Below are positions 1 to 64,000 of a stretch of 64,000 nucleotides of DNA, in pieces (positions within the stretch are counted from its first letter, which is position 1; the number at the start of each line of letters is the position of its first letter). The stretch is from Nitrosopumilus sp. GTDB lineage: Archaea > Thermoproteota > Nitrososphaeria > Nitrososphaerales > Nitrosopumilaceae. The position numbers were made by a program, and so were the translations under genes. The stretch is from NCBI GenBank assembly GCA_965204345.1, contig OZ241981.1:1696001-1760000 (forward strand), in the 5' to 3' direction. Below the pieces are notes generated by a model. It was not told where the DNA came from and did no database searches. It saw only the letters and a list, made by a program, of their open reading frames with translations.

Positions 1-868
1 CTTCGTCTCTGCCTGTTCTTAGAAACTCTGAGATTGCCTGTCCTGCATACACTCCTCCCATTCCGCTAGTAAAAATTCCTCCTGCCGTTGTGGGTTTTGC
101 CTGTCCTGCCGCATCCCCAATGATTACAGTTTTGCCTTCAACAAATTTTTTGATGGGACCCTTAATCCAGATTGGAGCAAAAATCTTCCTAATCGTTGAA
201 AATTCCCCTCTTTCTTTGAGAATATCCTCCATTGTCTGTGCAACATTGATTCCGCGTCCTGCAACACCCACTTTGCCCTTGCCCTCATCAGATGGGATTA
301 CCCATGCAAAGAATCCCGGATATTTTTGCTGATCAAAAATCACTTCCACCCTTCCCTTTTTTATCCAGCCTGCATAAATCTCGTATTGGGCTGATGACAA
401 AATGCCCGTTCTATCCTTGTGTATGAGTGATGAGACTCCCCTGGCATCAACAAAAATTTTACAGTCTATTTTTTCTTCACTGGTTCTAATCCCAGTATCA
501 GTCAATTCCTGAAAGCTTGTTCTAACTTTGATTGTGGCTCCGTTTTTTTGAGCTTGAAAGGCAATTTGTTTGTCTAGCTCCCTTCTGCTAATTTCTATGA
601 CTTTTTGATTTTTGGAATCCAGGGTAAAGCTGTTGCCGTTTGGTGATGTTATTTCTGCACATTCTATCATGTGATCAAAGGTTTTTCTAAATGGTATTAC
701 CCCGAGTTCCTCTAATCCTGACATGCTTACCAGTCCTCCGCAGTGTTCTGGGGTTCCTATCTCATAGTCTTCTTCAATGACAAGCACTGAAAAACCCCTA
801 GAGGCAATTTCCCTGGCACACAATAGCCCTGCAACACTGCCTCCTGCAATTACTACATCAATGCTCAC
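1..868 (-). CDS. Geranylgeranyl reductase family FAD-dependent oxidoreductase (3' end outside window)
   Basis: Manual translation from GTG at 868: MSIDVVIAGGSVAGLLCAREIA...IEEDYEIGTPEHCGGLVS; later GDAAGQAKPTTAGGI. Absent from the ORF track because it runs off the edge. Confidence 0.88.
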   Translation of the reverse strand, partial: MSIDVVIAGGSVAGLLCAREIASRGFSVLVIEEDYEIGTPEHCGGLVSMSGLEELGVIPFRKTFDHMIECAEITSPNGNSFTLDSKNQKVIEISRRELDKQIAFQAQKNGATIKVRTSFQELTDTGIRTSEEKIDCKIFVDARGVSSLIHKDRTGILSSAQYEIYAGWIKKGRVEVIFDQQKYPGFFAWVIPSDEGKGKVGVAGRGINVAQTMEDILKERGEFSTIRKIFAPIWIKGPIKKFVEGKTVIIGDAAGQAKPTTAGGIFTSGMGGVYAGQAISEFLRTGRDE

Positions 869-945
869 AGATTTTGCTTATTGTTCAATTATTTAATTCA
901 AAAGAATTTGTCCTAATCATACATATTTAGCCCATACAGTATACC

Positions 946-1780
946 ATGGTTATCAAATCACGTTCACTTTTTGAAATTTAAAGAATCAGCCAAATCAGAA
1001 AAAGTACTAAAAAATCAGTGATCATCTAAGGCGTTTTTGCAACTATTACAAAATTTTAGATTCAGACGAGTTGTTGAACTCTGATACCTAAAGGTGCATA
1101 TGATGATTGAATATATGTAATTTATCTCAAAGAACATGATTAGTATTAACTCTGTTCCAATCTACATGACTGGTGTAAGGCATTTTTGCATAATGAACCG
1201 TTTGATGATTCATTGGGATATTGTGAACAAAATGTCCTTGAGAAGACAGAGAGAGCCGGTACATATTTTGGAGGACTGGACATATTCAAAAGATGTTGGA
1301 ATCTGCCTCATCCAAATACCATAGTGGATTAGCTTACTTACTGGCATCAACTAAAAAGGATGCGAATCGAAGTTTTAGATTGTGAATTAACTCTCAAACC
1401 TCTTGGGTTGATATGCAGAATTCTTGCCAGACTATTCCACTTTATCCTGATTTAAGGGACAAACATTGGGCATTTCTTACTCCTAAAGCCTTGCAATCAT
1501 TGAACGAATACTTTGATAAAAGAAAACGTGATCATAAAGTATTTGATCGCAAAACACCTCTATTTAGAATTGTCTATCAGTTAGGAACTGTAAAATCAAA
1601 ACAACTTCACTCAGCAGAAGCAAAAACTGCCGTTTATTGGTTAGTCAACAAAGCTAGTATAGAAATAACTTGTGTTAAAAGACATTTTGATATTTATATG
1701 GATCATGGATTCCGAAAACGGTTTAATAATGAGATATTTGTTATTATGTTGAAAAAGAACTTGATGAATTTAATTTAATA
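946..1780 (+). pseudogene. Degraded tyrosine recombinase/integrase
   Basis: Fragments in several frames: RSL..FKESAKSEK, SINSVPIYMTGVRHFCIMN..IHW, WAFLTPKALQSLNEYF..PLFR, HGFRKRFN (HxxR catalytic box); multiple stops and frameshifts. Confidence 0.75.
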
Positions 1781-2095
1781 TGGAGTGGTATACCAATACA
1801 GCAATCTCAAAAACAGGCACAGTAATTTTAGACTAGATTCTGAACTTAATTTCAGGTTATTTTAGATCCAAAATATTCATTCAATCTAAAAGATTTAAAA
1901 TTATTAGCTAGGAAACAAATTTAAAAATAAATGGATTTTAGTAAACTCATTTGGCTAATGCTGATAAACGGTCATGAAAAAACTCGATTTTATTATCTAA
2001 AAAATTCCCCTAACAATATACGAAAAATGAAACTATTTTAAGAAAAATATTGGAAAAACACAAGGTGCTCTCAAAAGACCATGTTATCTCTTGTG

Positions 2096-2259
2096 ATGTT
2101 AATATATTAACATATATAACAGTTATAACTGTTAATAAATTAACATATTTGTAGGTTTGAAAAGACTGAAAATTTTAAATTTTTTTGAAATTTATTTTTT
2201 CAAAAATATGTTAATATATTAACATATATAACAGTTATAACTGTTAATAAATTAACATA
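2096..2259. promoter_or_regulatory. Two identical 52-bp direct repeats (2096-2147, 2208-2259), each made of three 16-bp palindromes; candidate operator
   Basis: ATGTTAATATATTAACATATATAACAGTTATAACTGTTAATAAATTAACATA occurs twice; the second copy ends 3 bp before the ATG at 2263. The repeat is seen directly; the regulatory role is inferred. Confidence 0.7.
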
Positions 2260-2262
2260 ATT

Positions 2263-3384
2263 ATGAGAACTGATTCAAATTTGAAAAGATCTGAATACCC
2301 TCAAGCATCAATGAGAAGATTGTCGTTAAGACCCCTCTTTCCAACAAAAAACGATATTGGACTTTTTGTTGGACGAGAAAAAGAAATGAATGTAATAGAA
2401 TCTTGTATGCGAAATCGGCTAAATTTGCTTTTGGTTGGAGAAAGAGGAACAGGTAAAACCTCGTTGCTAAATTATACTTATTACAAAACAATAAAAATTG
2501 ATAATGTTGTTGGAGTACTAGTAAACATTCTACCCAAATCTATTTCAGACACATCTAGTTTTCTTAATTTAGTCTTAGATTCCACTTTGGATGAAATAAG
2601 ACATAAGCACTTTGCAGAACAATTTTTTAGCGAATTTGATACTAGACGAACAAATGATGTCTTTATTGCATTTAATTCAATAATCACTATCTTAAAACAA
2701 CATAATGTTGAAGTTGTATTTTTAATTGATGGATTTGATCATCGTGTTGAACTTTGTTACAGAATAATGAGTTCATTACGTGAAGTTTTTTGGCAAACAG
2801 AATTTCCTGTAATTATGACAGGTGATTCAAATAAAATTAATGAATATAGAAGACCTCCATTAGATGCATTTTTTGATAAAAAACTAGAGCCGCAGCCTTT
2901 AAGCTCTGATGAAATAATGAAATTGTTTGAATTAAGACTCGGAAAAAAATATCTAGATAAAACCTCTGCAAATACACTGGCTGAAAGAACCGAATCTAGT
3001 ATAATCGATAAAATTTTGTTAGTGAAAGAATTTTTTGAAAAAAACCCAAAAACTAGAAAAATACTTTTATCTAAACTAGAACCAAAATCTGAAAAAAATA
3101 TGTCTATGGATACTTTAAATCAAAAAACCATTCTCAAAGTGTTTGAATCTTCTTTAGTGCATTTGTCTCCTGCAAAAAAAGAAATTTTACGGTATATTCG
3201 TATTAATGGACCCAGTTCAGCATCAGATAAGGAATTCCAGAAATATATGGGCGTATCTCGTTCCAGATTAACTCAAATGTTATTGTCATTAAGTAAAAAT
3301 GAAATACTGATGAAAAGCAAGGATGCTAAAAAAAGGAAAACTCTATTTGGAATATCTGATGAAATAAAAAGTAGATTTACATGA
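2263..3384 (+). CDS. AAA+/P-loop ATPase with C-terminal winged HTH
   Basis: FVGREKE, Walker A GERGTGKT, Walker B VFLIDGFD, C-terminal LSPAKKEIL...MGVSRSRLTQMLLSL. Confidence 0.8.
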   Translation: MRTDSNLKRSEYPQASMRRLSLRPLFPTKNDIGLFVGREKEMNVIESCMRNRLNLLLVGERGTGKTSLLNYTYYKTIKIDNVVGVLVNILPKSISDTSSFLNLVLDSTLDEIRHKHFAEQFFSEFDTRRTNDVFIAFNSIITILKQHNVEVVFLIDGFDHRVELCYRIMSSLREVFWQTEFPVIMTGDSNKINEYRRPPLDAFFDKKLEPQPLSSDEIMKLFELRLGKKYLDKTSANTLAERTESSIIDKILLVKEFFEKNPKTRKILLSKLEPKSEKNMSMDTLNQKTILKVFESSLVHLSPAKKEILRYIRINGPSSASDKEFQKYMGVSRSRLTQMLLSLSKNEILMKSKDAKKRKTLFGISDEIKSRFT

Positions 3385-4445
3385 CTAAAAATACCCTATT
3401 GCATGAATTATTGGAAAATGATGCCTTTAAACATACTACTATCCCAATCAATGAACTCCCATATCTTTATGAACCATTTGAAAAAATTTCTAACAAAAAG
3501 ATAGAAACAAAAATAATTAGTAGCATCCAAAAAAATCATGTAATAATCATAAAATCTGATGGTGGTACGGGTAAAACATGTGCTGTAAATTATTCTCTAT
3601 TGCAATTACAGGATGATATTTTTCCAATAGTGCTTAGTCCATTTATGGAAGAAGTTGATGAGGTCTGTAACTCAACAAAAGAATTTACTAGATTTGTTTT
3701 GAATCAAACATTACATGCAGTCAAAAATTTTTCAAATTTGTCAAAAGATACTGAAAAAAAGGTACGTGATGCACTCGCAATTGAAACATCTTTTATAGAA
3801 TCAAAAAAATATAGTATTGGAGGTTCTTTTAGAGCTGCCTTTTCAATTCTTCCATTTATTGCAAAAGTCGAAGCAGGAGTAAAAGCGGATTTAGAAAACT
3901 ATGCCTCTAAAGCAATAAAATCAAAAATATTCAACACTCAACGAATTGAAGCAATACGCGGGTTATGTGAAACAATTGAAGCTCATAATCTAAAACCTGT
4001 TTTCTATATTGATGATACTGACAAATTTTTGAAGAGAGAAGATCTAGATTTATCTAAATTAGTTCCTAAGTTTTTTGGGCAAATTTTGTTAGGACTTATT
4101 AAATTAGACAGACCTCTAATTTTAGCTGCTCATGCATATTATACAAAATCTGCTTCTTACAGAGATGCAGAAAGTAACTATGTTGATCAAGTAATAATCT
4201 TGCCTGAATTAAATAAGACCGGAATAATTTCTTTGATAAATACCAGAATTAAGGCAGTTGATAGTTCTAAAAACATAAAAAATGTTTTTGAAGATAATGC
4301 AATAAAGTCATTAATCAAATATTACAATTCGAAAAAAATTATTAGAAACCTAATGCTTATCTGTCAAGAAAGTATTGATCTTGCTGATTCTCAAGGAACA
4401 AAAGTCAGTAAAAGCATGGTTGATTCGTTTATAGTTGGAAAATAA
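3381..4445 (+). CDS. P-loop ATPase, translationally coupled to the upstream ATPase
   Basis: Variant Walker A SDGGTGKT, Walker B FYIDDTD; ATGA start/stop overlap. Confidence 0.75.
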   Translation: MTKNTLLHELLENDAFKHTTIPINELPYLYEPFEKISNKKIETKIISSIQKNHVIIIKSDGGTGKTCAVNYSLLQLQDDIFPIVLSPFMEEVDEVCNSTKEFTRFVLNQTLHAVKNFSNLSKDTEKKVRDALAIETSFIESKKYSIGGSFRAAFSILPFIAKVEAGVKADLENYASKAIKSKIFNTQRIEAIRGLCETIEAHNLKPVFYIDDTDKFLKREDLDLSKLVPKFFGQILLGLIKLDRPLILAAHAYYTKSASYRDAESNYVDQVIILPELNKTGIISLINTRIKAVDSSKNIKNVFEDNAIKSLIKYYNSKKIIRNLMLICQESIDLADSQGTKVSKSMVDSFIVGK

Positions 4446-4672
4446 AATTAAAACTATTATCAATAAAACATACACTGTTCAATCCTAGTGTCACTTGCCT
4501 GTCTTAAAGACACTTAAGAATACGTGACATAGAGTTTTCACTTAAACCGGAGATAAATGACTGGGTTGACAAGATAAACACTCCAGAACATGCCAAGGTA
4601 GGATAAAATTAGTTCGATTTTCCTCACTCTTTAATTCAAAAGTTTTTCACTAAGCCCGCTTTTGATAGTTGT

Positions 4673-5026
4673 ATGGGTGATATCAAGCAAGTTATTGTTG
4701 TTAGGACTGATCTTGAGATGGGCAAGGGCAAAATTGCCGCTCAGGTGGGACATGCATGTGTTCTTGGGGCAGAGCATGTTAGAAGATCCCATCCCAAATG
4801 GCATAGTGAGTGGTGGGGAGGACAAGAAAAGGTGGTAGTCAAGGTTCCTGGCATCAAGGACTTGCAAGAGATAAAAAAGCACGCAATTGACTTGAATCTT
4901 CCATGGTCTGAGGTATCTGATGCTGGTCATACCCAGCTGGCTCCTGGCACAGTAACCTGTATCTCTATTGGGCCTGCCCCAGAAGACCTGATTGACAAGA
5001 TTACCGGAGATCTAAAATTACTGTAA
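4673..5026 (+). CDS. pth2: Peptidyl-tRNA hydrolase Pth2
   Basis: KQVIVVRTDLEMGKGKIAAQVGHA, GQEKVVVKV, DAGHTQLAPGTVTCISIGP. Confidence 0.95.
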   Translation: MGDIKQVIVVRTDLEMGKGKIAAQVGHACVLGAEHVRRSHPKWHSEWWGGQEKVVVKVPGIKDLQEIKKHAIDLNLPWSEVSDAGHTQLAPGTVTCISIGPAPEDLIDKITGDLKLL

Positions 5027-5043
5027 TGTGCATTATTTTTTGT

Positions 5044-5362
5044 GGTCTGTTGCGTTCATGAGGATAGACACGAATCTGTTTGATCGCACAAGTTTTAATC
5101 AAGACCTACAAACGACACTGGTAAATTCCAGTGATCAGATCATCGAAACTTACCAGAATTGTCCGTTGCATTTACCGTGTTCATCTTAAAATCATCAAGA
5201 TTTGCTTTGATGTGGTTGTTTTCTCTAGTTCCTTGATCAATATCGGAGAAATAATCTCAATACACTAAATGAACATCAGTTTGAAAATCAGAAAACGCCC
5301 TAAGATTCAACAATGTCCCAAATTTATCTCTCGTGCCTATCCCTCATAAACGCAACAGAATC
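5044..5362 (+). mobile_element. MITE, ~320 bp, with ~30-bp terminal inverted repeats resembling IS6-family ends (copy 1)
   Basis: Left GGTCTGTTGCGTTCATGAGGATAGACACGA; right TCGTGCCTATCCCTCATAAACGCAACAGAATC; near-identical inverted copy at 15379-15699. Confidence 0.85.
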
Positions 5363-5369
5363 GCCATAC

Positions 5370-7556
5370 TTGAATTTAAAACTTACATTACCGATCATTG
5401 TTTTTGCACTAGTACTTTTATTCGTGTATCCCTTAGAGTCTATATCCCAAACTGATGAGAATGAACAGTTTACAGTGCCAGACAATCTTATCCCAGATGA
5501 CAGTACATTAGGTCCTGTTGCAAACGTGGATGTACCATCCAAGTTTGATGGCGGCTTTTATGACAAAATCCTGGGTCTCATATCTGAGGTACCTCAGGAT
5601 GGTGACTATGGGGTACATGACGGCACGCGATACTATGATGTCCTAATTATAGTGGCCAGAGGCGATGGGGACGATGGCATAGATGCAGATGAGACAGCAC
5701 GCGAGAACAAGTATGCAATTGCAGAGAAACTTGATCTTCTTGGCGCACGCAACATAGCATCTGCAGAGTCACTCTCATTTGTAACTGCATCTATCCCAGT
5801 TGCAGATGTTCCGGGGCTCTCACTTTATGACGAGATATATGCCATGGGAGATGGTGAAATTCCCGTGACTCTGGAGATTGATACGGTTAGGGGAACCGTA
5901 CATGCAACTCCAAACGAGATTAATACTGCAACTGATACCAATCTTGATGGCAGTGGAGTTGTTGTGGCAATCATTGACAGAGGCATCAACCACGATATTG
6001 CATTTAACGACAGAATCATTGACCGTGTAGAGTGCGATGATACGTGTGAGCCTGCAACTGCTGCCAGTGTGATCGGCGTTAATAGTAATAATGATCTTTC
6101 TACTGCTTTTGCATCCCATGGTACGCATATAGCCCAAGTCCTTGCCGCATCAGGACTCCCAGCTCATAACGGCATTGCGCCCGGTGTGGAACTTTTGGAT
6201 GCCTCAATTACTAGGCATACTGTTGATAACGATAAGAATCGTACTTTCGTTAATGCAAACAGAAATGACGTGGCACATGCCCTTGACTGGTCTCTCAAAA
6301 AAGGAGCCGACATGGCAGTCATGAGTTTTGGTTTTGGAATCTGCAATGGAGATTATGGAAAGACAACCAACCTCATCACAAATGAGGCAGTTGACAAGGG
6401 AATGGTTCTAGTATCATCTGCAGGAAACAGGGGCATAATTTATGGAGCGCCAAACCAGCCAGTTTATCAGTCTATAACTCATCCCGGATGCGGACACAAT
6501 GAAATTACCGTAGGCGGAATAAATGATCGTGGTGAAACAATATCAAAGGCAAGCTTTGCAAGCAGGGGTCCAGCACCCGGAACAGTCATGCTAAAGCCCG
6601 AGATAGTTGCACCTGCACAGCGTCTTCAGACACTGGACAATGTTGCAGAAGATGACAATTTTAGTCCTCGGTCCGGAACCAGCCTTGCTGCTCCCCAGGT
6701 AAGTGCAACTGCTGCCCTGTTGCTACAGGCAAAACCTGATCTGACTCCAGTTGAGATAAAGACCATACTTCTTCTTGGGGCTGACTGGCAGGGTCCAATC
6801 CCTTGCACGTCTGTACAATATGAAACAAACAATCCCAACGACAACTGTTCTTATGCCAGACAGCCATCTAACACTGTTGAGAGAAACAATTCTGAATCCC
6901 TTCAAATACTAAACAATGTGGGCTTTGGCATACTAAACACTGGAGAGTCACTTAGGTATGTTCACAGTGAATCATCATCATCATCTCATGTAATGTCAGA
7001 TCATCTCAAGTCAGATACGCATACAAAGCAGTATGAGTTTACAGTACAGGACACATCAAAACCAGTCAAAGTGATACTGTCATGGCTAGTTCATCCCCAT
7101 GGCAGTATAACCGGACAGTTGGGTCATACTGATACAGCAGTTCCTATTGCGAACCTAGATTTTACAATAACTACTCCAAATAATGCTACAATACGGGCAA
7201 CATCAGACCATCAGACAAACGAGTTTGCAGTGTTTGCCCCCACTCGCACCGGAACATACACCATAACACTTAGCGGCTCAGACATTGGTGACATAAACAA
7301 GTCGGTACAAAACTTTGCGCTGGCAAGTACCAACCCTCTTACACTTGTAGGTGACAGTATACTAGATAGAAAAATAGAGAGACACATCTCTACACAAACC
7401 AGAATTACAGATATCGCAGAAGATATTAAACAGTTAGAGCAAAAATTACAGGATAAAAAAGACAAGATAGAAGAACTAGACTCGTTACTTTCTGAGATTT
7501 ATCTACAAATTATAGAGTTGGCCCCTGTTGGTTACGAACTTCCATTCAAGGATTGA
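5370..7556 (+). CDS. Secreted S8 subtilisin-like serine protease with coiled-coil tail
   Basis: Triad motifs VAIIDRG, SHGTHIA, SGTSLAAPQV; oxyanion SAGN. TTG at 5370 chosen over 5313 because it aligns with the paralog's signal peptide and 5313 lies inside the MITE. Confidence 0.88.
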   Translation: MNLKLTLPIIVFALVLLFVYPLESISQTDENEQFTVPDNLIPDDSTLGPVANVDVPSKFDGGFYDKILGLISEVPQDGDYGVHDGTRYYDVLIIVARGDGDDGIDADETARENKYAIAEKLDLLGARNIASAESLSFVTASIPVADVPGLSLYDEIYAMGDGEIPVTLEIDTVRGTVHATPNEINTATDTNLDGSGVVVAIIDRGINHDIAFNDRIIDRVECDDTCEPATAASVIGVNSNNDLSTAFASHGTHIAQVLAASGLPAHNGIAPGVELLDASITRHTVDNDKNRTFVNANRNDVAHALDWSLKKGADMAVMSFGFGICNGDYGKTTNLITNEAVDKGMVLVSSAGNRGIIYGAPNQPVYQSITHPGCGHNEITVGGINDRGETISKASFASRGPAPGTVMLKPEIVAPAQRLQTLDNVAEDDNFSPRSGTSLAAPQVSATAALLLQAKPDLTPVEIKTILLLGADWQGPIPCTSVQYETNNPNDNCSYARQPSNTVERNNSESLQILNNVGFGILNTGESLRYVHSESSSSSHVMSDHLKSDTHTKQYEFTVQDTSKPVKVILSWLVHPHGSITGQLGHTDTAVPIANLDFTITTPNNATIRATSDHQTNEFAVFAPTRTGTYTITLSGSDIGDINKSVQNFALASTNPLTLVGDSILDRKIERHISTQTRITDIAEDIKQLEQKLQDKKDKIEELDSLLSEIYLQIIELAPVGYELPFKD

Positions 7557-8437
7557 ATTTTTTATTTAATGTGTGCATCAAGATAACAAATGTCTGATGC
7601 ATCCAAACGACTGCATCCTGTGATTAATAGTTTGCAAAAATCAAAAATATACCATAAATTAAACTCTTAGCAAATAAATTATTAGATTAGTTATTGATAT
7701 CTGCTGTCAACAGGTTACAGCTGTCTAATAGTCCAAAGTAAAACTATCAAGGACATTGCAAGCTCCATACCTCACTAGAGTCAGATTACATATGAGAATC
7801 TTTTTGCAAGGAACACTCCGCAGCTGGCTGAATCAAGAGGGATGCTTGTCACCCACATCGCAGATTCGCTTGAAGAGATTGCAATTGACTAAAATGACCT
7901 GCCCATAGTGTTTTAATCAGCACTTTGGAAAGTCATTTTTGCTTCCCATAGATGTCATTTTGGGCTGGACCCTGACTAATGAAAAAAGGCAAAGGGCATT
8001 TAGCAAGCTAGGGGGGGGACACAATTGTCGTAAAAATCAAGGAACAGAAATTGGATTTAAAATACACAAAGGATTGATCTTGTCAGGTTTTCTCAGACAG
8101 TTGCTGGAAAATTTTTCCAACAGATCTATTAGTGATAAAGAGAACGTTGGGTTGGTGTCTGAGAACAACAAACAGAGGTGTGTTTGTGGTCAGACTTACC
8201 AGATGAGCTTCAAAAAGATATAGAATTTGACGGATAGTTTGAAAAACCACAACATTCAAAAAAAGAGATCAAAGAGTGTTCCAATAAAATTGCAGCACAG
8301 CCTAATGTGCATAAGAGATAGGATTCACTTGAAAAATTGATTCCTTTTGAGAATGTCCCCTGTTATGACTGCCACTGGGATTTGTGTCACAGGTGTATTG
8401 CCAATCTGGTTTATGTGGCGGCGGGTCATCTCTCTAT

Positions 8438-8544
8438 CAGGTTATACAGGCATTACCAAGTCCATTTACTGGCACTCAAATATATCTAATCTTTTTTCTT
8501 CTATCCACAGGTTATACAGGCATTACAAAGTCCATTTAATGGCA
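8438..8544. repeat. 37-bp direct repeat, 2 copies, 70-bp period
   Basis: CAGGTTATACAGGCATTAC(C/A)AAGTCCATTTA(C/A)TGGCA at 8438-8474 and 8508-8544. Confidence 0.75.
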
Positions 8545-8569
8545 ATAGCAGACTTGTTTGTCCCAGCAA

Positions 8570-11500
8570 CTATGCAAATCCAAACAGGGATCTAAAAAAG
8601 TCTGTAATTACATCAAAGAAACCCTTTTGATCCTCGGAGATTCTCTGCGAATCTGCAGGCACACACTCTCCGCCTACCATCTGCGTTCCTGAGCTGCATG
8701 ATGACCCTTGATCATTACCAGTACCTGTGCCGGTTTGGGATGGTTCTGAATCGGTCACAGTCGTTGTCGACTTTATCTCTGTTTCTGCGGTTGGTTCTCC
8801 TGAGTCTGTCTTTTCACTCAAATCCGGTACCGGAGGTTCTGGCTTCATCCCTGTTTCTGCGGATGGTTCTGGGTCCATCTTTTTCATTCCTTCTTCTTCC
8901 TTCTCCTCCTCCCCCTCATTCAAACCTGGCACTTGTGGTTCTGGGTCCATTAGATTCTGGACTGCTCCAACCTGGGTATTGTTTGCAGGTATGCTTTGTT
9001 CTGGGGAATACTTGCCACTGCTTCCTCCACCACCGCCACCACCGCCACCACCGCCACCACCACTGCGGCTACTAGAAGGTGTGGATGGTGTAGGTTCTAC
9101 AGAAACCATAGAGAATGAGCCAAATGAGCTAAAGTGCGTGGTCCAGATGATCATATCAGGGCCGGCACGAACAAAACATGATTCCAATGTGGTGTCAGCA
9201 CCAATATTGTCATTGGCAGTATCCTGATTGACAGGAACAAACGGACATACAACCAGTGATCGTGATATCACATTGCCATCAGCATCGTTTCCTGAGAAGA
9301 AGGCACCCTCATGGCCTGCCTGGTCAGGCAAGAGTAACCTGACTGCCTGATCAAATGTTAATCTAGTGTTACCATCACCGACCGAGAATGCCAGTCCTAT
9401 CTCATCATTTGAGGTTGGAGGATCAACCGCAGTACCGGTAGTAGTAACAAGGGTTGGAACGGCAATGGTGCCACTCCAATCATCAGATGAGCCAGTTACA
9501 ACGACACTAGCTGGATAAGTGACAGTGACAGTTTGGGAATCAGAGACCTCAGAGGTGACCTCAGTTGTAGAATCAGAAATTCTCACACTCTTTGTTCCGC
9601 TTGCAGCATCATCAGCAAACGTTGGGGTGGCATTAAAGTCAAGCAGCTGGCCATCAGTGGCAATAATTGTGTCAGGTAATGTATCAGATACCACATTAAG
9701 GGTGATCAGATTTGAGGATGGCTCATATGTCACTACGCCACCATCGCCTCCAGAGGGAATATCGGCCTCAATTTCATCTCCTGTGGTGCTGATGGTGATG
9801 GTAACTGAATTAGATGCCTCATTGGGGTTGCCTGCAAGGTCTGCTGCCATACCTGCACCTATTGATACGGTTACTGTTCCGTCAGATGAGCCGCGAGCCA
9901 CATTAAAGGTGTAGACACTGCCTTCTCCGCCAATGTTGGATGCTGTCGGGGTACCACCGTTTACAGTACCAGTTACTGTAATGTCATCTAGATCAAAGTT
10001 CTCAATCTCCTCATCAAATGTTGTTGTAAACGTTACGGGGTCATCGCCAGTAATAGTACCATTGGCAGGCGTGATAGATACGGATGGGTTTACCATGTCC
10101 ACTGTAATAGTATGTACAGCACCCGTGTTGCCCCCTGCCACCACACCATCAGGTATGCTTACTGTAAGCTGACCCTCTCCAGTGATCCCGTGTATGACTG
10201 TAAAGTCGTATTGTGCACCACTGGTTCCATTAAAGTCAGTTATCAGGATATCTGGTGCCTGTGTCCTGCCAATTTCCACAACGACGGAATTTTCCCCTCC
10301 AAGATCAAGACTAATCTCAGAGTTAGATACCTGGGTTCCGTCAATTGCCACAACGATGTCAGACCGCTCAAATCCTGTGACATTGCCGCTAAATGTCGCA
10401 GTAAATGGGATGGCCTCAGAGTTGGTAGGATCAGATGTATCAGTACTCAGGGATACGGATGGGACAGTGGTGTCTATTCTAACGGTAACTGAATTAGATG
10501 CGGTGTTGGGGTTGCCTACAACATCTGCTGCCACTCCTGTTGCAACTGATACAGTTACGGTTCCATCAGATGATATACTTGCAACATCAAAGATGTATGT
10601 GCGGGCATCAACTGTCTCAAAGCCGGTTGCTTCAAGGATGCCGCCGTTGGCATCGCCTGCCACTGTAATGTCATCTACGATAAAGTCCCTAACGTCCTCG
10701 TCAAATTCTACTGTAAATGGTACCGTATCAAGTCCGGTGCTGCTGCCTGCAGACGAACTTACAGAGACAGTTGGGGCAAGGGTGTCTATGGTAACTGTAA
10801 CTGAATTTGACGCGGTGTTGGGGTTGTCTGCTGCATCTGTTAGCGCGTTTGCATCTATGGTTACGGTCACTGTTCCGTCTGTGGAGCCGCGTGCCACATC
10901 AAAGGTGTGGACACTGCCTGCTCCGCCAAGGTTGGATGCTATGGGACTGCCGTTATTTGCTGTACCCGTTACTGTAATGGCACCTAGACCAAAGTCGACA
11001 TCCTTGTTGAATGTTACCGTAAATGGTACCGTAGTTAGGTTGGTGCTCTCACCTGCAGTTGTAGTTACAGAGACGGTTAGGGGAATGGTGTCGGGATTGT
11101 CTGGAGGGTCTGTTGGATCTACATCTCTGACAGTAACTATCTGTGTAAGAGTTGCGGTATTTCCTGAATCATCAGTGGCAGTCCATACCACACTGTGTGT
11201 TCCAACGGCAAATGATGCAGTATCACTGGCAGTTACAGCAACAACGTCTGAATCCACTATATCAGTTGCAGCTGGCGCGCTTATTGATACGGGTGTAAGT
11301 TCTGCTGTGGCATCCACAGTTATTGGTGCAGGCTGTACTATTGTGGGAGGAGTGGTATCCTCCAGAGTTACAGTGCTAGTTGTTGTAGAGATATTTCCAG
11401 ATTCGTCAGTGGCAGTCCATACGATTATGGTATCACCCAGAGGAAACGATGCAGTTGCGTTGCTAGTTATGGTAAAAGGAAAGATATCTGTTACTGTGGG

Positions 11501-14500
11501 GTCTGCCAGCTGTATTGCAGTTAATGATGAGGTAGCCTCTGCTGTAACATTTTCAGGCTTTTGTATTACCGGTGGTGTTGTGTCTTGTACGGTTATCGTC
11601 TGTGCTGCAGTATCTGCGTTTCCTGCAGCATCTGTGGCAGTCCATGTAACTGTTGTGGAGCCAAGTGGGAAATTGTCTGGTGGTACGTCGTGAGTTATGT
11701 CAGGGCTTGGATCTGCATTGTCTGTAGCTGATGCCGTACCAGTATCAACAGGTGTACGAATGCCGGTAGCCTCTACAGTGAGATCAGCAGGAGCTGTAAT
11801 TACAGGTCTTGTGGTATCTGGAGGGTCAGGATTGTCGTCGCCGTCGTCACTAGTTATAAAAACATGAAACAACCCACTACCAAATATGCCAGATGTCGCA
11901 ATTATGCGAACAGGATAAGTGCCAACGGTGGCGTTATGCGGAGAGATGGTAATGTCTGCCGTACCACTACCAGTACGGGATATGCTGACAAAATCTGGGG
12001 CTTGTTCGAAATGCCACGAAATTGGTCTATTGTTGGGATGCGTTGCAGACACGCTTACAGTACGGGTCTCTCCGTTACGCAAAGTGATATCATCAATGGA
12101 TTCTATTACCGGAAATATACTTGGGATGAAGTTTGTGGTGGATGTGGGGCGTGACTGTGAATCACTTCCACCAAAGCCAAAATCAGAACCAACATAGGTT
12201 ACTGTAATTGGTGTATCATATGGAATGCCTGATGTCCTCAAAAACCTTGTGTCAGGGCTCCTCAAAATATTAGTGACCGAGGTGACTGTTCCATCAGACA
12301 GACTAAAATCACTTGATGTAAAATTAGTATAAAATTCTACAGGGAACTGTAGAATAATGGTGAAGGTAGTTGTCAATTCGGATGTAAATGTTAATGGTAG
12401 TGGTGAGATGTTAAAATTATCAATCTCTACGAATTCATTGTCTCTGTTTGAGTCTGCCACAAATCGCAGTAATGTCTGTGATTGATCACGTAGGTTAAGT
12501 GTCAGGGCTTCAGAGTGCCAGTTGTCGGTATTATTCCCATTGATACGAGTATATCGTTCCAGTGTTCTCCAGCTGAAATCTTCCAGATACTGCACATACA
12601 GACCTTCATCTGAGTTAATTCTCCTATCAACAAATCTATCAAAGGACACTACAAGTGGGTTTCCTGTGTCTATTGGCTGGTTAAGTCTAATAACACACTG
12701 GAAATCACAGTCTCTAGATGTTGCCACCGTATTGCCGCTAGCAGAACCTGGAATGGTTTTGTGGGCATTTTTTATCTCCCACACGCCATTGCCAGATTGG
12801 CTCCAATTATCAAGCGTGTTAAAACTGTCAGTCATTATGTTTGATGACGGGGGTGGATCGTTTGGGATTGCAAAGATCATGTGGTGAAGTATCATAATGT
12901 CATGTGAAGAATCATTGTCTGTACCTTCCCATGCAGTATAGAAATCTCCAAAACTACGGTATGGTCTATTCTTAAATACATCAATAATTTCATCATCGCC
13001 TAATTGCAGGTTATCTAAGTTAGTACCGTTACTGCTTTGTTCTAAATTGTCAAATATTTCATCAACGTTATGATCTTTGATATCCCATAGCGCTCCGGCT
13101 ACCTGTCCTTGAACTAATTGTCCAACAAGATGAACGTTATCTACTGGGAAAAAAGCTAAAAATCTATCATCATCAGGGAAGGACTCTAACCTGTCTTGCT
13201 CCAAATCAATACTACTAAAAGTGTCACGTTGGAAATTTGACGAATTGGTAACTAAATGAGGAACAAAATTAGCCCAACCTTCTGTCCATGCACATCTAGG
13301 ATTAGTTGGGAGATGAAGATAATGACCTCTCTCACCGACATCATCAAAATCGCCATCATTGTTTATATCAGTGTAACAAGGCTGACGCAGGAGTGGAAAT
13401 ACACCTTGTATATCCATAATATGGTGGCCAAATTCATGTAATATGATAAGTTTGCTTAAAGCCTGATCACTGGCAGAAGATCTCTCACCGTCAAGCCACA
13501 TAATGTTGGCTGATCGTAAATATGCAGCACCGTTACTGGCACTGTCTGGAAAAACACTAGCACCACTATCAGGCTCCCACTTTACAGTAAGCCTCTCAGG
13601 AGAAATACCGTGATGACTAAATAAATCACGACCATCAGAGATCGCATTGATTATACCGGCAGCTCTTGCATTACTGCCATTCAATACAAAATCAAACATT
13701 CTTGTATCCTGACTAAAGTTCAAAACTCTGGTAGATGATTCTGTATAAACACGTTGAGATAAACCTTCCACAACTAAATCACTTGCGCCCTTGGAACTAA
13801 CTCTGATAACTAGATCAACATTTGATGCATCAGAAGGATCATCATTTTGGATAGAATCTATGTGATATCCTCCCATGTTGGATGTAAATGTGCAGGCCCT
13901 GCTATTGTCAGTTGTAAACAATACGGTCTCTGTACCGTCAGATTCAGGATAATCATAGGCACAGACTTCTATCCCATTGATGGGTTCTGTGTTGTTGGAA
14001 AAATAAATTGGAGCAGATACAGAGCCTGTAATGGAAAAGGTGTTGGAAGAAGAGTCTTCTGCTGTTGCTGCTGCACCATCAGACGTCTCCTGAGTTGTAT
14101 CTACGGGGAATGCTGGGGCAGCAGCGGTATCTGTGGAGGAGCCGGTTGCCGCTGCTGTTACTGCACCATCAGATGTGTCATGAGGGCCAGTGTAATCTGC
14201 CTCGTATCTTTCCATTGCATCATCTACTTCCGCCTGCGTGAAATTAGAGTGACTCAAAATACTTTTTACATCATCCAATGGAAGAGATTTATCAACAAGC
14301 CATCCAATTAAATCATCATTAACTTTGCCAATATCATTGACAGCTATCTCGCCCAAAAGTTGCAGATGGTTGGCATATATTTCAGCTACTCTTTCCTCCG
14401 TCAAAATCTCATTAACTATCTCATCTTTGGGTCCTGGTTTATTGCCAAGTCTGCTATCTTTTTGAGGTGCAAAAGATTCAGGACTAGATGCACTAGCTAA

Positions 14501-15337
14501 AATGTCGTGATCCAAAAACGTGTATCCCTCATCCATATACTCATTTTCGGGCATAGAATGCTCATCAGATATTGCAAGGTAGACACCGCCACTGGATTCT
14601 AAAGGATCAAAGCGCAATGCATCAATTTCAATAAATCCCTCCTCTAGAATTTCTATAGTAACCATCACGGTATAAGCCCTGTCCGGCACGGGATCATCTA
14701 CTACATATCCGACATTATTATCAAATGACTCAAAGCTGGTTGGATCATCAGAGCCCGCATTTGTTGTGGCATCATCATGAAACAAAACTTTGTCATCGGG
14801 ATTGGTAAATACTTTTAGTGTGAATGGTTCCATGTATGGTTCAAAATTTATATTGTCAGTATAGACACCGGTAAAATTTACCAAGGCAGTCTGACCCACC
14901 TTGGGCAATTCTGAGAGTTCTAAAGAATAACTGTGTATAAGAATTCCCGACGATGATAACATTGAAGATTCTTTGTAATCAGCAATAATCTGCTTTTCTT
15001 TGTCAGTAAATACATGCGTGTCTGTCTGGCTTGTGATCTTTTTATTTAAGGACTCGTGAGCTTTTTGGGATGTTTCTGGTGTATATGCCGTCATGGTATA
15101 GCTGCTGCTGCCCCTGTCTACTAATTTCATCGCAGAATCACCAGTTAGGCAAACTGGCTTGCCTGCAAGAGTCACCATCAGAATCTTGCCGTCATTGCAC
15201 TGAATCATGTCCATTGGTATGCCTGCATGATGCTGGTCCAGTGGCGAGTCCGGGATTGCAGCATGTGTTGGCATCATCACTGCCACCATCATCACGGTAA
15301 CCAAAACCAAAAGTTTCGACACTGCGATTCCGGCCAT
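8570..15337 (-). CDS. Giant secreted/surface protein: HExxH zinc-metalloprotease-like domain, jelly-roll domain, HYR and Ig-like repeats, poly-Gly linker, acidic tail
   Basis: Signal peptide; ILHEFGHH plus AWTEGWANF; three HYR-like units (DTTxPxI...FPLGxTTVTWTATD..GN); DAAxN/DLAGN Ig repeats; C-terminal GFFDVITDFFRSLFG. Confidence 0.8.
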   Translation of the reverse strand: MAGIAVSKLLVLVTVMMVAVMMPTHAAIPDSPLDQHHAGIPMDMIQCNDGKILMVTLAGKPVCLTGDSAMKLVDRGSSSYTMTAYTPETSQKAHESLNKKITSQTDTHVFTDKEKQIIADYKESSMLSSSGILIHSYSLELSELPKVGQTALVNFTGVYTDNINFEPYMEPFTLKVFTNPDDKVLFHDDATTNAGSDDPTSFESFDNNVGYVVDDPVPDRAYTVMVTIEILEEGFIEIDALRFDPLESSGGVYLAISDEHSMPENEYMDEGYTFLDHDILASASSPESFAPQKDSRLGNKPGPKDEIVNEILTEERVAEIYANHLQLLGEIAVNDIGKVNDDLIGWLVDKSLPLDDVKSILSHSNFTQAEVDDAMERYEADYTGPHDTSDGAVTAAATGSSTDTAAAPAFPVDTTQETSDGAAATAEDSSSNTFSITGSVSAPIYFSNNTEPINGIEVCAYDYPESDGTETVLFTTDNSRACTFTSNMGGYHIDSIQNDDPSDASNVDLVIRVSSKGASDLVVEGLSQRVYTESSTRVLNFSQDTRMFDFVLNGSNARAAGIINAISDGRDLFSHHGISPERLTVKWEPDSGASVFPDSASNGAAYLRSANIMWLDGERSSASDQALSKLIILHEFGHHIMDIQGVFPLLRQPCYTDINNDGDFDDVGERGHYLHLPTNPRCAWTEGWANFVPHLVTNSSNFQRDTFSSIDLEQDRLESFPDDDRFLAFFPVDNVHLVGQLVQGQVAGALWDIKDHNVDEIFDNLEQSSNGTNLDNLQLGDDEIIDVFKNRPYRSFGDFYTAWEGTDNDSSHDIMILHHMIFAIPNDPPPSSNIMTDSFNTLDNWSQSGNGVWEIKNAHKTIPGSASGNTVATSRDCDFQCVIRLNQPIDTGNPLVVSFDRFVDRRINSDEGLYVQYLEDFSWRTLERYTRINGNNTDNWHSEALTLNLRDQSQTLLRFVADSNRDNEFVEIDNFNISPLPLTFTSELTTTFTIILQFPVEFYTNFTSSDFSLSDGTVTSVTNILRSPDTRFLRTSGIPYDTPITVTYVGSDFGFGGSDSQSRPTSTTNFIPSIFPVIESIDDITLRNGETRTVSVSATHPNNRPISWHFEQAPDFVSISRTGSGTADITISPHNATVGTYPVRIIATSGIFGSGLFHVFITSDDGDDNPDPPDTTRPVITAPADLTVEATGIRTPVDTGTASATDNADPSPDITHDVPPDNFPLGSTTVTWTATDAAGNADTAAQTITVQDTTPPVIQKPENVTAEATSSLTAIQLADPTVTDIFPFTITSNATASFPLGDTIIVWTATDESGNISTTTSTVTLEDTTPPTIVQPAPITVDATAELTPVSISAPAATDIVDSDVVAVTASDTASFAVGTHSVVWTATDDSGNTATLTQIVTVRDVDPTDPPDNPDTIPLTVSVTTTAGESTNLTTVPFTVTFNKDVDFGLGAITVTGTANNGSPIASNLGGAGSVHTFDVARGSTDGTVTVTIDANALTDAADNPNTASNSVTVTIDTLAPTVSVSSSAGSSTGLDTVPFTVEFDEDVRDFIVDDITVAGDANGGILEATGFETVDARTYIFDVASISSDGTVTVSVATGVAADVVGNPNTASNSVTVRIDTTVPSVSLSTDTSDPTNSEAIPFTATFSGNVTGFERSDIVVAIDGTQVSNSEISLDLGGENSVVVEIGRTQAPDILITDFNGTSGAQYDFTVIHGITGEGQLTVSIPDGVVAGGNTGAVHTITVDMVNPSVSITPANGTITGDDPVTFTTTFDEEIENFDLDDITVTGTVNGGTPTASNIGGEGSVYTFNVARGSSDGTVTVSIGAGMAADLAGNPNEASNSVTITISTTGDEIEADIPSGGDGGVVTYEPSSNLITLNVVSDTLPDTIIATDGQLLDFNATPTFADDAASGTKSVRISDSTTEVTSEVSDSQTVTVTYPASVVVTGSSDDWSGTIAVPTLVTTTGTAVDPPTSNDEIGLAFSVGDGNTRLTFDQAVRLLLPDQAGHEGAFFSGNDADGNVISRSLVVCPFVPVNQDTANDNIGADTTLESCFVRAGPDMIIWTTHFSSFGSFSMVSVEPTPSTPSSSRSGGGGGGGGGGGGGSSGKYSPEQSIPANNTQVGAVQNLMDPEPQVPGLNEGEEEKEEEGMKKMDPEPSAETGMKPEPPVPDLSEKTDSGEPTAETEIKSTTTVTDSEPSQTGTGTGNDQGSSCSSGTQMVGGECVPADSQRISEDQKGFFDVITDFFRSLFGFA

Positions 15338-15378
15338 AAATAGTGGTGGGTATGCTTTATTATTAATGATAACAACGC

Positions 15379-15699
15379 GGTTCTGTTGCGTTCATGAGGG
15401 ATAGGCACGAGAGATAAATTTAGGATATTGTTGAATCTTGAGGCGTTTTCTGATTTTCAAACTGATGTTCATTTAGTGTAGTGAGATTATTTCTCCGATA
15501 TTGATCAAGGAACTAGAGGAAACAACCACAACAAAGCAAATCTTGATGATTTTAAGATGAACACGGTAAATGCAACGGACAATTCTGGTAAGTTTCGATG
15601 ATCTGATCACTGGAATTTACCAGTGCCGTTTGTAGGTCTTGATTAAAACTTGTGCGATCAAACAGATTCGTGTATATCCCTCATGAACGCAACAAAATC
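15379..15699 (-). mobile_element. MITE copy 2, inverted relative to copy 1
   Basis: GGTTCTGTTGCGTTCATGAGGGATAGGCACGA...TCGTGTATATCCCTCATGAACGCAACAAAATC; reverse complement of 5044-5362 with few mismatches. Confidence 0.85.
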
Positions 15700-15743
15700 G
15701 TTTTTTGGAATAAGATATAACAAGGTTCCTTATTTTTTCCTGT

Positions 15744-17345
15744 ATGAAGACTAAAGGCGTCATTGTAACCATCTTTTTTGGATTTATTCTGCTCTCTTCT
15801 ACTGTGCTTATCACTCTGCCTGGCATTGTTCCTGAAGATGAATCTGCCGAAGTTACAATTACTGGAACTCCCGCTGATAACTTTCCTGATGCGCAACGTG
15901 GACAATTTTGTGGCTCTAGTGATGCAAAATCCACAAAGTATGTTCAAGAATTTTCAATTCCCACAATGTGCACAAACCCATTAGCTATAGTGACTGATTA
16001 TGATGGAAATGTCTGGTTTACTGAAACTAATACTGGCAACTTGGCAAAATTTGATCCTACTACTGAATCTTTTACCGAATACCAGAATCCCTCGTGGCCT
16101 GACGGTGGACGTTCCATGATGTGGGGTATTGACTATGCCCCTGATGGCAATGTCTGGTTTACTGATGAATCCTATGATTCAGTATGGAAGTTCTCCACAA
16201 TTGATGAGACTTATGACAGATTGGCATATCCTTCTGAAGGAGACTCTTTGCCTCAGAAATTAAAAATTGATGGCTCTCAAATTATTATAAATGATTTTAC
16301 TGGAAACAAGCTCACCTTTTTAGATCCCAGTCAGTCCGGCGAGGATATCAACTATCTTAGCATTCCCTCCCCAGTAGATGATTCTGTAACCGGTGACTTT
16401 GCAATAGATGCAGATGATAATGTCTGGTTTACTAATTGGCTCTTTCAACAGGGCGGTGTCCTGGTAAAATTTGATCAGATTGGCTATCGTGATTCTGTCG
16501 TAAGTTCTAATGAACAATTCCTTCCATTGCTTGATTTCATTGAAATCCATGAGCTGCCTGTGGAATTAAACACCCCTAATGGTGCCATAGTTGATGATGA
16601 CGGGTTTGTCTGGTTGGCCGATACCACATCGTCTTCCTTCTTTAGTTTTGATCCCGTGGCTGAACAGTTTACCCACTATGTTACCTCTGATCCTGTATTG
16701 AGTACATATGGAAACCAAACAGGAGTTGTAAAATCCCCAATCTCTAGGCCCTATTGGATTGAGTCTGATGGACAGGGACGCATTATTTTCAACGAACAGA
16801 CTGCAAACAACATCTCCGTAATGGACCCAAAATCCCAATCACTTGTTGAATATCACGTTCCCTCAAAAAATCCATACTGGGGTGACTGTGATCCTGGGAC
16901 CGGCATTATGCTAGCTGACTGTGGCGTTGCCCAAATCTTTGATTTTGCAGTTGATGGCGAAAAAATTTGGTTTACAGAGTGGGTTGAGAATAATATTGGT
17001 GTTGTTGATACTTCTGTGCCATTGCCAATGGAAATTCAATTGGAATCTGACGAACTGACTTTGGCATCCGGGGATTCTGCACACTTTAACTTTATTGTAT
17101 CCCCATTATCTAATGATAATGATGATGATCTGGATGTAACATTGATTTTATCCCCCGCACACAAGTTCTTACAGGTAGCCCTTGATCATGATAGCGTTGA
17201 ATCCTTCCGGCTTGACTCCAATACCCCTGTTCATATCTCAATAACTGCATCTGAGAATGCCGAGCCTGGCACCTACAAGATTCTTCTTGGCGCACAATCC
17301 CCGGACATTGCAATCAGCAAGTATGTAACAGTGACAATAGAGTGA
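15744..17345 (+). CDS. Vgb (virginiamycin B lyase)-like beta-propeller, membrane-anchored
   Basis: Repeated P..I..D.DGNVWFTE blades; N-terminal hydrophobic segment. Confidence 0.8.
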   Translation: MKTKGVIVTIFFGFILLSSTVLITLPGIVPEDESAEVTITGTPADNFPDAQRGQFCGSSDAKSTKYVQEFSIPTMCTNPLAIVTDYDGNVWFTETNTGNLAKFDPTTESFTEYQNPSWPDGGRSMMWGIDYAPDGNVWFTDESYDSVWKFSTIDETYDRLAYPSEGDSLPQKLKIDGSQIIINDFTGNKLTFLDPSQSGEDINYLSIPSPVDDSVTGDFAIDADDNVWFTNWLFQQGGVLVKFDQIGYRDSVVSSNEQFLPLLDFIEIHELPVELNTPNGAIVDDDGFVWLADTTSSSFFSFDPVAEQFTHYVTSDPVLSTYGNQTGVVKSPISRPYWIESDGQGRIIFNEQTANNISVMDPKSQSLVEYHVPSKNPYWGDCDPGTGIMLADCGVAQIFDFAVDGEKIWFTEWVENNIGVVDTSVPLPMEIQLESDELTLASGDSAHFNFIVSPLSNDNDDDLDVTLILSPAHKFLQVALDHDSVESFRLDSNTPVHISITASENAEPGTYKILLGAQSPDIAISKYVTVTIE

Positions 17346-18541
17346 TACCTCCTTTAGATCTTGAAATTGGGATTTCCGTATACAGTACTGCCTTTACTGG
17401 AATTGGGGGAAAGATAAGAGCTGATCCTGAAGATTTTCAAGTTAGTGAGCTAATTTCTACAAAGGCAAAAAATTCCATAGGTGATCAGGATGGGTATGCA
17501 GTTTACAAATTAAAAAAGAAAAATATTGACACCAGTCATGCCCTCTCTGACATTCTCCGAAGAAAAGGCACACGCCTTAAATCCCTTGGATTAAAAGACG
17601 CATCTGCTGTAACTGAGCAGTTTGTCTGTTCTGGTAACAAGGGAAGGGCAGTTGAAAATTTTTCAACTGAGAAATACACGCTTGAGAAAATCGGCTTTGT
17701 AAAAAAACCCCTCTCAAAAAAAGACATGATTGGAAATCATTTCAAACTAAGAATCTCTGAATCCCAAAACGGCCTCTCTGACTTTAAAGAACATGATAAA
17801 ATTCTAAATTTTTATGGCTATCAAAGATTTGGCTCCAAACGACCTGTCACACACCTGATTGGCAAGGCCATCTTGCAAAGGGACTTTCAAAAAGCAGTTG
17901 ACCTGATTTTATCTTTTACCTCCGTATATGATTCAAAAGAAAATACAGAGATTCGTGAGAAACTTGCCGATGAGGCAAATTATGAGCAGCTCCTTGATAA
18001 AATTCCTGTCCAAATGGACATTGAGAGAATCATTCTCAAAAAAATGATTGAGCATGGAGAGCCGGTACGTGCAATTCGAAACATCCCTGTATCCTTGAGA
18101 CGATTTTATGTTCAGGCATACCAGTCCTTTATTTTTAATCAGTCCCTCAGTTCTGCTTTCTCTGAGGGCGAAAATCTCTTTGAGGCACAGTCAGGCGATG
18201 TCTGTTTTGATCACGCCGGAATTATTGGCAAATATGTAAAAGGATTGGATCAAAACTTGGCATTGCCTTTTGTTGGTTACTCGTACTATAAAAAAACTAG
18301 ATTTGACTTTCAGATCTCAAAGGTATTGGATCTTGAGGAAATTTCCCCTAAAGACTTTTTCATTAAAGAAATGCAAGAAGTCAGCAATGAGGGAGGCTTT
18401 AGACAAGCAGCCATTGATTGTACAAACTATTCTACTTGTGATGATGACATGATAGAGTTTTCATTATCTAGGGGCTCCTTTGCAACTGTCTTGCTAAGAG
18501 AAGTAATGAAACCAAACAATCCCATGGCTGCCGGCTTTTGA
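17342..18541 (+). CDS. truD: tRNA pseudouridine(13) synthase TruD
   Basis: PEDFQVSE, GLKDASAVTEQ, GNHFKL, NFYGYQRFG, FSLSRGSFAT. Confidence 0.93.
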   Translation: MIPPLDLEIGISVYSTAFTGIGGKIRADPEDFQVSELISTKAKNSIGDQDGYAVYKLKKKNIDTSHALSDILRRKGTRLKSLGLKDASAVTEQFVCSGNKGRAVENFSTEKYTLEKIGFVKKPLSKKDMIGNHFKLRISESQNGLSDFKEHDKILNFYGYQRFGSKRPVTHLIGKAILQRDFQKAVDLILSFTSVYDSKENTEIREKLADEANYEQLLDKIPVQMDIERIILKKMIEHGEPVRAIRNIPVSLRRFYVQAYQSFIFNQSLSSAFSEGENLFEAQSGDVCFDHAGIIGKYVKGLDQNLALPFVGYSYYKKTRFDFQISKVLDLEEISPKDFFIKEMQEVSNEGGFRQAAIDCTNYSTCDDDMIEFSLSRGSFATVLLREVMKPNNPMAAGF

Positions 18542-18608
18542 GATCCATTTTTTAGGATTATTTTTAGATGTCTTTAAGTTGGTGTATTTTTAAGAAATTA
18601 CCAATCAT

Positions 18609-18839
18609 ATGGAAAAAGCTTACGTGCTGATCAGTTGTGAAATTGGGGAAGAACAGTCCCTGTACTCCCAACTAAAAGAGATTTCTGGGGTAAAAACATG
18701 CCTGATAACTTATGGAAGTTATGATATTGTTGCCGAGTTTGTTGCTGATAATAGTGCTCAAATCAATGAGATAATTGCCACTAGAATTAGAAAACTCCGA
18801 AAAATTAGAAGCACGATTACCCTGCGAGTTACCGACTAG
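18609..18839 (+). CDS. Lrp/AsnC ligand-binding domain protein
   Basis: AYVLISCEIG...TYGSYDIVA...IRSTITL. Confidence 0.85.
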   Translation: MEKAYVLISCEIGEEQSLYSQLKEISGVKTCLITYGSYDIVAEFVADNSAQINEIIATRIRKLRKIRSTITLRVTD

Positions 18840-19041
18840 TTCTTAATTTTAACACTATACAGCCTGCACCAGCTGATATTCCTCCCATGATGGCAACTTG
18901 TATGCCATAGACAATCCAGTCCGGATTTGAGTACATAAATGATGATTCGGGTCCCACTATTGACTGTCCTTGAAGATGAAAAATTATGCCAAAAATCATG
19001 ATGATCAATCCAATAACAACTAGCATTATCCCTATTTTCAT
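18829..19041 (-). CDS. Small membrane protein
   Basis: Two hydrophobic helices around QGQSIVGPESSFMYSNP. Confidence 0.7.
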   Translation of the reverse strand: MKIGIMLVVIGLIIMIFGIIFHLQGQSIVGPESSFMYSNPDWIVYGIQVAIMGGISAGAGCIVLKLRTSR

Positions 19042-19144
19042 GAATTTTGATTTGATTCCTACTAAAAAAGGGTAAACAGAATTGATAATTTGACCAAATG
19101 ATTTCTGGATTTGCTCTTTAATTATTTCCCTTTGAAATCATAAA

Positions 19145-19831
19145 GTGTCCAATTGGAATAATTATCAAGAGTCTTCTGTTCGCAGTCATATGGGGCTGTT
19201 TTTATTTGGTGCTGCAGCCTCGCTTGCAGTCGTTTTATTTTTGACCTTCCATCCCCAAATCGAATCCATCAATGAAGAATCCCCAATTCTAATCAACCTC
19301 ATGTTTCTTCCTGCCATGGCAGTCGGGTTTCTTTACGGTGTCCGAATAACCGAACGAGCAGTAAGGCCATCTGAGATTCGAAGCCCAATTAAAAGATCCA
19401 TCATCAAAATCTTTCTGTTCTTTTTTGTTATAGGCGGAATGTTCAGCTCCGTTAACTTTGCCATTAATGGCGGCAGCATAATGCCTGACATTGAAATCTT
19501 AGATGACGGACTTTTGGCATGGATAAACCACTTTATTACTGCAAATGGAGGTGCAACCTTTCTAATTATAACCAGTATTACATTGATGGCAGCAGCTACA
19601 AAAAGAATTGTCGGTATGAATTCTGGATTTCTTAACAGGGTGGTAACATTTGTTGGCACTTTTGTCTTCTTTACGATGCTTGCCCTGAGTTTTACAAAAT
19701 CTGATCCTACTTCGTCTGGCGTTTTACTGTATACCTTTTATCAGGCAGGCATTGTAGGCGGTGCATTTTATGCAATGAATAGACTTACTAAAAATCAGAA
19801 TATGCTAGAAGATTATACTAATGGGTTTTGA
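19145..19831 (+). CDS. Multi-pass membrane protein, hypothetical
   Basis: About six hydrophobic segments; start may be the internal Met. Confidence 0.7.
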   Translation: MSNWNNYQESSVRSHMGLFLFGAAASLAVVLFLTFHPQIESINEESPILINLMFLPAMAVGFLYGVRITERAVRPSEIRSPIKRSIIKIFLFFFVIGGMFSSVNFAINGGSIMPDIEILDDGLLAWINHFITANGGATFLIITSITLMAAATKRIVGMNSGFLNRVVTFVGTFVFFTMLALSFTKSDPTSSGVLLYTFYQAGIVGGAFYAMNRLTKNQNMLEDYTNGF

Positions 19832-19833
19832 TA

Positions 19834-20082
19834 CTATTGATCCAAATCTACGTAGATTCCTGAAATTTTGTTGTTGATTCTATCCCAGTATTTTTCACAG
19901 CCATCTGTTTTGAAATCATTCTTTTTACATTCATCAAAGTGAGCCGTATTGTCCCTTGAAATATTATCTGAAAATAATACATCATCTGCCATAAATAATG
20001 CTATGATGCCTATTGCCGCCAGACTTCCTGCAACTAAAATCATCGAATAGCCTACCTGTGCATGATTACGAGATTCCTTCAT
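19834..20082 (-). CDS. Hypothetical membrane-anchored protein
   Basis: N-terminal TM segment and a Cys pair. Confidence 0.65.
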   Translation of the reverse strand: MKESRNHAQVGYSMILVAGSLAAIGIIALFMADDVLFSDNISRDNTAHFDECKKNDFKTDGCEKYWDRINNKISGIYVDLDQ

Positions 20083-20202
20083 TTACGGAAAATCCATAAC
20101 CCTTGAATTTAATCTTTTCAAGCTGTTCATTTGCGATCAATTTTGTGATCCTGGGATATTTTTTGGGAAAAGATGAAAAGAAGGTAGTGTAAAATACATT
20201 TA

Positions 20203-20703
20203 TTGAGCATTCAAATTCTTCAGTACGAGTTCCTTGGGCCTATTCCTCTTGATGAATGGGGACCTCCTATGGAGAAGCTGGTTTATCTGATTTTTTCACG
20301 TGATAAGGACATCTTTAACATTCTATATGTTGGAGACTGTGAAAAAACTGAAGACAGGGATTTTTTTGCTCAGCACCAGCGCTACAAGTGCTGGACTGAA
20401 AATTCCGGGTCCAAACAGTCATTGCATTTGGCTATCTTGCCTTTGTTTGAATCAACTAGTGAACAAAGGCAAAATATACTCAATAAAATCATGAATCAAT
20501 ACAAGCCTGTTTGTAATTCCTCAGATATACCCAAAGCTGAGCCTAGTTACACTGTTAGAAAATCTGAAAATGTATCTGAAGAGCCTAAAAAAATTTCTTG
20601 CCCCTGTTGCGGCTCTGAAATGAAACCTGAAAAAATTCTTGAAAAATCCACGCTGTTTAGGTGTACCGGCTGCGGACTCAGTGACACCAAGCTTAACTCT
20701 TGA
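20203..20703 (+). CDS. Hypothetical protein, GIY-YIG-like N-terminus and C-terminal zinc ribbon
   Basis: LVYLIF...ILYVG; CPCCG...CTGCG. Confidence 0.6.
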   Translation: MSIQILQYEFLGPIPLDEWGPPMEKLVYLIFSRDKDIFNILYVGDCEKTEDRDFFAQHQRYKCWTENSGSKQSLHLAILPLFESTSEQRQNILNKIMNQYKPVCNSSDIPKAEPSYTVRKSENVSEEPKKISCPCCGSEMKPEKILEKSTLFRCTGCGLSDTKLNS

Positions 20704-20926
20704 TTTTATTTCGCACATCAAATAACTGCAAGGTTAGCAAGTCTATGGCTTTTTTCAGATGCTGAAATTCGTTTATTGAATGCATCTGGCCTTTTACTAG
20801 TGCCCTTTGAATTTTTATTGAGTTTTTCTGATGTTTATCTGCTGCAACAATTTCCATGGCGTTGAGCTTTGATAGCAAGTTATCCAAATCTTTTATCATT
20901 TCATCAGACGGCTTGTGCCTCTCCAT
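20693..20926 (-). CDS. Hypothetical coiled-coil protein
   Basis: 77-aa helical ORF with plausible composition. Confidence 0.6.
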   Translation of the reverse strand: MERHKPSDEMIKDLDNLLSKLNAMEIVAADKHQKNSIKIQRALVKGQMHSINEFQHLKKAIDLLTLQLFDVRNKIKS

Positions 20927-20958
20927 GATTATATGAAATAATTTTGCTATATGAATTG

Positions 20959-21111
20959 TTACAACAAGTCTTCATCAATTTCTTGAATTGGATCTAAATA
21001 TTGTGGACACGTACATGTGGGAATTTTGCATTTGCCTGCTTTTATGATTGAACTGCTATTTTCATTTGGCATGTGTGCCTCATCTGTATGATGGCATCTT
21101 TTGCAATTCAT
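20959..21111 (-). CDS. 50-aa Cys/His-rich micro-protein (not in ORF track)
   Basis: MNCKRCHHTDEAHMPNENSSSIIKAGKCKIPTCTCPQYLDPIQEIDEDLL*, translated by hand. Confidence 0.7.
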   Translation of the reverse strand: MNCKRCHHTDEAHMPNENSSSIIKAGKCKIPTCTCPQYLDPIQEIDEDLL

Positions 21112-21148
21112 GTCTGAGAATATTTTTCCTTGTAATTTAAGCCAAGAA

Positions 21149-22183
21149 TCATGGAATTAAAACTGCTCTTGCCTCGATTTCAGAGTTTTTTAGTTTTCTG
21201 AGCGCCTCATTTGCACTCTCCAATGGAAATGTTTGTGAAATCACCTCGATATCCTTTTCATTACATATCTTGATGACCTGCTCCATATCTTTTGTTGAGC
21301 CTATCAACGTGCCTCTGATTGTTTTTTCTTCAAATGCCATAAATGCCGGATTTTCACCTACTGTTGCAATTACAATTAATCCTCCCTTTTTTACTGATTT
21401 TATTGCAGTATCTGTGACCATGTCTGCCGGTGCAAATACTATTGCCGCATCCAACATTCCGTGTTTTTCTTTTACCGTATCTAGCAGTTTCTGCTGATTC
21501 TCTGAAAATACCACTGTATCTGCTGCTCCAAGCCTTTTTGCAACTTTCAAATGATTCTCTGATCTTGAAAATGCCACCACATTACAGTTTTCTACTTTTG
21601 CAAACTGTATTGCCATATGGCCGATCCCGCCGATTCCAAAAATTCCTATTTTTTTATTTGGTGCCGGCTCTGATGCCCTTACTGCCTTGTATGCCGTAAT
21701 CCCTGCACAAAATAACGGTGCTGCATATTCTGGCTTCATATTTTCTGGAATTTTGGTTGCAAAGTCTTCAACTACTGTAATGTATTCAGTATATCCCCCC
21801 TTGAAGGATTCTCCTGTTATTATTGATGATTCGCAAAGGTACTCTTTTCCTTCTTTGCAATACTGACAGTTTTTGCATGCCTCTAAGAGGGGTGTAATTC
21901 CTGCCCTGTCTCCAACCTTGAATTTTGTAACTTTGTCTCCTACCTGAACTATCTTTCCAACTACCTCATGACCAGGAACCGTCGGTAATGTTGGCGGGAT
22001 TCCTATATTTTTCCAATCTCCTTCAATCCCGTGCAATTGTGAATGACATACGCCGCATGCCTCAATTTCTATTAAAACCTCATTTTCCCGTTTGATTTCA
22101 TGCTTGTTGATTTGAGTCAATTTCAATGGTTCTGTCTCGATTTTGCCACATTCTGAAAGTACCATTGCACGCATTTTTTCCAT
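21149..22183 (-). CDS. Zinc-dependent alcohol dehydrogenase family protein
   Basis: ACGVCH, PGHEVVG, CxxCxxCxxxxxxxC structural Zn site, GIFGIGGIGH. Confidence 0.92.
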   Translation of the reverse strand: MEKMRAMVLSECGKIETEPLKLTQINKHEIKRENEVLIEIEACGVCHSQLHGIEGDWKNIGIPPTLPTVPGHEVVGKIVQVGDKVTKFKVGDRAGITPLLEACKNCQYCKEGKEYLCESSIITGESFKGGYTEYITVVEDFATKIPENMKPEYAAPLFCAGITAYKAVRASEPAPNKKIGIFGIGGIGHMAIQFAKVENCNVVAFSRSENHLKVAKRLGAADTVVFSENQQKLLDTVKEKHGMLDAAIVFAPADMVTDTAIKSVKKGGLIVIATVGENPAFMAFEEKTIRGTLIGSTKDMEQVIKICNEKDIEVISQTFPLESANEALRKLKNSEIEARAVLIP

Positions 22184-22435
22184 GTTTCCTACTGTTTGTT
22201 ACTTGATTTAGCCCATATTTTACTATAATCCATATTTCACAATGGATTTTTTACATTTTTTGCATATCATGGTAATGTCACCAATAAGTTATCCAATTAA
22301 TGCTTTTTGGATGAAGATGAAATTTCTTTAATAAAAGTTAATTTGATTTATCAGATTGAAGAACAGATGACAGGCCGAGTTTGAAGATGTGTATGTAAAA
22401 CATAATATTATAAACATCAAAATTAGATTACATTT

Positions 22436-23075
22436 GTGGATGATCTTGAAAGTAAACCCACTAAAGAATTATCTGATGTAGAAACACAAAAACTGGAAAA
22501 AGAGATTACAGATATGCAAATAAAGGTACTTTCTGCTGATAATGACGAGTATTGGAAGATATACGGAGAATTAATTGCAAACCCTCAAGCTAGAAAACTA
22601 ATGCAGTTATTTGCAAGAAAAGAGATGATTCTAAATGATGCTGTAAAAATAATGGATGGTGATTATAGTAATTTGAAGCGTCATGTTACAAAAATTGCTT
22701 GCCGTGGGCCATTTACAAATTATAAAAAAACGTTCACATAAAAAAACAAAAAAAGAATATAATTTTTTCAAAGGCTCTCGGGCAATACTTTTCTTTCCTG
22801 ATGATACACAACAATATCTAAAAGAGAAAGGAATCTTAAAAAAACTATTACATACAAGTGCCAAAGTTTCACTAGTATCCATACTTGCTGCAACAGTTTG
22901 GTTTCAAACTAGAATTACTAAAAACTCTCAAGATGTCTCTTTTGATTATGGCCAAATACTAGACGTTCCATTTTATAGTGAATCCATGTTTTTCCCAATG
23001 CTAATAATAATTGTAGCCTTGGTTATTAATTCAATATATGAAAAGAAAAAAAGAGATAGGTCAATTAAGACCTAA
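22436..23075 (+). pseudogene. Frameshifted winged-HTH regulator with C-terminal membrane helices
   Basis: YGELIANPQARKLMQL...SNLKRH continues as LQKLLAVG in another frame near 22685; TM segments follow. Confidence 0.6.
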
Positions 23076-24222
23076 GTTGGTTTTTAGATGATGGTATGGT
23101 GTTGCAAAACTATAATCTCCACTGTTTGATGTGTGCATTCCATACAATTTCACATTAGAACCAAGTGTGGTAACCGGTGCTCCACTATCACCATCAACTG
23201 AATCATAGGTAATGGCCATTCTTTGAAATCCAGGAATCCAGCCAGCATATGTACCGTACTGAATACTTTGACTTCCAACACCTGACATTTTCAGCCATGT
23301 TCCAACCTCTGGATTATCAGTTGTAGCATATGATGTAATGGAGATGCTTTGATTTGGGGATTGGTATACCTTGTATACTGTTGCCAAATCCGAAGTTGTT
23401 ACCCTTACAAATGCACAATCACATTCACCAGATGATTCGGATGTTATGGTATCAACTGTGCCAACGACTCTGGTTGGATATTGTTTTACTGTGGCACCAA
23501 GATAATTTACACCGTGTGCTACCGTGACAAATCCTCTATCACCATCTGTCTGAACAGCAGAAAATCCCAGTGTTTGTTTCAGATCCTTGTTTGATTGCTA
23601 TGCCACCAATACCATATCTACAATCAGCCTCTCTTTGAGAGCAATTGATTTGATGTGAATTTGTTTGCATATATTCTATATCAAATGGTATGCCCTCTAT
23701 GTTGCCAAAAGTAGGTTTGATCGTATCTGTTTCTCCACTAGCACCTCCAGATCCAGATTCATTATCTACTACTACGATGTTGATTGTCTTTTTTAACTGA
23801 TCAACAAAGTATGCAGTATCTTCATCTATGTAGTGTCTTGAATTGGGATTTTGTATCTCTGCCAAGATTTGCTGGCCTTGTGATTCAAGTACTGCCAGCT
23901 GTGCATCATCAATGGCTACTGCATCAATTTCTTGTTGCTGTAACAGATCCATTTGTAACTGCATCTCATCAATTCTTATTGTAAGATGTTGAATCTGTAT
24001 AGGATCTGCATCTTGATGTATCATCTCGTCTAGTTGGGTTTGAAGTTCTCGCTGTTTTTCATCTAGTTTCAGAAATTCCTGAAATCTTCTCTCGCTATCT
24101 GTTAGATCTTCAACTACAGATTCTTGGGCATATACTAATGCAGATGTGCCCATAAGAACTACAGCAAAGAGTGCTACAGATAATGATTTTATGAAGTTGT
24201 TTTCACTCATTAATCCATACAA
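23061..24222 (-). pseudogene. Frameshifted secreted S1 (chymotrypsin/alpha-lytic-like) serine protease
   Basis: Signal and pro-region ORF 23539-24222; after a shift near 23575 an open frame reads TLGF..GFVTVAHG (His), ECDCAFV (Asp), GDSGAP (Ser). Confidence 0.8.
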
Positions 24223-24578
24223 TAATAAATTAGATAATAAATAATTCTTGTAATGTACTACCAGCTAATCTGACTACATCTTTGTCGGCTGGCGTATTGC
24301 CAAGAGATGATTTTCTTAAATCATCTAATTTATCTTCAATATTTTTTGTCCTGTTTAGACAATGCTCTTCTTGCCATAACCCAAATTTATTATTACATTC
24401 TTTGCACTTACGTTACTGATTGCCAACATTAGGAATTTCTTAAAGGGCTTGAAACTGCAGAAATAATGTTTATTGACAATAAAAAATTGACTCGTATCGT
24501 AAATTGGCTGAAAAAGAAGCATGCCGTAACTCAATAAAGCTGCTTAAATAACGAAAGCACATAGGGGTTAGTAATAAC

Positions 24579-25394
24579 ATGAAAAACATAACAAATAAAA
24601 CAAAAACAATTCTGTTTACAACCCTGATTGCCGCAATGATTCTGTCATTTAGCGGTATAAGAGTTGCAAAAGCAAAGCAGGCAAACGATGAAAAATACAC
24701 GCCTGAGAACATAAAAAACGCCATGCGAAAAGCAGATAATTATATTACCGAAAACTCGTATGTTTTAAGTTTTGATAAAAAATCCGCAAAGACAACAATG
24801 TCTGATCACGAAATCAAAATCATCAAGGATTTTGTTAAAATGCAAAATGATTACGTAGACAAGGTAAAGAAAAACCCAAACATAAAACATTCTTTTGATT
24901 CAGAAACAGAAAATAAATTCTCTGAATTAAAGAAGCAAATCAAAGAAAGTAAGAATAAGATCAAATATACAGATTACATATCTGATTGGATTCTTCCTGA
25001 GGCATTTGCATGGACTGATGTTTGTGGCGGTTCTTTTGATAACCCACATCCCGAATATATCAGAAAAGAAATCTACTCAATTAGCAGTAAAAGCGCTGCC
25101 ATATCCACAGTAGAAAATTGGGGATATGTGAGGGTTCCAGAATATGCATCAAATCCTTCTGAATGGTTTAACTCCAACTCTCTAGATTATGGAAAAGAAA
25201 TCAGTGCATACAATTGTAATTTCGGAGCATTTAGAGATCAGATTGTTTTAGATAATGATGGTAGATGGGATTTTAACAAGCAAATTAAAGAACCAAATCC
25301 TTCATTTCTAGATTATTATTCTCCTGTATGGTGGTGGATTTGGTACACAGGTGTTTGGCACGATGCCGAAATAGGCGAACCTACACAGTGGTAA
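24579..25394 (+). CDS. Secreted hypothetical protein
   Basis: KTKTILFTTLIAAMILSFSG signal peptide; Lys-rich N-half, Trp-rich C-half. Confidence 0.75.
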   Translation: MKNITNKTKTILFTTLIAAMILSFSGIRVAKAKQANDEKYTPENIKNAMRKADNYITENSYVLSFDKKSAKTTMSDHEIKIIKDFVKMQNDYVDKVKKNPNIKHSFDSETENKFSELKKQIKESKNKIKYTDYISDWILPEAFAWTDVCGGSFDNPHPEYIRKEIYSISSKSAAISTVENWGYVRVPEYASNPSEWFNSNSLDYGKEISAYNCNFGAFRDQIVLDNDGRWDFNKQIKEPNPSFLDYYSPVWWWIWYTGVWHDAEIGEPTQW

Positions 25395-25428
25395 TCAATT
25401 CAAAATTTTTTTCTTTTTTTGATGAATA

Positions 25429-25620
25429 ATGACTAACTTTCTTTGGTATTTTTTACCAATACTATTTGGATTTGTAGGTCATGCAATGATTTCAAATTCT
25501 TTTGCATATGATGACAAAGATGTTGTCAGAAAAAGCTTCAAACTGGCAATTGGGTCGTCTTGTGTTTGGGGAATTCTAACAATCAGTTATCTTGTTGCAA
25601 TTGGAACAGGAACAGACTGA
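25429..25620 (+). CDS. Small two-helix membrane protein
   Basis: LWYFLPILFGFVG...AIGSSCVWGILTISYLV. Confidence 0.55.
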   Translation: MTNFLWYFLPILFGFVGHAMISNSFAYDDKDVVRKSFKLAIGSSCVWGILTISYLVAIGTGTD

Positions 25621-25789
25621 TGAGTGTTTTGCCTCAGGCAGATTTTGATTAGCTGATCACCGTAGCCTGACGGCAAAGTAGAAGACCAGCTGGGTATTTG
25701 TGGTTTGGAATAAGACTATTATCCCAAATTACCATCCAAGTAGCAAAGTCCAATACATGGCAACAAAAATTTAGCAACAAGAAGACAGT

Positions 25790-25946
25790 ATGAAAACTAT
25801 GAGAGTCAGAATCTGCGTGGAACAGAAAAGTGTCTGTTCTGAATGTGACCATTCACTTACAAACCACAGTCACCGCAGACAGAAACTCACAAATTGTTAA
25901 CGGAAAATGCAAGCCATGCCAATGTGATGGAACACTATCCATTGAG
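25790..25946 (+). pseudogene. Frameshifted copy of the Cys/His micro-protein gene at 63235-63396
   Basis: About 180 bp of inverted homology to 63239-63420; a 2-nt deletion after TNH separates CSECDH from GKCKPCQC. Confidence 0.65.
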
Positions 25947-26172
25947 CAGTAATTATTTTCTTGCAGAAATGCCATTGCTTAATGAAGCATTTTTAAGATT
26001 GGGTACGGGTTTGAATGTGTCGATTTTTAAGAGCCTTGGGCTTGTATTGGCTATTTTATCTGGCAATTATCCAAAGGCAGCCAAGCTTATCATCTCTTTA
26101 TGACAAGTTCTATGGCTAGGGCATGGCCTGTCCTCAGTAATACGCCGACCTTGCCTTTACACTAAGATTTAT

Positions 26173-26430
26173 TTGCAAAATTGGAAAACATCCCATATGA
26201 CTAAAATTTCTGATGAAGATCGTGAAAGAGTAAAACTATTAGAACTTGTTACTAGTTCTAGAAATGAATTCAAAAACCTCTCTTTAGAACAATTGGCACG
26301 GTTGGAATTACTAATTCAAAAAAAGGATTACAGTCATGATAAAAAAGCAAACAAATCCAAGGAAAAATTACTCAAAAAAATCAATGTCAGGATTTATGAA
26401 TTAACCGAAGGACGAGGCATCTGGGGTTGA
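26173..26430 (+). CDS. Hypothetical protein
   Basis: Lys-rich helical ORF; likely start at internal MTKIS. Confidence 0.65.
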   Translation: MQNWKTSHMTKISDEDRERVKLLELVTSSRNEFKNLSLEQLARLELLIQKKDYSHDKKANKSKEKLLKKINVRIYELTEGRGIWG

Positions 26431-26465
26431 TTAGATACTAATACCCAAATGATCTGATTTAGATA

Positions 26466-28493
26466 TTGGCTGAAAATCACCTTGCTAATGAGAGCAGCCC
26501 ATACTTGCTTCAGCATGCCAACAACCCCGTTGACTGGTATGGGTGGAATGATGGTGCACTAAAGAAGGCAAGGGATGAAAACAAGCCCATCTTTTTGAGT
26601 GTTGGGTATAGCTCCTGCCACTGGTGCCATGTTATGGCTCATGAATCATTTGAAAATGAGGATGTTGCTGAATTTATGAATGACAACTTTGTTAACATAA
26701 AAGTTGATCGGGAGGAGCGTCCTGACATAGATGATATCTATCAAAAAGTCTGTCAGATGGCAACTGGTCAGGGAGGCTGGCCTCTGAGTGTCTTTCTTAC
26801 TCCTGATCAAAAGCCATTTTACGTTGGAACCTATTTTCCTGTTTTGGATTCTTATGGCCGTCGGGGATTTGGAAGTATTTGCAGGCAACTGGCCCAAGCA
26901 TGGAAAGAAAAACCAGACGATATTGAAAAATCTGCCGGACAATTTCTTGGTGCGCTGCACAAGACAGAGACGATTCAAACTAGTTCCGCATTGGAACGAA
27001 CCATCCTTGATGAGGCTGTTGTGAATCTATTTCAGTTAGGGGATGCAACCTATGGCGGATTTGGCTCTGCCCCTAAATTCCCAAATGCCGCAAATATTTC
27101 ATTTTTGTTCAGATATGCCAAGCTCTCAGGGCTGGGCAAATTCAATGAATTTGCGCTCAAAACTCTCAAAAAAATGGCCAAGGGAGGCATCTTTGATCAA
27201 ATTGGAGGCGGCTTTTCTAGGTACTCTACAGATGCCAAATGGCTGGTACCTCACTTTGAAAAAATGCTTTATGATAATGCACTGATGGCTGTAAATTATG
27301 CTGAGGCATATCAAATAACAAAGGATTCATTTTATCTTGACATCTTGCAAAGGACGCTTGATTTTGTTTTGCGTGAGATGACTCTGCCTGAAGGCGGCTT
27401 TTACTCTGCCTATGATGCTGATTCTGAGGGCGTGGAGGGCAAGTTCTATGTCTGGAAAAAAAGTGAAATCAAAGAGGTGCTTGGAGATGACGCTGATCTA
27501 TTCTGCCTTTACTATGACGTAACTGATGGGGGCAATTGGGAAGGAAGTAATATTTTATGCAACAATCTCAGCCTTTCTACTGTCGCTTTTAACTTTGGTA
27601 TTTCTGAACAGGATGCCAAAACGGTTCTAAATTCATGCGCTAAAAAATTACTCAAAGTTCGCTCAAAGAGAATTCCTCCTGGTTTGGATGACAAAGTACT
27701 GGTTTCTTGGAATTCATTGATGATAACTGCATTTGCAAAAGGATATAGAGTAACCGGTGATATCAGGTATCTAAACGCTGCCAAAGACTGCATTTCCTTT
27801 ATTGAAAGAAACCTCCTTGATGATGAAAAATTGCTACGAACTTACAAAAATGGGCATGCAAAGATTGATGGATATCTTGAGGACTATTCTTATTTTACAA
27901 ATGCATTATTAGACGTATTTGAAATTGAGTCTGATCCTAAATATCTTAAATTGGCATTAAAGCTTAGTCATCATTTACTAGATCATTTTTGGGATTCAGA
28001 GCATAGCAGTTTCTTTATGACCTCAGATGAGCATGAGGAATTAATCATACGCCCAAAAAGCAACTATGATTTGTCATTGCCTTCTGGAAACTCCGTCTCT
28101 GCATTTGTGATGCTCAGATTATACCATCTTTCACAAGAACAAACTTTTTTGGATATTTCTACCAAAATCATGGAATCTCAGGCGCAAATGGCCGCAGAAA
28201 ATCCGTTTGGATTTGGGTATTTGCTAAATACAATCTCCATACATGTCCAAAAACCCGTGGAAATCACCATCATTAATGCAGAAAATTCCAAACTGTGCCA
28301 ATCCTTGCTTTTGGATTACCATCCAAACTCTATGATAGTTACAATCAAAAATTCATCCCATCTGGATGAGCTTTTAGAATATCCTTTCTTTAAAGGCAAA
28401 ACTTTTGAAGACAAAACGTCTGTCTTTGTTTGTAGGGATTTTACGTGCTCTTTGCCTTTACACACGCTTGATGAGATAAACTCACATCTTTAG
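26466..28493 (+). CDS. YyaL/SPATA20 (DUF255) thioredoxin-domain protein
   Basis: [58 protein letters not shown]. Confidence 0.93.
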
Positions 28494-28810
28494 ATTTTTT
28501 TTAAATCTACTTCTATGATGTTTCCAACTTGCGGCCTGCCCATCTTTTCATATCTTGATTTTGGCATTCCGATTGTTATCTGTGTTTGCTGATATGTCTT
28601 GACATTGACTGCTGGCTGCGCTGCCAAAATAGCTTCTAATAGCGGCATGACTTGCTCTTTGGTCTCAGCATCAAGCTTGTTTGAAACATTTTCAATAATC
28701 ATCTGCTTTTGTGAGATTGGCTCAGTTGAAATGTTTTCAATTAATGTCAATTGCAACATCTGACCATTGTCAATTATCTGCGTGATTTTAAACTCGTTTG
28801 TATCTGACAT
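28490..28810 (-). CDS. Hypothetical protein
   Basis: 106-aa ORF ending [17 protein letters not shown]. Confidence 0.65.
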
Positions 28811-28841
28811 TATACGGTTTGATTTTTCTCATGATTTATCT

Positions 28842-28934
28842 TTAACGAATTGCAAAATAGAGTGCTATTACTGCTGTGGCTACTGCTGAAGACACTCCTA
28901 ACCCGAAAATGATCTTGCTTCCATCCACATTCAT
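28842..28934 (-). CDS. 30-aa single-TM micro-protein (not in ORF track)
   Basis: MNVDGSKIIFGLGVSSAVATAVIALYFAIR*, translated by hand. Confidence 0.45.
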   Translation of the reverse strand: MNVDGSKIIFGLGVSSAVATAVIALYFAIR

Positions 28935-28983
28935 GCTGTTTCTCTGTAATTCTTGAAATTAAACTGTACTGATTCTCTGAAAA

Positions 28984-29328
28984 TTATTTTTGTGGTTCTT
29001 CTTCTGGACCTGTCTTCTTTGGCTCTGCTTCCCTGCTGTCTTCTGCTCTGGGCGGGCTGATTATTGCCTTTTTGATTAGTGCCGCTTTTTCTTTTATTAT
29101 CTGATTAAATTCACTCATATCCTCCAAGCTTGGTGTCTGTTGTTGGTTTTGGCATGCCTGCAAAAACCCCGAATACACACATCCCGTGATTATTCCAAAC
29201 GCTGTATCCGGAACTGATTCTATCTCCGGCACAAAATTCTCTGCTATCTGCTTGTAGGATTCTGACTCGTTAATGTAGTAATCTATCAAACTATCTATGA
29301 ATTCCTTATTTTCTTTAGAGATCCCCAT
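28984..29328 (-). CDS. Hypothetical protein
   Basis: 114-aa ORF with DTAFGIITGCVYSGF core. Confidence 0.7.
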   Translation of the reverse strand: MGISKENKEFIDSLIDYYINESESYKQIAENFVPEIESVPDTAFGIITGCVYSGFLQACQNQQQTPSLEDMSEFNQIIKEKAALIKKAIISPPRAEDSREAEPKKTGPEEEPQK

Positions 29329-29522
29329 ATCACTTTTTGCTTGTTTTCTAGTTTATTTAATTGTCTTTGATGGTTAATCGTTTATTTAGCTTATATTTTA
29401 CTATAATCCATTTTATTCATTTGATAATTGATTGTGTGTTTTACTCTATTTGTTTTATCAAAATCACTAATTTGTACTTAAATTCATTACTTTAATTCTT
29501 TCCTAGTTCATACACTTCAAAG

Positions 29523-30089
29523 GGTTTGTGCTACAAACACTGTGAGCTTGCAGTCTCAAGTGTTGTTCAAAGGGTTTGTGCTACAAAGATACGCATGCTT
29601 ATATGATGTTTCACACTCCTTTTCAGGCATTATAAACAAGTATATCTGAAATTTCAGAACTGGTATCATTTTTTTATAGAATAATTTGGCATATTTTTTA
29701 TGAAGGAGCTGGTAGCAATGATCAGTCATTGTGTCATTATGGCAGAATTTCGAATTAAAAAAAGGCTCAAAATATGAAATCCGTGCCGAGACCCAAGGGG
29801 GCACAAAGGTATGAATGAGTTTGACAACCTAATCATAAAATCCGTGAAAAAGACAATCAGAAAAGATTTTGGCGATGTTGGAAACATGGTATTTCTGGAA
29901 ATAAATCTCAAAGAATTTGCTTGGGAAGTTTGTTTGAAAAACACCCAATCGTTATACTTTGGATTCTATTTTTTTACATCTATGCATAAATTAACACAGA
30001 TATCTGAAAACAAGTCAGGTTTTCCTGCAACATATCTACAGAAATTTCGCTAGTCGTTGTATAGTCTTTGATTCCTTTGCTTTTCTTAC
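29523..30089. repeat. Dispersed ~565-bp repeat, direct copy at 63436-64000
   Basis: Near-identical sequence from GGTTTGTGCTACAAACACTGTGAGC to CCTTTGCTTTTCTTAC; may extend further because the second copy is cut by the window end. Confidence 0.9.
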
Positions 30090-30929
30090 AAAACTAGAGG
30101 GTTTTGCTATCAATTCATCTGAATATGACGGATGCTTGTTCTCTCTGGGTATAACTTTTCTAGGTTTCCAAGGATTTCTAAAAAAAGGTGATGCCCTGAT
30201 GGCAATCTGTTACTGTATATCCCACTTTTTGTGTTTTTTTAATTCATTTACCACAAAAGCTGTAGAAATAAACCGCTTTGGTTTATGGACTTTGTATGAT
30301 GTTCACTTGATTGTGATTTCTGATCAGCGGTGTTGCTCATTGCAAATCTTCCAAATATCTGGTCATCTCAAAATTTGATTTTTTTTCTGCTTGTACAAGT
30401 ATTAAATCCGAAAATAATGAAAAAACTCTATCATTTACCAAACGTCCGTTTTTTCCTAAAAATTTTAAAACAAATTTGATTGTCTGACCATTCCAAGTGT
30501 TCCCCTCATAACTAATTTATCTGGATGCGACCCCTGTCTTTGATAATCTTTTTTGAGTTTTTTAAACCACCCTTCAATCTCTGGACTTTCCTTGGTCTGT
30601 TTTTATTTTTTGATACATAACATAAATGTCAGATGCGTTATTTGCAAAATTTTTGAGTTTTTCTAGGTTTCTTAGGGCATACTGCTAGATGACCTAACGC
30701 TTATGCGGATGCGGCGCTTTGAGGATTGTGCTTTTCTCAGAGTTATTTGAGCCTACTATGACATTTGGTTTTCCAAAATTTGTCTGATATTCCTCGTTAA
30801 AACACCCAAAATTTTTTATTTTTATAAAATCCGGCACAAGGGTCATTTTGTCTTCTCTGCCATACTGTTCGGATCTGATTACACTGTTAACTAGATCATC
30901 TCATAATTAAAAAGAGGGTGCCAGATATG

Positions 30930-33900
30930 TCATCCACACGTGCAGGTGGTGAAACTGATTTTTACATCGTCAATTTGTATGTCCTCGTTGAAGCTATCCT
31001 GCTGGGTTACAAACCGCAAATTAAAATCAGACACTCCAATGTATTCTGACAAGTCAAATGATTCTTCGTGCCATGTGCCGTCATTGCCTTTACTGTTTGC
31101 AGACCAGTCGTATATGGTGTCCCATGTCCTGCCATTATACAGCTCTACTTTGAGATACTCGTCTTCACCTAGTGCCGAGTCAACGAATCTCCAAAATGAC
31201 AGGGATGCCGAAGGGTGTGACAGATCCATTGGATCATCTGGGATGAATGTGCCATTCCTGATGCCCTCTACCCTTGTTTTGATTTCTTGTGGCATGTCTA
31301 TTGGATTATCTAGGGCGATTGTACAGGAGTTCACACATTCATCAGCGTGCAGTACCGGATTGGTTGAGTTATGGCCAGGTGCTGGTGAGACAAAATGCTT
31401 TTTTGGTGTGGATATTATCCAGTCGTCTTGGCCAGTTTGAGTCCAGTCGTCCAGTCCGTCTTCAAAGTTATCTGAAAATATGGGCGGGATTTCGGATGGT
31501 GGACGAGGAGGGTCGTTAAGCTCATATTTTACATTTATGCCCCATTCGTTGAGTGTCCCAACATCCCCTATTTCATAGTCCCCTACTGAGAGAACCCAGT
31601 CGCCTTTAATGTAGGATTTTTCAAGCACATCAAATAATGGAGCAGTATATGTCTGTCTGATGTACTCAGCACTGTAGTCACTGTCGTCACTGTTCTCATG
31701 AAGGATAATCTCTGTTCCGTTTGGAGATGTAAGAACTAGTTTAAGATCATTAATGTGGGTATGTGTAATGTCTACTGATACAGATAAATCAGCTAGCTCT
31801 CCGTTTGTCGGGATGGTTATGGTACTAGTCGTATTCTGATTTCTCGTATTGTCCGGTATTGCAAAAGTGGAGAATGCTGTTGACTGGTATGTAGAGTATG
31901 GAGAACACGGGTCTGTAGGACATTGTACTAGAAAGTATTCGACACCCATCTCGACATCGTTGAGATTAGGTGCAGTAGAATTACCCACGTTATTTGGAGT
32001 AATAGTATCAGATGGCTGATTCAAGTCATATGCTACATCTTCATCTACACCGTCAGCAGAAAGCGTTGCATTCAGGATTGTAATGGGCGGTGCAATATTT
32101 ATGACACGTGTCCCGCTTGGGGGCACTGCAATCTCATACAAGTCTTCTTCGGTAGTGAAAATTTTCAGGTCGGTTCCCTCCATGTTTACAGATTGTACAA
32201 ACAATTTAGACACAGCATGGTTTATTCCTGGGAATGATACCGAATAGTCGTCATGCATGAATCCTGATTTTACCTCCATGTGATTCCAGTCCGTCATATT
32301 CAATGAGTCCAGTGACTCTGTTGTTGGGCCGCTGTCAGGCGGAAGTGATTCGGAGCGAAGAGTAATAGTTGCAGGACTGCCAGAGGTCACACCATCATGC
32401 GGTGTTACCTCAATTGTATCGGTGCCTGCAAAGTCAGAGTTTGGTGTGAATATGGCACGGGATGCGGTCTTTGTGATAAACTCGTCAGTTGTTATGGTTC
32501 CCTGTGTTGGATCTTTGGATATTCTAAATGATACGGCATCGCCGTCAGGATCTGAGGCTACTAACCGTATTATCTTTTCTGCTCCGGGGCTGACTATTAC
32601 TGTGCGTGATTCTGCCACAGGAGGACTGTTCTGAGGAGGAGTTAATGATGATGGTACAGGTGAAAGGGGATTGGTGCTTGCCAGTGCAAAGTTTTGTACC
32701 GGCTTGTTTATGTTGTCAATGTTTGAGCCGCTAACTGTTATGGTGTATGTTCCGGTGAGTGTGGGTTTAAACACTGCAAACTCGTTTGTCTGATGTTCTG
32801 ATGCTGCCCGTATTATGGTAGTATCATCCGGAGATGTTATGGTAAAATCCAAATTGGCAATGGGAACTGCTGTATCAGTACGATTCAACTGTTCGTCTAT
32901 ACTCCCATGCGGATGAACCAGCCATGACAGTATCACTTTGACTGGTTTTTCGGTGTCACGTACGACAAACTCGTACTTCTTTTTATCTGTATTTGACTCT
33001 AGATGGTTTGACATTATATGGGATGATGATGCACTGTGAACATACCTGAGTGATTCAGCAGTGTTTAATATGCCAAAGCCCACATTGTTTAGGATTCCAA
33101 GGGATGCAACATTGTTTGCCACAAAAGGATCCGAAGGCTGTCGGGCATAAGAACAGTTGTCGTTGGGATTGCTTGTTTCATACTGTGCAGACGTGCAAGG
33201 GACTGGACCCTGCCAGTCAGCCCCAAGAAGAAGTATGGTCTTTATCTCAACTGGGGTCAGATCAGGTTCTGCCTGTAGCAACAGGGCAGCAGTTGCACTT
33301 ACCTGGGATGCAGCATAGCTGGTTCCGGACCGAGGAGAAAAAGTGTCAGATTCTGCAATATTATCCAGTGTCTGAAGATTATGTGCAGGTGCAACTATCT
33401 CAGGCTTTAGTAGGACTGTTCCGGGTGCTGGACCCCTGCCTGAAAAATCTGCCCTTTGTATTGTTTCACCACGATCATTTATTCCGCCTACGGTAATTTC
33501 ATTGTGTCCACACCCAGGATGGGTTATAGATTGATAAACTGGCTGGTTTGGCGCTCCATAAATTGTGCCCCTGTTTCCTGCAGATGATACTGCAATCATT
33601 CCCTTGTCAACTGCCTCATTTGTGATGAAATTAACTGTGCTTACATGACTCGCACTACATAGTCCAAAGCCAAAGCTCATGTTTGCTATGTCTGCTCCGT
33701 TTCTAAATGACCAATCAAGGGCATGTACCACATTTCTTGCATTTAGATTAATGTAGGTATGATTTTTATTCTCATCTACATGATGTCTGCCAATTGAGGC
33801 ATCCAAAAGTTCCACACCCGGGGCAATGCCGTTATGAGTTGGGAGTCCTGATGCGGCAAGAACTTGGGCTACCCACGTACCGTGGGATGGAAAGACATGA

Positions 33901-34631
33901 TCGGCTGTTCCATTATTAACGCCGATCACACTAGCAGCAGTTTTAGGATTACACGTACCGTTACTGCACTCTACGCGGTCAGTGATTCTGCTGTTAAATG
34001 CAGTGTTGTGGCTGATCCCACTGTCAATGATTGCCACAACAACTCCACTACCATCAAGATTGGTGCCAGTTGCAGTACGAATCTCATAAGGAGTTGCATG
34101 GACGGTTTCACTAGCCGTATCAACTTCCAGAGTTACTGGGGTTTCACCATCTCCCATGGCATACACCTCGTCATAAAGTGAGAGCCCCGGAACATCTGCA
34201 ACTGGGATGGATGCAGTTACAAATGACAGTGACTCTGCTGCCGCTATGTTGCGTGCGCCAAGAAGATCAAGTCTCTTTACTATTGCATCCTTGTTCTCGC
34301 GCGCCGTCTCATCTGCATCTCTGTCATCGTCCCCGTCATCTCTGGCCACTACAATTAGGACATCATAGTATCGCGTGCCGTCATGTACGCCATAATCGCC
34401 ATCTTGGGGTACCTCAGATATGAGACCCTGGATTTTATCATAAAAACCGCCATCAAACTTGGATGGTACATCCACACTTGCAACAGAACCTGGTGTATTG
34501 TCATCTGGAATAAGATTGCCTGGCACTGCAAACTGTTCATTCTCATCAGTTTGAGATATGGACTCTAACGGGGATACAAATAAAATGACAAGTGAAAAAA
34601 TTATGATAGATAATGTTATTTTTAATTTCAT
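30930..34631 (-). CDS. Secreted S8 serine protease with Ig-like, proprotein-convertase P and C-terminal jelly-roll domains
   Basis: VAIIDSG, SHGTWVA, SGTSYAASQV; NSPPVA..ASDPDGD Ig; VSVDITHTHINDLKLVLTSPNGT..GDWVL..GTLNEW P-domain; paralog of 5370-7556. Confidence 0.9.
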   Translation of the reverse strand: MKLKITLSIIIFSLVILFVSPLESISQTDENEQFAVPGNLIPDDNTPGSVASVDVPSKFDGGFYDKIQGLISEVPQDGDYGVHDGTRYYDVLIVVARDDGDDDRDADETARENKDAIVKRLDLLGARNIAAAESLSFVTASIPVADVPGLSLYDEVYAMGDGETPVTLEVDTASETVHATPYEIRTATGTNLDGSGVVVAIIDSGISHNTAFNSRITDRVECSNGTCNPKTAASVIGVNNGTADHVFPSHGTWVAQVLAASGLPTHNGIAPGVELLDASIGRHHVDENKNHTYINLNARNVVHALDWSFRNGADIANMSFGFGLCSASHVSTVNFITNEAVDKGMIAVSSAGNRGTIYGAPNQPVYQSITHPGCGHNEITVGGINDRGETIQRADFSGRGPAPGTVLLKPEIVAPAHNLQTLDNIAESDTFSPRSGTSYAASQVSATAALLLQAEPDLTPVEIKTILLLGADWQGPVPCTSAQYETSNPNDNCSYARQPSDPFVANNVASLGILNNVGFGILNTAESLRYVHSASSSHIMSNHLESNTDKKKYEFVVRDTEKPVKVILSWLVHPHGSIDEQLNRTDTAVPIANLDFTITSPDDTTIIRAASEHQTNEFAVFKPTLTGTYTITVSGSNIDNINKPVQNFALASTNPLSPVPSSLTPPQNSPPVAESRTVIVSPGAEKIIRLVASDPDGDAVSFRISKDPTQGTITTDEFITKTASRAIFTPNSDFAGTDTIEVTPHDGVTSGSPATITLRSESLPPDSGPTTESLDSLNMTDWNHMEVKSGFMHDDYSVSFPGINHAVSKLFVQSVNMEGTDLKIFTTEEDLYEIAVPPSGTRVINIAPPITILNATLSADGVDEDVAYDLNQPSDTITPNNVGNSTAPNLNDVEMGVEYFLVQCPTDPCSPYSTYQSTAFSTFAIPDNTRNQNTTSTITIPTNGELADLSVSVDITHTHINDLKLVLTSPNGTEIILHENSDDSDYSAEYIRQTYTAPLFDVLEKSYIKGDWVLSVGDYEIGDVGTLNEWGINVKYELNDPPRPPSEIPPIFSDNFEDGLDDWTQTGQDDWIISTPKKHFVSPAPGHNSTNPVLHADECVNSCTIALDNPIDMPQEIKTRVEGIRNGTFIPDDPMDLSHPSASLSFWRFVDSALGEDEYLKVELYNGRTWDTIYDWSANSKGNDGTWHEESFDLSEYIGVSDFNLRFVTQQDSFNEDIQIDDVKISFTTCTCG

Positions 34632-34740
34632 GAATAATTATATTATAGTAAGATATATTTAACTATTTTGTCAGTGTGTTTCTGCTAAGGTGATGAGCGT
34701 GCGGCATTCCCAGTGTTAATTCTCAAGGGGTGAATTAAGA

Positions 34741-34782
34741 GTTCTGATAAGTTTTGGTGTTTCATGCCACAAATCACAAATC
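34741..34782. repeat. 42-bp direct repeat, copy 1 (copy 2 at 43013-43054)
   Basis: GTTCTG(A/G)TAA(G/A)TTTTGGTGTT(T/C)CATGCCACAAATCACAAATC, 3 mismatches. Confidence 0.85.
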
Positions 34783-34983
34783 TGAGAGATCTAGCATTGC
34801 ACCTCTTTTGGGATTTTTTGATGGCCAGAATAAGTCATTCTTTTTTTTAAGAAAACCGTCTCTTTTGCAGTTTACTGTCAAATTCCGCTAGTCAGAATCT
34901 ACCTGACCCAAAAACTGCCTTGCAGTATAATGGATCAAAAATACCTGAAGATAGCGAGAATGGCAAAGGGGGGGGAGGAAAGG

Positions 34984-37900
34984 CTAGCCCAGCGGAATCT
35001 CTACTGTCTGTGTCAGTGTTCCCTGCTCAGCGCCGTTGGTGCTAACGCTGATTGCGTTGCCGCCCTGCTGGATGCCTCTCAAGGAGTTGACCTGCTCATC
35101 AGTGTGCGTAAACTGTACAAAGACATTGAGGTCATCATTGCTGTCTTCCCTGCCATACCTGTCTGGGAACGCTATGGTGGTTACAGTTTGTCCGGGGATG
35201 CCAAGTTCTCTCTCTGCAAACACGTCTGGTACTGACTGCAACACCACGTATTGCGTTAGTGCCTCACCAGTATCCTCGTTTGTAAATTCAATGTTGGTGT
35301 TTAGGAATTCTCTGAGCACGTCTGGCAGGTCTGTCTGCGTTGATTTGTCGTTAATTTTCATGCTTGATTTTTGAGATACTGCCACGTTTGCATCCCCAGA
35401 CGCAATTGCAATTTCTGCAGATGTTGGGACGGTGATCTTGCTTTTGTCTCCTGCCACAATCTCAATGGTGTCACCTCCCAAGAGAACGCCTCTCATGGAG
35501 TTGATCTGCTCATCAGAGGATGAGATTTGCAAGAAGAGGTTTGGACTGTTGTTGTTGTTGTTGTTGTTGTTGCTCTCCTCAGAACCGGGCCTGTCCACCA
35601 ATGCGACGGTGGTAACGGTCTGTCCGCTGATTCCCAGGACGGTCTCGGCATATCTGTCAGGGTTTGATTGCAGTGTCTGGAATTCAGTGAGTTTCATACC
35701 GGTGTTAACATTTGTAATATCTGCAAAGTCGTTGATGAACTCACGGACTAGGTCAGGCGTTTGTACTTGGGTGGGGCCTGGCATGATAATATCATCTGAG
35801 AAATCCACTTTTTTGGATGACAGGTCAGGCGTTACAGCTGCACTGCCACCGGTAATAACAGGCGAGGATGATAACTCGTATGTGTTTACAGATACAGAGC
35901 CAGAACACTCGGTGAGGTTAAATGACTTTGAATCAGTTGATACTCCCCTTGCTGCGATATTTTCCACATGTACGCGTACAAATGACTCGTTTGGTGAGAG
36001 GCCTGCATCAAATGAGATTCTTCCAAGATAGGGCTGCTCATCAGAGCGTTCTGCCGTGATTATGCCTGCGTTGGTTCTAAGCTTTACAGAGAGATTGTCA
36101 GTTACAGGACCGGCTATTACGTTGATTGTGTTTGCCTCACAGACGTCCCATTGTACGTCGTACAAAACAGCTCCGGAGGCATTGTTTGCAACAGATGAGC
36201 CGCTGAAGGAGGAGGCACCGCCACCGCCACCGCCACCGCCACCGCCACCGCCACCGCCACCGCCACCGCCACCGCCACCGCCACCGCCACTGCGGCTACT
36301 AGAAGGTGTGGATGGTGTAGGTTCGACAGGAACCGTAGAGAATGAGCCAAATGAGCTAAAGTGAGTGGTCCAGATGATCATATCAGGAGCATCACGAACA
36401 AAACAGGATTCCAACGCAGTACCAGCTCCAATATTGTCATTGGCAGTAGTCTGATTGACAGGAACAAACGGACACACAACCAGTGATCGTGATACCACGT
36501 TGCCATCTGTATCCTCTCCTGAGAAAAAGGCTCCCTCATGGTCTGCCTGGCCAGGCAAGAGTAATCTGACTGCCTGATCAAATGTCAGCCTGGTGTTGCC
36601 ATCACCGACTGAGAATGCCAGTCCTATCTCGTCATTTGGGGTTGGAGGATCAACAGCAGTACCAGCAGTAACAAGGGTTGGAACGGCAATGGTGCCACTC
36701 CAATCATTTGATGAACCGTTTACAACTATGCCTGCTGGATAAGTGACAGATACAGTTTGGGAATCAGAGACATCAGTGATAACCTCAGTTGTAGAATCAG
36801 AAATTCTCACACTCTTTACTCCGCTTGCAGCATCATCAGCAAACGTGGGGGTGGCACTAAAGTCAAGCAGCTGGCCATCAGTGGCAATAATTGTGTCAGG
36901 TAATGTGTCAGATACCACGTTGAGGGTGATCAGATTTGAGGATGGCTCATATGTCACCACGCCACCATCACCTCCAGAGGGGATATCGGCCTCAATTTCA
37001 TCTCCTGTGGTGCTGATGGTGATGGTAACTAAGTCAGATGCCTCATTGGGATTGCCTGCAAGGTCTGCTGCCATACCTGCACCTATTGATACGGTTACTG
37101 TTCCGTCTGTGGAGCCGCGTGCCACATTAAAGGTGTAGACACTTCCTTCTCCATTAATGTTGGATGCTGTGGGGGTGCCGCCGTTTGCAGTACCAGTTAC
37201 TGTAATGTCTTCCAGATCAAAGTTCTCAATGTCCTCATCAAATGTTGCCGTAAAGGTTACGGGGTCATCGTTGGTGGTGGTGCCATCATCTGGTGTGATG
37301 GTTACTGTTGGGTCTACCATGTCCACTGTGAATGTGCTAGTATTACTTGCAGTGTTGCCCCCCGCTGCCACACCGGCAGGTATGGTTACTGTCAGTAGAC
37401 CTCCTGTGGTGATGCCGTGTGTGACTGTAAAGGTGTAATCAGCACCGGTTCCAGCAAAGGCAGATATCAGGCCAGACGTGTCAGTTCCGTCAATTGTCAC
37501 GACAATGTCATCTCGAATGAATTGTGTGACATCACCGTCAAACGTTGCCGTAAATTCGATGGCCTCAGAGTTGGTAGGATCAGTTACATCGGTGCTCAGG
37601 GATACTGATGGGACAGTAGTATCTATTGTGACGGTAACTGGAGTAGATGCGGTGTTGTTATTGCCTGCAAAGTCTGTTGCCACATTTGCTGCAATTGACA
37701 CAATTACGGTTCCGTCACCGGATATGCCTGCAACATTAAAGTTGTATATGCGGGCATTAACTGTCTCAAAGCCGGATGCTGTAAGGGTGCCACCGTTGGC
37801 AGTGCCTTCCACTGTAATGTCTTCTAGTTCAAAGTTCCTAACGTCATCGTTAAATTCTATTCTAAATGGTACCGTATCAAGTCCGGTGCTGCTGCCTGCA

Positions 37901-40900
37901 GATGAAGTTACAGAGACTGTTGGGGCAAGAGTGTCTATTGTGACGGTAACTGAATTAGATGCCTCGTTGTTATTGCCTGCGGCGTCTGTTAGTGCATTTG
38001 CTGCAATGGATGCAGTTACGGTTCCGTCTGTAGTGCCGCGGAGAACCTCAAAGTTGTATATGCGGGCATTAACTGACTGAACGTTGGATGCTTCAGGATT
38101 GGTGGCGTTTGCAGTGCCTGTTACTGTAATGTCATCTAGGTTAAAGTCAACGTCCTTGTTGAATGTTGCCGTAAATAGTACTGTAGTAAGATTAGTGAAA
38201 TCATCTGCAGTTGTAGTTACAGAGACTGCTAGTGGAATGGTGTCTATGGTGACGGTAACTGAATTAGATGCCTCGTTGTTATTGCCTGCGGCGTCTGTTA
38301 GTGCATTTGCTGCAATTGATGCAGTTACGGTTCCGTCTGTCACGCCGCGGGCTACATCAAAGGTGTAGGTACTGCCTGATCCTCCAAGGTTGTCTGCTAC
38401 TGGACTACCGCCGTTGGCAGTGCCTGTTACTGTAATGTCATCTAGGTTAAAGACAACGTCCTCGGTAAATGTTGCCGTAAACGTTACGGGGTCATCGTTG
38501 GTGGTGGTGCCATCATCTGGTGTGATAGTTACGCCGGGAGATATCCTGTCCACTGTGAATGTACTAGTATTACTTGCAGTGTTGCCCTCTGCTGTCACAT
38601 CGGCAGGTATGGTTACTGTCAGCTGTCCTCCTGTGGTGATGCCGTGTGTTACTGTAAAGGTGTACTCAGCACCGGTTCCAGCAAATGCAGATATCAGGCC
38701 AGGTGTTTCGGTTCCGTCAATTGTCACGACAATGTCATCTCGAATGAATTGTGTGACATTACCGTCAAATGTTGCCGTAAATTGTATGGCCTCAGAGTTG
38801 GTAGGATCAGATGCAGATGTGCTCAGGGATACGGATGGGACAGTAGTGTCGATTGTGACGGTGACCGGAGCAGATGCGGTGTTGGGGTTGCCTGCAAAGT
38901 CTGTTACATCACCTGCTCCAATTGATGCAGTTACGGTTCCGTCTGTCACGCCGCGGGCTACATCAAAGGTGTAGGTACTGCCTGATCCAAGAAGGTTGGA
39001 TGCTGCAGGACTGCGGTTGTTTGCAGTACCTCTTACCGTAATGTCACCTAGGACAAGCCCCCTAACGTCCTCGGTAAATGTTGCCGTAAACGTTACGGGG
39101 TCATCTCCGGTGGTGGTGCCATCGACAGGCGTGATAGTTACGCCGGGAGATATCCTGTCCACTGTAAGCGTACTAGTATTACTTGCAGTGTTGCCCTCTG
39201 CTGCCACATCGGCAGGTATGGTTACTGTTAGTAGACCTTCTGTGGTGATGCCGTGTGTTACTGTAAAGGTGTATTCAGCACCGGTTCCAGCAAAGGTTGT
39301 TATCAGGTTACCTGGTGGGGTGGCGGTGACTCCGTCAATTGTCACGACAATGTCATCGGCGATAAATCCTGTGACACCACTGCTAAATGTTGCCGTAAAT
39401 TGTATGGCCTCAGAGTTGGTAGGATCAGTTACATCTGTATTCAGGGAGGTAACTGATGAGCTTGGAGGGGTTGTGTCTTGTACGGTTATCGTCTGTGTTG
39501 CAGTAGCTGTGTTTCCTGCAGCATCAGTGGCAGTCCATGTAACTATTGTGGGGCCAAGTGGAAAATTATCTGGTGCGTCGTTAGTTATGGCAGGACTTGG
39601 ATCTGCATTGTCTGTAGCCGTTGCCGTACCAATATTAACAGGCGTCAGTATGCCGGTAGCCTCTACAGTGAGATCAGCAGGCGCAATAATTACAGGATTT
39701 GTGGTATCTGGAGGGCCAGTATTGTCGTCGTCACTAGTTATAATAATACGAAACGTCTCAGTAGCAGTGTAGGGACCAGATCTCGCAGTTAGGGTAATAG
39801 GATAAGTGCCAGCAGGGAGGTGGTCCGTTCTGATGATATAGGATACCGTGCCATCACCGTTAGGTCTAGTGAGGGCGGTGGGAGCGGATTCTTCTGATGG
39901 GAAAATCAGTATAACTGGAACATTGTCGACATCCGGTGGATAAGGCACGGTCAGAGTATAGCCCTGTCCCTGACGCAGATGGATATCATCAATAGGTTCT
40001 ATCATTAGAGGATTTACGAATGGCTCGATGTTAAGATCATCAATCCGTACGAATTCACCGTTTGCGTTTGATAGTGCCACAAATCGCAGTAGTGTATGTG
40101 ATTGGGGTATGCTCAGTATCAGGGATTCAGATACCCACATGTCGTTAGCATCACGAATGCCAGTATATGCTCTCAGTGTTACCCATCCAGAGTCTGTCAG
40201 GTACTGCACATACAGACCCTCACGTCCGTCAAGTCGGCTATCAAGGTATCTGTTAAAGGACACTTCGAGTCGGCCTTCTGTGTCTAGTGGCAGGTTAAGT
40301 GTCATAATACACCGGATATCACAGTTTTGAGATGATGCTAACATGTTGGAGGGATTGTCTTCGTCTGGAGCTATCTCCCAATTGCCACGGCCAGCATAGA
40401 ACCAAGGATTAAAATCAAGAGGGAACCGCGGATCGAACTCTTGCCAGTAGGCACCAAGGAACCAATTATTAAATGTGTCAAAACTGTCAGTCATTATGTT
40501 TGATGACGGGGTCGGAACGTTTGGGATTGCAAATTCCATGTGGTGCAGTCTCATAATGTCATATGAAGAATCATATCCTGCGCGTTCCCATGCCTTGTAG
40601 AAGTCTTCAAAAGTACCGATGGGATTATTCCTAATTACATCCATAATTTCATCATCTCCCAATTGCAGGTTATCTAAATTATTACCGTTCCTGCTGTATT
40701 CTAAATTGTCATGTATTCTATCAACGTTATGATCTTTGATATCCCATAGCGCTGCGGCTACCCGTCCTTCAACTAATTGTCCATAAAGAGGACCATTAAG
40801 GGAACCAGTATGTGTGGGTTGAGCAAGAAAAATTGATTCTCTGTGCCGCTCCAAATTAGTATTAAAAACTGTATCTCGTCCAAGACTTGAATTGGTAACT

Positions 40901-42966
40901 AAATGAGGAACAAAATCAGCCCAACCTTCGCTCCATGCACATGCAGGGTTCGTTGTTGGGAGACTAAAATAATGAAATCGCTCACCGATATCATCAAAAT
41001 CGCGATCACCGTTTCTATCAGTGTAACATTCACCTCTCCTAACGCCTTCTAGAGTATCTCCAATGGCTATATCGTCAATATGGTGGCCAAATTCATGTAA
41101 TATTATAAGTAGATCCAAATGATGATTCCTATCATCGTCAAGACGGATCTTGTTAGTGTGTAGATACTTAGTGTCCTGTTGCCAACCAGGTTCCCAATAT
41201 ACAGTAAGACGTGCATTATGAATACCATGATGACTAAAAAAATCACGGCCATCAGAGATCGCATTGATTATACCGGCTGCCTCTGCATTATTGCCATTCA
41301 ATTCAAAATCATACATTCTTGTATCCTGACTAAAGTTCAAAACTCCAGTAGATCGTATTTCATAAACATTTTCAGACATGTCTTGCAAAACTAAACGATT
41401 TGCGCCCCTAGAAATAATTTTGATAACTAGATCAATATTTGATGCATCAGAAGGATCATCGTTTTGGATAGAATCTATGTGATATTCTCCCCTGTTGGAT
41501 GTAAATGTGCAGGCCTCTTCACCCTCAATTGTAAGCAATACAGCAGTCTCTGTACCGTCAGATTCAGAATAATCATAGGCACAGACTTCTATCCCGTTGA
41601 CGGGTTGCGTGGTGTGGGAAAAATAAAGTGGAGCAGATACGGTGCCTTCAATGGAAAAAGTGTTGGAAGAAGAGTCTTCTTCTGCTGCTGAACCATCAGA
41701 CGTCTCCTGAGTTGCAGCTACGGGGAATGCTGGGGCAGCAGAGGCATCTGTGGGGGAGCCATATGCTGCTGCTGTTGTTGTTGCCGTTACTGCACCATCA
41801 GACATATCCTGAGGGCCAGTATATTCTGTCTCGTATCTCTCCATTATATCAGCTTTTTGCGCCTCCGTGAAATTAGAGTGACCCAAAATAATTTTTACAT
41901 CATCCAATGGAAGAGATTTATCAACAAGCCATCCAATTAAATCATCATTGACTTTGCCAATATCACTGAGAACTATCTCGCCCAAAAGTCGCAGGTGGTT
42001 GGCATATATTTGAGCTACTCTTTCCTCCGTCAAATCCTCATTAACTATCTCATCTTTGGGTCCTGGCTTATTGCCGAGTCTGCTATCTTTTTGAGGTGCA
42101 AAAGATTCAGGACTAGATTCCCTAGCTAAAATGTCGTGATCCAAAAACGTGTGTCCCTCATCCATATACTTATTTTCTGGCATAGAATGTTCATTAGATA
42201 TTGCAAGGTAGACACCGCCACTAGATTCTAAAGGATCAAAGCGCAGCGCATCAATTTCAATAAATCCCTCCTCTAGAATTTTTATAGTAACCATCACGGT
42301 ATAAGCCCTACCCGGCACGGGATCATCTACTACATATCCAATATCATTATCAAATGAATCAAAGCTGGTTGGATCATCAGAGCCGGCATTTGTTGTGGCA
42401 TTATAAAACTGAACTTTGTCATCGGGATTGGCAAATACTTTTAGTGTGAATGGTTCCATGTATGGTTCAAAATTTGTATTGTCAGTATAGACACCGGTAA
42501 AATTTACCACAGCAGTCTGACCCACCTTGGGTGATTCTGACAGGTCTAAAGAATAACTGTGTATAAGAATTCCAGGTGATGATAACATTGAAGATTCTTT
42601 GTAATCGGCAATAATCTGCTTTTCTTTGTCAGTAAATACATGCGTGTCTGTCTGGCTTGTGATCTTTTCATTTAAAGGTTCATTGGCTTTTTGGGATGTT
42701 TCTGGTGTGTATATCGTGGCATAGCTGCTGTTGCTGCTGCCCCTGTCTGCTAATTTCATGGCAGAATCACCGGTTAGGCAAACGGGATTGCCTGCAAGAG
42801 TCACCATCAAAAGCTTGCCGCCATCACACTGAATTCCATCTATTGGTATGCCTGCATGATACTGTTCCAGTGGCGAGTCCGGGGTTGCAGCATGTGCTGG
42901 CATCATCACTGCCATCATCATTACGGTAACCAAAACCAAAAATCCAGATACTGCAATTCCTGCCAT
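34984..42966 (-). CDS. Giant secreted/surface HExxH metalloprotease-like protein with HYR and many Ig-like repeats; paralog of 8570-15337
   Basis: Start MAGIAVS at 42966 matches the paralog; ILHEFGHH plus AWSEGWADF; tandem DAAGN/DFAGN Ig repeats; Gly24 linker; different C-terminus. Confidence 0.8.
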   Translation of the reverse strand: MAGIAVSGFLVLVTVMMMAVMMPAHAATPDSPLEQYHAGIPIDGIQCDGGKLLMVTLAGNPVCLTGDSAMKLADRGSSNSSYATIYTPETSQKANEPLNEKITSQTDTHVFTDKEKQIIADYKESSMLSSPGILIHSYSLDLSESPKVGQTAVVNFTGVYTDNTNFEPYMEPFTLKVFANPDDKVQFYNATTNAGSDDPTSFDSFDNDIGYVVDDPVPGRAYTVMVTIKILEEGFIEIDALRFDPLESSGGVYLAISNEHSMPENKYMDEGHTFLDHDILARESSPESFAPQKDSRLGNKPGPKDEIVNEDLTEERVAQIYANHLRLLGEIVLSDIGKVNDDLIGWLVDKSLPLDDVKIILGHSNFTEAQKADIMERYETEYTGPQDMSDGAVTATTTAAAYGSPTDASAAPAFPVAATQETSDGSAAEEDSSSNTFSIEGTVSAPLYFSHTTQPVNGIEVCAYDYSESDGTETAVLLTIEGEEACTFTSNRGEYHIDSIQNDDPSDASNIDLVIKIISRGANRLVLQDMSENVYEIRSTGVLNFSQDTRMYDFELNGNNAEAAGIINAISDGRDFFSHHGIHNARLTVYWEPGWQQDTKYLHTNKIRLDDDRNHHLDLLIILHEFGHHIDDIAIGDTLEGVRRGECYTDRNGDRDFDDIGERFHYFSLPTTNPACAWSEGWADFVPHLVTNSSLGRDTVFNTNLERHRESIFLAQPTHTGSLNGPLYGQLVEGRVAAALWDIKDHNVDRIHDNLEYSRNGNNLDNLQLGDDEIMDVIRNNPIGTFEDFYKAWERAGYDSSYDIMRLHHMEFAIPNVPTPSSNIMTDSFDTFNNWFLGAYWQEFDPRFPLDFNPWFYAGRGNWEIAPDEDNPSNMLASSQNCDIRCIMTLNLPLDTEGRLEVSFNRYLDSRLDGREGLYVQYLTDSGWVTLRAYTGIRDANDMWVSESLILSIPQSHTLLRFVALSNANGEFVRIDDLNIEPFVNPLMIEPIDDIHLRQGQGYTLTVPYPPDVDNVPVILIFPSEESAPTALTRPNGDGTVSYIIRTDHLPAGTYPITLTARSGPYTATETFRIIITSDDDNTGPPDTTNPVIIAPADLTVEATGILTPVNIGTATATDNADPSPAITNDAPDNFPLGPTIVTWTATDAAGNTATATQTITVQDTTPPSSSVTSLNTDVTDPTNSEAIQFTATFSSGVTGFIADDIVVTIDGVTATPPGNLITTFAGTGAEYTFTVTHGITTEGLLTVTIPADVAAEGNTASNTSTLTVDRISPGVTITPVDGTTTGDDPVTFTATFTEDVRGLVLGDITVRGTANNRSPAASNLLGSGSTYTFDVARGVTDGTVTASIGAGDVTDFAGNPNTASAPVTVTIDTTVPSVSLSTSASDPTNSEAIQFTATFDGNVTQFIRDDIVVTIDGTETPGLISAFAGTGAEYTFTVTHGITTGGQLTVTIPADVTAEGNTASNTSTFTVDRISPGVTITPDDGTTTNDDPVTFTATFTEDVVFNLDDITVTGTANGGSPVADNLGGSGSTYTFDVARGVTDGTVTASIAANALTDAAGNNNEASNSVTVTIDTIPLAVSVTTTADDFTNLTTVLFTATFNKDVDFNLDDITVTGTANATNPEASNVQSVNARIYNFEVLRGTTDGTVTASIAANALTDAAGNNNEASNSVTVTIDTLAPTVSVTSSAGSSTGLDTVPFRIEFNDDVRNFELEDITVEGTANGGTLTASGFETVNARIYNFNVAGISGDGTVIVSIAANVATDFAGNNNTASTPVTVTIDTTVPSVSLSTDVTDPTNSEAIEFTATFDGDVTQFIRDDIVVTIDGTDTSGLISAFAGTGADYTFTVTHGITTGGLLTVTIPAGVAAGGNTASNTSTFTVDMVDPTVTITPDDGTTTNDDPVTFTATFDEDIENFDLEDITVTGTANGGTPTASNINGEGSVYTFNVARGSTDGTVTVSIGAGMAADLAGNPNEASDLVTITISTTGDEIEADIPSGGDGGVVTYEPSSNLITLNVVSDTLPDTIIATDGQLLDFSATPTFADDAASGVKSVRISDSTTEVITDVSDSQTVSVTYPAGIVVNGSSNDWSGTIAVPTLVTAGTAVDPPTPNDEIGLAFSVGDGNTRLTFDQAVRLLLPGQADHEGAFFSGEDTDGNVVSRSLVVCPFVPVNQTTANDNIGAGTALESCFVRDAPDMIIWTTHFSSFGSFSTVPVEPTPSTPSSSRSGGGGGGGGGGGGGGGGGGGGGGGGASSFSGSSVANNASGAVLYDVQWDVCEANTINVIAGPVTDNLSVKLRTNAGIITAERSDEQPYLGRISFDAGLSPNESFVRVHVENIAARGVSTDSKSFNLTECSGSVSVNTYELSSSPVITGGSAAVTPDLSSKKVDFSDDIIMPGPTQVQTPDLVREFINDFADITNVNTGMKLTEFQTLQSNPDRYAETVLGISGQTVTTVALVDRPGSEESNNNNNNNNSPNLFLQISSSDEQINSMRGVLLGGDTIEIVAGDKSKITVPTSAEIAIASGDANVAVSQKSSMKINDKSTQTDLPDVLREFLNTNIEFTNEDTGEALTQYVVLQSVPDVFAERELGIPGQTVTTIAFPDRYGREDSNDDLNVFVQFTHTDEQVNSLRGIQQGGNAISVSTNGAEQGTLTQTVEIPLG
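36217..36288. repeat. Hexanucleotide tandem repeat (ACCGCC)x12 encoding Gly24
   Basis: Uninterrupted ccaccg run in the sequence. Confidence 0.9.
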
Positions 42967-43012
42967 AGATAGTATGTGTGGGATGCTTGTTCTTAAAAAA
43001 TGATTTGTAGAG

Positions 43013-43054
43013 GTTCTGGTAAATTTTGGTGTTCCATGCCACAAATCACAAATC
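43013..43054. repeat. 42-bp direct repeat, copy 2
   Basis: Matches 34741-34782. Confidence 0.85.
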
Positions 43055-43082
43055 GTTTATTTATTCATCAATTGTTTTCTAA

Positions 43083-43541
43083 ATGTTGTGGAAACTAGAA
43101 TCAGACGAGGATTTTTTTCGAATATACGATTCAAAAAAACTGGTTGCAGGATATTTTGATCCTGACTATGGTGATATTTTTTCCAAAAAGAATTCTGAGG
43201 AAATAATTTCATCCATGCTGAAGAACCGTGATAAGGTTCCGGGTGGGATAGTTATGGTTCCCCTTGTCAAATTTAATCTGTTTGATACTGATTTAAACAC
43301 CGGCTTGGATAATGTTGAATCTCAAGTATCTAGGGTACATGAGCACTTGCAAAAATGGAGAGTTTTTCTATCAGAGACACATCATCAAACCCACTCAATT
43401 AGGATTTCTCATACTGATCAAGACATGCTCACCATCGCATTTCCTATAAAATTTTCAAAACCTACCCCCCTTGAGAAGACATCCTTGATGGACGAACTTT
43501 TTACAATTTTGGAAACACTACAGCAGTCTGATTTGTTATAA
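43083..43541 (+). CDS. Hypothetical protein
   Basis: 152-aa ORF (AGYFDPDYG, IRISHTDQDML). Confidence 0.7.
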   Translation: MLWKLESDEDFFRIYDSKKLVAGYFDPDYGDIFSKKNSEEIISSMLKNRDKVPGGIVMVPLVKFNLFDTDLNTGLDNVESQVSRVHEHLQKWRVFLSETHHQTHSIRISHTDQDMLTIAFPIKFSKPTPLEKTSLMDELFTILETLQQSDLL

Positions 43542-43553
43542 CCTGATATTCAC

Positions 43554-44243
43554 TTATGGCATGTGGTCTTTTTCCCATTTTTCTGCGTCATTTACACAGT
43601 TGAACCATTGAATCTCTATCTGCTCTGTATCAAATTCCCCTGCATTGTTTTTAAATTCCAAATCACATTCCTGTTTCATGTTGTTTGAAATTTGAAGTAC
43701 TTTTTGCCTGATAATTTTATCTGGCTCTGAAAATTTCTCATCTTCGTCATAATTCTTTATGCCCTTTTTGGCTAGCTGAAATTCTCCCAATCCTAGATTC
43801 TCATACTCGTATGCTTCTTGAATTTGTGCATCTGATCTTATTTTTGCTGATTCATCGCCTGTCGCAATCCATTTAATCCATTCAATGTCGCTTTTCATTT
43901 GGGTTTGAGATGAAAGCTTGAACAGATCTACTGCGCCTTGAAATGTTTCTGGCGGGGTCAAGTCGTCGTATCTTGAAATTATTCTTTCAAATTCCTTCAA
44001 GTGAGTCTCATAATATTCTAGCAACTCTTCCTTTGAAATATCCCCCTCATCTAACTTAATTTTCTCAGAATAGAACCTTGTTTGCAGCTCTATTACCTCT
44101 TGCTGAATTTGTGACAATTCGTTTCCAAACTGCAATCCTTTCTGTTTGGTCTGATCAACTGAATAATTGTACGCTATAATTGATCCAATGATAAGGGTGG
44201 CAACTACTATAATGACGATGTTTTGAACTTTATTTTTTTTCAA
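43554..44243 (-). CDS. Membrane-anchored helical hypothetical protein
   Basis: N-terminal TM segment, then a coiled-coil-like region. Confidence 0.75.
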   Translation of the reverse strand: MKKNKVQNIVIIVVATLIIGSIIAYNYSVDQTKQKGLQFGNELSQIQQEVIELQTRFYSEKIKLDEGDISKEELLEYYETHLKEFERIISRYDDLTPPETFQGAVDLFKLSSQTQMKSDIEWIKWIATGDESAKIRSDAQIQEAYEYENLGLGEFQLAKKGIKNYDEDEKFSEPDKIIRQKVLQISNNMKQECDLEFKNNAGEFDTEQIEIQWFNCVNDAEKWEKDHMP

Positions 44244-44530
44244 AGATAATCTACGTAATTTCCATTCTCATCTAATTTTAATTCAATTGTGAACTCTGTA
44301 CCGCTGATAAATGAGTCATTGCGCGTTGTTCTCACTCTGCCTATGACCAGCTCATATGGCCAAATTTCTACTACTATTGCGCCCACAGATGCTGTGGGAG
44401 TTTCAGTGATGGTCATGTCTTTACGCTTTATTCCGTGTTTTTCTAACATGTGTATGGCGTGATCCAACAACGGCTCTGGATTATTGTAATTTAATACCCA
44501 AACAGTTCCTTCATAGTCAATCTTTTGCAA
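44240..44530 (-). CDS. Hypothetical protein
   Basis: 96-aa ORF overlapping the next gene by 4 nt. Confidence 0.65.
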   Translation of the reverse strand: MQKIDYEGTVWVLNYNNPEPLLDHAIHMLEKHGIKRKDMTITETPTASVGAIVVEIWPYELVIGRVRTTRNDSFISGTEFTIELKLDENGNYVDYL

Positions 44531-44562
44531 TTTGACACAGTCCTGATTTACTCATATAACAA

Positions 44563-44796
44563 TTATTCGGGATTTATGACATTTAACGTCATGGTGCTTA
44601 CTACTCTTGAGAGTTTTCTAATGGATGCAATCACCTTTTCAAATCCTTCCTGGCTTTCTGCCTGAATTTCTGCAATTACATCATATGCTCCAAAAGTAAG
44701 ATATGCGTTACTGATATCTTCCACCTGCCTTAACTTCTCTACGATGTATTCTTCTGCTCCTAGGTCACAATTTAATAAAATAAATCCTTTATGCAT
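44563..44796 (-). CDS. Lrp/AsnC ligand-binding domain protein
   Basis: GFILLNCDLGAE...TFGAYDVIAE...VVSTMTL. Confidence 0.85.
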   Translation of the reverse strand: MHKGFILLNCDLGAEEYIVEKLRQVEDISNAYLTFGAYDVIAEIQAESQEGFEKVIASIRKLSRVVSTMTLNVINPE

Positions 44797-44846
44797 TACT
44801 TTACCTTAATTAATTAACAGGGTTCAAGTCTTTAAGTTTTACACTA

Positions 44847-46175
44847 TTACCATCTGCTACGTCCACCGTAGCTGTTTCTGCTGCCCTCTCTATCCCCGTA
44901 TCTTTTTCGTCCACCCCCGCCTCCTCTGCTATCCCTTGGGTTTCGGCCTCTTTCTGATCTTCCATATCTGCTGGAGCGGCCTCCTCTTGAGTAGTTGGAT
45001 CTTGACTGTCCGCCGTATCTTCTTGATGGCGTCTGCCTTTTTAGCGGATCTGGAATTGAAATCTGAATTCCCATCTCCTGGTTCAAATCTTTAATTGGCA
45101 CCTTGATTTGACGCTTGACTAAATTCCAATCGCCTACTGATGAATATGAAACAAACGTTATTGCCCTTCCTTTTGCCCCTGCTCTTGCAGTCCTTCCAAT
45201 TCTGTGAAAGTATGCCATCTCCTGATTGGGTACGTCATAATTTACCACTAATTCCACCCTTGGAACGTCAATTCCTCTTGACGCTACATCTGTTGCAACG
45301 AGGATATCTGCCTTGCCACTTCTAAATTTGCCCATGGACTGCTCCCTTCTGTGCTGTGACATGTCTCCTTCAATGGCCACTGCATTGAATTTTTCTTGAT
45401 GCAAGAACTTTGCAACATCTCTTGTTCTATATTTTGTTGAACAAAATACAATGGACTGTCCTTTGATGGGCTTTATGAAGTCAATCAGATACTTGAATTT
45501 GTCTCTGTCTTTGATTACCAGATATGACTGGTCTATTCCCTCCCCGCTGAGATCGTCTGCATCCAGCAGAAACTGTTTTGGGTTATTGAGATACTCTTCT
45601 GACAGCCTTAAGATTTCAGTTGGCATTGTTGCTGAAAACAGTGACATTATTCTGTCTTCTGGGGCCAAATCCAAAATGAATGAAATGTCATCCACAAATC
45701 CCATGTCTAACATGGTATCTGCCTCATCAAGAACAATATGTGAAATGTCCCCAAGTTCAATCGAGCCCCTCTTGAGATGGTCAATTAGCCTACCTGGAGT
45801 TGCGACAACAATTTCTACGCCCCTGTGAAGGGCATCAAGCTGAATTCCCATTCCCTGTCCGCCGTAGACTGTTGCTATTCTAATCCCCGTATGCTTTCCA
45901 AATTTTTTAATTTCATCAGTAATTTGCATTGCCAGTTCTCTTGTAGGTGCCATGATCAATCCCTGAATTCCTTGCTTTGGCTGAATTTCTTGCAGCATTG
46001 ATAGTGCAAACGCTGCTGTTTTTCCAGAACCCGTATGGGCCTGTCCCACTACGTCCCTGCCTGAAAGCAGCACTGGAATTACCGCTTCTTGAATTGGAAA
46101 TGCCTCTTCAAAACCCTGATCCGCAATTCCTTTCAGCACCTCGTCGCTTAATCCTAAATCTTGAAATTTTGTCAT
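44847..46175 (-). CDS. DEAD-box RNA helicase
   Basis: Q motif, AHTGSGKT, PTRELA, DEAD, SAT, HRIGRTAR, Arg/Gly-rich tail. Confidence 0.95.
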   Translation of the reverse strand: MTKFQDLGLSDEVLKGIADQGFEEAFPIQEAVIPVLLSGRDVVGQAHTGSGKTAAFALSMLQEIQPKQGIQGLIMAPTRELAMQITDEIKKFGKHTGIRIATVYGGQGMGIQLDALHRGVEIVVATPGRLIDHLKRGSIELGDISHIVLDEADTMLDMGFVDDISFILDLAPEDRIMSLFSATMPTEILRLSEEYLNNPKQFLLDADDLSGEGIDQSYLVIKDRDKFKYLIDFIKPIKGQSIVFCSTKYRTRDVAKFLHQEKFNAVAIEGDMSQHRREQSMGKFRSGKADILVATDVASRGIDVPRVELVVNYDVPNQEMAYFHRIGRTARAGAKGRAITFVSYSSVGDWNLVKRQIKVPIKDLNQEMGIQISIPDPLKRQTPSRRYGGQSRSNYSRGGRSSRYGRSERGRNPRDSRGGGGGRKRYGDREGSRNSYGGRSRW

Positions 46176-46276
46176 TTTGTTTTCTTCTCTTAAGCAATGA
46201 CGAAAAAGCTCACTGCCTACTCGTCATTATTATGATGCTTAGCCTTGATTTTGGTCTAATAAACGCTTGTTATTCT

Positions 46277-47086
46277 TTATGTATCCAGTTGGGCATCGAT
46301 CACTTTTTTGAAGCTATCAAATGGCTGGGCTCCCTTTAACTCTACAAATCCTATCTGCTCGTTTCCTACAAAGAATCCCGGGGTGCCTGTTACTCCGTAC
46401 TTTCTGCCATCATCGAGATCCTCGCTGATCTCCTCAATGTATTTTCCACTGGTCAAGCAGGAATCAAATGTATCTTGATCTAATTGCATATTTGCAGCAT
46501 ATTGACTGAACAATGACAAGGCATCAGCTGTTTCTATTCTGTTCCATTCGTTTTGTTTTTCAAATAACGCATCGTGCATTTCTTTGAACTTCCCTTGCTC
46601 GTTTGCACATTCTGCTGCAACTGATGCCGGCAGTGCGTTTGGATGGATGCTTTGTATTGGAAAGTCTTTGAATACTAGTTTGACTTTTCCTTCTTTTATG
46701 TATTCGTCCATAATTGATGGCAGAGTTTGAGTGTGGAACCTTGCGCAAAACGGACATTGAAAGTCTGAAAATTCTATGATTGTGATTGGCGCACTTGGAT
46801 CTCCTATGATTGGATCATCATCACCTATGGAAATTTTTACCGGTTCTGCTGGTTGGTTTGTTGGCAGTTGATTCTGCAATAGCTTGAGTTCCAGTTTGGC
46901 CATTGCATCATTGAAATCCTCCTTGGAAATTTGTTCAGAATTTAGATTTGTTGAATATGACCCTGCAAAGAAAGCAGTAATTCCTACCAGCACGATTAAT
47001 CCTATAATTAATCCATTAAAGGTTGATTTCTTTACTGATATCTTTTCATGGGCGTTTTGATTGGTCTCAGAATCATCCAAACTCAT
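46277..47086 (-). CDS. DsbA-family thiol-disulfide oxidoreductase
   Basis: EFSDFQCPFC, GVTGTPGF, GAQPF; N-terminal TM. Confidence 0.92.
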   Translation of the reverse strand: MSLDDSETNQNAHEKISVKKSTFNGLIIGLIVLVGITAFFAGSYSTNLNSEQISKEDFNDAMAKLELKLLQNQLPTNQPAEPVKISIGDDDPIIGDPSAPITIIEFSDFQCPFCARFHTQTLPSIMDEYIKEGKVKLVFKDFPIQSIHPNALPASVAAECANEQGKFKEMHDALFEKQNEWNRIETADALSLFSQYAANMQLDQDTFDSCLTSGKYIEEISEDLDDGRKYGVTGTPGFFVGNEQIGFVELKGAQPFDSFKKVIDAQLDT

Positions 47087-47165
47087 TTCTCTTTATTGAA
47101 AATTTGGCATACTTATTCGTATTGCCAAATCCTTGGCTGTCGCTTTATTTTTAGAAGATAATAAA

Positions 47166-47239
47166 AGCCAATGACGGGATCTGAACCCATGACCTATTGA
47201 TTACAAGTCAATTGCTCTACCAGGCTGAGCTACATTGGC
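47166..47239 (-). tRNA. tRNA-Thr (TGT)
   Basis: GCCAATGTAGCTCAGCCTGGTAGAGCAATTGACTTGTAATCAATAGGTCATGGGTTCAGATCCCGTCATTGGC folds as a cloverleaf with anticodon TGT. Confidence 0.93.
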
Positions 47240-47351
47240 ACGAAATAAAATGCCTTTTTTGAAGGTTTAAAGTGTTACCTGTGGGCTGATTGAAAACTAT
47301 TTTTTTTATCAAAATTCACCAAATTTACCGTCAGTTTATAATATTGCACTT

Positions 47352-47588
47352 TTGATAACTGATATGCGCTATATCGAACCAACCCGAGTTAAGGTTTTGA
47401 TGATGATGTTTTTTGCAACCGGTTCCATTGGCATTGTCATTGGATTGTCCCCGGTTGCAGGACCTCAGCAGACTCTGATTATCACTTTTATGGGTGTTAT
47501 CAATATAGGATTGGGTGCATTTTTCACGTTCCTCTTTCTGACACAAGTTCAGAAAGTCCCTGATAAGAGAAAGAAAAAGAAAAAATGA
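47352..47588 (+). CDS. Small two-TM membrane protein
   Basis: MRYIEPTRVKVL..., two helices, basic tail. Confidence 0.7.
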   Translation: MITDMRYIEPTRVKVLMMMFFATGSIGIVIGLSPVAGPQQTLIITFMGVINIGLGAFFTFLFLTQVQKVPDKRKKKKK

Positions 47589-47677
47589 CCCAATAATCTC
47601 TCTTGTTGGCCTATCTGATTCTTGCAAATATTTCTCAATTAAAGTATAAATAATAATTCTCTTTCATCAACTCAGAA

Positions 47678-48229
47678 ATGCTAGATTTAGTTGCAAAAAG
47701 TCTGTTTCTCACAAAAGGCAAGGGGGTACATGAGGATCGATTAACCAGCTTTGAGTATGCCTTACGGGATGCCGGTATTGCGGGAACCAACCTTGTCTTA
47801 ATTTCAAGTATTTTCCCTCCCCATGCAAAACTTGTTTCTAGAAAGGAAGGGTTAAAGAAAATCTCTCCTGGGCAAATTCTGTTTACGATTTATTCAAAAA
47901 ATCAGACAAATGAACCTCACCGGGTATGCTCTGCATCTGTAGGCCTTGCACAGCCCAAAGACACTAAAAGATATGGATACCTGTCTGAATACGAGTCTTT
48001 TGGACAAAATGAAAATCAGGCCGGTGACTATGCTGAGGATATTGCAGCACAAATGCTTGCATCCTCTCTAGGCATTCCTTTTGATGCTGATAAGGCTTGG
48101 AATGAAAAAAGGCAACAGTGGTCAATATCCGGTGAGATCTACAATACCCATAACATTACTCAAGCTACCAAGGGTGACAAAGATGGCAAGTGGACAACTG
48201 TTTTTGCCGCAGCTGTGCTCTTGTTGTGA
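47678..48229 (+). CDS. pdaD: Pyruvoyl-dependent arginine decarboxylase
   Basis: LTSFEYALRDAGIAGTNLVLISSIFPP (Ser-Ser cleavage site), YGYLSE, WTTVFAAAV. Confidence 0.92.
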   Translation: MLDLVAKSLFLTKGKGVHEDRLTSFEYALRDAGIAGTNLVLISSIFPPHAKLVSRKEGLKKISPGQILFTIYSKNQTNEPHRVCSASVGLAQPKDTKRYGYLSEYESFGQNENQAGDYAEDIAAQMLASSLGIPFDADKAWNEKRQQWSISGEIYNTHNITQATKGDKDGKWTTVFAAAVLLL

Positions 48230-49444
48230 TTATTTTTTGTATCCCTTAAGATAAAACAATGCTGCTGCAATTGCAACTATTGTAATTATCACTACAACCA
48301 TTATTGATTCATCAAATTTTATCTGCGGAGTTTGCAACTGTGTTCCCCCCAAAGAAAACTCTAAATCTTTGCTATTTACTGTGGTTTCTTCTCCAAAAAT
48401 GTATTTTCCCTGAATTTTCTGTCCCTCTTCAGGATCAAAGACCCATCCCTGTCTTGTAATGTCTGTTGGAATTTTTTCGCCGTCTATAATTTGCGTTTGA
48501 ATTATGTTTCCCTTTACATCTGAGACATTCGTGTCCTCAGACGATAATATGACAACTTGAATTATTGAGTTTAATGGATAAAATCCTGAAGAAAAATACT
48601 CTGATCTTTCCATGCTCTCAACTTTGAGAAATTCTAATGGACTAACGTTTAAAATTTCAGGCGCCTTGTTTGGATAGTCTACTGATAATTTTAGCTGTAA
48701 AAGTGATTTTGAGCCTGTTGGTATTACTGAAAACGTCATTTTGGCATTTTCATCAGTTGATAAATTCTTAGCTATGCTGTAAAAACCGCCCTTATCCCTG
48801 ATTACTTTTGGTATGAGTATGCTGGAAATTTTTTCATACATTGAATCTGTATCTTCCATTGGCAACGTGTATACTGCCGAAACCATTCCTCTGCCTGATA
48901 CTAGTCCTGTGGTGTCCAATGCAACATTAGTTCTATCATCACTATGCACAAAAACTGAGTGAAATTCCGCACTGGTATCTAATGCCTGATTTATTTCATC
49001 AATGTACAAATCAGCCATTTCTTTTGTAGAGTCTTGGATTGCTCTGATCTCGTTTAATCCCAGATCTCTCTCCACATTAATCATTACGCATGATTCGTCA
49101 ATTACTCCTAGAACACACTGATCCTGATTTGTAAAAACCACTGCCTTGATTCTGTCATTTTCTCTAATTTTCTTTTCTAGCTCCGCTGGAATTTTAATTT
49201 CTTGAACGCTTGTACTTTGCAATGTTATTGATGCTATTACATTTTGTGATATGCTTTTATCAATAATAATTTGGGCTGATTCCTGGAATGTTGCATGGCC
49301 TATTTCCTGTGAATATGCAACACCTGTTGTAACTGCCATTAGCACAACTAGTGTAAGATACATTGCAATCTTTTGCATAGATTGATTCTCTGAAGATGAA
49401 ATTATTAAATTTATTCCTCTTCTCAAATTCTTTGCTTGGATCAT
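48230..49444 (-). CDS. Surface-exposed hypothetical protein
   Basis: Signal peptide after internal MQKIAM and C-terminal TM anchor. Confidence 0.75.
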   Translation of the reverse strand: MIQAKNLRRGINLIISSSENQSMQKIAMYLTLVVLMAVTTGVAYSQEIGHATFQESAQIIIDKSISQNVIASITLQSTSVQEIKIPAELEKKIRENDRIKAVVFTNQDQCVLGVIDESCVMINVERDLGLNEIRAIQDSTKEMADLYIDEINQALDTSAEFHSVFVHSDDRTNVALDTTGLVSGRGMVSAVYTLPMEDTDSMYEKISSILIPKVIRDKGGFYSIAKNLSTDENAKMTFSVIPTGSKSLLQLKLSVDYPNKAPEILNVSPLEFLKVESMERSEYFSSGFYPLNSIIQVVILSSEDTNVSDVKGNIIQTQIIDGEKIPTDITRQGWVFDPEEGQKIQGKYIFGEETTVNSKDLEFSLGGTQLQTPQIKFDESIMVVVIITIVAIAAALFYLKGYKK

Positions 49445-49489
49445 TTTTTTTAATTTCTTACCAAAAACAGATGCTCTTATAACTAATAT

Positions 49490-50083
49490 TTGATTATGGC
49501 TTTATCTGGAATTATGGCATTGATTCCTTTTGTTGATATCTTCTTACATCCTATTATTCAGCTAATTGCGGTTTTGAGTGCGTTTGGAATTGGTCTGTTT
49601 CAGGGAATAGTCCTTGGCCGATCCATCCTCACAAGATTTCCACGACTCCAAAATCACGTTAAAACCGTATCTGTAACACTGTTCATTCTGTTTTTGATAA
49701 ATGCAATCCTGAGCGTTCCAAGATTTGCATCTCCTGAAAAAATCACACTAGCTAATCTGTCTGCAAATAACCCCGGCGAGGTCATGTCTTTGCTTTTCTT
49801 AATTTTTGGAATAAATACCGGATTTCTTACCGTCTTGGCAATCTCCGTTACTGTGACAACCTTTGTTGTATTGAAATTTACGAGTCTAAACAGAGTTGCC
49901 AAGGGGTTTGTCCTCTTCTTTAGTGCCCTTATCTTGATATTGACCGGTGTTAGCAGATTCACTGATCTTACTCCTAGTACTTTTGAAGTACTGCTGTACT
50001 TCCTTTACCAGTTAGGAATCACAATCGGTATTTTGGCGGGCACAATTAGAAAAATTAAACCAAAAAAATTGGATTTAAAGTAG
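49490..50083 (+). CDS. Multi-pass membrane protein
   Basis: Five or six hydrophobic segments. Confidence 0.7.
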   Translation: MIMALSGIMALIPFVDIFLHPIIQLIAVLSAFGIGLFQGIVLGRSILTRFPRLQNHVKTVSVTLFILFLINAILSVPRFASPEKITLANLSANNPGEVMSLLFLIFGINTGFLTVLAISVTVTTFVVLKFTSLNRVAKGFVLFFSALILILTGVSRFTDLTPSTFEVLLYFLYQLGITIGILAGTIRKIKPKKLDLK

Positions 50084-50197
50084 TTTCAAACGTTTAAATC
50101 AGATTATTTTGACACTGATGTTGACATCGAATTCAAACCGTTCGGGGAACAAGCTGGCAGTCCATGCGTTGGACTGTCAGCCCCATTTATTCAAAAT

Positions 50198-52012
50198 TTA
50201 ATTCAACGATGCAAGCGTGTTTACTTGCCCTCTGACGTAATCAAACCCTTCTTGCCAGAATTTTGGTTTTGTTATGTCAAATCCGTATTCTGAAAGCAGC
50301 TTTTCTGGTTTTTTAGATCCCCCCGCTGCAAGAATATTGATGTATGCCGGAACAAAGTCTCTTCCCTCTTTTTTATACCTCTGAAACAAAGACAATGCAA
50401 GCAAGTTGCCAAAGGAATACGCATAGCAGTAAAAGGGAGTGTGGTAAAAATGAGGAATACAGCTCCATTCTATTTGAAAATCTTCTGATAAATTCACCGA
50501 TGTGCCGAACTGTTCCTTGAGATTCTGTGAATATGTTTTTGATATTTCATCTATTGTGGTTCCATTTCCAATTTGTTTGTGAGCATCAATTTCAAAAATC
50601 GTAAAAAACGACTGTCTGAGAATTGTTGCATACAAATCATCTATCTTTTCAGACAGCATTATTTTTTTCTCATCATCTGAGATTTTATCTGATATGTTGT
50701 CATACAATAGCAATTCTGAAAAAGTTGATGCTGTTTCTGCTAATGGCAACGGTGCATCCTGTATTAGAATTGACCTGTCTTGCGCTGCCTGGCTGTGAAC
50801 TGCATGACCCAGTTCATGTGCTAGTGTGAAGACGTCCCTTGACTTGCCCGTAAAATTTACCAAGACATATGGTGTGATTTTTGGGGCAAGCGTGCTGCAA
50901 AACGCCCCGTCCCTTTTGCCCTGCCTTATCTCCGAGTCAATGTGATTCTCATCAAATACCTTTCTTGCATACTCTTCTAGCGTACTGCTAAATTTGCCTA
51001 GCGATTCAAAGACTAGATTGACTGACCTGTTATACGAGTAATTTTTTTCCTTGATGTTGGATGCTGCCGGTGCATACAGGTCATATCTGGCCAATTTTTT
51101 CATTTTTAGCATTTTTGCCTTTTGCATAAAAAATTTTTGAAAAACAGGTGCGTTTTTTTTGCAAGTCAAAAGCAGTGACTCTATTGTTTTATCATCCACG
51201 TCGTTTCCTATGTTTCTCATGGATATTGGCGATTTGTATCCCCTAATCTCAATGCCCTCGTCTTTCCAATTAAGGACAATGTTCTGATATATTTCCCCTA
51301 CGACGCCTTTGTTTTCTGAATATCTTGCAAGAATGGTTTTGTATGCCATCTTGCGGATCTTCGGATTTGTACTTCTAACATAATTTGTAAGTTCTTCCCT
51401 GGTCATTGATTTGACTTTGCTTCCAATTTTCATCTTGTACTCAAAGGAATTGGTTATTTTATCATACAATTTTACAAGTGCTGATATGCCAGTCACATCT
51501 AGCGTATTGATGATTCTCTCCTCTGGTTCGCTAAGTGCATATCTTGCAAACAATCTTTTGTGAGACAGGTACTCTGTAATCTCCCCTGCATCCTTCATGA
51601 GCCTTTTGGCATTTTTATCGTCAATCTGAGTTTTCCACCACAAGTCAAAAAACAAAATTTTGTTTGAAATTTCAGAGCCCAGTTTTGACATCCTCGTCAT
51701 CAGTGATGTTGCCTCATCTGATTGCGTATCTGCTGAATATGACAAAGAGGCATAACCTCCAATCTTACTCATATTTTCAGAAATTTTTTCAACCTGATGT
51801 AAAATACCCATAAATTGTTTTGATGATATTTTGGGATTTAGTTTTGATTTGATCTTTTCAAAGTTTGCAGCCTGTTTTTCTAACTCTTGAATTTGTTTTT
51901 GAAATGCAGGACTCTTTGGATTTTTGGACAATTCTCTCAGATCCCATTTTCCTAACTGGTATGATGCCATCTGGTTTTGCATCTTTGTAACTATTAAAAA
52001 ATGAATGCTCAC
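50198..52012 (-). CDS. pepF: M3-family oligoendopeptidase F
   Basis: WDL, GKRDGAFC, TLAHELGHAVH, LAETASTFSE, IPHFYHTPFYCYAY. Confidence 0.9.
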   Translation of the reverse strand: MSIHFLIVTKMQNQMASYQLGKWDLRELSKNPKSPAFQKQIQELEKQAANFEKIKSKLNPKISSKQFMGILHQVEKISENMSKIGGYASLSYSADTQSDEATSLMTRMSKLGSEISNKILFFDLWWKTQIDDKNAKRLMKDAGEITEYLSHKRLFARYALSEPEERIINTLDVTGISALVKLYDKITNSFEYKMKIGSKVKSMTREELTNYVRSTNPKIRKMAYKTILARYSENKGVVGEIYQNIVLNWKDEGIEIRGYKSPISMRNIGNDVDDKTIESLLLTCKKNAPVFQKFFMQKAKMLKMKKLARYDLYAPAASNIKEKNYSYNRSVNLVFESLGKFSSTLEEYARKVFDENHIDSEIRQGKRDGAFCSTLAPKITPYVLVNFTGKSRDVFTLAHELGHAVHSQAAQDRSILIQDAPLPLAETASTFSELLLYDNISDKISDDEKKIMLSEKIDDLYATILRQSFFTIFEIDAHKQIGNGTTIDEISKTYSQNLKEQFGTSVNLSEDFQIEWSCIPHFYHTPFYCYAYSFGNLLALSLFQRYKKEGRDFVPAYINILAAGGSKKPEKLLSEYGFDITKPKFWQEGFDYVRGQVNTLASLN

Positions 52013-52208
52013 CGTATCTTTTGTTAGCTAACATTTCAAAATTCCCCTTTCTCTGATCCTCGTATTTTTGAGTATGTTTTAGAAAATTGGGTCTTTTTTT
52101 CCACAAAATCTGTGTCTTATTCCTGTAATTTAGGCTCAAAAAATACCCAAAAAATCCTCAAATATATCGGTTCATATAGGAAATAAACGACGCAAAATTG
52201 GTCTTACT

Positions 52209-53141
52209 ATGGTCTTGGAAGTTGTTAATGCGGATTCGGCATGTGGTCGTTGTGGCAAAAATGCCATGTTGACTGATAATGTTACTGGGGAAAGATTTTG
52301 TGGAAAATGCGGTTATGTCATTACTGAGACGTTGCAAGACTCTGGTCCTGAATGGAGATCATTTTCAAAGGAAGGCGGAGCAGATCCTACTAGAACCGGA
52401 GCCCCCACGTCTCTTGCAATGCATGATAGAGGGCTTGCAACTATTATCAGTCCCATGAATAAAGACTCCTCTGGAAAGCCTCTTACTTCGACAATGAAGA
52501 GCACCATTGAAAGACTGCGAACATGGGACAGCAGAAGTAAAGTTAACGCATCCTCTGATAAAAATCTCAGGCAGGCATTAAGCGAACTATCTACACTAAA
52601 AGACAAGCTCTCGCTTTCTGATGCTGTAATTGAAAAGGCATCCTATATTTACCGAAAGGCATTAGAAAAGGGCCTGGTTAAGGGCCGTTCAATTTCTGCA
52701 TTGATTGCCGCATCTCTTTATGCCGCATGCCGGGACACTGAAACCCCCAGAACCCTAAAGGATGTCTCTGATGCTGGCAACATTAAGAAAAAAGATATTT
52801 CCAGATGCTATAGAATCTTACACCAAGAATTGGAACTAAAGATGCCCGTAGTTGATCCGGTCCAATGCGTTGCAAGAATTGCAAGCTCCATTGGAATCAC
52901 TGAGAAGACAAAGCGATTTGCAGTCAAAGTGCTAAAGGATGCTCAGGCACATGAGGAATCTGCAGGAAAAGACCCTATGGGATTGGCAGCGGCAGCACTA
53001 TACCTGTCTTGTGTAAAAAATGGTGAAGATAAAACTCAGCGTGATATTGCAGAGGCTGCAAATGTTACTGAGGTTACAATTAGGAATAGATACAAGGGTT
53101 TAAGATTAGACCAGAACATGGATATGATGGGAGGAAAGTGA
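52209..53141 (+). CDS. tfb: Transcription initiation factor IIB
   Basis: Zn ribbon CGRCG..CGKCG, GPEWRSF, cyclin repeats, GKDPMGLAAAALY, VTEVTIRNRY. Confidence 0.95.
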   Translation: MVLEVVNADSACGRCGKNAMLTDNVTGERFCGKCGYVITETLQDSGPEWRSFSKEGGADPTRTGAPTSLAMHDRGLATIISPMNKDSSGKPLTSTMKSTIERLRTWDSRSKVNASSDKNLRQALSELSTLKDKLSLSDAVIEKASYIYRKALEKGLVKGRSISALIAASLYAACRDTETPRTLKDVSDAGNIKKKDISRCYRILHQELELKMPVVDPVQCVARIASSIGITEKTKRFAVKVLKDAQAHEESAGKDPMGLAAAALYLSCVKNGEDKTQRDIAEAANVTEVTIRNRYKGLRLDQNMDMMGGK

Positions 53142-53145
53142 TGGT

Positions 53146-53706
53146 ATGACTCAAACAAAACCCGTTATCGCCATAGTTAACGTAGTGGCTTCTGCCACAA
53201 TAGAGCAAAAATTGGATCTTGTTGATATCACAAAAAAATTCCCCGCAGTCGAATACCATCCAGAGCAATTCCCTGGAGCTGTTTTCAGACTCAAGAATCC
53301 AAAAACTGCGACACTGCTTTTTGGCTCAGGAAAAATGGTCTGTACCGGTGCCAAATCCCAGGAACTGGCAGAGACTGCAGTGTTTGAGGTGGTCAAAATA
53401 CTACGAAAAGGCAAAATCAAGATCAAAAATGATCCCATAGTTTCAATACAAAATATTGTATCCTCAATTAATCTTGGAGGTAAAGTTAATCTGGAGCAAG
53501 CCGCAAGAACGCTTCCTAGAAGCATGTACGAGCCTGAACAATTCCCTGGACTGATTCACAGGATGCTTGATCCAAAAACTGTCATTCTAATTTTTGCATC
53601 TGGAAAGCTAGTCTGTGTTGGTGCAAAGTTAGAAAAAGACGTTCATCGCTCTGTAAATCAAATCCATGCCCTTCTTGAAGAAAAGGGCTTGATGGTTTAC
53701 AGCTAA
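53146..53706 (+). CDS. tbp: TATA-box-binding protein
   Basis: Two repeats NVVAS/NIVSS, Y(H/E)PEQFPG, F.SGK.VC.GAK. Confidence 0.96.
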   Translation: MTQTKPVIAIVNVVASATIEQKLDLVDITKKFPAVEYHPEQFPGAVFRLKNPKTATLLFGSGKMVCTGAKSQELAETAVFEVVKILRKGKIKIKNDPIVSIQNIVSSINLGGKVNLEQAARTLPRSMYEPEQFPGLIHRMLDPKTVILIFASGKLVCVGAKLEKDVHRSVNQIHALLEEKGLMVYS

Positions 53707-53739
53707 TCGTCTTGCTGAAAAATAATTTTTATAAAAATT

Positions 53740-54006
53740 TCAAGTAGTAGCTTGATAGTATTCCTTGTGGATGTAGCACCACTTCCAAATATCTTCTGGC
53801 ACTGCCTTGATTACCGGATGCCCTGTTTGCTCAAAATGTCTTCTTGCATGTTTTCCAATTGATGAATCACAGCATCCTACATGCCCACATGTTAGACACA
53901 TTCTAAGTGCAACTGTAGGCAGGTGTTCTTTTTCACACTCTTCACAGTTTTCTGTATTTTGAGATGTCTTGTCCTCTTGCGTAAAATGCTCACACTCTTC
54001 GGACAT
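53740..54006 (-). CDS. UBP-type zinc finger protein
   Basis: LRMCLTCGHVGCCDSS..KHA..HF..TGHP..W.WCY. Confidence 0.9.
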   Translation of the reverse strand: MSEECEHFTQEDKTSQNTENCEECEKEHLPTVALRMCLTCGHVGCCDSSIGKHARRHFEQTGHPVIKAVPEDIWKWCYIHKEYYQATT

Positions 54007-54007
54007 G

Positions 54008-54547
54008 TTAGTATTTTTTTAATGTGTCCTTGTATCTCTTTATTGAATTAATAATTACTATCTTGGATTCCTTGGCTGACTTCCAACCCATTATCTCCAC
54101 CTTCTTGCCTTCCAGGTCCTTGTATACTTGGAAAAAATGTGCAATTTCTGAACGATAATGATCCTCCACATCTGTAATATCTGTGGTATGTAGATGTCTT
54201 GGGTTGTTTGTTGCAACACAGATTATTTTGTCATCTAACTTTCCATCATCCCTCATTTGAAGCAGTCCTATCGGTCTTGCTTCAATTAAGATTCCAGGAT
54301 ATGTCGGATTTGTAACTAAAATTAATGCATCTAGCGGGTCCCCGTCATCTGATAATGTCTGTGGTATCAATCCATAATCTCCCGGATAGTGAAATGGAGA
54401 AAATAGCACCCTGTCTAGTCTCATCATGTTGTGCTTTTTATCGTATTCGTACTTGTTCATGGAGCCTTTTGGAATTTCTACGATGACATTGATGATTTCT
54501 GGAACATCACTGCCTGTTTCAATATCGTGCCAAAAATTCTTACTCAT
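54008..54547 (-). CDS. ppa: Inorganic pyrophosphatase
   Basis: EIPKGS.NKYE, LDRVL, YG.IPQT, DGDPLD, DDKII. Confidence 0.95.
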   Translation of the reverse strand: MSKNFWHDIETGSDVPEIINVIVEIPKGSMNKYEYDKKHNMMRLDRVLFSPFHYPGDYGLIPQTLSDDGDPLDALILVTNPTYPGILIEARPIGLLQMRDDGKLDDKIICVATNNPRHLHTTDITDVEDHYRSEIAHFFQVYKDLEGKKVEIMGWKSAKESKIVIINSIKRYKDTLKKY

Positions 54548-55061
54548 TTTCTAGCTCTTCATCTGGATACAGAGTATATGAATTCTATGAAATTTTTTTG
54601 GATATGGTAAAATCCTTTATCCTTTTAGATAAACTGTACAAATAGGTGCAGTTTCCCTCTGTCTGAATAATTACAGCAGCCTCAAAAAAAAGTATCATGG
54701 GTGCTGATGGTTTATCACAAGCACTCCTGAATGTATATCATGGTGTCTCTTCTGCGTTGGAAAATACCTCTTTGGATTCTTTTTGGAGGAATGCTTTTTC
54801 AAACCTTCTGAAATTATTTCATATTGTGGGGTTCTTTTGGTGGCATTGTTATTGTTATTGTTGTTGCAGAAAATTATCTGTGACAAATGGTTGCTGAAAT
54901 GATAATGCTGGAATATTCTCCCAATTCCAGTACAAGGCAGGTTCAGATACTTGATGATAACAAAATTACCTGATGAAATTATGACTGGAGATTTTTAGAT
55001 GAATCTGAATTGTATGCCTTGGCTTCTAAAAAACAAAGAGACCTGCGTGATACTTTGATGA

Positions 55062-55496
55062 TTATGCTAGTTCATTGGTGGTATTTGGAATTACTTTGTA
55101 TATTTGTACTGTATAATCCCCTTCAAAGACATTGACAAATTCACCCGTGCTCGTATCTAAGCTTCTGACTCTGAATTTGTATTCGTATGATCCGTCTCCC
55201 TTGGTATCAACTTGTGCAAAGTGAACTGGATCTCCTTCTTTGTAAAACTGAATAATTACTGGATATCTTTCAGCAGTTTCTGCTGCCTCACCCCTGACTG
55301 TTCCCCACGGTAATGTGTTTTCCTGAGGAATACTCATTGTAGTCGTTGTTCTTTCTATGCTGATTTCATCATTAATTGGAGTAACTGTTACCTGGTTTGG
55401 TTCAGCAAAAGCATTTTCTGGAACCGTCATCATCATCATCATGCCAAAGACTGTCATAACTGATGCCATTAACAAAACGCTTGATTTTGCACTCAT
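55062..55496 (-). CDS. Secreted hypothetical protein
   Basis: Signal peptide ending PENAFA; beta-rich domain. Confidence 0.7.
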   Translation of the reverse strand: MSAKSSVLLMASVMTVFGMMMMMTVPENAFAEPNQVTVTPINDEISIERTTTTMSIPQENTLPWGTVRGEAAETAERYPVIIQFYKEGDPVHFAQVDTKGDGSYEYKFRVRSLDTSTGEFVNVFEGDYTVQIYKVIPNTTNELA

Positions 55497-55559
55497 TTTG
55501 TAATTTAACTTTCAAAGTAACTTATAAAATTTATTACTAATTTGTTCTAATTTCTGGAA

Positions 55560-55715
55560 TTATGGTAATTCCTCTTCTAAATCACAACATGCCTTGTGAA
55601 CCCATTGATCCTTGGAATTTTTTAGTATTTCCTTGCCTGTTTTGATGACATCTCCGCACTCTACACATTTTCCATTAAATCTTGCCTTCATGCTAACTGT
55701 TGTACTTTGCTCCAT
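55560..55715 (-). CDS. Small zinc-finger-like protein (not in ORF track)
   Basis: (MEQSTTVS)MKARFNGKCVECGDVIKTGKEILKNSKDQWVHKACCDLEEELP*, translated by hand. Confidence 0.7.
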   Translation of the reverse strand: MEQSTTVSMKARFNGKCVECGDVIKTGKEILKNSKDQWVHKACCDLEEELP

Positions 55716-55810
55716 TTAACTAAATCTTTTTAGCTTTTTTGCTATTTTTTTTGGCTATGCCTTGTGTTTTTCAGATAGTATTTAATGACATGTGATCATA
55801 CTACAAGACA

Positions 55811-56494
55811 ATGGATTCTGTAGATATTATAGATGATGTCAATGCATTGCTGAAGCTTGGCGTTGGCGATGTATATCGATTAGAGCACATCAAGCAGGCA
55901 TATGTTCAAAATAAAACAATTTGGGTTACTGATGAGAATTATCTGACTCGACTGCGTGAAAAATATCTCCTAAAACATCAATCAGAGGATGCAGCAGACA
56001 AGAGTGAATCTGAAAATAAAGAGATAATTCATTGTTGGAAATGTGGGAAGAAAGGGCCGCTGAGTGCTACTTTTTGTATGGTTTGTGGTACTTTGTTGTT
56101 TGAAGTAGGTACCAAATCCAAAGTTTCTCCTGATTCTAAAACACCTGATAAACCTCGTCCTAAAAAACCTAAGAGATCGATTTCATTAAAAATTCCGGTT
56201 CTAATTGCAATACCTGTCTTAGTTTTGATAGTTCTTGGAGCTGGATACACTCAGGGATATTTTGATAATGTTATGAGTGGTTCCTCTTCTGCACCTGTGA
56301 AAACCACTCCTGTTGTTAATGAGGTGATTTCATCTGGCGAAACTGATTCAAGGTGTGGCCCTGGCACCGTTTATGACTCTGAATCCAACTCTTGTGTCCT
56401 GGGAACTTCTGTAAGTGCTGCTGGCGAAACTGATTCAAGGTGTGGCCCTGGCACCGTTTATGACTCTGAATCCAACTCTTGTGTCCTGGGATGA
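55811..56494 (+). CDS. Zinc-ribbon membrane protein with duplicated C-terminal CGPGT..CV module
   Basis: CWKCG..CMVCG, TM segment, 2x GETDSRCGPGTVYDSESNSCVLG. Confidence 0.75.
   Translation: MDSVDIIDDVNALLKLGVGDVYRLEHIKQAYVQNKTIWVTDENYLTRLREKYLLKHQSEDAADKSESENKEIIHCWKCGKKGPLSATFCMVCGTLLFEVGTKSKVSPDSKTPDKPRPKKPKRSISLKIPVLIAIPVLVLIVLGAGYTQGYFDNVMSGSSSAPVKTTPVVNEVISSGETDSRCGPGTVYDSESNSCVLGTSVSAAGETDSRCGPGTVYDSESNSCVLG
56334..56491. repeat. Perfect 71-bp intragenic duplication, 87-bp period
   Basis: 56334-56404 is identical to 56421-56491. Confidence 0.9.
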
Positions 56495-56635
56495 TCCTCT
56501 AGCCTTGAGTGCTTGTACAGCATAATCCAAACAATTTGTTTCTGTTTGGTTCTGCATGACGTTTTGGGTCCTTTAGAAAAACTAGATGTCTTGCTAGTCC
56601 AAAGATGACAATTCTCAGCAATTAAAGCTTTGAAC

Positions 56636-56914
56636 TTATTTCACTTCTTTTCTTTCCTTGAATTTTTCTTTGTACAGCCTGTTCCTTGGTTTTTGTCTTA
56701 TTCTAAAATTGCAACAAATACACCACCAGCCAAGTGAATTCTCTGTTGCAGGTGACCCGTCTTTTAGTCTTGCACCATTGTGATCTATCCACACATCACA
56801 TGTTTGGCATCTGCCCTGCCCTGAATCATATCGTCCTTTTCCCGCAGGTTTTTTTACCCTGAATTTTTTACAAATTTCCTTGCAAACTCTCTTTTGAATC
56901 TCCGCTGAAGACAC
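56636..56914 (-). CDS. Cys-rich basic hypothetical protein
   Basis: CKEIC, RY..GQ.RCQTC, WCICC..RIRQKPR. Confidence 0.7.
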   Translation of the reverse strand: MSSAEIQKRVCKEICKKFRVKKPAGKGRYDSGQGRCQTCDVWIDHNGARLKDGSPATENSLGWWCICCNFRIRQKPRNRLYKEKFKERKEVK

Positions 56915-56916
56915 TC

Positions 56917-58398
56917 TTATACGCTCACTGTTCCATGCTGATTTACAGAATTAACATTTGTGTGCCACTTTTTATGATATTCGTCCTTTAGGGTGTGAAT
57001 TGGAATCAGAGATTTTGCATCAGTGTTTTCCACAATATACTTGATCTGCTCCCCGTCTCCGTGCCCAGAAACGTGGATTTGGTGCCATTTATCCTCCCTT
57101 TTGAGCACACCAAAGTGTACAAACCAGTTTTTTACCTGGTCTTCTTTGGTTTCCATCTCAGTGTTAAACGGCTCAGTCAATGAGCGGATATAAGAAGATC
57201 CTTCGGCAGGCTTTACATCAATCAAATCTTGCAGTCTGAAATCTGAGCAGTAGAAAATGTATTGATTCTGCTTTTTCTGAATGTCTCTATAATCTACAGC
57301 ATTTGGATAGTCCAAAAATTCTCTTTGCCATAGTCTGTAATCTGCAAGCAGCTGTCGTTCTGAAAACAGGTCAATGTCCTTATCAATTAACCCCCAAGAG
57401 CCTCTCTGAATGTATATCTTGATGTTTTTGTCAGTTGGCCCGGGATATTTTCCCTTCAAATTTGGGGATTCATCAAATAATTTTAAGAGATATGCTTGCT
57501 TCATGTCAATTACCAAATCGCGATTTGTGTTTTTTGCTGCGATATAAAACGATAACAGCCTGTCCAAATCCCTAATTGGATAACCGACAATTGTCAGACT
57601 TTTAGTATCATTTACAATCCTTGAAATCTCGTCCTCTACATCATACTCTGTAATTGATGACGGTGCATCCACCCTGGTGCCCTCACATAGCAAAACATCC
57701 AAGTCAGACTCGGCACATCTTTGCACAAATTTCTCAGTTTCATCCTTTCGTCTTCCGTGGAATCTTAAATCTGCGGTATTTCCAATCGTACCTTCGGGGG
57801 TATTGAGAATAAATGCATGAACTCCTGGGATTGAATGGTCTACCGGAAGTGGTTCCACGCCAACAGAGTCAATGCTGAATTTTTTTCCAGATTGGAACAC
57901 TTTGATTTTTCTAGGGACTTTTACCCTGTCTTTTGTCGCTCTACTAATCCTGCCTTTTTTATTTTTGTAAACCTGAAATCTCTTTTTTGCAGTATGATAT
58001 TGGTCCGAACCAGTCTCATCAAAGTTTTGCATGATTAGTTTTGATTCCTCTGAGCAGTAAATTGGAATATCCTCTCTCAAATATGAAATGTATGCACAAT
58101 GATCTACATGGGCATGAGTTAACAGAACCGCATCAATTTCAGTCTCCTCATCCCCTCCAAAACCCATGTGTTTTGCATAATCCCGTCTGTACAGCCCCTT
58201 GATTTTAGGCAAAATTCCCAATTCAAAGAGATCATTGAGACTGTTTGATGTCCTAGGTTTCAGAAACTGTGAAAAAAATTTCTCTTCTTGAGAAAAAGAC
58301 ATTCCAAAATCCATGAAAATTTTTGTCCCCTTGCTTTCAACTAGGAACTTGTTTCCACCAATATCATTTACGCCACCATGAAAAGTAATGTCTGTCAT
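56917..58398 (-). CDS. MBL-fold metallo-hydrolase, beta-CASP/RNase J-like
   Basis: GGVNDIGGN, THAHVDH, VDHSIPG, TADLRFHG, LCEGT, HVSGH, PIHT. Confidence 0.88.
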   Translation of the reverse strand: MTDITFHGGVNDIGGNKFLVESKGTKIFMDFGMSFSQEEKFFSQFLKPRTSNSLNDLFELGILPKIKGLYRRDYAKHMGFGGDEETEIDAVLLTHAHVDHCAYISYLREDIPIYCSEESKLIMQNFDETGSDQYHTAKKRFQVYKNKKGRISRATKDRVKVPRKIKVFQSGKKFSIDSVGVEPLPVDHSIPGVHAFILNTPEGTIGNTADLRFHGRRKDETEKFVQRCAESDLDVLLCEGTRVDAPSSITEYDVEDEISRIVNDTKSLTIVGYPIRDLDRLLSFYIAAKNTNRDLVIDMKQAYLLKLFDESPNLKGKYPGPTDKNIKIYIQRGSWGLIDKDIDLFSERQLLADYRLWQREFLDYPNAVDYRDIQKKQNQYIFYCSDFRLQDLIDVKPAEGSSYIRSLTEPFNTEMETKEDQVKNWFVHFGVLKREDKWHQIHVSGHGDGEQIKYIVENTDAKSLIPIHTLKDEYHKKWHTNVNSVNQHGTVSV

Positions 58399-59030
58399 AT
58401 TTTTACATCCCCTGCATGTCTATAAAAAAAGGATCGTCGGCTTTTGACCTGAAATTTTGTCTTCTTACCTGCTTGCAGTGCCAATTTCGTAAAATTACCA
58501 CCAATGCCGAATTTCTCAGAGATCCTTGGCAAATAATGACTTTTTGCAAAAGAGACAAAAGCATGCACAAGGATGATTCCTGAATTTGCAACGGGCGGTT
58601 CATCTTGATATTGCCTTACAGATACAGGCAGAATTTCAATTCCCCAACCATGACAAATTTGAAGTTGATCCGTGATCTTCTTTGCCGTTGTTTTGTCTTG
58701 CTCGTCAGTTTTTGAGAGTTTTACTGGCCTGCCAAGAATTTTCAAAGTTTTTTCAATGACTATCCTTGGAGATAACCCTCTGACTTTTTTTGCTTCCTGT
58801 AGTGCCATGCCACATGGTGTTATGGAGGGTGCTTTGCCTCCAGGACAAGCTTTGAATCCAGAGGCAACTTTTGGTTTCTCTAAAATGTCAGTTACTGCAC
58901 AAGGGCCTGATGCCATTTTTTGAGTTTGTACTTGTTTCATAGCGTAATTTGGATTTGGAATTATTATATGGCATGTCAATACTATGCATACTTGGCATAC
59001 TATGATGGGAAGAATTTCAAAGGATTGCAT
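58395..59030 (-). CDS. Hypothetical or decaying ORF
   Basis: Open frame overlapping the MBL gene start; no recognisable motif. Confidence 0.3.
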   Translation of the reverse strand: MQSFEILPIIVCQVCIVLTCHIIIPNPNYAMKQVQTQKMASGPCAVTDILEKPKVASGFKACPGGKAPSITPCGMALQEAKKVRGLSPRIVIEKTLKILGRPVKLSKTDEQDKTTAKKITDQLQICHGWGIEILPVSVRQYQDEPPVANSGIILVHAFVSFAKSHYLPRISEKFGIGGNFTKLALQAGKKTKFQVKSRRSFFYRHAGDVKI

Positions 59031-59174
59031 GATTTCTGATAATTACAGACTATCATACCTTTTTTTATATTGACAAAAAATATTCGTCAGATAAAGGCTG
59101 CTTTCTTTGATTTATGCCTGATATCTTTTGCATTCTAATGTTTTACGAATAATAATAACCAAAAATACCCCTAA

Positions 59175-60455
59175 TTGATGTCAAAGTCTGGGAAATTATT
59201 CAGGGATGCAAAAAAAGTAATTCCCATGGGCGTTAATAGCCCTGTTAGGTATTTTGAGCCGCATCCCTTCTTTACTAAAAAGGCAAATGGGGCATACATT
59301 TGGGATGCAGACAACAATCGCTACATTGATTTTTGCAACGGATACGGTGCCCTTCTCTTGGGACATCAAAGAAAAGAGATCATTTCATCTGTATCAAAGC
59401 AGCTTTCCAAGGGAACTCTTTACTGCACTCCGACAGAGTCTGAAACCGAACTCTCAAAACTAATCATTGGAAATTTTCCCTCCGTTGAGAAAGTCAGGCT
59501 GATGAATACCGGTGGCGAATCTACAATGACTGCTATCAGATTAGCCCGTGGATTCACCAAAAAGAAAAAAATAATAAAATTTGAGGGATGCTATCACGGT
59601 GCACATGATTCTGTTTTAGTTAAAGCAGGCTCTGGCTCTGCACACAATGGAATCTCTGTATCTGATGGCGGATTAGATGAGGTCTCAAGAAACACCTTGG
59701 TTGCAGAGTATAACAACATTGAAGATTTGCAAAAAACAATTAGAAAAAATAAGGACATTGCAGGGGTTATTGTAGAGCCAATCCTTGCAAACATGGGATT
59801 AATTTTACCTGAAAAGAATTTCCTCTCTGATTTGCGAAAGATTACCAAGGAAAATGGCATTCCGCTAATTTTTGATGAGGTGGTTACCGGTTTTAGGGTT
59901 GCACCCGGGGGGGCCCAAGAACATTTTGGAATAAGACCCGATATTACCACAATGGCCAAAGCACTCAGTAACGGCTTTACAATTTCTGCTGTTGGTGGCA
60001 AAAAGGAAATCATGGACTTGCTTTCCCCTGGCGGCAGGGTGTATCAGGCAAGTACGTTTGCCGGAAATCCCATCTCCGTTAGTGCGGCTATTAGCTCAAT
60101 TAAAACAATTAGCAAGATCAAAAACAAACTCTATTCAAAGCTTGAGAGATTCAATCTGCTGTTTTGTGCCGCATTAGACGACATGGCCACTGACATGGGA
60201 ATCGCCCATCAGATTAATTTTACAGCCTCAATGTCTCAAATCTTCTTTACAAACAAGCCCGTTGTAGATTATCAAACTTCTAAAAGTGCAAATGCAAAGA
60301 AGTTCCAAAAGCTATTTCAGGCTTTGCTGAAAAAAGGAATCTTTATTGCCCCATCGCAGTTTGAGGTAGTCTTTCTGTCTGATGCCCACACTGAAACTGA
60401 TCTAAACAAGACACTAGACGCGTATCATTCTGCGTTAAAATCGGTGAAAAATTGA
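59175..60455 (+). CDS. hemL: Glutamate-1-semialdehyde 2,1-aminomutase
   Basis: GVNSPVR, KFEGCYHG, FDEVVTGFR, IAPSQFE. Confidence 0.95.
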   Translation: MMSKSGKLFRDAKKVIPMGVNSPVRYFEPHPFFTKKANGAYIWDADNNRYIDFCNGYGALLLGHQRKEIISSVSKQLSKGTLYCTPTESETELSKLIIGNFPSVEKVRLMNTGGESTMTAIRLARGFTKKKKIIKFEGCYHGAHDSVLVKAGSGSAHNGISVSDGGLDEVSRNTLVAEYNNIEDLQKTIRKNKDIAGVIVEPILANMGLILPEKNFLSDLRKITKENGIPLIFDEVVTGFRVAPGGAQEHFGIRPDITTMAKALSNGFTISAVGGKKEIMDLLSPGGRVYQASTFAGNPISVSAAISSIKTISKIKNKLYSKLERFNLLFCAALDDMATDMGIAHQINFTASMSQIFFTNKPVVDYQTSKSANAKKFQKLFQALLKKGIFIAPSQFEVVFLSDAHTETDLNKTLDAYHSALKSVKN

Positions 60456-61387
60456 AGTACATAGTAGGAGCTAGGGCAAGTCAGCTGTCTGTTGCACAAA
60501 CTAACTGGGTAATACGCGAATTAGAAAAGGCAAACCCTGACTGTGAGTATGAAATCAGGCCAATTACCACAAGGGGCGATGTTGATACTCGGCCACTGTT
60601 TACAATAGATCAAAAAGGAATCTTTGAAAAAGAGATTGACAGGGCAGTAGCCCAAAAGGAAATTGATTTTGCCGTACATAGTCTCAAAGACGTTCCATCA
60701 GAACTTGGTAAAGGCCTGACACTTGCATCTGTTCCAACACGTGAGGCAGCCAACGACGTATTCGTCTCTTTGGATGGCTCGACATTAGAGACCATCAGGG
60801 AAGGCGCGGTGATTGGGACCAGCTCATTGCGACGAGCTGTTCAGATCTCTAGAAAAAGACCTGATGTTACTGTAAGGCCCATCCGTGGCAACATTGAAAC
60901 TAGGATAAAAAAGGTATCCGGGGACAGCTATGATGCCATTGTTCTTGCACAAGCTGGAATATCTAGGTTGGGAGTTGATGTAAAATATGCCCCGCTATCT
61001 GTTGAGGACTTTACTCCTTCCCCGGGACAAGGCGCTATTGCCATTGTTGCAAGAACAAGTGATCCTAAAACAATTGCAATGTTAAAAAAAATTGAAAATA
61101 CTGATTCCCGTTTAGAGATTGAGGCCGAACGCTCCCTTTCTGACTATGTTGATTCCGGATGCAGATTCCCCCTGGGGGCATATGCCAAATCAGACGGATC
61201 TGATATGACTCTGAGCGTATCTGCATTTTCTGTGGATGGAAAGCAGTCCATTCTGATAAAAAAGCTTGGAGATAAAGAGAACCCCCAAGATCTGGGAAAG
61301 AGTGCAGGAGAGGAACTCTGCACGAAAGGTGTCAATGATCTTGCATTAAATTGGAGAGAAAAAGTGGAGGAGTGGAATAACACATGA
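60452..61387 (+). CDS. hemC: Hydroxymethylbilane synthase
   Basis: KGIFEKEI, AVHSLKDVP, GTSSLRR, IRGNIETR, PSPGQGA. Confidence 0.95.
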   Translation: MKYIVGARASQLSVAQTNWVIRELEKANPDCEYEIRPITTRGDVDTRPLFTIDQKGIFEKEIDRAVAQKEIDFAVHSLKDVPSELGKGLTLASVPTREAANDVFVSLDGSTLETIREGAVIGTSSLRRAVQISRKRPDVTVRPIRGNIETRIKKVSGDSYDAIVLAQAGISRLGVDVKYAPLSVEDFTPSPGQGAIAIVARTSDPKTIAMLKKIENTDSRLEIEAERSLSDYVDSGCRFPLGAYAKSDGSDMTLSVSAFSVDGKQSILIKKLGDKENPQDLGKSAGEELCTKGVNDLALNWREKVEEWNNT

Positions 61388-62124
61388 CTGGAAAAGTGTA
61401 TCTTGTCGGTGCAGGCCCCGGAGACAGTAAACTAATTACGCTGCGTGCAGTTGAACTGTTGGAGAAGGCAGATGTTGTTTTGTACGACAGGCTGGTAAGC
61501 AAAAAAATTATTTCAATGATTCCGAAAAAAACAGAAAGAGTCTATGTTGGCCGTGCCGTAGGTGATGACACAACTCACCAAAACACGACAAATGATCTGA
61601 TGGTTCAACATGCAAAATCCAAGAAAAGCGTGGTTCGACTAAAGGGAGGTGACCCGATCATCTTTGGACGCGGTGGAGAAGAGGCAGAATTTTTAAAAGC
61701 AAACAAGGTAAAGTACGAGATTGTTCCGGGAATCACCTCTGGAATTGGCTCTGCAACTTATGCTGGAATTCCGCTAACTCACAGAAAACACGCGTCATCT
61801 GTGGTTTTTGTAACAGGCCATGAAGATCCTGAAAAGAAAAAAGAGATTGTCAAATGGAAAAACCTTGCAAAATCAGTTGATACTATTGTAATTATGATGG
61901 GCCTGTCTAGAATAGATGTTATCTGTAAGCAGCTTGTATCTGGCGGACTGGATAAAAAAACTCCTGTTGCCGTAATTCAGAATGGCACCACCTCAAAACA
62001 GAAAATGATCAAGGGTACGGTCACAAATATTGCAAAAAAAGTCAAGGAAAATAAGATTCTCCCCCCCACAAACATCATAATTGGCAGTGTTGTTGACTTG
62101 TCAGACTCTATAGGTTGGAAATAA
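61384..62124 (+). CDS. cobA: Uroporphyrinogen-III C-methyltransferase
   Basis: LVGAGPGD, YDRLV, RLKGGDP.IFGRGGEE, VPGITS. Confidence 0.95.
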   Translation: MTGKVYLVGAGPGDSKLITLRAVELLEKADVVLYDRLVSKKIISMIPKKTERVYVGRAVGDDTTHQNTTNDLMVQHAKSKKSVVRLKGGDPIIFGRGGEEAEFLKANKVKYEIVPGITSGIGSATYAGIPLTHRKHASSVVFVTGHEDPEKKKEIVKWKNLAKSVDTIVIMMGLSRIDVICKQLVSGGLDKKTPVAVIQNGTTSKQKMIKGTVTNIAKKVKENKILPPTNIIIGSVVDLSDSIGWK

Positions 62125-62918
62125 TGCTTGATGGGAAAACTATAGCAATCACTCGATCAAGGGATGATGCATCTGAATTTATTTCCCTTGCCCAGGAAAA
62201 CAAGGCAACACCGATTCCGTTGCCAACAATTGAGCTTGTCAGTAAGGGCCAAAAAATTGTCGATGAGTTTTTGAATCTGGTTGAAACTGAGCATCCTGAC
62301 TATTCTGTATTTTTGAGCTCAAAAGCAGTAAAAATCCTCTTTGATACTGCAAAAGATGTTGGAAGCTTTGAAAAACTACAGTTGGCAGTTGCAAACACCA
62401 TGGTAATGTCTGTAGGTCCCAAAACTACGGCAACTTTGGGTACATATGGCATCAAGGTAAATTACGAACCAAAAAATAGTTCTTCTGTTGGGGTCGGAGA
62501 AGAATTCTCTCAAATTCATGCAGTTGGCAAAAAAGCAATCATTCCCCGTAGTGGTGCGTCAAACTCTTTTCTCAAGGAACTGCTAAATAAAATTGGAATC
62601 AATGTCGTAGAAATTCATCTGTATGACGTATGTGCGTTTAGAGATACAACCCAATGGAACGGATTTCGAGAATTATTTTCTCAAAATAAGGTAGACGGCA
62701 TTATCTTTACTAGTGCCTCCTCTGTCCGCGGATTCTTTGAGATTATGCAACATGACTGTGATCTGCCTGCCTTGATAAACCGCCTATCAAAGCTGTCTCT
62801 AGTGTGCATTGGCCCTTTCACATCTGGGGAACTCGGGAAGTTTGATGTCTCTTGTGCTGTATCTGACGTACATACTGTTGCAGGTGCATTTGATACCATG
62901 AAAACCAGCCTTGGTTAA
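62115..62918 (+). CDS. hemD: Uroporphyrinogen-III synthase
   Basis: IAITRS, VGPKT, FTSASSV, CIGPFT; operon context. Confidence 0.9.
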   Translation: MEIMLDGKTIAITRSRDDASEFISLAQENKATPIPLPTIELVSKGQKIVDEFLNLVETEHPDYSVFLSSKAVKILFDTAKDVGSFEKLQLAVANTMVMSVGPKTTATLGTYGIKVNYEPKNSSSVGVGEEFSQIHAVGKKAIIPRSGASNSFLKELLNKIGINVVEIHLYDVCAFRDTTQWNGFRELFSQNKVDGIIFTSASSVRGFFEIMQHDCDLPALINRLSKLSLVCIGPFTSGELGKFDVSCAVSDVHTVAGAFDTMKTSLG

Positions 62919-63234
62919 TTACTGGACTCAAATCATATCCAAAAAAGGACTAATGTCTTCATATTGCAATCTTTTGTGTATTCCAACCAAGAAGATGAGT
63001 GATATGAAATTCAAACCATTTTTTTTATGACCTGTTATCTCTTCTTCAGTTAAAGTTCTTTGGGAATGTGGAAAATATGGGTTAACAAAATTTACCTAGT
63101 AAAACTCTATTAGTTAAATTTTAAAACGCATGCTAAACGCTTTGTGTTTAATAATTCTAAAAATTGCATTTGATTGTATGTTTTGCTTTATTTTATTTTA
63201 TAAAATCATTAATTTTACGCCTAGACTTTGTACA

Positions 63235-63396
63235 CTAGTCAATGGATAGTGTTCCATCACATTGACATGACTTGCATTTTCCGTTAACAATTTGTGAGTT
63301 TCTGTCTGCTGTGATTATGTGGTTTGTAAGTGAATGGTCACATCTGGAACAGACACTTTTCTGTTCCACACCAATTCCAACTCTCATAGTTTCCAT
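63235..63396 (-). CDS. 53-aa Cys/His-rich micro-protein (not in ORF track)
   Basis: METMRVGIGVEQKSVCSRCDHSLTNHIITADRNSQIVNGKCKSCQCDGTLSID*, translated by hand. Confidence 0.6.
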   Translation of the reverse strand: METMRVGIGVEQKSVCSRCDHSLTNHIITADRNSQIVNGKCKSCQCDGTLSID

Positions 63397-63435
63397 ATTA
63401 TCTCCTTACTGTTAAATTTTTTACACTGGTCACAT

Positions 63436-64000
63436 GGTTTGTGCTACAAACACTGTGAGCTTGTGGTCTCAAGCATTGCTCAAAGGGTTTGTGCTACAAA
63501 GATACGCATGCCTATATGATGTTTCACACTCCTTTTCAGGCATTATAAACAAGTATATCTGAAATTTCAGAATTAGTATTACTTTTTTATAGAATAATCG
63601 GGCATATTTTTTATGAAAGAGTTGGCAGCAATGATCAGTCATTGTGTCATTATGGCAGAATTTTGAATTAAAAAAGGCTCAAAATATGAAATCCGTGCCG
63701 AGACCCAAGGGGGCACAAAGGTATGAATGAGTTTGACAACCTAATCATAAAATCCGTGAAAAAGACAATCAGAAAAGATTTTGGTATGTTGGAAACATGG
63801 TATTTCCGGAAATAAATCTCAAAGAATTTGCTTGGAAAGTCTGTTTGAAAAACACCCAATCGTTATACTTTGGATTCTATTTTTTTACATCTATGCATAA
63901 ATTAACACAGATATCTGAAAACAAGTCAGGTTTTCCTGCAACATACCTACAGAAATTTCGCTAGTCTTTGTATAGTCTTTGATTCCTTTGCTTTTCTTAC
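63436..64000. repeat. Dispersed repeat, copy of 29523-30089, truncated by window end
   Basis: Direct near-identity over about 565 bp. Confidence 0.9.

Follow-up and report, generated by a model that had tools for sequence, protein, structure and literature searches.

A conserved two-gene AAA+ ATPase operon on the remnant of an integrated element in Nitrosopumilus is probably an undescribed conflict or defence module

What is the role of two adjoining ATPase genes that lie directly behind a dead integrase in the genome of a Nitrosopumilus species? The window analysed here is a stretch of 64,000 nucleotides (contig OZ241981.1), and all positions are those of the window. The locus has the following features:

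892-904, no strand: left copy of a 13-nt direct repeat, TTTAATTCAAAAG, at the junction on the GGR side; att core or target duplication (repeat spacing and empty-site alignment)
935-1778, plus strand: decayed tyrosine-recombinase (integrase) gene, in pieces in two frames with several in-frame stops (intact relatives, tblastn)
2096-2150, no strand: 55-nt repeat, copy 1, with two perfect 18-nt palindromes at 2096-2113 and 2117-2134 (repeat and palindrome search)
2151-2207, no strand: very AT-rich 57-nt spacer between the 55-nt repeats (composition)
2208-2262, no strand: 55-nt repeat, copy 2, ending at the ATG of gene A (repeat and palindrome search)
2263-3384, plus strand: gene A, 373 aa (ORF, Pfam, AF2 model, structure matches)
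3381-4445, plus strand: gene B, a stand-alone AAA+ ATPase of base and helical lid, 354 aa (ORF, domain and structure searches)
4471-4608, no strand: mosaic of short dispersed repeats between the B stop codon and the right direct repeat (depth about 9-fold)
4630-4642, no strand: right copy of the 13-nt direct repeat, running on into native Pth2 upstream sequence (repeat search and empty-site alignment)

Comparison with the empty sites of congeners identified positions 892-4642 as a 3.7-kb insertion in the GGR/Pth2 intergenic region. In 17 of 26 congeneric loci the start codons of GGR and Pth2 are separated by 66-76 nt; here the distance is 3804 nt. The borders were placed by alignment with 12 empty congeneric sites, and the 13-nt direct repeat is present at both junctions with a spacing of 3738 nt, which equals the extra length. 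GC content is 0.23-0.31 over positions ~1500-4500 versus 0.42-0.48 in the flanks, in agreement with an earlier note on this DNA that described the ATPase genes as more AT-rich than the flanking core genes. The repeat mosaic at 4471-4608 recurs in partial form at more than 20 other places in the genome, and the only intact cargo of the element is the two-gene operon. The island is also present, nearly identical, in assembled contigs from runs of several studies. Single-base gaps in the island in run X8 are probably assembly errors, since they hit the flanking essential genes too.

The integrase remnant is recognised only via intact relatives. Its 130-aa frame at 1386-1775 matches intact ORFs of 300-460 aa in 107 of 301 family genomes. 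The best intact relative, a 357-aa ORF on L082 (Phage_integrase, 29.7 bits against a cut-off of 27.1), aligns by tblastn to 971-1234 with residues 13-101 and, in the other frame, to 1269-1727 with residues 114-263. In-frame stops, such as the TGA at 1383-1385, break these stretches, and the C-terminal part is beyond recognition. Pfam searches of the island fragments and a PF00589 scan of the genome did not detect the remnant, and tblastn with the genome's own integrases against the island gave nothing significant. The dead integrase that the earlier note placed before the ATPases is thus confirmed by the indirect route of relatives, translated matches and stops.

An integrase gene (here a pseudogene), flanking direct repeats and a site that is empty in relatives coincide at 892-4642. 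The insertion is best explained as what is left of a small element that integrated site-specifically and belongs to the thaumarchaeal ‘cryptic integrated element’ type; the earlier proposal that the ATPase pair sits on an integrated element therefore holds. Integration of the SSV type, in which the integrase gene is split, is unsupported, as the whole remnant is contained within the element's left end. Selection on the pair is plausible, given that the ORFs of A and B are intact alongside the dead integrase.

The two ATPase genes are joined, as had been noted, by an ATGA overlap (3381-3384). Gene A encodes an AAA+ base, a lid and a C-terminal winged helix, according to the AF2 model and structure matches. 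The winged helix, read earlier from the sequence, is supported by a MarR-like match over residues 302-356 (E = 0.0045), by the order of helices and strands in the AF2 model and by Cdc6/Orc structures. These structures match A at E-values of 2e-11 to 1e-8, and archaeal ATPase_2 structures and Apaf-1 are also matched. Among 17 aligned members of the A family, the most conserved part is the recognition region of the winged helix-turn-helix (wHTH), the Walker B glutamate is missing in 14 and the Walker A lysine is V, I or L in seven. A is best explained as an ORC/Cdc6-STAND-clade NTPase with a winged helix. One database copy of A begins at Met19 (nt 2317).

Gene B structurally matches Cdc6/ORC (Z 15-17.5), TnsC (Z 15) and MuB (Z 13.9); sequence searches of the PDB with a B profile gave P-loop-level matches only. 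Its Walker A motif, SDGGTGKT, had been called non-canonical. The motif does depart from [AG]xxxxGK[ST] at the first position, where relatives of B have G or A, but the catalytic residues are ordinary and the motif is only mildly unusual. The Walker B motif is IDDTDKF, and residues 87-164 form a low-confidence insert. Domain and structure searches found no DNA-binding, winged-helix or effector domain in B, consistent with the earlier description of a protein without an evident effector. The best account of B is a minimal AAA+ ATPase of the ORC/Cdc6/TnsC-like kind, whose catalytic site is intact and whose Walker B (DD[ST]D.W) is STAND-like. A predicted complex of A (residues 19-373) with B, modelled without controls, scored 0.27 relative to a mark of 0.32, a value that counts neither for nor against binding.

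A and B are a conserved, co-transferred unit. The earlier note had proposed to check whether homologues always occur as a pair; among the 34 metagenome loci that could be assessed, 33 have A directly upstream of B and on the same strand (37 were fetched with the narrower B alignment A5, of which two were cut by contig ends and one was a spurious P-loop match). No relative came up in metagenomes with the close B alignment A1. The A-B order also occurs in a Nitrososphaerota MAG, a Bacteroidales MAG and the Rhodococcus plasmid pFiD188, with L004 and L005 among the loci that show it. No third gene is conserved beside the pair among the loci compared and the pair itself encodes no nuclease or other effector, so the two-ATPase system without a nuclease partner described from the sequence stands. 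A protease-fused B (L020) occurs without A.

The B family ranges over Archaea, Bacteroidota and high-GC bacteria and is very patchy. We found B in none of 200 other genomes of the family, save for one 53-residue match (E = 3.8e-4), and in two of 400 other genomes of the phylum, one of these being an 80-position match (E = 8.3e-9) to a 418-aa frame at a chromosome start that we took for a cellular Cdc6. None of 400 Bacteroidota genomes contained B. The pair is present on one plasmid (two records) of 72,556 and in none of 50,697 phage records; the window's own B matched no plasmid, P0050 matched no phage record, and scans of viral contigs with alignments A5 and A2 found no relative.

The region upstream of A contains candidate regulatory sites. 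The 55-nt repeat is unique in the genome to the locus at 2096-2262. A palindrome at 2229-2246, composed of TAACAGTTA and TAACTGTTA with a TATA-like ATATATAA just upstream, is a putative operator. Of 29 loci, 19 have the palindrome T[AT]AC-N0-1-GT[AT]A in the 60 nt upstream of A and 21 have it within 130 nt; the set of loci includes close relatives (the upstream regions of L044 and L048 are identical). The palindrome is mostly positioned 9-17 nt before the A start, against a background of 23 matches in 291,712 nt. Outside the upstream windows, TAACNGTTA/TTACNGTAA occurs five times in ~228,000 nt (28 fetched loci) and 18 times in the 64-kb window. An unbiased scan of all 256 half-sites recovered TAAC in 13 loci and TTAC in six, with two for the next best and zero in control windows; the palindrome had already been spotted by eye on the same loci. 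L004, the closest genomic relative with context, lacks the motif. The palindrome upstream of A suggests that A represses its own operon. The ATGA overlap, the upstream wHTH gene and the conserved palindrome, to which A is predicted to bind, together reproduce the layout of autoregulated TA/Abi-like pairs.

Effector domains are fused to B in rare cases. Among the best 150 B-family representatives, 148 are short proteins without an effector and two are fusions, one to a CAP12/Pycsar-type TIR domain (E = 9.8e-22) and one to a trypsin-like protease that matches the PADLOC candidate PDC-S45 (E = 4.5e-62). The strong PDC-S45 and PDC-S35 matches cover the fused protease and TIR domains only. Some neighbours are related to conflict: a type III R-M system is directly upstream of the pair in L004, Phd/RelE and RES toxin-antitoxin genes are beside it on pFiD188, and the 104 neighbour ORFs include two AbiEi, HipA, two KAP, two integrases and an SNF2/DpdE-like gene. 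In L049 an integrase is 217 nt from the pair, and a homologous integrase is found in three related loci (L049, L050 and L051). Housekeeping and metabolic genes make up most of the 104 ORFs (for example pyruvate kinase, FtsW, RNase E/G, Obg and oxygenases), which speaks against a conflict role. Metabolic genes directly abut B in some loci; examples are a Rieske oxygenase (L037/L040) and a luciferase-like monooxygenase (L031-L033).

Searches of curated collections did not place the pair in a named family or system, in line with the earlier note, which could match it to no named system. Neither A nor B reaches any curated Pfam or NCBIfam cut-off. Orc1/Cdc6 NCBIfam models (TIGR02928/NF001624-type) gave no match to the window's A and B at E ≤ 0.01, and relatives score 15-30 bits on these models versus cut-offs of 181-354. 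PADLOC (PADLOC-DB v2) returned nothing for B and weak partial CARF-HTH and mad8 matches for A (E ≥ 6e-4). Across 76 B members, PADLOC matched mad3 (17), mad8 (12), PifA (5) and QatA (3) with best E-values of 1e-6 to 1e-5, and the mad3 match on P0099 spans residues 51-72, which is the P-loop only. At E ≤ 1e-3, AAA_16 matches 58 of the 76 members and nSTAND1 matches 28, the nSTAND1 scores of the window proteins being under the cut-off; KAP_NTPase matches four of the 76. Membership of MANTIS/Gao_RL and BREX was considered and rejected: those systems depend on a methyltransferase, PglZ or a helicase-nuclease, none of which is conserved beside the pair.

These observations suggest that A and B are probably an undescribed conflict or defence module. 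We infer DNA binding by A, interaction of A with B and a conflict function, and give a probability of about 0.5 to an autoregulated, horizontally mobile conflict module that acts in defence or addiction. In such a module, A would bind T[AT]AC-N0-1-GT[AT]A palindromes over its own promoter, probably as a dimer, and would thereby repress the operon. B may be an NTP-driven switch or oligomeriser that works with A as the DNA-binding sensor or regulator. The pair includes no enzymatic effector, and its output would accordingly be ATP-dependent DNA binding or occlusion, or growth arrest, rather than cleavage; this mode of action is conjecture for the same reason. The case for an antiviral function is circumstantial and consists of the rare TIR and protease fusions, the patchy distribution and, in neighbourhoods with many housekeeping genes, some RM, Abi and TA genes. 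A bolder version, an effector-less immune system that is common to Archaea and Bacteria and confers immunity by DNA occupancy, is conceivable but rather doubtful. Here A on a TAAC-N-GTTA operator would keep both ATPases silent until foreign DNA or proteins were sensed, and an ATP-dependent nucleoprotein complex would then assemble and block replication or transcription of the invader or the cell, without cleavage or NAD+ depletion. In rare lineages, B may instead have gained a TIR or protease effector and lost the need for A.

The main rival, which we consider unlikely, is that the pair is the replication module of the integrated element, in which A, as an initiator of the Orc1/Cdc6 type, would bind the two 55-nt repeats on either side of the AT-rich spacer (an origin) and B would be its AAA+ partner or loader. 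Both proteins are structurally nearest to replication initiators, among them the heterodimer of S. solfataricus Orc1-1 and Orc1-3 bound to origin DNA, and the palindromic repeats around the spacer directly upstream of A are origin-like; both points count against the conflict module. The element has nothing besides the pair and the integrase, and Cdc6/Orc1 homologues of thaumarchaeal cryptic integrated elements are read as replicative in the available part of PMC6563490. A replication protein is nevertheless hard to reconcile with the pair's place between housekeeping genes in high-GC bacterial contigs, where the flanking ORFs yield just the two integrase matches and the homologous integrase of three loci. 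In the bacterial loci a single short palindrome stands 9-17 nt ahead of the start codon, in place of iterons with an unwinding element. The near absence of the pair from plasmid and phage records, the Walker A and B losses in A members, the TIR and protease fusions, ill-suited to a replication protein, and the failure of either protein to reach the Orc1/Cdc6 NCBIfam cut-offs also argue against replication.

The conserved palindrome over the promoter or start region, the conserved wHTH and the many metabolic neighbours, some abutting B, would also fit a regulatory pair outside any conflict, in which A is an NTP-dependent transcription factor with B as co-ATPase that hitch-hikes on mobile DNA and controls itself and perhaps host genes. 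We regard this as decidedly unlikely: neighbours vary from locus to locus, so no common regulon emerges, the pair is extremely patchy across domains of life, rare B members carry effector domains, and the putative operator sequence is rare outside the upstream windows. The earlier note had also named ordinary housekeeping Orc1/Cdc6 or other core ATPases as the alternative. Fold similarity to Cdc6/Orc is all that favours this explanation, which is highly improbable. It is contradicted by the congener comparison, since the insertion that carries the genes is missing at 17 of 26 congeneric loci, and by NCBIfam Orc1/Cdc6 scores that are far below cut-off or nil. B is moreover absent from the congeners sampled (0 of 16 in the family set and 0 of 23 in the phylum set, which overlap), and A and B are single-copy and AT-rich.

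ORC/Cdc6-clade ATPases are emerging as core parts of large defence systems, including BREX, Ssp and MANTIS. As a conflict module, A and B would be a minimal version of this theme. The system is tractable, with two genes, a putative operator that is recognisable from a marine archaeon to soil bacteria, and natural B-effector fusions. If the pair protects against phages or plasmids, it would offer a simple model of NTPase-driven, effector-less immunity and an instance of defence cargo passing between Archaea and Bacteria. If it is instead the replicon of the element, ORC-type initiators would be at work in bacteria, which would also be unexpected.

The pair shares features with several known systems. 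With archaeal Orc1/Cdc6 initiators (PDB 2qby, 1fnn, 2v1u), A shares the base, lid, winged helix and repeats beside the gene, and B matches their AAA+ part. Unlike these initiators, the pair falls below curated cut-offs, lies on an insertion and is also found in bacteria, B has no winged helix, and A mostly lacks the Walker B glutamate. B resembles STAND NTPases (Avs/NLR-like; nSTAND1, AAA_16) in its Walker B and N-terminal motif and in the TIR or protease effectors that rare members carry, but B is ~350 aa long, ends after the lid without sensor repeats, mostly lacks an effector and is paired with A. BrxD/KAP-like BREX ATPases are likewise stand-alone ORC/Cdc6-clade proteins without DNA-binding domains, and the language-model neighbours of B include clusters with PF10923 (BrxC_BrxD) in 20-74% of members, which is a lead only; unlike BREX, the pair has no PglZ, methyltransferase or helicase partner among the neighbours listed and no PADLOC BREX sequence match. 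The upstream wHTH gene, promoter palindrome, 4-nt overlap and mobile DNA are common to type II TA/AbiE-like modules, whereas A and B are ~350-aa AAA+ NTPases with no known toxin fold.

As far as the available part of PMC6563490 describes them, 15 of 68 thaumarchaeal cryptic integrated elements are in intergenic regions and sizes start at 2.6 kb. The element described here shares their integrase, short direct repeats and intergenic target, and differs in its dead integrase and its cargo of an ATPase pair. Operons of Orc/CDC6-family ATPases in mobile neighbourhoods have been predicted from comparative genomics to act as anti-selfish-element systems in the part of PMC10853773 available to us, which describes operons that add a KAP NTPase and another Orc/CDC6 copy whose Walker B is disrupted, as well as TIR fusions. 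The A-B operon is similar in its ORC/Cdc6-clade AAA+ protein with a C-terminal wHTH, its second P-loop NTPase, its occasional TIR fusions and its mobile, patchy distribution. The systems described in that part have three components, either two Orc/CDC6 proteins with a KAP NTPase or HerA/FtsK with nucleases, whereas here two genes are conserved.

The two genes of the pair are named here A (upstream, encoding a protein with a winged helix) and B (downstream, encoding an ATPase without an effector domain). They occupy the right half of the stretch that the earlier note had flagged for integrase-linked tandem ATPases, an observation that we confirm and extend: both open reading frames, their ATGA overlap, the low GC content and the decayed integrase are borne out. 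The bases ATGA at 3381-3384 are common to both genes. GC content is 0.23-0.31 over approximately 1500-4500, compared with 0.42-0.48 in the flanking genes, and no tRNA genes are present in window positions 1-12000.

Features of the pair and its flanks (window coordinates)
2..868, minus strand: flanking ORF, geranylgeranyl-reductase-like (GGR) from a reading of its translation
2096-2150 and 2208-2262: 55-nt direct repeats, the second copy ending at the ATG of A
2263..3384: gene A, 373 aa, from the ORF call
3381..4445: gene B, 354 aa, from the ORF call
4673..5026: flanking gene Pth2 (Pfam E 2e-41)

Two large ORFs also lie in the window. A 747-aa ORF (5313-7556) by appearance resembles a secreted subtilisin-type protease, and the neighbouring 2255-aa ORF (8570-15337, minus strand) combines long, repetitive modules rich in Thr/Ser/Asp with a Gly run and a signal-like N-terminus.

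We located GGR and Pth2 in 26 congeneric genomes. The distance between their divergent start codons is 66-76 nt in 17 of the 26 (66 nt in 12 of the 17) and 3804 nt in the window; three other loci have gaps of 228, 1120 and 1129 nt, and in six GGR falls outside the fetched stretch, contig ends cutting three of these six. When 12 empty sites were aligned with both window junctions, TTTAATTCAAAAG was found as a single copy in the empty site and, in the window, as one copy at each end of the extra DNA (892-904 and 4630-4642), the spacing of the copies (3738 nt) equalling the length of the extra DNA. The stretch with the A-B pair is an insertion into the GGR/Pth2 site. Contigs from the sequencing runs of several studies carry the island in near-identical form.

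A decayed tyrosine recombinase, as read from alignments, makes up the left part of the insert. Pfam gave no direct detection of this remnant. Relatives of a 130-aa frame (1386-1775) are intact ORFs of 300-460 aa in 107 of 301 family genomes, a tally that includes five genomes flagged unpublished and used in no other count. The best relative, a 357-aa ORF on the fetched locus L082, scores 29.7 bits to Phage_integrase (cut-off 27.1). Its residues 13-101 correspond to window 971-1234 and residues 114-263 to 1269-1727 in another frame, and several in-frame stops break both stretches. The excerpted text of PMC6563490 describes Thaumarchaeota ‘cryptic integrated elements’ with short direct repeats and, in 15 of 68, intergenic integration; the window insert agrees with that description.

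Between the B stop codon and the right direct repeat, window 4471-4608 is a mosaic of short dispersed repeats, with more than 20 partial copies elsewhere on the chromosome (34-73 nt, 89-100% identical) and a contig depth about 9-fold that of the flanks. Some congeners also have other extra DNA at the GGR/Pth2 site (L063, L078, L077, L058, L065 and L073): the three loci with longer gaps are joined by three uncut loci in which no GGR lies within 1.5 kb. Integration may have recurred here, making the site a hotspot. The host genome has additional relatives or fragments of this integrase family (G000:C1:80704-81015 and C1:1199069-1199359, one with two in-frame TGA codons), which suggests other integrated elements in varied states of decay.

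A word-indexed search of 5.8 billion clusters returned 6 B relatives and 14 A relatives; one from each set sits on a contig of 5862 nt, probably one and the same contig. A profile of B identified 463 proteins at E <= 1e-3 (282 at E <= 1e-10) among 1.84 billion representatives, nearly all of 320-372 aa. We fetched 37 metagenome loci with a B sub-alignment, of which one was a spurious P-loop match and two were cut with the upstream side missing. Co-occurrence of homologues, on which the earlier note's idea of a module depended, was found: an A homologue lies immediately upstream of B on the same strand, usually overlapping it, in 33 of the 34 assessable loci, a count that takes in the near-duplicates L028/L029, L031/L032 and L044/L045. 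A is split in two frames in L019, as is B in L051. The sole exception (L020:1075-2886) encodes B with an N-terminal trypsin-like domain (604-aa frame) and has no A homologue upstream.

The A-B arrangement recurs in three further records. In the Bacteroidales MAG L005 it has the ATGA overlap; on pFiD188, a plasmid of Rhodococcus fascians, it neighbours toxin-antitoxin genes of the Phd/RelE and RES types (hhalign E 1e-46 for A and 2e-23 for B); and in the Nitrososphaerota MAG L004 a type III R-M system lies directly upstream of it. This R-M pair (L004:3163-7702) is separated from A-B by one or two doubtful small ORFs; its 648-aa frame appears methylase-like by eye and its 862-aa frame encodes a ResIII/REase_III helicase-nuclease. 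Beyond A and B the loci have no conserved gene in common, and the A-B pair is one unit.

Distribution of the pair is very patchy. B was not found in 200 other family genomes, bar one 53-residue match at E 3.8e-4. Two of 400 other genomes of the phylum gave a match, which in one covers only 80 positions (E 8.3e-9) within a 418-aa frame at the chromosome start that we take for a cellular Cdc6. With only five candidates scored per genome, B was not found in 400 Bacteroidota genomes. In some bacterial subclades a metabolic gene adjoins the B stop codon, namely a Rieske ring-hydroxylating oxygenase (L037:5060-6076, L040:2650-3663) or, downstream of B in L031-L033, a luciferase-like monooxygenase; this is probably chance synteny among close relatives.

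A has only sub-threshold Pfam matches (ATPase_2, AAA_16, AAA_22, and MarR-like at residues 302-356). Its AlphaFold model (pLDDT 83.7) predicts an AAA+ base, a lid and a winged helix. Structurally it is closest to chains of Cdc6/Orc (E 2e-11 to 1e-8), with further matches to Apaf-1 and to two archaeal ATPase_2 structures, 2qen and 2fna. Walker A is canonical in the window protein (GERGTGKTS). In the family alignment its lysine is V, I or L in 7 of 17 rows, and an acidic residue follows the invariant Walker B aspartate in just 3 of 17; the lysine is R in pFiD188, L028 and L031. Parts of the A family may bind nucleotide without hydrolysing it. Lysine replacement by V, I, L or R marks a high-GC subgroup (P0013 and P0015-P0020 in A3, the alignment of A-family proteins; L009, L028, L031). 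A GxPR-like lid motif is absent in the closest relatives of the window's A and kept by others.

B has only weak P-loop matches in Pfam, and its model (pLDDT 74.5, residues 87-164 at low confidence) predicts an AAA+ base and lid, nothing more. Its top structural matches are Cdc6/ORC (Z 15-17.5), TnsC (Z 15) and MuB (Z 13.9). The 76 family members keep Walker A (GxxGxGK[ST]S), Walker B (DD[ST]D, in many cases with W next) and an Arg; at the first Walker A position the window's B has S and its relatives have G or A. No enzymatic effector is present in the pair. Among the best 150 B representatives, two carry defence-type effector fusions, one to a CAP12/Pycsar-type TIR and the other to a trypsin-like protease that matches the PADLOC candidate PDC-S45. 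Neither A nor B reached any NCBIfam model, and PADLOC gave no match for B and weak partial matches for A, in line with the earlier note's failure to match the pair to a named system.

Each 55-nt repeat upstream of A contains two perfect 18-nt palindromes, one of which, TAACAGTTATAACTGTTA, is built of two TAACNGTTA units; the 57-nt spacer between the repeats is very AT-rich. In 21 of 29 loci the 130 nt preceding A contain a palindrome T[AT]AC-N0-1-GT[AT]A, which in most is 9-17 nt ahead of the predicted start; the other 291,712 nt of these sequences contain 23 matches. Such palindromes were first spotted by eye in upstream regions of distant loci and counted afterwards. Because the motif had been picked after looking, all 256 four-base half-sites were enumerated: in the 60 nt upstream of A, TAAC was found in 13 loci, TTAC in 6 and the next best in 2, in a set with one locus pair of identical upstream DNA and three pairs about 82% alike. 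Control windows inside gene A gave none. L004 has no such palindrome upstream of A. Since the winged-helix recognition part (SASD...SRSR.TQ) is the best-conserved stretch of A, we infer that A would bind the palindrome and repress its own operon.

A housekeeping role, which the earlier note had considered, is excluded by the insertion and by the NCBIfam scores. The main rival to a conflict function is that A and B are the element's replication module, an initiator and its partner beside an origin-like repeat structure. The folds of both proteins and the repeat anatomy of the window are consistent with this, and Cdc6/Orc1 genes of Thaumarchaeota cryptic integrated elements were so read in the excerpted PMC6563490. 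However, the bacterial loci sit between housekeeping genes and have just one short palindrome, the pair is on one plasmid of 72,556 records and none of 50,697 phages, many members of A have a degenerate ATPase site, and rare members of B have effector fusions; we consider a replication role unlikely. Somewhat more doubtful still is a plain regulatory pair.

We put the probability of a conflict function (defence or addiction) at about 0.5. Several observations argue for it: the pair is carried on mobile DNA in the window, three related bacterial loci (L049, L050, L051) have in common a homologous integrase ORF nearby, the spread is very sparse and crosses domains of life, the layout is that of toxin-antitoxin/Abi modules, and B has defence-type fusions. 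Neighbours among 104 ORFs include type III R-M, AbiEi (two), HipA, KAP (two) and SNF2/DpdE-like genes, but the majority have ordinary metabolic or housekeeping roles. How the pair would act is conjecture. The earlier interpretation is partly supported: what stands of it is an unnamed, conserved, integrase-linked ATPase pair without a nuclease, for which an antiviral function is a possibility.

The pair belongs to a known broad theme, ORC/Cdc6-STAND NTPases in conflict systems. In the excerpted text of PMC10853773 (cf. PMC12839542), Orc/CDC6-family ATPases are predicted by comparative genomics as anti-selfish-element systems, a prediction that covers operons in which a Walker-B-defective second copy occurs, as well as KAP NTPases and TIR fusions. 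The pair might already be listed in the supplementary tables of PMC10853773. Within this theme, A-B is distinguished by its two genes, its lack of an effector and a putative operator conserved across domains.

Follow-up and report, generated by a model that had tools for sequence, protein, structure and literature searches.

A 64,000-nt stretch of the genome of Nitrosopumilus sp. (the window) contains, at positions 5043-15699, a 10,657-bp unit that is very probably a non-autonomous composite transposon, in which two inverted IS6-like MITEs surround two convergent protease/adhesin genes. The whole unit, including both MITEs, is an insertion into the ~55-bp spacer between pth2 and a vgb-like gene. 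The insertion duplicated the target ATTTTTTG, and it is recent enough for presence and absence of the unit to be polymorphic among near-identical strains.

MITE A (~320 bp, plus strand, 5043/5044-5362) and MITE B (~321 bp, minus strand, 15379-15699) are 96% identical over 317 nt, stand in inverted orientation and enclose 10,016 bp; an inverted repeat search placed the arms at 5062-5406 and 15335-15679 with 91% identity. The MITEs are 319-321 bp long, have ~33-nt terminal inverted repeats and contain no ORF of at least 60 aa wholly inside them. Each copy has terminal inverted repeats of its own, as the original prediction had described: 33 nt at 88% identity in MITE B (15378-15410 and 15668-15700), and 18 nt at 94% in MITE A (5046-5063 and 5342-5359), where a 1-nt indel halted the ungapped extension. 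The inner terminus of MITE B is a perfect GGTTCTGTTGC (15379-15389) and that of MITE A reads ...GCAACAGAATC, whereas the outer termini are degenerate, with (T)GGTCTGTTGC in place of GGTTCTGTTGC in MITE A and GATTTTGTTGC on the reverse strand in MITE B. Each outer terminus has two changes within its first 6 nt while the inner termini are nearly intact; had the outer ends been used recently, the reverse would be expected, unless the changes came later. A solo MITE at the pth2-vgb site is ruled out because left-end subterminal MITE sequence, from beyond the 33-nt repeat, is present at both outer junctions. In agreement with the prediction that the unit lacks a transposase, Pfam detected none in the four ORFs scanned between the MITEs (the two cargo genes and the ORFs at 7939-8223 and 8347-8595); the remaining ORFs of at least 80 aa are all contained in the two cargo genes, either antisense to them or in an alternative frame. 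The GC content of the cassette (39-49%, against 38.7% for the genome) is not diagnostic.

The insertion site is bounded on the left by pth2 (peptidyl-tRNA hydrolase; 4673-5026, plus strand; PF01981, E=2.2e-41) and on the right by the vgb-like gene, which encodes a Vgb-lyase-family beta-propeller (15744-17345, plus strand; PF24684, 68 bits), followed by the conserved backbone gene truD (17342-18541, plus strand; PF01142, 298 bits). The heptamer TTTTTTG, originally put forward as a possible target duplication, is present at 5036-5042 and 15701-15707; we refine it to an 8-bp duplication with one mismatch, ATTTTTTG at 5035-5042 against GTTTTTTG at 15700-15707 (7/8 identical), of which the empty allele has a single copy. 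A match of at least 7/8 arose between random 8-mers at equal spacing in 0.08% of trials; with one base of slack at each end the figure was 0.5%. The duplication is T-rich and of low complexity, and its eighth base depends on the placement of the degenerate left tip. MITE A is flanked by ATTTTTTG outside and GCCATACT inside, and MITE B by AACAACGC inside and GTTTTTTG outside, the inner flanks being unrelated to the outer ones. Comparison of these four flanks gave no target duplication belonging to MITE A or MITE B individually, a pattern that would have spoken against movement as a unit, and no reverse-complement pattern of recombination or of IS6-type intramolecular inversion; cointegrate or inversion signatures are absent at this locus. 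Immediately to the right of the insert the conserved upstream motif of the vgb-like gene, GGAATAAGATATAACAAGG, is intact, and removal of the insert together with one duplication copy regenerates the motif TTTTTTGGAATAAGATATAAC of relatives.

The same site is empty in relatives. In 20 congeners, selected among the 53 relatives that had a pth2 match because their identity was high and their contigs were long, the genes pth2, vgb-like, truD, orf19145, orf20203 and orf21149 occur in this order at every locus. The gap between pth2 and vgb measures 44-62 nt in 19 of the 20; in the most distant congener (G002) the vgb-like match starts at residue 42, ~460 nt past pth2. No homologue of either cargo gene was found near pth2 in any of the 20 (14.7-20 kb around pth2, mostly downstream), so that proteases at this locus without MITEs, the other observation that would have weighed against the prediction, were not encountered. 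A full-length MITE was not found among 40 relatives searched, where an internal 38-nt palindromic MITE motif alone gave matches, in G002 and G007. The empty site carries a single CATTA-TTTTTTG-GAATAAG, both in relatives and in a metagenome contig (X9 record 25) considered below.

The first cargo gene encodes a subtilisin-like serine protease (S8; 5371-7556, plus strand; PF00082, 123.2 bits against a cut-off of 21.8) with an apparently signal-peptide-like N-terminus. Its likely start is the TTG at 5371, 9 nt from MITE A, and its frame can be extended upstream without a stop to an ATG at 5313, within MITE A. The second gene (8570-15337, minus strand) encodes a 2,255-aa secreted or surface protein, annotated by Pfam (PF02494, PF19078) and by fold and motif comparison, which consists from N to C of a WING-49 domain, an HEFGH region at about residues 450-900, HYR and Big_12 repeats and a Gly-/acid-rich C-terminus. 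The HEFGH motif and a downstream Glu are invariant in nine of nine aligned sequences of this giant protein. Its structure model is of low confidence (mean pLDDT 58), and the ten best Foldseek matches are all M4 proteases, though weak ones (E 3e-3 to 4e-2, TM 0.3-0.5). Pfam gave no match in the first 1,000 residues, a sequence search of the PDB gave nothing at E<=1, and a homologue search returned only seven unnamed proteins. The subtilisin named in the original prediction stands on its Pfam match, while the giant metalloprotease, to judge from HEFGH and the weak fold matches, is better called a putative, weakly supported thermolysin-like metalloprotease/adhesin.

The two convergent genes are separated by a spacer (7557-8569) built from the 3′ flanks of both: positions 7557-7748 resemble the 3′ flank of an S8 paralogue, and ~7910-8388 that of paralogues of the giant gene. 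Neither a MITE remnant nor a transposase was found in this spacer, and its ORFs (7939-8223 and 8347-8595) have no Pfam family. At the other side of each gene, paralogue homology to S8 starts exactly at 5363, the inner end of MITE A, and that to the giant gene within 7 nt of 15378, the inner end of MITE B. Both cargo genes seem to have been cut off from their original upstream DNA, each now lying next to the same MITE end, and that end may therefore act as a promoter for both. A second copy or donor of the cassette was not found in the genome, where protein identity to the nearest paralogues is 72-83%.

The genome also contains three 13.5-kb units with a giant gene and an S8 gene, 91-95% identical to one another, of which at least one (window 29511-43054) lies between genes that are adjacent in relatives and has no IS6-type termini. 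Pairs of this kind thus also spread in some other way, between conserved genes and without these MITEs, and the cassette could have entered the pth2-vgb spacer in that way, or by illegitimate or microhomology recombination, in either case without the use of MITE termini. The MITEs would then have come along as passengers or inserted later, and TTTTTTG would be repeated by chance in a T-rich spacer, as the low complexity and imperfection of the duplication and the degenerate outer termini would allow. We consider this unlikely: the edges of the insert are the outer MITE tips to the base, with the 8-bp duplication typical of the family; the conserved flanks of the 13.5-kb units are missing from the cassette, where paralogue homology ends instead at the inner ends of the MITEs; and it is very improbable that two MITEs inserted afterwards at precisely the two junctions, without duplications of their own. 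Transposition of a MITE-bounded composite accounts for these features, and it draws further support from the MITE family itself.

A genome-wide check showed the MITE to be multi-copy, with seven near-full copies (92-100% identity, one of them 5′-truncated) and partial copies besides. A perfect 8-bp duplication, CTTTGTAC, flanks copy C, and a 6/8 duplication flanks copy F; the flanks of copies D and E gave none. A AAATTTATC box lies within the MITE end. The search for an autonomous element with the same termini led to a 6.2-kb element at G000:C1:1027172-1033422, which encodes a transposase, carries a Mod+Res restriction-modification cargo and is flanked by a perfect 8-bp duplication, GACTGTTA. 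The ends of this element align to MITE positions 7-79 and 279-324 with 86-92% identity. Two further elements, of 17.2 and 18.7 kb, carry the same termini, and their homology to each other stops within 4-12 nt of them.

The transposase of the 6.2-kb element, encoded on the minus strand at G000:C1:1027507-1028652, is a 381-aa DDE protein (PF13610, 34.2 bits against a cut-off of 27). Among seven NCBIfam families IS6 is its best match (E=2.5e-22), at a score under the NF033587 (IS6) cut-off (79.6 against 125 bits). All 12 aligned sequences share D205, D264, E305 and R312, the last of these providing the K/R found 7 residues past the catalytic E. The protein is an atypical long form with added CxC...CxH and CxxC...CxxC zinc-binding domains, the first of which we take to be SWIM-like. 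GG-tipped inverted repeats with perfect 8-bp duplications occur at 37 of 77 related transposase loci; the terminus consensus is GGTTCTGTTGC, and most related elements begin GGTTCTGT. The inverted repeats have the GG tips and an internal cTGTt motif and lack the 'caaa' motif. The elements of related transposases span 1.9-6.2 kb with extra ORFs and do not match the simple IS6 layout (~700-890 bp, with one HTH-DDE transposase of ~230-250 aa). The IS6-type affinity that had been predicted from the terminus holds for the termini, the 8-bp duplication and the DDE domain.

We propose that the composite arose at another site before this insertion, through the arrival of one MITE in front of each gene, at distances of 9 and 41 nt from the start codons. 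A transposase acting in trans, most likely the 381-aa protein of the 6.2-kb element with its SWIM-like zinc finger and DDE domain, may then have taken the two outermost termini as one pair; because each MITE has a terminus at both ends, these form a correctly oriented inverted pair, and the unit would therefore have moved like the single-terminus cargo elements of the family. The chemistry could have been cut-and-paste; it could also have been copy-in, with two copies of the whole composite then being resolved. The composite is known from one insertion site, so the case for its moving as a unit depends on that one event. MITE-driven mobilisation into the pth2-vgb-truD locus, as originally suggested, agrees with the empty site and the duplication; it is drawn from that one insertion, and the layout is not of the IS26 type. 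In the parts of the literature drawn on here, the repeats of functional IS6 compound transposons are without exception direct, and an inverted pair would stall at the cointegrate (Varani et al. 2021, PMC7986276), so the canonical IS26 route fails to explain the inverted layout.

A further explanation is that an IS6-style copy-in event fused a plasmid, virus or excised circle with the chromosome, and that later recombination or inversion turned the MITEs against each other. The IS6-like transposase and termini, the formation of cointegrates known for the IS6 family (in the portion of PMC7986276 cited) and the lack of a donor copy in the chromosome are in its favor. We nevertheless regard it as highly improbable, as a cointegrate from one MITE yields direct and not inverted repeats, no donor backbone genes lie between the MITEs, the reverse-complement duplication pattern of intramolecular IS6 inversion is absent, and vgb and truD retain their ancestral orientation.

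Both alleles of the locus were recovered among metagenome contigs. X9 record 25 (1,129 nt, depth 21.4) joins window positions 4513-5035 directly to 15701-16308, with 0-1 other letters per aligned piece, so that the empty pth2-vgb site anticipated by the original prediction is seen in a near-identical natural strain as well as in all 20 congeners; here it is one assembled contig (from Logan contigs, not raw reads). The filled outer junctions are bridged by contigs of X3 (4513-5091 and 15644-18500) and X8 (4513-5097 and 15676-16093), and the inner junction on the side of the giant gene (15013-15471) is likewise bridged in two independent runs. Unique pieces of the cassette have a depth of 202-221 in X3, against 190-202 for the flanks, and of 4.4-5.5 in X9, against 21-23; the low-depth pieces in X9 may come from a filled allele present in a minority, or from a copy at another site. 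That the cassette is ancestral and was precisely lost from the X9 strain and relatives, or is an assembly error at a MITE repeated seven times, in whose copies short-read contigs break, is barely credible even with contigs as the evidence in place of raw reads, since precise loss would be needed in each of twenty independent species, these junctions are each bridged in two independent runs, the same MITE end at both outer junctions requires two inverted MITEs here, and the depth of the cassette in X3 agrees with that of its flanks. The flanks of the empty allele differ from the window by ~0.3% whereas the two MITEs differ by 4%, so the MITEs are older than the insertion, which is compatible with the composite model but adds an unseen donor stage. 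Among contigs from an RNA library (X11), a stretch of 567 nt matches the 3′ end of S8 exactly (7058-7624) and has depth 12.7, compared with 13.8 for pth2 and 18.4 for vgb-truD, a weak hint that S8 is expressed; these contigs show no transcript starts and may include DNA carry-over. A 25-nt word across the inner junction and a 21-nt terminus core each had no matches in JGI metagenome contigs, a collection that may omit records near the genome of the window.

Tn5 and Tn10 have inverted terminal IS modules whose outer ends are the ends of the transposon, with a target duplication around the whole element. The Nitrosopumilus unit likewise has inverted end modules and a whole-unit duplication, but its modules are 320-bp MITEs without a transposase, and are IS6-like and not IS4-like. 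Closer in construction, as far as described in PMC6382973 and PMC10969869, are the Acinetobacter class 1 integrons that lie between identical MITEs of 439 bp and a bacterial 76-kb mer region flanked by two copies of MITE-297: in these, too, two non-autonomous copies surround transposase-free cargo, and mobilisation in trans was inferred from structure and duplications. Compared with those accounts, the present unit is archaeal and chromosomal, uses an IS6-like MITE, has an empty allele in a natural population, and carries a secreted protease/adhesin pair in place of resistance genes. With the IS26/IS257 pseudo-compound transposons, which according to the sections of PMC7986276 used here have direct repeats when functional and move via cointegrates or translocatable units, it shares GG tips, the cTGTt motif, an 8-bp duplication, an IS240/IS6-type DDE domain and cargo between two copies. 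It differs in that the copies are inverted and non-autonomous, the duplication surrounds the whole unit, and the partner transposase is 381 aa long with extra zinc-binding domains and falls below the NCBIfam IS6 cut-off. The IS6-family MITEs in ISfinder, MITEBth2 and MITEHarch3 (227 and 336 bp; PMC6807381, PMC7986276), are by description, not by sequence, similar short non-autonomous elements derived from IS6 ends (~320 bp here); in the excerpts cited they are reported as solitary, whereas the Nitrosopumilus MITEs bracket cargo. MITE-bounded composites are thus already known in bacteria, and in the literature searched we found no earlier report of one in an archaeon.

The cargo has a counterpart in the sponge symbiont Ca. 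Nitrosospongia ianthellae, for which an exported HYR-repeat metalloprotease of 2,027 aa, assigned to M72, and expanded S08A subtilases have been described (Moeller et al. 2019, PMC6790972). By description this is the same type of cargo, a giant HEXXH/HYR protein with subtilases, though in the passages of that study on which we draw the genes are not presented as transposon cargo, and the fold search with the Nitrosopumilus giant protein pointed weakly to M4 with no M72-assigned match. More generally, sponge-associated ammonia-oxidising archaea are reported to be enriched in transposases and restriction-modification systems as well as in secreted subtilases and a giant HYR metalloprotease (PMC6790972, PMC7848895), and the portions of these papers considered here do not explain how such genes spread. 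The pth2-vgb locus presents one route of spread of secreted genes in sponge-associated archaea at base-pair resolution, with a filled allele, a natural empty allele, a target duplication and a candidate transposase. Its inverted layout is a testable exception to the direct-repeat rule of functional IS6 compounds, and the MITE with its transposase is a candidate genetic tool for a group that lacks one.

Tentatively, and with the odds rather against so broad a reading, the composite may be a product of a system that actively shuffles cargo in a sponge-associated Nitrosopumilus. If so, the transposase would accept any correctly oriented pair of termini, whether of single elements, MITEs or MITE pairs in either orientation, and, with inverted end modules being functional, the cointegrate and direct-repeat rule of IS26 would not apply to this enzyme. 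The genes moved would be ones of host interaction, namely the protease pair, single adhesin genes of 16-17.5 kb and a type III restriction-modification system, and MITE ends would replace native promoters. Strain-level differences in secreted proteases would then be arising today inside a host population.

Two ~320-bp elements, MITE A (5043/5044-5362) and MITE B (15379-15699), lie in inverted orientation in the window (C1:1696001-1760000) of the 2.12-Mb genome (38.7% GC) of this Nitrosopumilus sp., as the original prediction described; they share 96% identity along 317 nt, and each has inverted termini of ~33 nt (consensus GGTTCTGTTGCGTTCATGAGGGATAGACACGA). The 10,016 bp between them hold two convergent genes, and none of the four ORFs of at least 80 aa scanned there with Pfam (the two genes and two spacer ORFs) is a transposase, again as described. 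The first gene, which probably starts at a TTG (5371) 9 nt away from the left MITE, is solidly identified as the anticipated subtilase (S8; PF00082, 123 bits). Its frame is open into the MITE up to an ATG at 5313 (5313-5370), so the S8 protein may gain 19 residues from the MITE, or the MITE may simply precede the conserved TTG start. The second gene (8570-15337, minus strand, ATG 41 nt from the right MITE) encodes a 2,255-aa protein, for which the earlier label of giant metalloprotease is plausible, not established. Pfam detects only HYR and Big_12 repeats, and NCBIfam a WING-49 domain; a HEFGH motif near residue 640 and a downstream Glu are invariant in an alignment with seven database homologues and one paralogue, and the ten best Foldseek matches to a low-confidence model (pLDDT 58) are M4 proteases (E 3e-3 to 4e-2), including thermolysin, gentlyase, aureolysin and Bacillus cereus neutral protease. 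The cargo is comparable to the 2,027-aa exported HYR metalloprotease and expanded S08A subtilases reported in another sponge archaeon (Moeller et al. 2019, PMC6790972). Runs containing the window DNA are mostly labeled as sponge metagenomes.

The cassette, together with both MITEs, is an insertion at the pth2-vgb site. From 53 same-genus genomes with a pth2 match, 20 were picked for high identity and long contigs, and 14.7-20 kb around pth2 was compared. In all 20, pth2, the vgb-like gene and truD, the target locus proposed, stand with three more genes in the order of the window, and the site is empty. The pth2-vgb gap measures 44-62 nt in 19 congeners; in the most distant, G002, the vgb-like match starts at residue 42, ~460 nt past pth2. 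No S8 or giant-gene homologue occurs in the stretch compared in these 20 genomes, and proteases standing here without MITEs, which would speak against a composite, were not seen. Congener spacers close with a T-rich run and then GGAATAAGATATAACAAGG, which in the window lies directly after the insert, and in silico removal of 5043-15707 restores ...CATTATTTTTTGGAATAAG....

The unit carries a target duplication of the length typical of its family, 8 bp. The outer flanks ATTTTTTG (5035-5042) and GTTTTTTG (15700-15707) match at 7/8 positions, as do TTTTTTGT and TTTTTTGG with 5044 taken as the left tip; the chance of 7/8 for random 8-mer pairs at this spacing is 0.08%, or 0.5% when each end may shift by one base. 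The flanking TTTTTTG repeat noticed originally is real, but is best read as this imperfect 8-bp duplication. No match was seen for the inner flanks GCCATACT and AACAACGC, and therefore there is no duplication belonging to either MITE alone, which would have pointed to independent arrivals. Of the reverse-complement flank patterns expected after inversion, none fits.

Contigs from four public runs, placed on window positions 3000-18500, show that the empty allele occurs in nature and that the cassette is polymorphic among strains. The empty-allele joint was seen in a single assembled record of run X9 (record 25; 1,129 nt at a depth of 21.4, with 0-1 differing letters in each piece), which joins 4513-5035 to 15701-16308 and omits 10,665 bp. 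Filled outer junctions are crossed by assembled contigs of X3 (4513-5091, 15644-18500) and X8 (4513-5097, 15676-16093), and the inner junction on the giant-gene side is bridged at 15013-15471 (X3) and 15013-15463 (X8). On both sides, the outer-junction contigs run beyond the 33 terminal nt into sequence found at one MITE end only, the same end each time, and therefore two inverted MITEs, not one, are present at the site. In X3, depth over unique cassette pieces (202-221) is near that of the flanks (190-202), whereas in X9 it is about one quarter (4.4-5.5 versus 21-23).

The MITE is a multi-copy family, with seven near-full copies in the genome at 92-100% identity (one 5′-truncated) and partial copies besides. 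Among the copies elsewhere, C has a perfect 8-bp duplication, F one of 6/8, and D and E none. Copies C and F (contig C1:1436996-1437308 and 2016456-2016768) lie 46-47 nt upstream of ORFs of at least 818 aa that run to the end of the sequence read there, and have ~35 nt of flank in common; either MITE and neighbor were duplicated together, or two paralogues each received a MITE at the same upstream position. Inside the MITE (positions 83-119; window 5122-5160 and 15581-15619) is a 38-nt imperfect palindrome, CTGGTAAATTCCAGTGATCAGATCATCGAAACTTACCAG. It also has ~22 solitary copies in this genome, often ~110 nt after a 42-nt motif and near S8 or giant-gene paralogues, and is present in the congeners G002 and G007.

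An autonomous element with the same termini, whose existence had been anticipated, spans 6.2 kb at C1:1027172-1033422 (L060:673-6923) with GACTGTTA as its perfect 8-bp duplication. Its genes are those for a 381-aa transposase and a type III-like restriction-modification pair (DNA methylase, PF01555; type III restriction subunit, PF04851), along with a 98-aa Cys-rich ORF. A 1.1-kb transposase remnant at C1:1061227-1062345 retains the C-terminal half only. Two larger elements with the MITE's termini, of 17.2 kb (C1:467425-484656; L058:926-18157) and 18.7 kb (C1:582159-600866; L059:660-19367), each carry a 100-aa ORF and a single Ig-repeat (Big_12) gene, of 5,325 or 5,819 aa. Homology between the two stops 4-12 nt from the termini, their flanks differ, and one has a 7/8 duplication; therefore, the family habitually carries cargo between these termini. 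Their ends correspond to MITE positions 7-118 and 83-324, so either the MITE resembles an internally deleted form, with the deletion across a 36-nt repeat, or the larger elements resemble a MITE with a captured gene.

The 381-aa transposase passes the Pfam IS240/IS6 DDE model (34.2 bits, cut-off 27), and among NCBIfam models IS6 matches best (E=2.5e-22), though below cut-off (79.6 versus 125). In an alignment with 11 relatives, D205, D264, E305 and R312 are invariant, as are CxC...CxH and CxxC...CxxC motifs ahead of the DDE domain, the former of which we take to be SWIM-like. This type of transposase (~370 aa, both motifs before DDE) is widespread in Nitrososphaerota, Bathyarchaeia and Methanoperedens. 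Across 77 related loci from public genomes of these groups (L061-L137), 37 have a GG-tipped inverted repeat pair, mostly GGTTCTGT..., inside a perfect 8-bp direct repeat; in the remaining 40, 26 have no pair (contig ends in some) and 14 have a pair without a perfect repeat. The 37 elements measure 1,855-5,923 bp against a transposase gene of 1.1 kb, so extra genes seem usual. GG tips, cTGTt and 8-bp repeats are shared with the IS6 family (Varani et al. 2021, PMC7986276), and the IS6 affinity proposed earlier holds for these features and for the DDE match; element size and domain make-up differ from those of classical IS6-family IS (700-890 bp).

That MITEs mobilized the cargo was the core of the original prediction, and the insertion, the duplication length and the polymorphism support it; we infer that the outer ends were used, which transposase acted and that there was an earlier donor stage. 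Because each MITE has the terminus at both its ends, the two outermost ones make a normal inverted pair however the MITEs are oriented to each other. A transposase acting in trans could then handle the 10.66-kb unit like the 6.2-kb element. At the donor stage, a MITE would have inserted shortly before each of the two start codons. Paralogue homology to the cargo genes sets in exactly where the MITEs end on the inside, at 5363 on one side and no more than 7 nt from 15378 on the other; thus both genes have lost the upstream DNA native to them, and the same end of the MITE now faces each. This end has a AAATTTATC box 33-41 nt from its tip, and the MITE may plausibly act as a promoter.

Several observations weigh against the composite reading. 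Only one composite insertion was found, and among the many paralogues in the genome none is closer to either cargo gene than 72-83% protein identity. The inner MITE termini are better preserved than the outer, and MITEs A and B diverge by 4% versus ~0.3% for the empty-allele flanks. Functional IS6 compound transposons are described as always having direct repeats, and an inverted pair would stall the one-IS cointegrate route (Varani et al. 2021, PMC7986276); that route cannot explain the inverted layout seen here, and a whole-unit event via the outer ends is needed. S8 and giant gene pairs also spread without these MITEs. There are three 13.5-kb units of this kind, 91-95% identical, one at 29511-43054 (2,686-aa giant gene and 1,233-aa S8 fusion gene) and others at C1:1759422-1774142 and C1:1840442-1854610. 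The first separates genes ~100 nt apart in relatives, and its ends are other than IS6-like termini, the right end being the 42-nt motif (~25 dispersed genome copies). Both gene types form large families specific to this genome: S8 genes occupy at least 10 loci and full giant genes at least 5, with protein identities of 64-83%; S8 relatives occur in only 7 of 60 congeners, at no more than 56% identity.

A low-GC (28-32%) block at 869-4672, with an AAA/STAND-like ATPase (2263-3384) and a DEAD-like gene (3381-4445), lies between the upstream gene and pth2, which are 67 nt apart in relatives; it is a second, separate insertion adjoining the cassette, and may be a defence island. The region at 22184-26465 measures 4.3 kb here versus ~1.8 kb in the closest relative, and contains a ~1.1-kb repeat 96-97% identical to C1:250-255 kb and to contig C6, along with shorter dispersed repeats.

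MITE pairs around cargo are known in bacteria, for example in Acinetobacter integrons and MITE-297 (PMC6382973, PMC10969869), whereas the present case is archaeal. ISfinder has two IS6-family MITEs (PMC6807381, PMC7986276). A search that most subscription journals lay outside turned up no report of an archaeal MITE-bounded composite and none of a thaumarchaeal MITE. We take the cassette to be a MITE-composite of the sort known in bacteria; what is unusual is its inverted IS6-like layout and the direct population evidence.

Follow-up and report, generated by a model that had tools for sequence, protein, structure and literature searches.

We found that the window, a 64,000-nucleotide stretch of contig OZ241981.1 from a Nitrosopumilus sp. 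genome, contains two gene pairs, each encoding a subtilase of peptidase family S8 (S8-1 and S8-2) beside a giant multidomain protein predicted to be a zinc protease (MP-1 and MP-2). Our data suggest, with a rough probability of 55%, that these are independent proteases whose neighbouring genes were duplicated as a unit, and that no obligatory two-enzyme mechanism is needed. The genome, that of a Nitrosopumilus-type ammonia oxidiser and rich in repeats and giant secreted proteins, holds five copies of this 10-13 kb two-gene unit, two of them in the window. Repeats would have mediated the joint duplication of the neighbouring genes, with rearrangement, homogenisation of 5' ends and partial decay following. 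We observed or computed the structure, paralogy and copy number of the genes, the fold prediction, the presence of the genes in RNA libraries and their unconserved adjacency. We infer the secretion, catalytic activity, substrate and physiological role of both enzymes, which would act as independent extracellular or surface-tethered endopeptidases that degrade host or ambient protein, and so provide peptides, amino acids or ammonia, and which perhaps loosen the host matrix.

Gene pairs and protein architecture

The first-pass annotation described a convergent pair (pair 1, S8-1/MP-1) and a co-directional pair (pair 2, S8-2/MP-2), and all four genes were found at the expected coordinates and in those orientations (Table 1). 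All four are intact over 747 to 2660 codons. The S8-1 reading frame can also be read from an ATG at 5313, which lies inside a repeat element, and the MP-2 frame is open upstream to a TTG at 43044, the ATG at 42966 being the homolog of the MP-1 start.

Table 1. Features of the two protease gene pairs, in coordinates of the window.
Feature	Coordinates	Strand	Description
MITE-like repeat, ~318 bp	5046-5364	+	terminal inverted repeats of ~20 bp
S8-1	5370 (TTG start)-7556	+	subtilase, short form, apparently secreted
MP-1	8570-15337	-	2255 aa, multidomain zinc protease (predicted), predicted secreted
MP-1 C-terminal module	8570-9787	-	conserved ~250-aa domain, poly-Gly run, variable tail
MP-1 MAM-like domain and Ig-like stalk	9788-12847	-	MAM-like domain at ~residues 830-985
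MP-1 catalytic region	12848-14050	-	residues 430-830, predicted thermolysin-like Glu-zincin
MP-1 N-terminal module	14168-15337	-	residues 1-390
MITE-like repeat, second copy	15377-15694	-	40 bp upstream of the MP-1 start
S8-2	30930-34631	-	1233 aa, subtilase, long form
MP-2	34984-42966	-	2660 aa, MP-1 paralog
MP-2 catalytic region	40507-41670	-	HEFGH at 41083-41097

The canonical S8 motifs are an Asp-His-Ser triad in that order and an oxyanion Asn. Both window subtilases contain them, as D222 (AIIDRG), H269 (SHGTH), N372 (AGN), and S457 (SGTSLAAP) in S8-1 (numbering on P0001) and as D203, H250, N353, and S438 in S8-2, and both match Pfam PF00082 (123.2 bits for S8-1 and 121.2 bits for S8-2 against a cut-off of 21.8). 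By sequence, they are bona fide subtilases of peptidase family S8, as had been called earlier, while neither reached an NCBIfam equivalog cut-off. S8-1 consists of a signal peptide, a probable I9-like propeptide, the catalytic domain, a beta-rich domain and a C-terminal coiled-coil tail. In S8-2 the S8 domain is followed by Big_9 (37.6 bits), a P_proprotein P-domain (PF01483, 60 bits) that is absent from S8-1, and a MAM-like domain; the P-domain is set off from the catalytic domain by Big_9 and approximately 400 residues. The two enzymes thus share with MEROPS S8 proteases (PF00082), including kexin-like members with a P-domain, the full Pfam match, the catalytic motifs and, in S8-2, the P-domain, but differ in unusual C-terminal additions (coiled coil in S8-1; Big_9, P-domain and MAM-like domain in S8-2).

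The MPs, like the subtilases, look secreted. Residues 1-390 of MP-1 comprise a signal peptide, a WING-49 domain (residues 32-76), a beta-sandwich (approximately residues 134-260) and helices. HEFGH at 13424-13438 corresponds to H634, E635 and H638, with E686 in CAWTEGWA as the putative third zinc ligand. After the MAM-like domain, which is common to MP-1, S8-2 and about 15 other ORFs, the stalk contains Ig-like repeats matching the Pfam models HYR (66.8 bits) and Big_12 (47.6 bits). The C-terminal module recurs at 62-90% identity at the ends of the other MPs and of seven giant, adhesin-like ORFs (5300-8441 aa). The N-terminal module (WING-49 and beta-sandwich) also stands at the head of secreted serpins and is therefore not a protease-specific pro-region, contrary to the first-pass annotation; its structural model gave a generic beta-sandwich only, with no match to known protease propeptides, and a literature search for "WING-49" found nothing. 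The sharing of this leader by MPs and serpins suggests that both use one targeting or anchoring device in Nitrosopumilaceae.

Alignments place the similarity between the pair copies far above chance: S8-1 and S8-2 are identical at 520 of 666 positions (78%), and MP-1 and MP-2 at 690 of 1013 (68%) in the N-terminal end and 515 of 674 (76%) in the C-terminal stalk. The proposal that signal and pro-regions are nearly identical while catalytic and C-terminal parts diverge was borne out only in part. MP identity is 80-91% in residues 1-400, falls to 54-69% in residues 501-1000 and returns to 76% in the stalk, and the extreme tails are unrelated. S8 identity is 83-84% in the first 200 residues and 68-88% in the catalytic part, with unrelated sequences beyond approximately residue 680.

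Fold and family placement of the metalloprotease

The AF2 model of the MP catalytic domain (pLDDT 90.6) has a two-lobed thermolysin fold, with HExxH and the Glu ligand on neighbouring helices, and Glu-zincins account for all of its best structural matches. The model assigns the HEFGH domain a thermolysin-like zincin fold with high confidence; a fold other than a zincin would have spoken against the earlier metalloprotease call, and the prediction bears that call out. HExxH and the downstream Glu are invariant in homolog alignment A3 and present in all five MP copies of the genome, and catalytic motifs are retained in every copy.

In thermolysin-type M4 proteases the Glu ligand follows HExxH by approximately 20 residues, and the enzymes carry an FTP/PepSY propeptide. 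The MP domain has a predicted fold like theirs, but it is only 7-12% identical to M4 members (thermolysin, aureolysin, vibriolysin, and pseudolysin), sits within a protein of 2200-2700 aa, and places its Glu 47 residues beyond the second His; the intervening loop is an insertion, predicted to be Cys-bridged, with an invariant Cys pair and a His. No FTP/PepSY Pfam match was found in the MPs. At E <= 0.01, Pfam matched nothing in MP-1 and MP-2 except Ig-type domains, with no Peptidase_M4/M4_C match; the catalytic region gave 0 matches to PDB chains by phmmer at E <= 10 and no match in NCBIfam, and none of the peptidase models was reached in the catalytic region by the other 36 homologs scanned or by the four window proteins. 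None of the models in the Pfam copy and NCBIfam set searched thus represents the MP zincin family. Its scattered presence in free-living Chloroflexota, methanogens and actinomycetes as well makes the family a candidate for listing as a new peptidase family.

The extended motif of metzincins (M72) is HExxHxxGxxH/D. M72 was rejected for the MPs, whose motif HEFGHHIMDIQG has no Gly at +3 and no His/Asp at +6 past the second His, and whose structural matches are those given above. A single lead to mycolysin (M5) came from one Atlas cluster, in which 14% of members have PF27283; the entries for M5 (mycolysin) and M36 (fungalysin) in a 2014 family table give both as unknown in Archaea (PMC3890501).

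Duplication, decay and linkage of the pairs

Genome-wide, we found five S8+MP pairs in three arrangements and five unpaired S8 paralogs, so that the two pairs of the first-pass annotation stand for the window and the whole genome holds more. Every MP copy (5/5) lies beside an S8 gene, while only half of the S8 copies (5/10) lie beside an MP. The genes flanking the five pairs are unique. Members of the pairs group alike (MP1+MP5 and MP2+MP3+MP4; S8_1+S8_5 and S8_2+S8_3+S8_4), and the five pairs co-vary in sequence, so one or two ancestral units gave rise to all of them by duplication and they do not count as independent associations. The dS among pair copies is 0.1-0.6, and homology between pairs 2 and 4 extends over 13 kb and stops at the unit edges.

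MITE-like repeats, 1.05-kb repeats and IS240-type transposases are located at the pair units or close to them. The two window copies of the MITE-like repeat are 96% identical and inverted relative to each other, the first ending 6 bp short of the S8-1 start codon, and the genome contains 7 near-full copies and fragments. ORFs of at least 1000 aa make up 13.5% of genome length. PADLOC, applied to the low-GC genes at 2263-4445, returned nothing but a 17.6-bit CARF-like match.

Could the pairs be mostly a decaying by-product of repeat-driven amplification, with most copies becoming pseudogenes and the pairing meaningless? Premature stops are present in 4 of the 10 paired genes, the pairs intact throughout being only the two in the window; in pairs 4 and 5 the S8 gene is broken and the MP gene intact, and further S8 paralogs have in-frame TAGs or frameshifts. 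Across MP residues 401-1000, dN/dS is approximately 0.65-1.85, and it is near or above 1 in the catalytic half. Relaxed constraint could account for both these values and the stops, and some copies may then have lost function; the repeats at the units fit the same reading. Against it stand the intact frames of both window pairs, the catalytic motifs kept in all copies, a dN/dS of 0.2-0.5 in most S8 windows and in the MP N-terminal module, and RNA-library contigs over pair 1, and we consider it quite improbable. These contigs were found in 4 runs from 2 studies; they cover the two genes of pair 1 at >= 97% identity and match S8-1 at 7058-7550 with 0 mismatches, although they do not reveal strand, level or transcript boundaries, and RNA libraries can contain DNA. 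Window positions 1335-4669 had no RNA-library contigs, which is a contrast only and not proof of silence.

In-frame TAG codons occur at Gln positions in four independent S8 paralogs. Genome-wide, the frame stays open for at least 200 codons past the stop in 14/211 cases for TAG, 8/298 for TAA and 8/194 for TGA, and CAG is twice as common as CAA among S8-1 codons. TAG recoding was rejected, because ordinary nonsense mutations suffice.

A bolder reading is an archaeal extracellular proteolytic network, in which convertase-like subtilases would activate the giant thermolysin-like MPs as zymogens, serpins with the same N-terminal module would restrain the network, and the catalytic heads would diversify under positive selection against host targets or inhibitors. 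Serpins with WING-49 and the beta-sandwich would be delivered to the same surface site as the MPs. If true, this would be a prokaryotic analogue of protease/zymogen/serpin cascades built on a previously unmodelled Glu-zincin family, but we hold it to be improbable.

The first-pass annotation proposed a cooperating extracellular proteolytic system. In such a coupled cascade the subtilase would process the zincin, or the reverse, and linkage would be selected for co-expression; S8, with its P-domain in the long form, would strip the MP N-terminal module or free the enzyme from its stalk. The pairing of all five MP copies with S8 across three arrangements is consistent with this, as are PF01483 in S8-2, the MAM-like domain in both partners and the RNA-library contigs over both pair-1 genes. 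In a divergent relative (G166), an MP-like gene, a 191-aa ORF and an S8 gene all run in one direction (24% and 33% identity to the genes here), the S8 gene lying 1.3 kb downstream of the MP-like gene and carrying a P-domain and a MAM domain, and this co-directional arrangement is what functional coupling would predict.

Adjacency is, however, not conserved across lineages as a two-protease operon or module. Among 14 other Nitrosopumilaceae genomes with MP relatives, S8 lies within 5 kb in 1 and within 20 kb in 2; the MP relatives nearest in sequence (40-44% identity) are outside these counts, and MP loci from JGI metagenomes were at most 31% identical. The pairing elsewhere, on which the earlier proposal was to be checked, was thus largely absent, with 13 of 14 genomes lacking it. 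A phmmer screen found S8 within 10 kb at 2 of 80 GTDB loci; it is insensitive at locus edges and missed the G166 case, and it therefore under-counts. The S8 family is also widespread without MP: full-length S8 relatives (E <= 1e-80) occur in 14 other genomes of the genus, and a match to the MP catalytic domain (E <= 1e-10) was absent from 12 of these 14. Within this genome, the five unpaired S8 paralogs, the broken S8 beside an intact MP in pairs 4 and 5, the serpin-shared N-terminal module with its lack of propeptide matches, and the non-independence of the five pairs likewise argue against the cascade. We consider it unlikely, and a cooperating module is at most weakly indicated: the units are recent duplications, and linkage that stems from recent unit duplication is not evidence for a two-enzyme machine without experiments. 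Counting against our preferred reading of independent proteases duplicated as a unit, S8-MP adjacency has outlasted at least two rearrangements, as the three arrangements indicate, and the gene order in G166 is the one expected from coupling.

Comparison with sponge-associated ammonia oxidisers

Ammonia-oxidising archaea are usually regarded as strict chemolithoautotrophs. The genome contains AmoA, which agrees with the lineage type named in the first-pass annotation, together with at least 5 serpin loci and a Liv-type binding protein (Peripla_BP_6). A genome with tens of kb of amplified extracellular proteases, and with 13.5% of its length in ORFs of at least 1000 aa, supports the idea that host-associated lineages, in addition, use protein as food or remodel it.

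Host interaction, and not nutrition, might instead be the main function: the stalk and C-terminal module would tether the cell to sponge matrix, and the protease heads and serpins would remodel that matrix or blunt host or competitor proteases. The HYR, Big_12 and MAM-like domains, the C-terminal module shared with the seven giant ORFs and the N-terminal module shared with serpins are in keeping with this. Thaumarchaeal MP relatives come from records titled Cenarchaeum, Nitrosopumilus MAG and Thaumarchaeota archaeon S13, and the stretch is present in one RNA run with the label sponge metagenome. An adhesive role of hyaline repeats is also mentioned in the description of Ca. Nitrosospongia ianthellae (PMC6790972). 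The zincin-domain relatives in free-living Chloroflexota, methanogens and actinomycetes speak against a host-specific role, and tethering is compatible with the nutritional reading and does not exclude it; as an explanation that replaces nutrition it appears rather unlikely.

Under our preferred reading of independent, unit-duplicated proteases, a protein-degrading role would resemble, by analogy, one already proposed for sponge-associated ammonia oxidisers. For Ca. Nitrosospongia ianthellae, the authors describe expanded S08A subtilases, secreted serpins, a branched-chain amino-acid transporter and one 2027-aa exported metalloprotease with hyaline (HYR) repeats, which they assigned to MEROPS M72, and they read this repertoire as extracellular protein degradation and mixotrophy (PMC6790972); such a repertoire of sponge-associated ammonia oxidisers is also described in PMC7848895. 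The statement of the first-pass annotation that the genes could not be assigned to a described system was thus too strong, since S8 expansion, an HYR metalloprotease of approximately 2000 aa and serpins are all described there (PMC6790972).

The present genome is alike in its 10 S8 paralogs, HYR-bearing giant MPs, at least 5 serpin loci and Peripla_BP_6 protein. It differs in that the MP is present five times, each beside an S8 gene, in a Nitrosopumilus-type genus, where Ca. Nitrosospongia ianthellae has one metalloprotease. Compared by description and not by sequence, the MP here also differs from the M72 enzyme in having no metzincin motif and a predicted thermolysin-like fold, so that by predicted fold the type of "metalloprotease unique among archaea" is here a thermolysin-like Glu-zincin. 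Overall, the S8/MP set looks like the protein-degrading toolkit known from sponge-dwelling relatives and not like a proven two-enzyme machine.

Five subtilase-metalloprotease pairs in one genome

The first-pass annotation had described the same gene pair, a subtilase and a giant metalloprotease containing an HEFGH motif, twice within the window, and the four large ORFs lie exactly at the positions it reported. The two subtilases, S8-1 and S8-2, are 78% identical across 666 residues, both contain the catalytic Asp, His, Asn, and Ser motifs, and match Peptidase_S8 in Pfam with 123 and 121 bits, respectively; S8-2 additionally contains Big_9 and a proprotein-convertase P-domain. Pfam matches within the metalloproteases, MP-1 and MP-2, are limited to the Ig-type domains HYR and Big_12, and the two proteins share 68% identity in their first 1013 residues and 76% across 674 stalk residues. 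Genome-wide, there are five full-length metalloprotease (MP) copies and 10 S8 loci, and an S8 gene adjoins all five MPs in three arrangements. Our data thus confirm the duplication and extend it to five pairs.

Coordinates and arrangement of the protease pairs and associated features (G000, this genome; C1 and C7, its contigs)
Feature	Location	Strand or arrangement	Description
S8-1	window 5370-7556	+	large ORF, Peptidase_S8
MP-1	window 8570-15337	-	2255 aa
S8-2	window 30930-34631	-	1233 aa, Peptidase_S8
MP-2	window 34984-42966	-	2660 aa, counted from the ATG homologous to that of MP-1
Pair 1		convergent	
Pairs 2, 3, and 4		same strand	MP then S8
Pair 5		same strand	S8 then MP
MITE-like copy at pair 1	window 5046-5364	+	96% identical to the other copy
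MITE-like copy at pair 1	window 15377-15694	-	
tRNA-Thr (TGT)	window 47166-47239	-	sole RNA gene detected in the window
S8 paralog	G000:C1:1762582-1764567		in-frame TAG
S8 paralog	G000:C1:1849990-1851975		in-frame TAG
S8 paralog	G000:C1:1945224-1947209		in-frame TAG
S8 paralog	G000:C1:161750-161983		in-frame TAG
S8 paralog	G000:C7:2055-4031		in-frame TAG
Serpin-type gene	G000:C1:670972-673274		frameshifted
Serpin gene	G000:C1:1971891-1973387		intact, 498 aa

Since the flanking genes are unique to each pair, duplication concerned the pair alone; the 13 kb of homology between pairs 2 and 4 ends at the unit edges. Sequence relationships group MP1 with MP5 and MP2 with MP3 and MP4, and the S8 genes are grouped in parallel (S8_1 with S8_5; S8_2 with S8_3 and S8_4). 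Given these parallel groupings and the low synonymous divergence among copies (dS 0.1-0.6), the five pairs descend from one or two ancestral units rather than from five independent associations. The N-terminal part of the MPs also has a mosaic pattern across paralog groups, suggestive of gene conversion.

Repeats are found at several of these loci. Pair 1 is bracketed by two oppositely oriented copies of a MITE-like element (approximately 318 bp, ending in inverted repeats of approximately 20 bp). The genome contains seven near-full copies of this element plus fragments, and several of them precede genes for large secreted proteins by 30-90 bp (two of these proteins have 5325 and 5819 aa). In pairs 3 and 4, the MP and S8 genes are separated by an inserted 1.05-kb repeat (at least 10 copies, 89-95% identity); the 1478-bp intergenic regions of these two pairs (G000:C1:1764568-1766045 and 1848512-1849989) are 100% identical. 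IS240-type transposases lie close to the unpaired paralog S8_7. Separately, two unpaired S8 paralogs at G000:C1:279093-304690 lie near a second gene set present in four copies, comprising a WING-49 protein (417-492 aa) and a HYR/MAM-like protein (1472-1681 aa) without HExxH, with two IS240-type transposase genes between these genes.

Only the two pairs within the window are intact, as 4 of the 10 paired genes contain premature stops or breaks: MP3 has a TGA one codon ahead of HEFGH, S8_3 and S8_4 have a TAG in common, and S8_5 contains one TAG and a frame change. In four independent cases, in different S8 paralogs, an in-frame TAG replaces a conserved Gln. We considered recoding of TAG in the S8 paralogs and rejected it because there was no sign of TAG read-through genome-wide; these codons are probably ordinary nonsense mutations.

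Two studies provided four metatranscriptome runs, one of them labelled sponge metagenome, whose Logan contigs were aligned to window positions 1-20000 at 97% identity or higher. Both S8-1 and MP-1 are covered, including copy-specific parts without mismatch (7058-7550, 13361-13725, and 15013-15325), while no contig from any of the four runs fell within 1335-4669. These data are consistent with transcription of the pair-1 genes in nature, with contigs giving neither strand nor level and RNA libraries able to contain DNA. A low-GC region (28.5%) at window 2263-4445, in which a STAND-like ATPase gene overlaps a DEAD-like helicase gene, is without RNA-library contigs and gave no convincing match in PADLOC.

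Domains of the giant metalloprotease

The catalytic region of MP-1 (residues 430-830, around HEFGH) had no match in Pfam or NCBIfam and none among PDB sequences, even at E ≤ 10. Among 1.84 billion cluster representatives searched exhaustively with HMMER, only 100 proteins reached E ≤ 1e-3, 46 reached ≤ 1e-10, and 20 reached ≤ 1e-30; none of the 37 scanned against Pfam had a peptidase family above threshold over the catalytic region, and one (P0011) had a sub-threshold match to fungalysin M36 (22.5 bits against a cut-off of 23.3). Alignments show a conserved order of HExxH, Cys, His, CAWxEGWA, and VEGxVAxALWDxxD; a 12-sequence alignment of the domain family shows no variation at the two His or the Glu of HExxH, at a Cys pair, at one other His, or at the Glu of EGWA. 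The predicted model places HEFGH in helix 200-214 and the invariant Glu in helix 251-268, as would be expected for a Glu-zincin; thus, the domain is predicted to be a thermolysin-like zincin, which supports the zincin fold proposed in the first-pass annotation. By sequence, it does not qualify for M4, the thermolysin family, since the Glu is 47 residues past the second His, with an inserted loop between them that is probably disulfide-bridged. An ESM-Atlas look-up returned unnamed clusters, and in one of these 14% of the members carry the new Pfam family Mycolysin_M, a tentative pointer to M5.

The MP N-terminus consists of a signal-like hydrophobic stretch followed by WING-49 (NCBIfam NF058652, residues 32-76) and a conserved region to residue 390. 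In a frameshifted serpin-type gene, a full serpin domain is preceded by approximately 390 residues of this module (71-72% identity with MP residues 1-163 and 205-383), and an intact serpin opens with the first 94 residues of the module. Since the module also heads secreted serpins, it is a shared leader or targeting module and not a protease-specific pro-region. Residues 101-300 are under purifying selection (dN/dS 0.18-0.30 in three of four windows), and dN/dS in residues 401-1000 is 0.64-1.85. A MAM-like domain after the MP catalytic domain is also found in S8-2 and about 15 other ORFs.

Distribution of the pairing among relatives

Of the 151 species in the genus, five, this one among them, have a match to the MP-1 catalytic region at E ≤ 1e-10, and no match is above 42% identity. 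With a profile of the 12-sequence alignment, matches were obtained in 25 of 401 Nitrosopumilaceae genomes, which represent 7 of 27 genera; several are open frames of 2000-3300 aa. Beyond Nitrosopumilaceae, the zincin domain has relatives in Chloroflexota, in methanogens and ANME, and in actinomycetes such as Microbispora; the best JGI metagenome loci reach at most 31% identity. The S8 family is far more common than the MP, with full-length relatives (E ≤ 1e-80; 40-58% identity, often 5-7 copies) in 14 other genomes of the genus, 12 of which have no match to the MP-1 catalytic region.

MP and S8 positions were compared in 14 other genomes with MP relatives (G166, G149, G084, G157, G009, G259, G242, G224, G187, G210, G186, G181, G265, and G249), a set without the closest known MP relatives (40-44% identity). 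An S8 gene lies within 5 kb of an MP relative in G166 only, where a 1092-aa zincin-family member (24% identical to the MP-1 catalytic region), a 191-aa ORF, and an 812-aa S8 with P-domain and MAM domain follow one another on one strand. The two are 17 kb apart in G084, and more than 25 kb apart or on separate contigs in the remaining 12 genomes. A cruder phmmer survey of 80 GTDB loci with flanks up to 10 kb found S8 at two, but missed the G166 case. The pairing is therefore largely absent from the other genomes compared. G166, another species of the genus, contains roughly a dozen zincin paralogs, including a tandem array of seven at 1238640-1260687, and a secretome island at C1:46000-65900 with two zincin-family members (one TAG-broken), an uncharacterized 687-aa gene, and an S8 with P-domain and MAM domain.

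The pair had been read as a cooperating two-protease extracellular system. G166 is one suggestive exception to the general absence of pairing, and conservation gives that reading no support; we consider it an unlikely, minority explanation. We favor, with a probability of roughly 0.55, a reading in which the subtilase and the giant zincin would be independent proteases, each secreted or surface-tethered and both part of the known exoprotease repertoire of host-associated ammonia oxidizers. Repeat-mediated duplication would have amplified the pair as a unit, with copies now partly decaying or diversifying.

Comparison with sponge-associated ammonia oxidizers

The genes neighboring the pairs include TFIIB and TBP, and the genome encodes an archaeal AmoA; therefore, the organism is an ammonia-oxidizing archaeon. 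Record titles of its relatives read Nitrosopumilus and Nitrosopumilaceae. The assembly is 2.12 Mb and 99.7% complete, and 42 ORFs of at least 1000 aa make up 13.5% of the genome; seven of these, giants of 5300-8441 aa, have Ig-like stalk repeats and a C-terminal 250-aa domain in common with the MPs.

Moeller et al. (PMC6790972) report, for a sponge ammonia oxidizer, 11 S08A subtilase genes, an exported 2027-aa metalloprotease with hyaline repeats that was seen in the metaproteome and assigned to M72, many serpins, and a Liv-type transporter; the whole set was interpreted as mixotrophy and extracellular protein degradation. Serpins are described as almost confined to sponge-associated Thaumarchaeota by Haber et al. 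(PMC7848895). The present genome contains at least five serpin loci and one Peripla_BP_6 protein, and so has the same repertoire as the published sponge-associated ammonia oxidizers. The M72 assignment given by Moeller et al. is to a metzincin family, which the predicted thermolysin-like MP does not fit; in a 2014 MEROPS-based table, M4 is recorded from a single archaeal phylum, and M5, M36, and M72 are recorded from no archaeal phylum (PMC3890501). To this published repertoire, our data add a metalloprotease predicted to be thermolysin-like, its five-fold amplification along with an S8 neighbor, an N-terminal module common to MPs and serpins, and raised dN/dS in the MP catalytic half.
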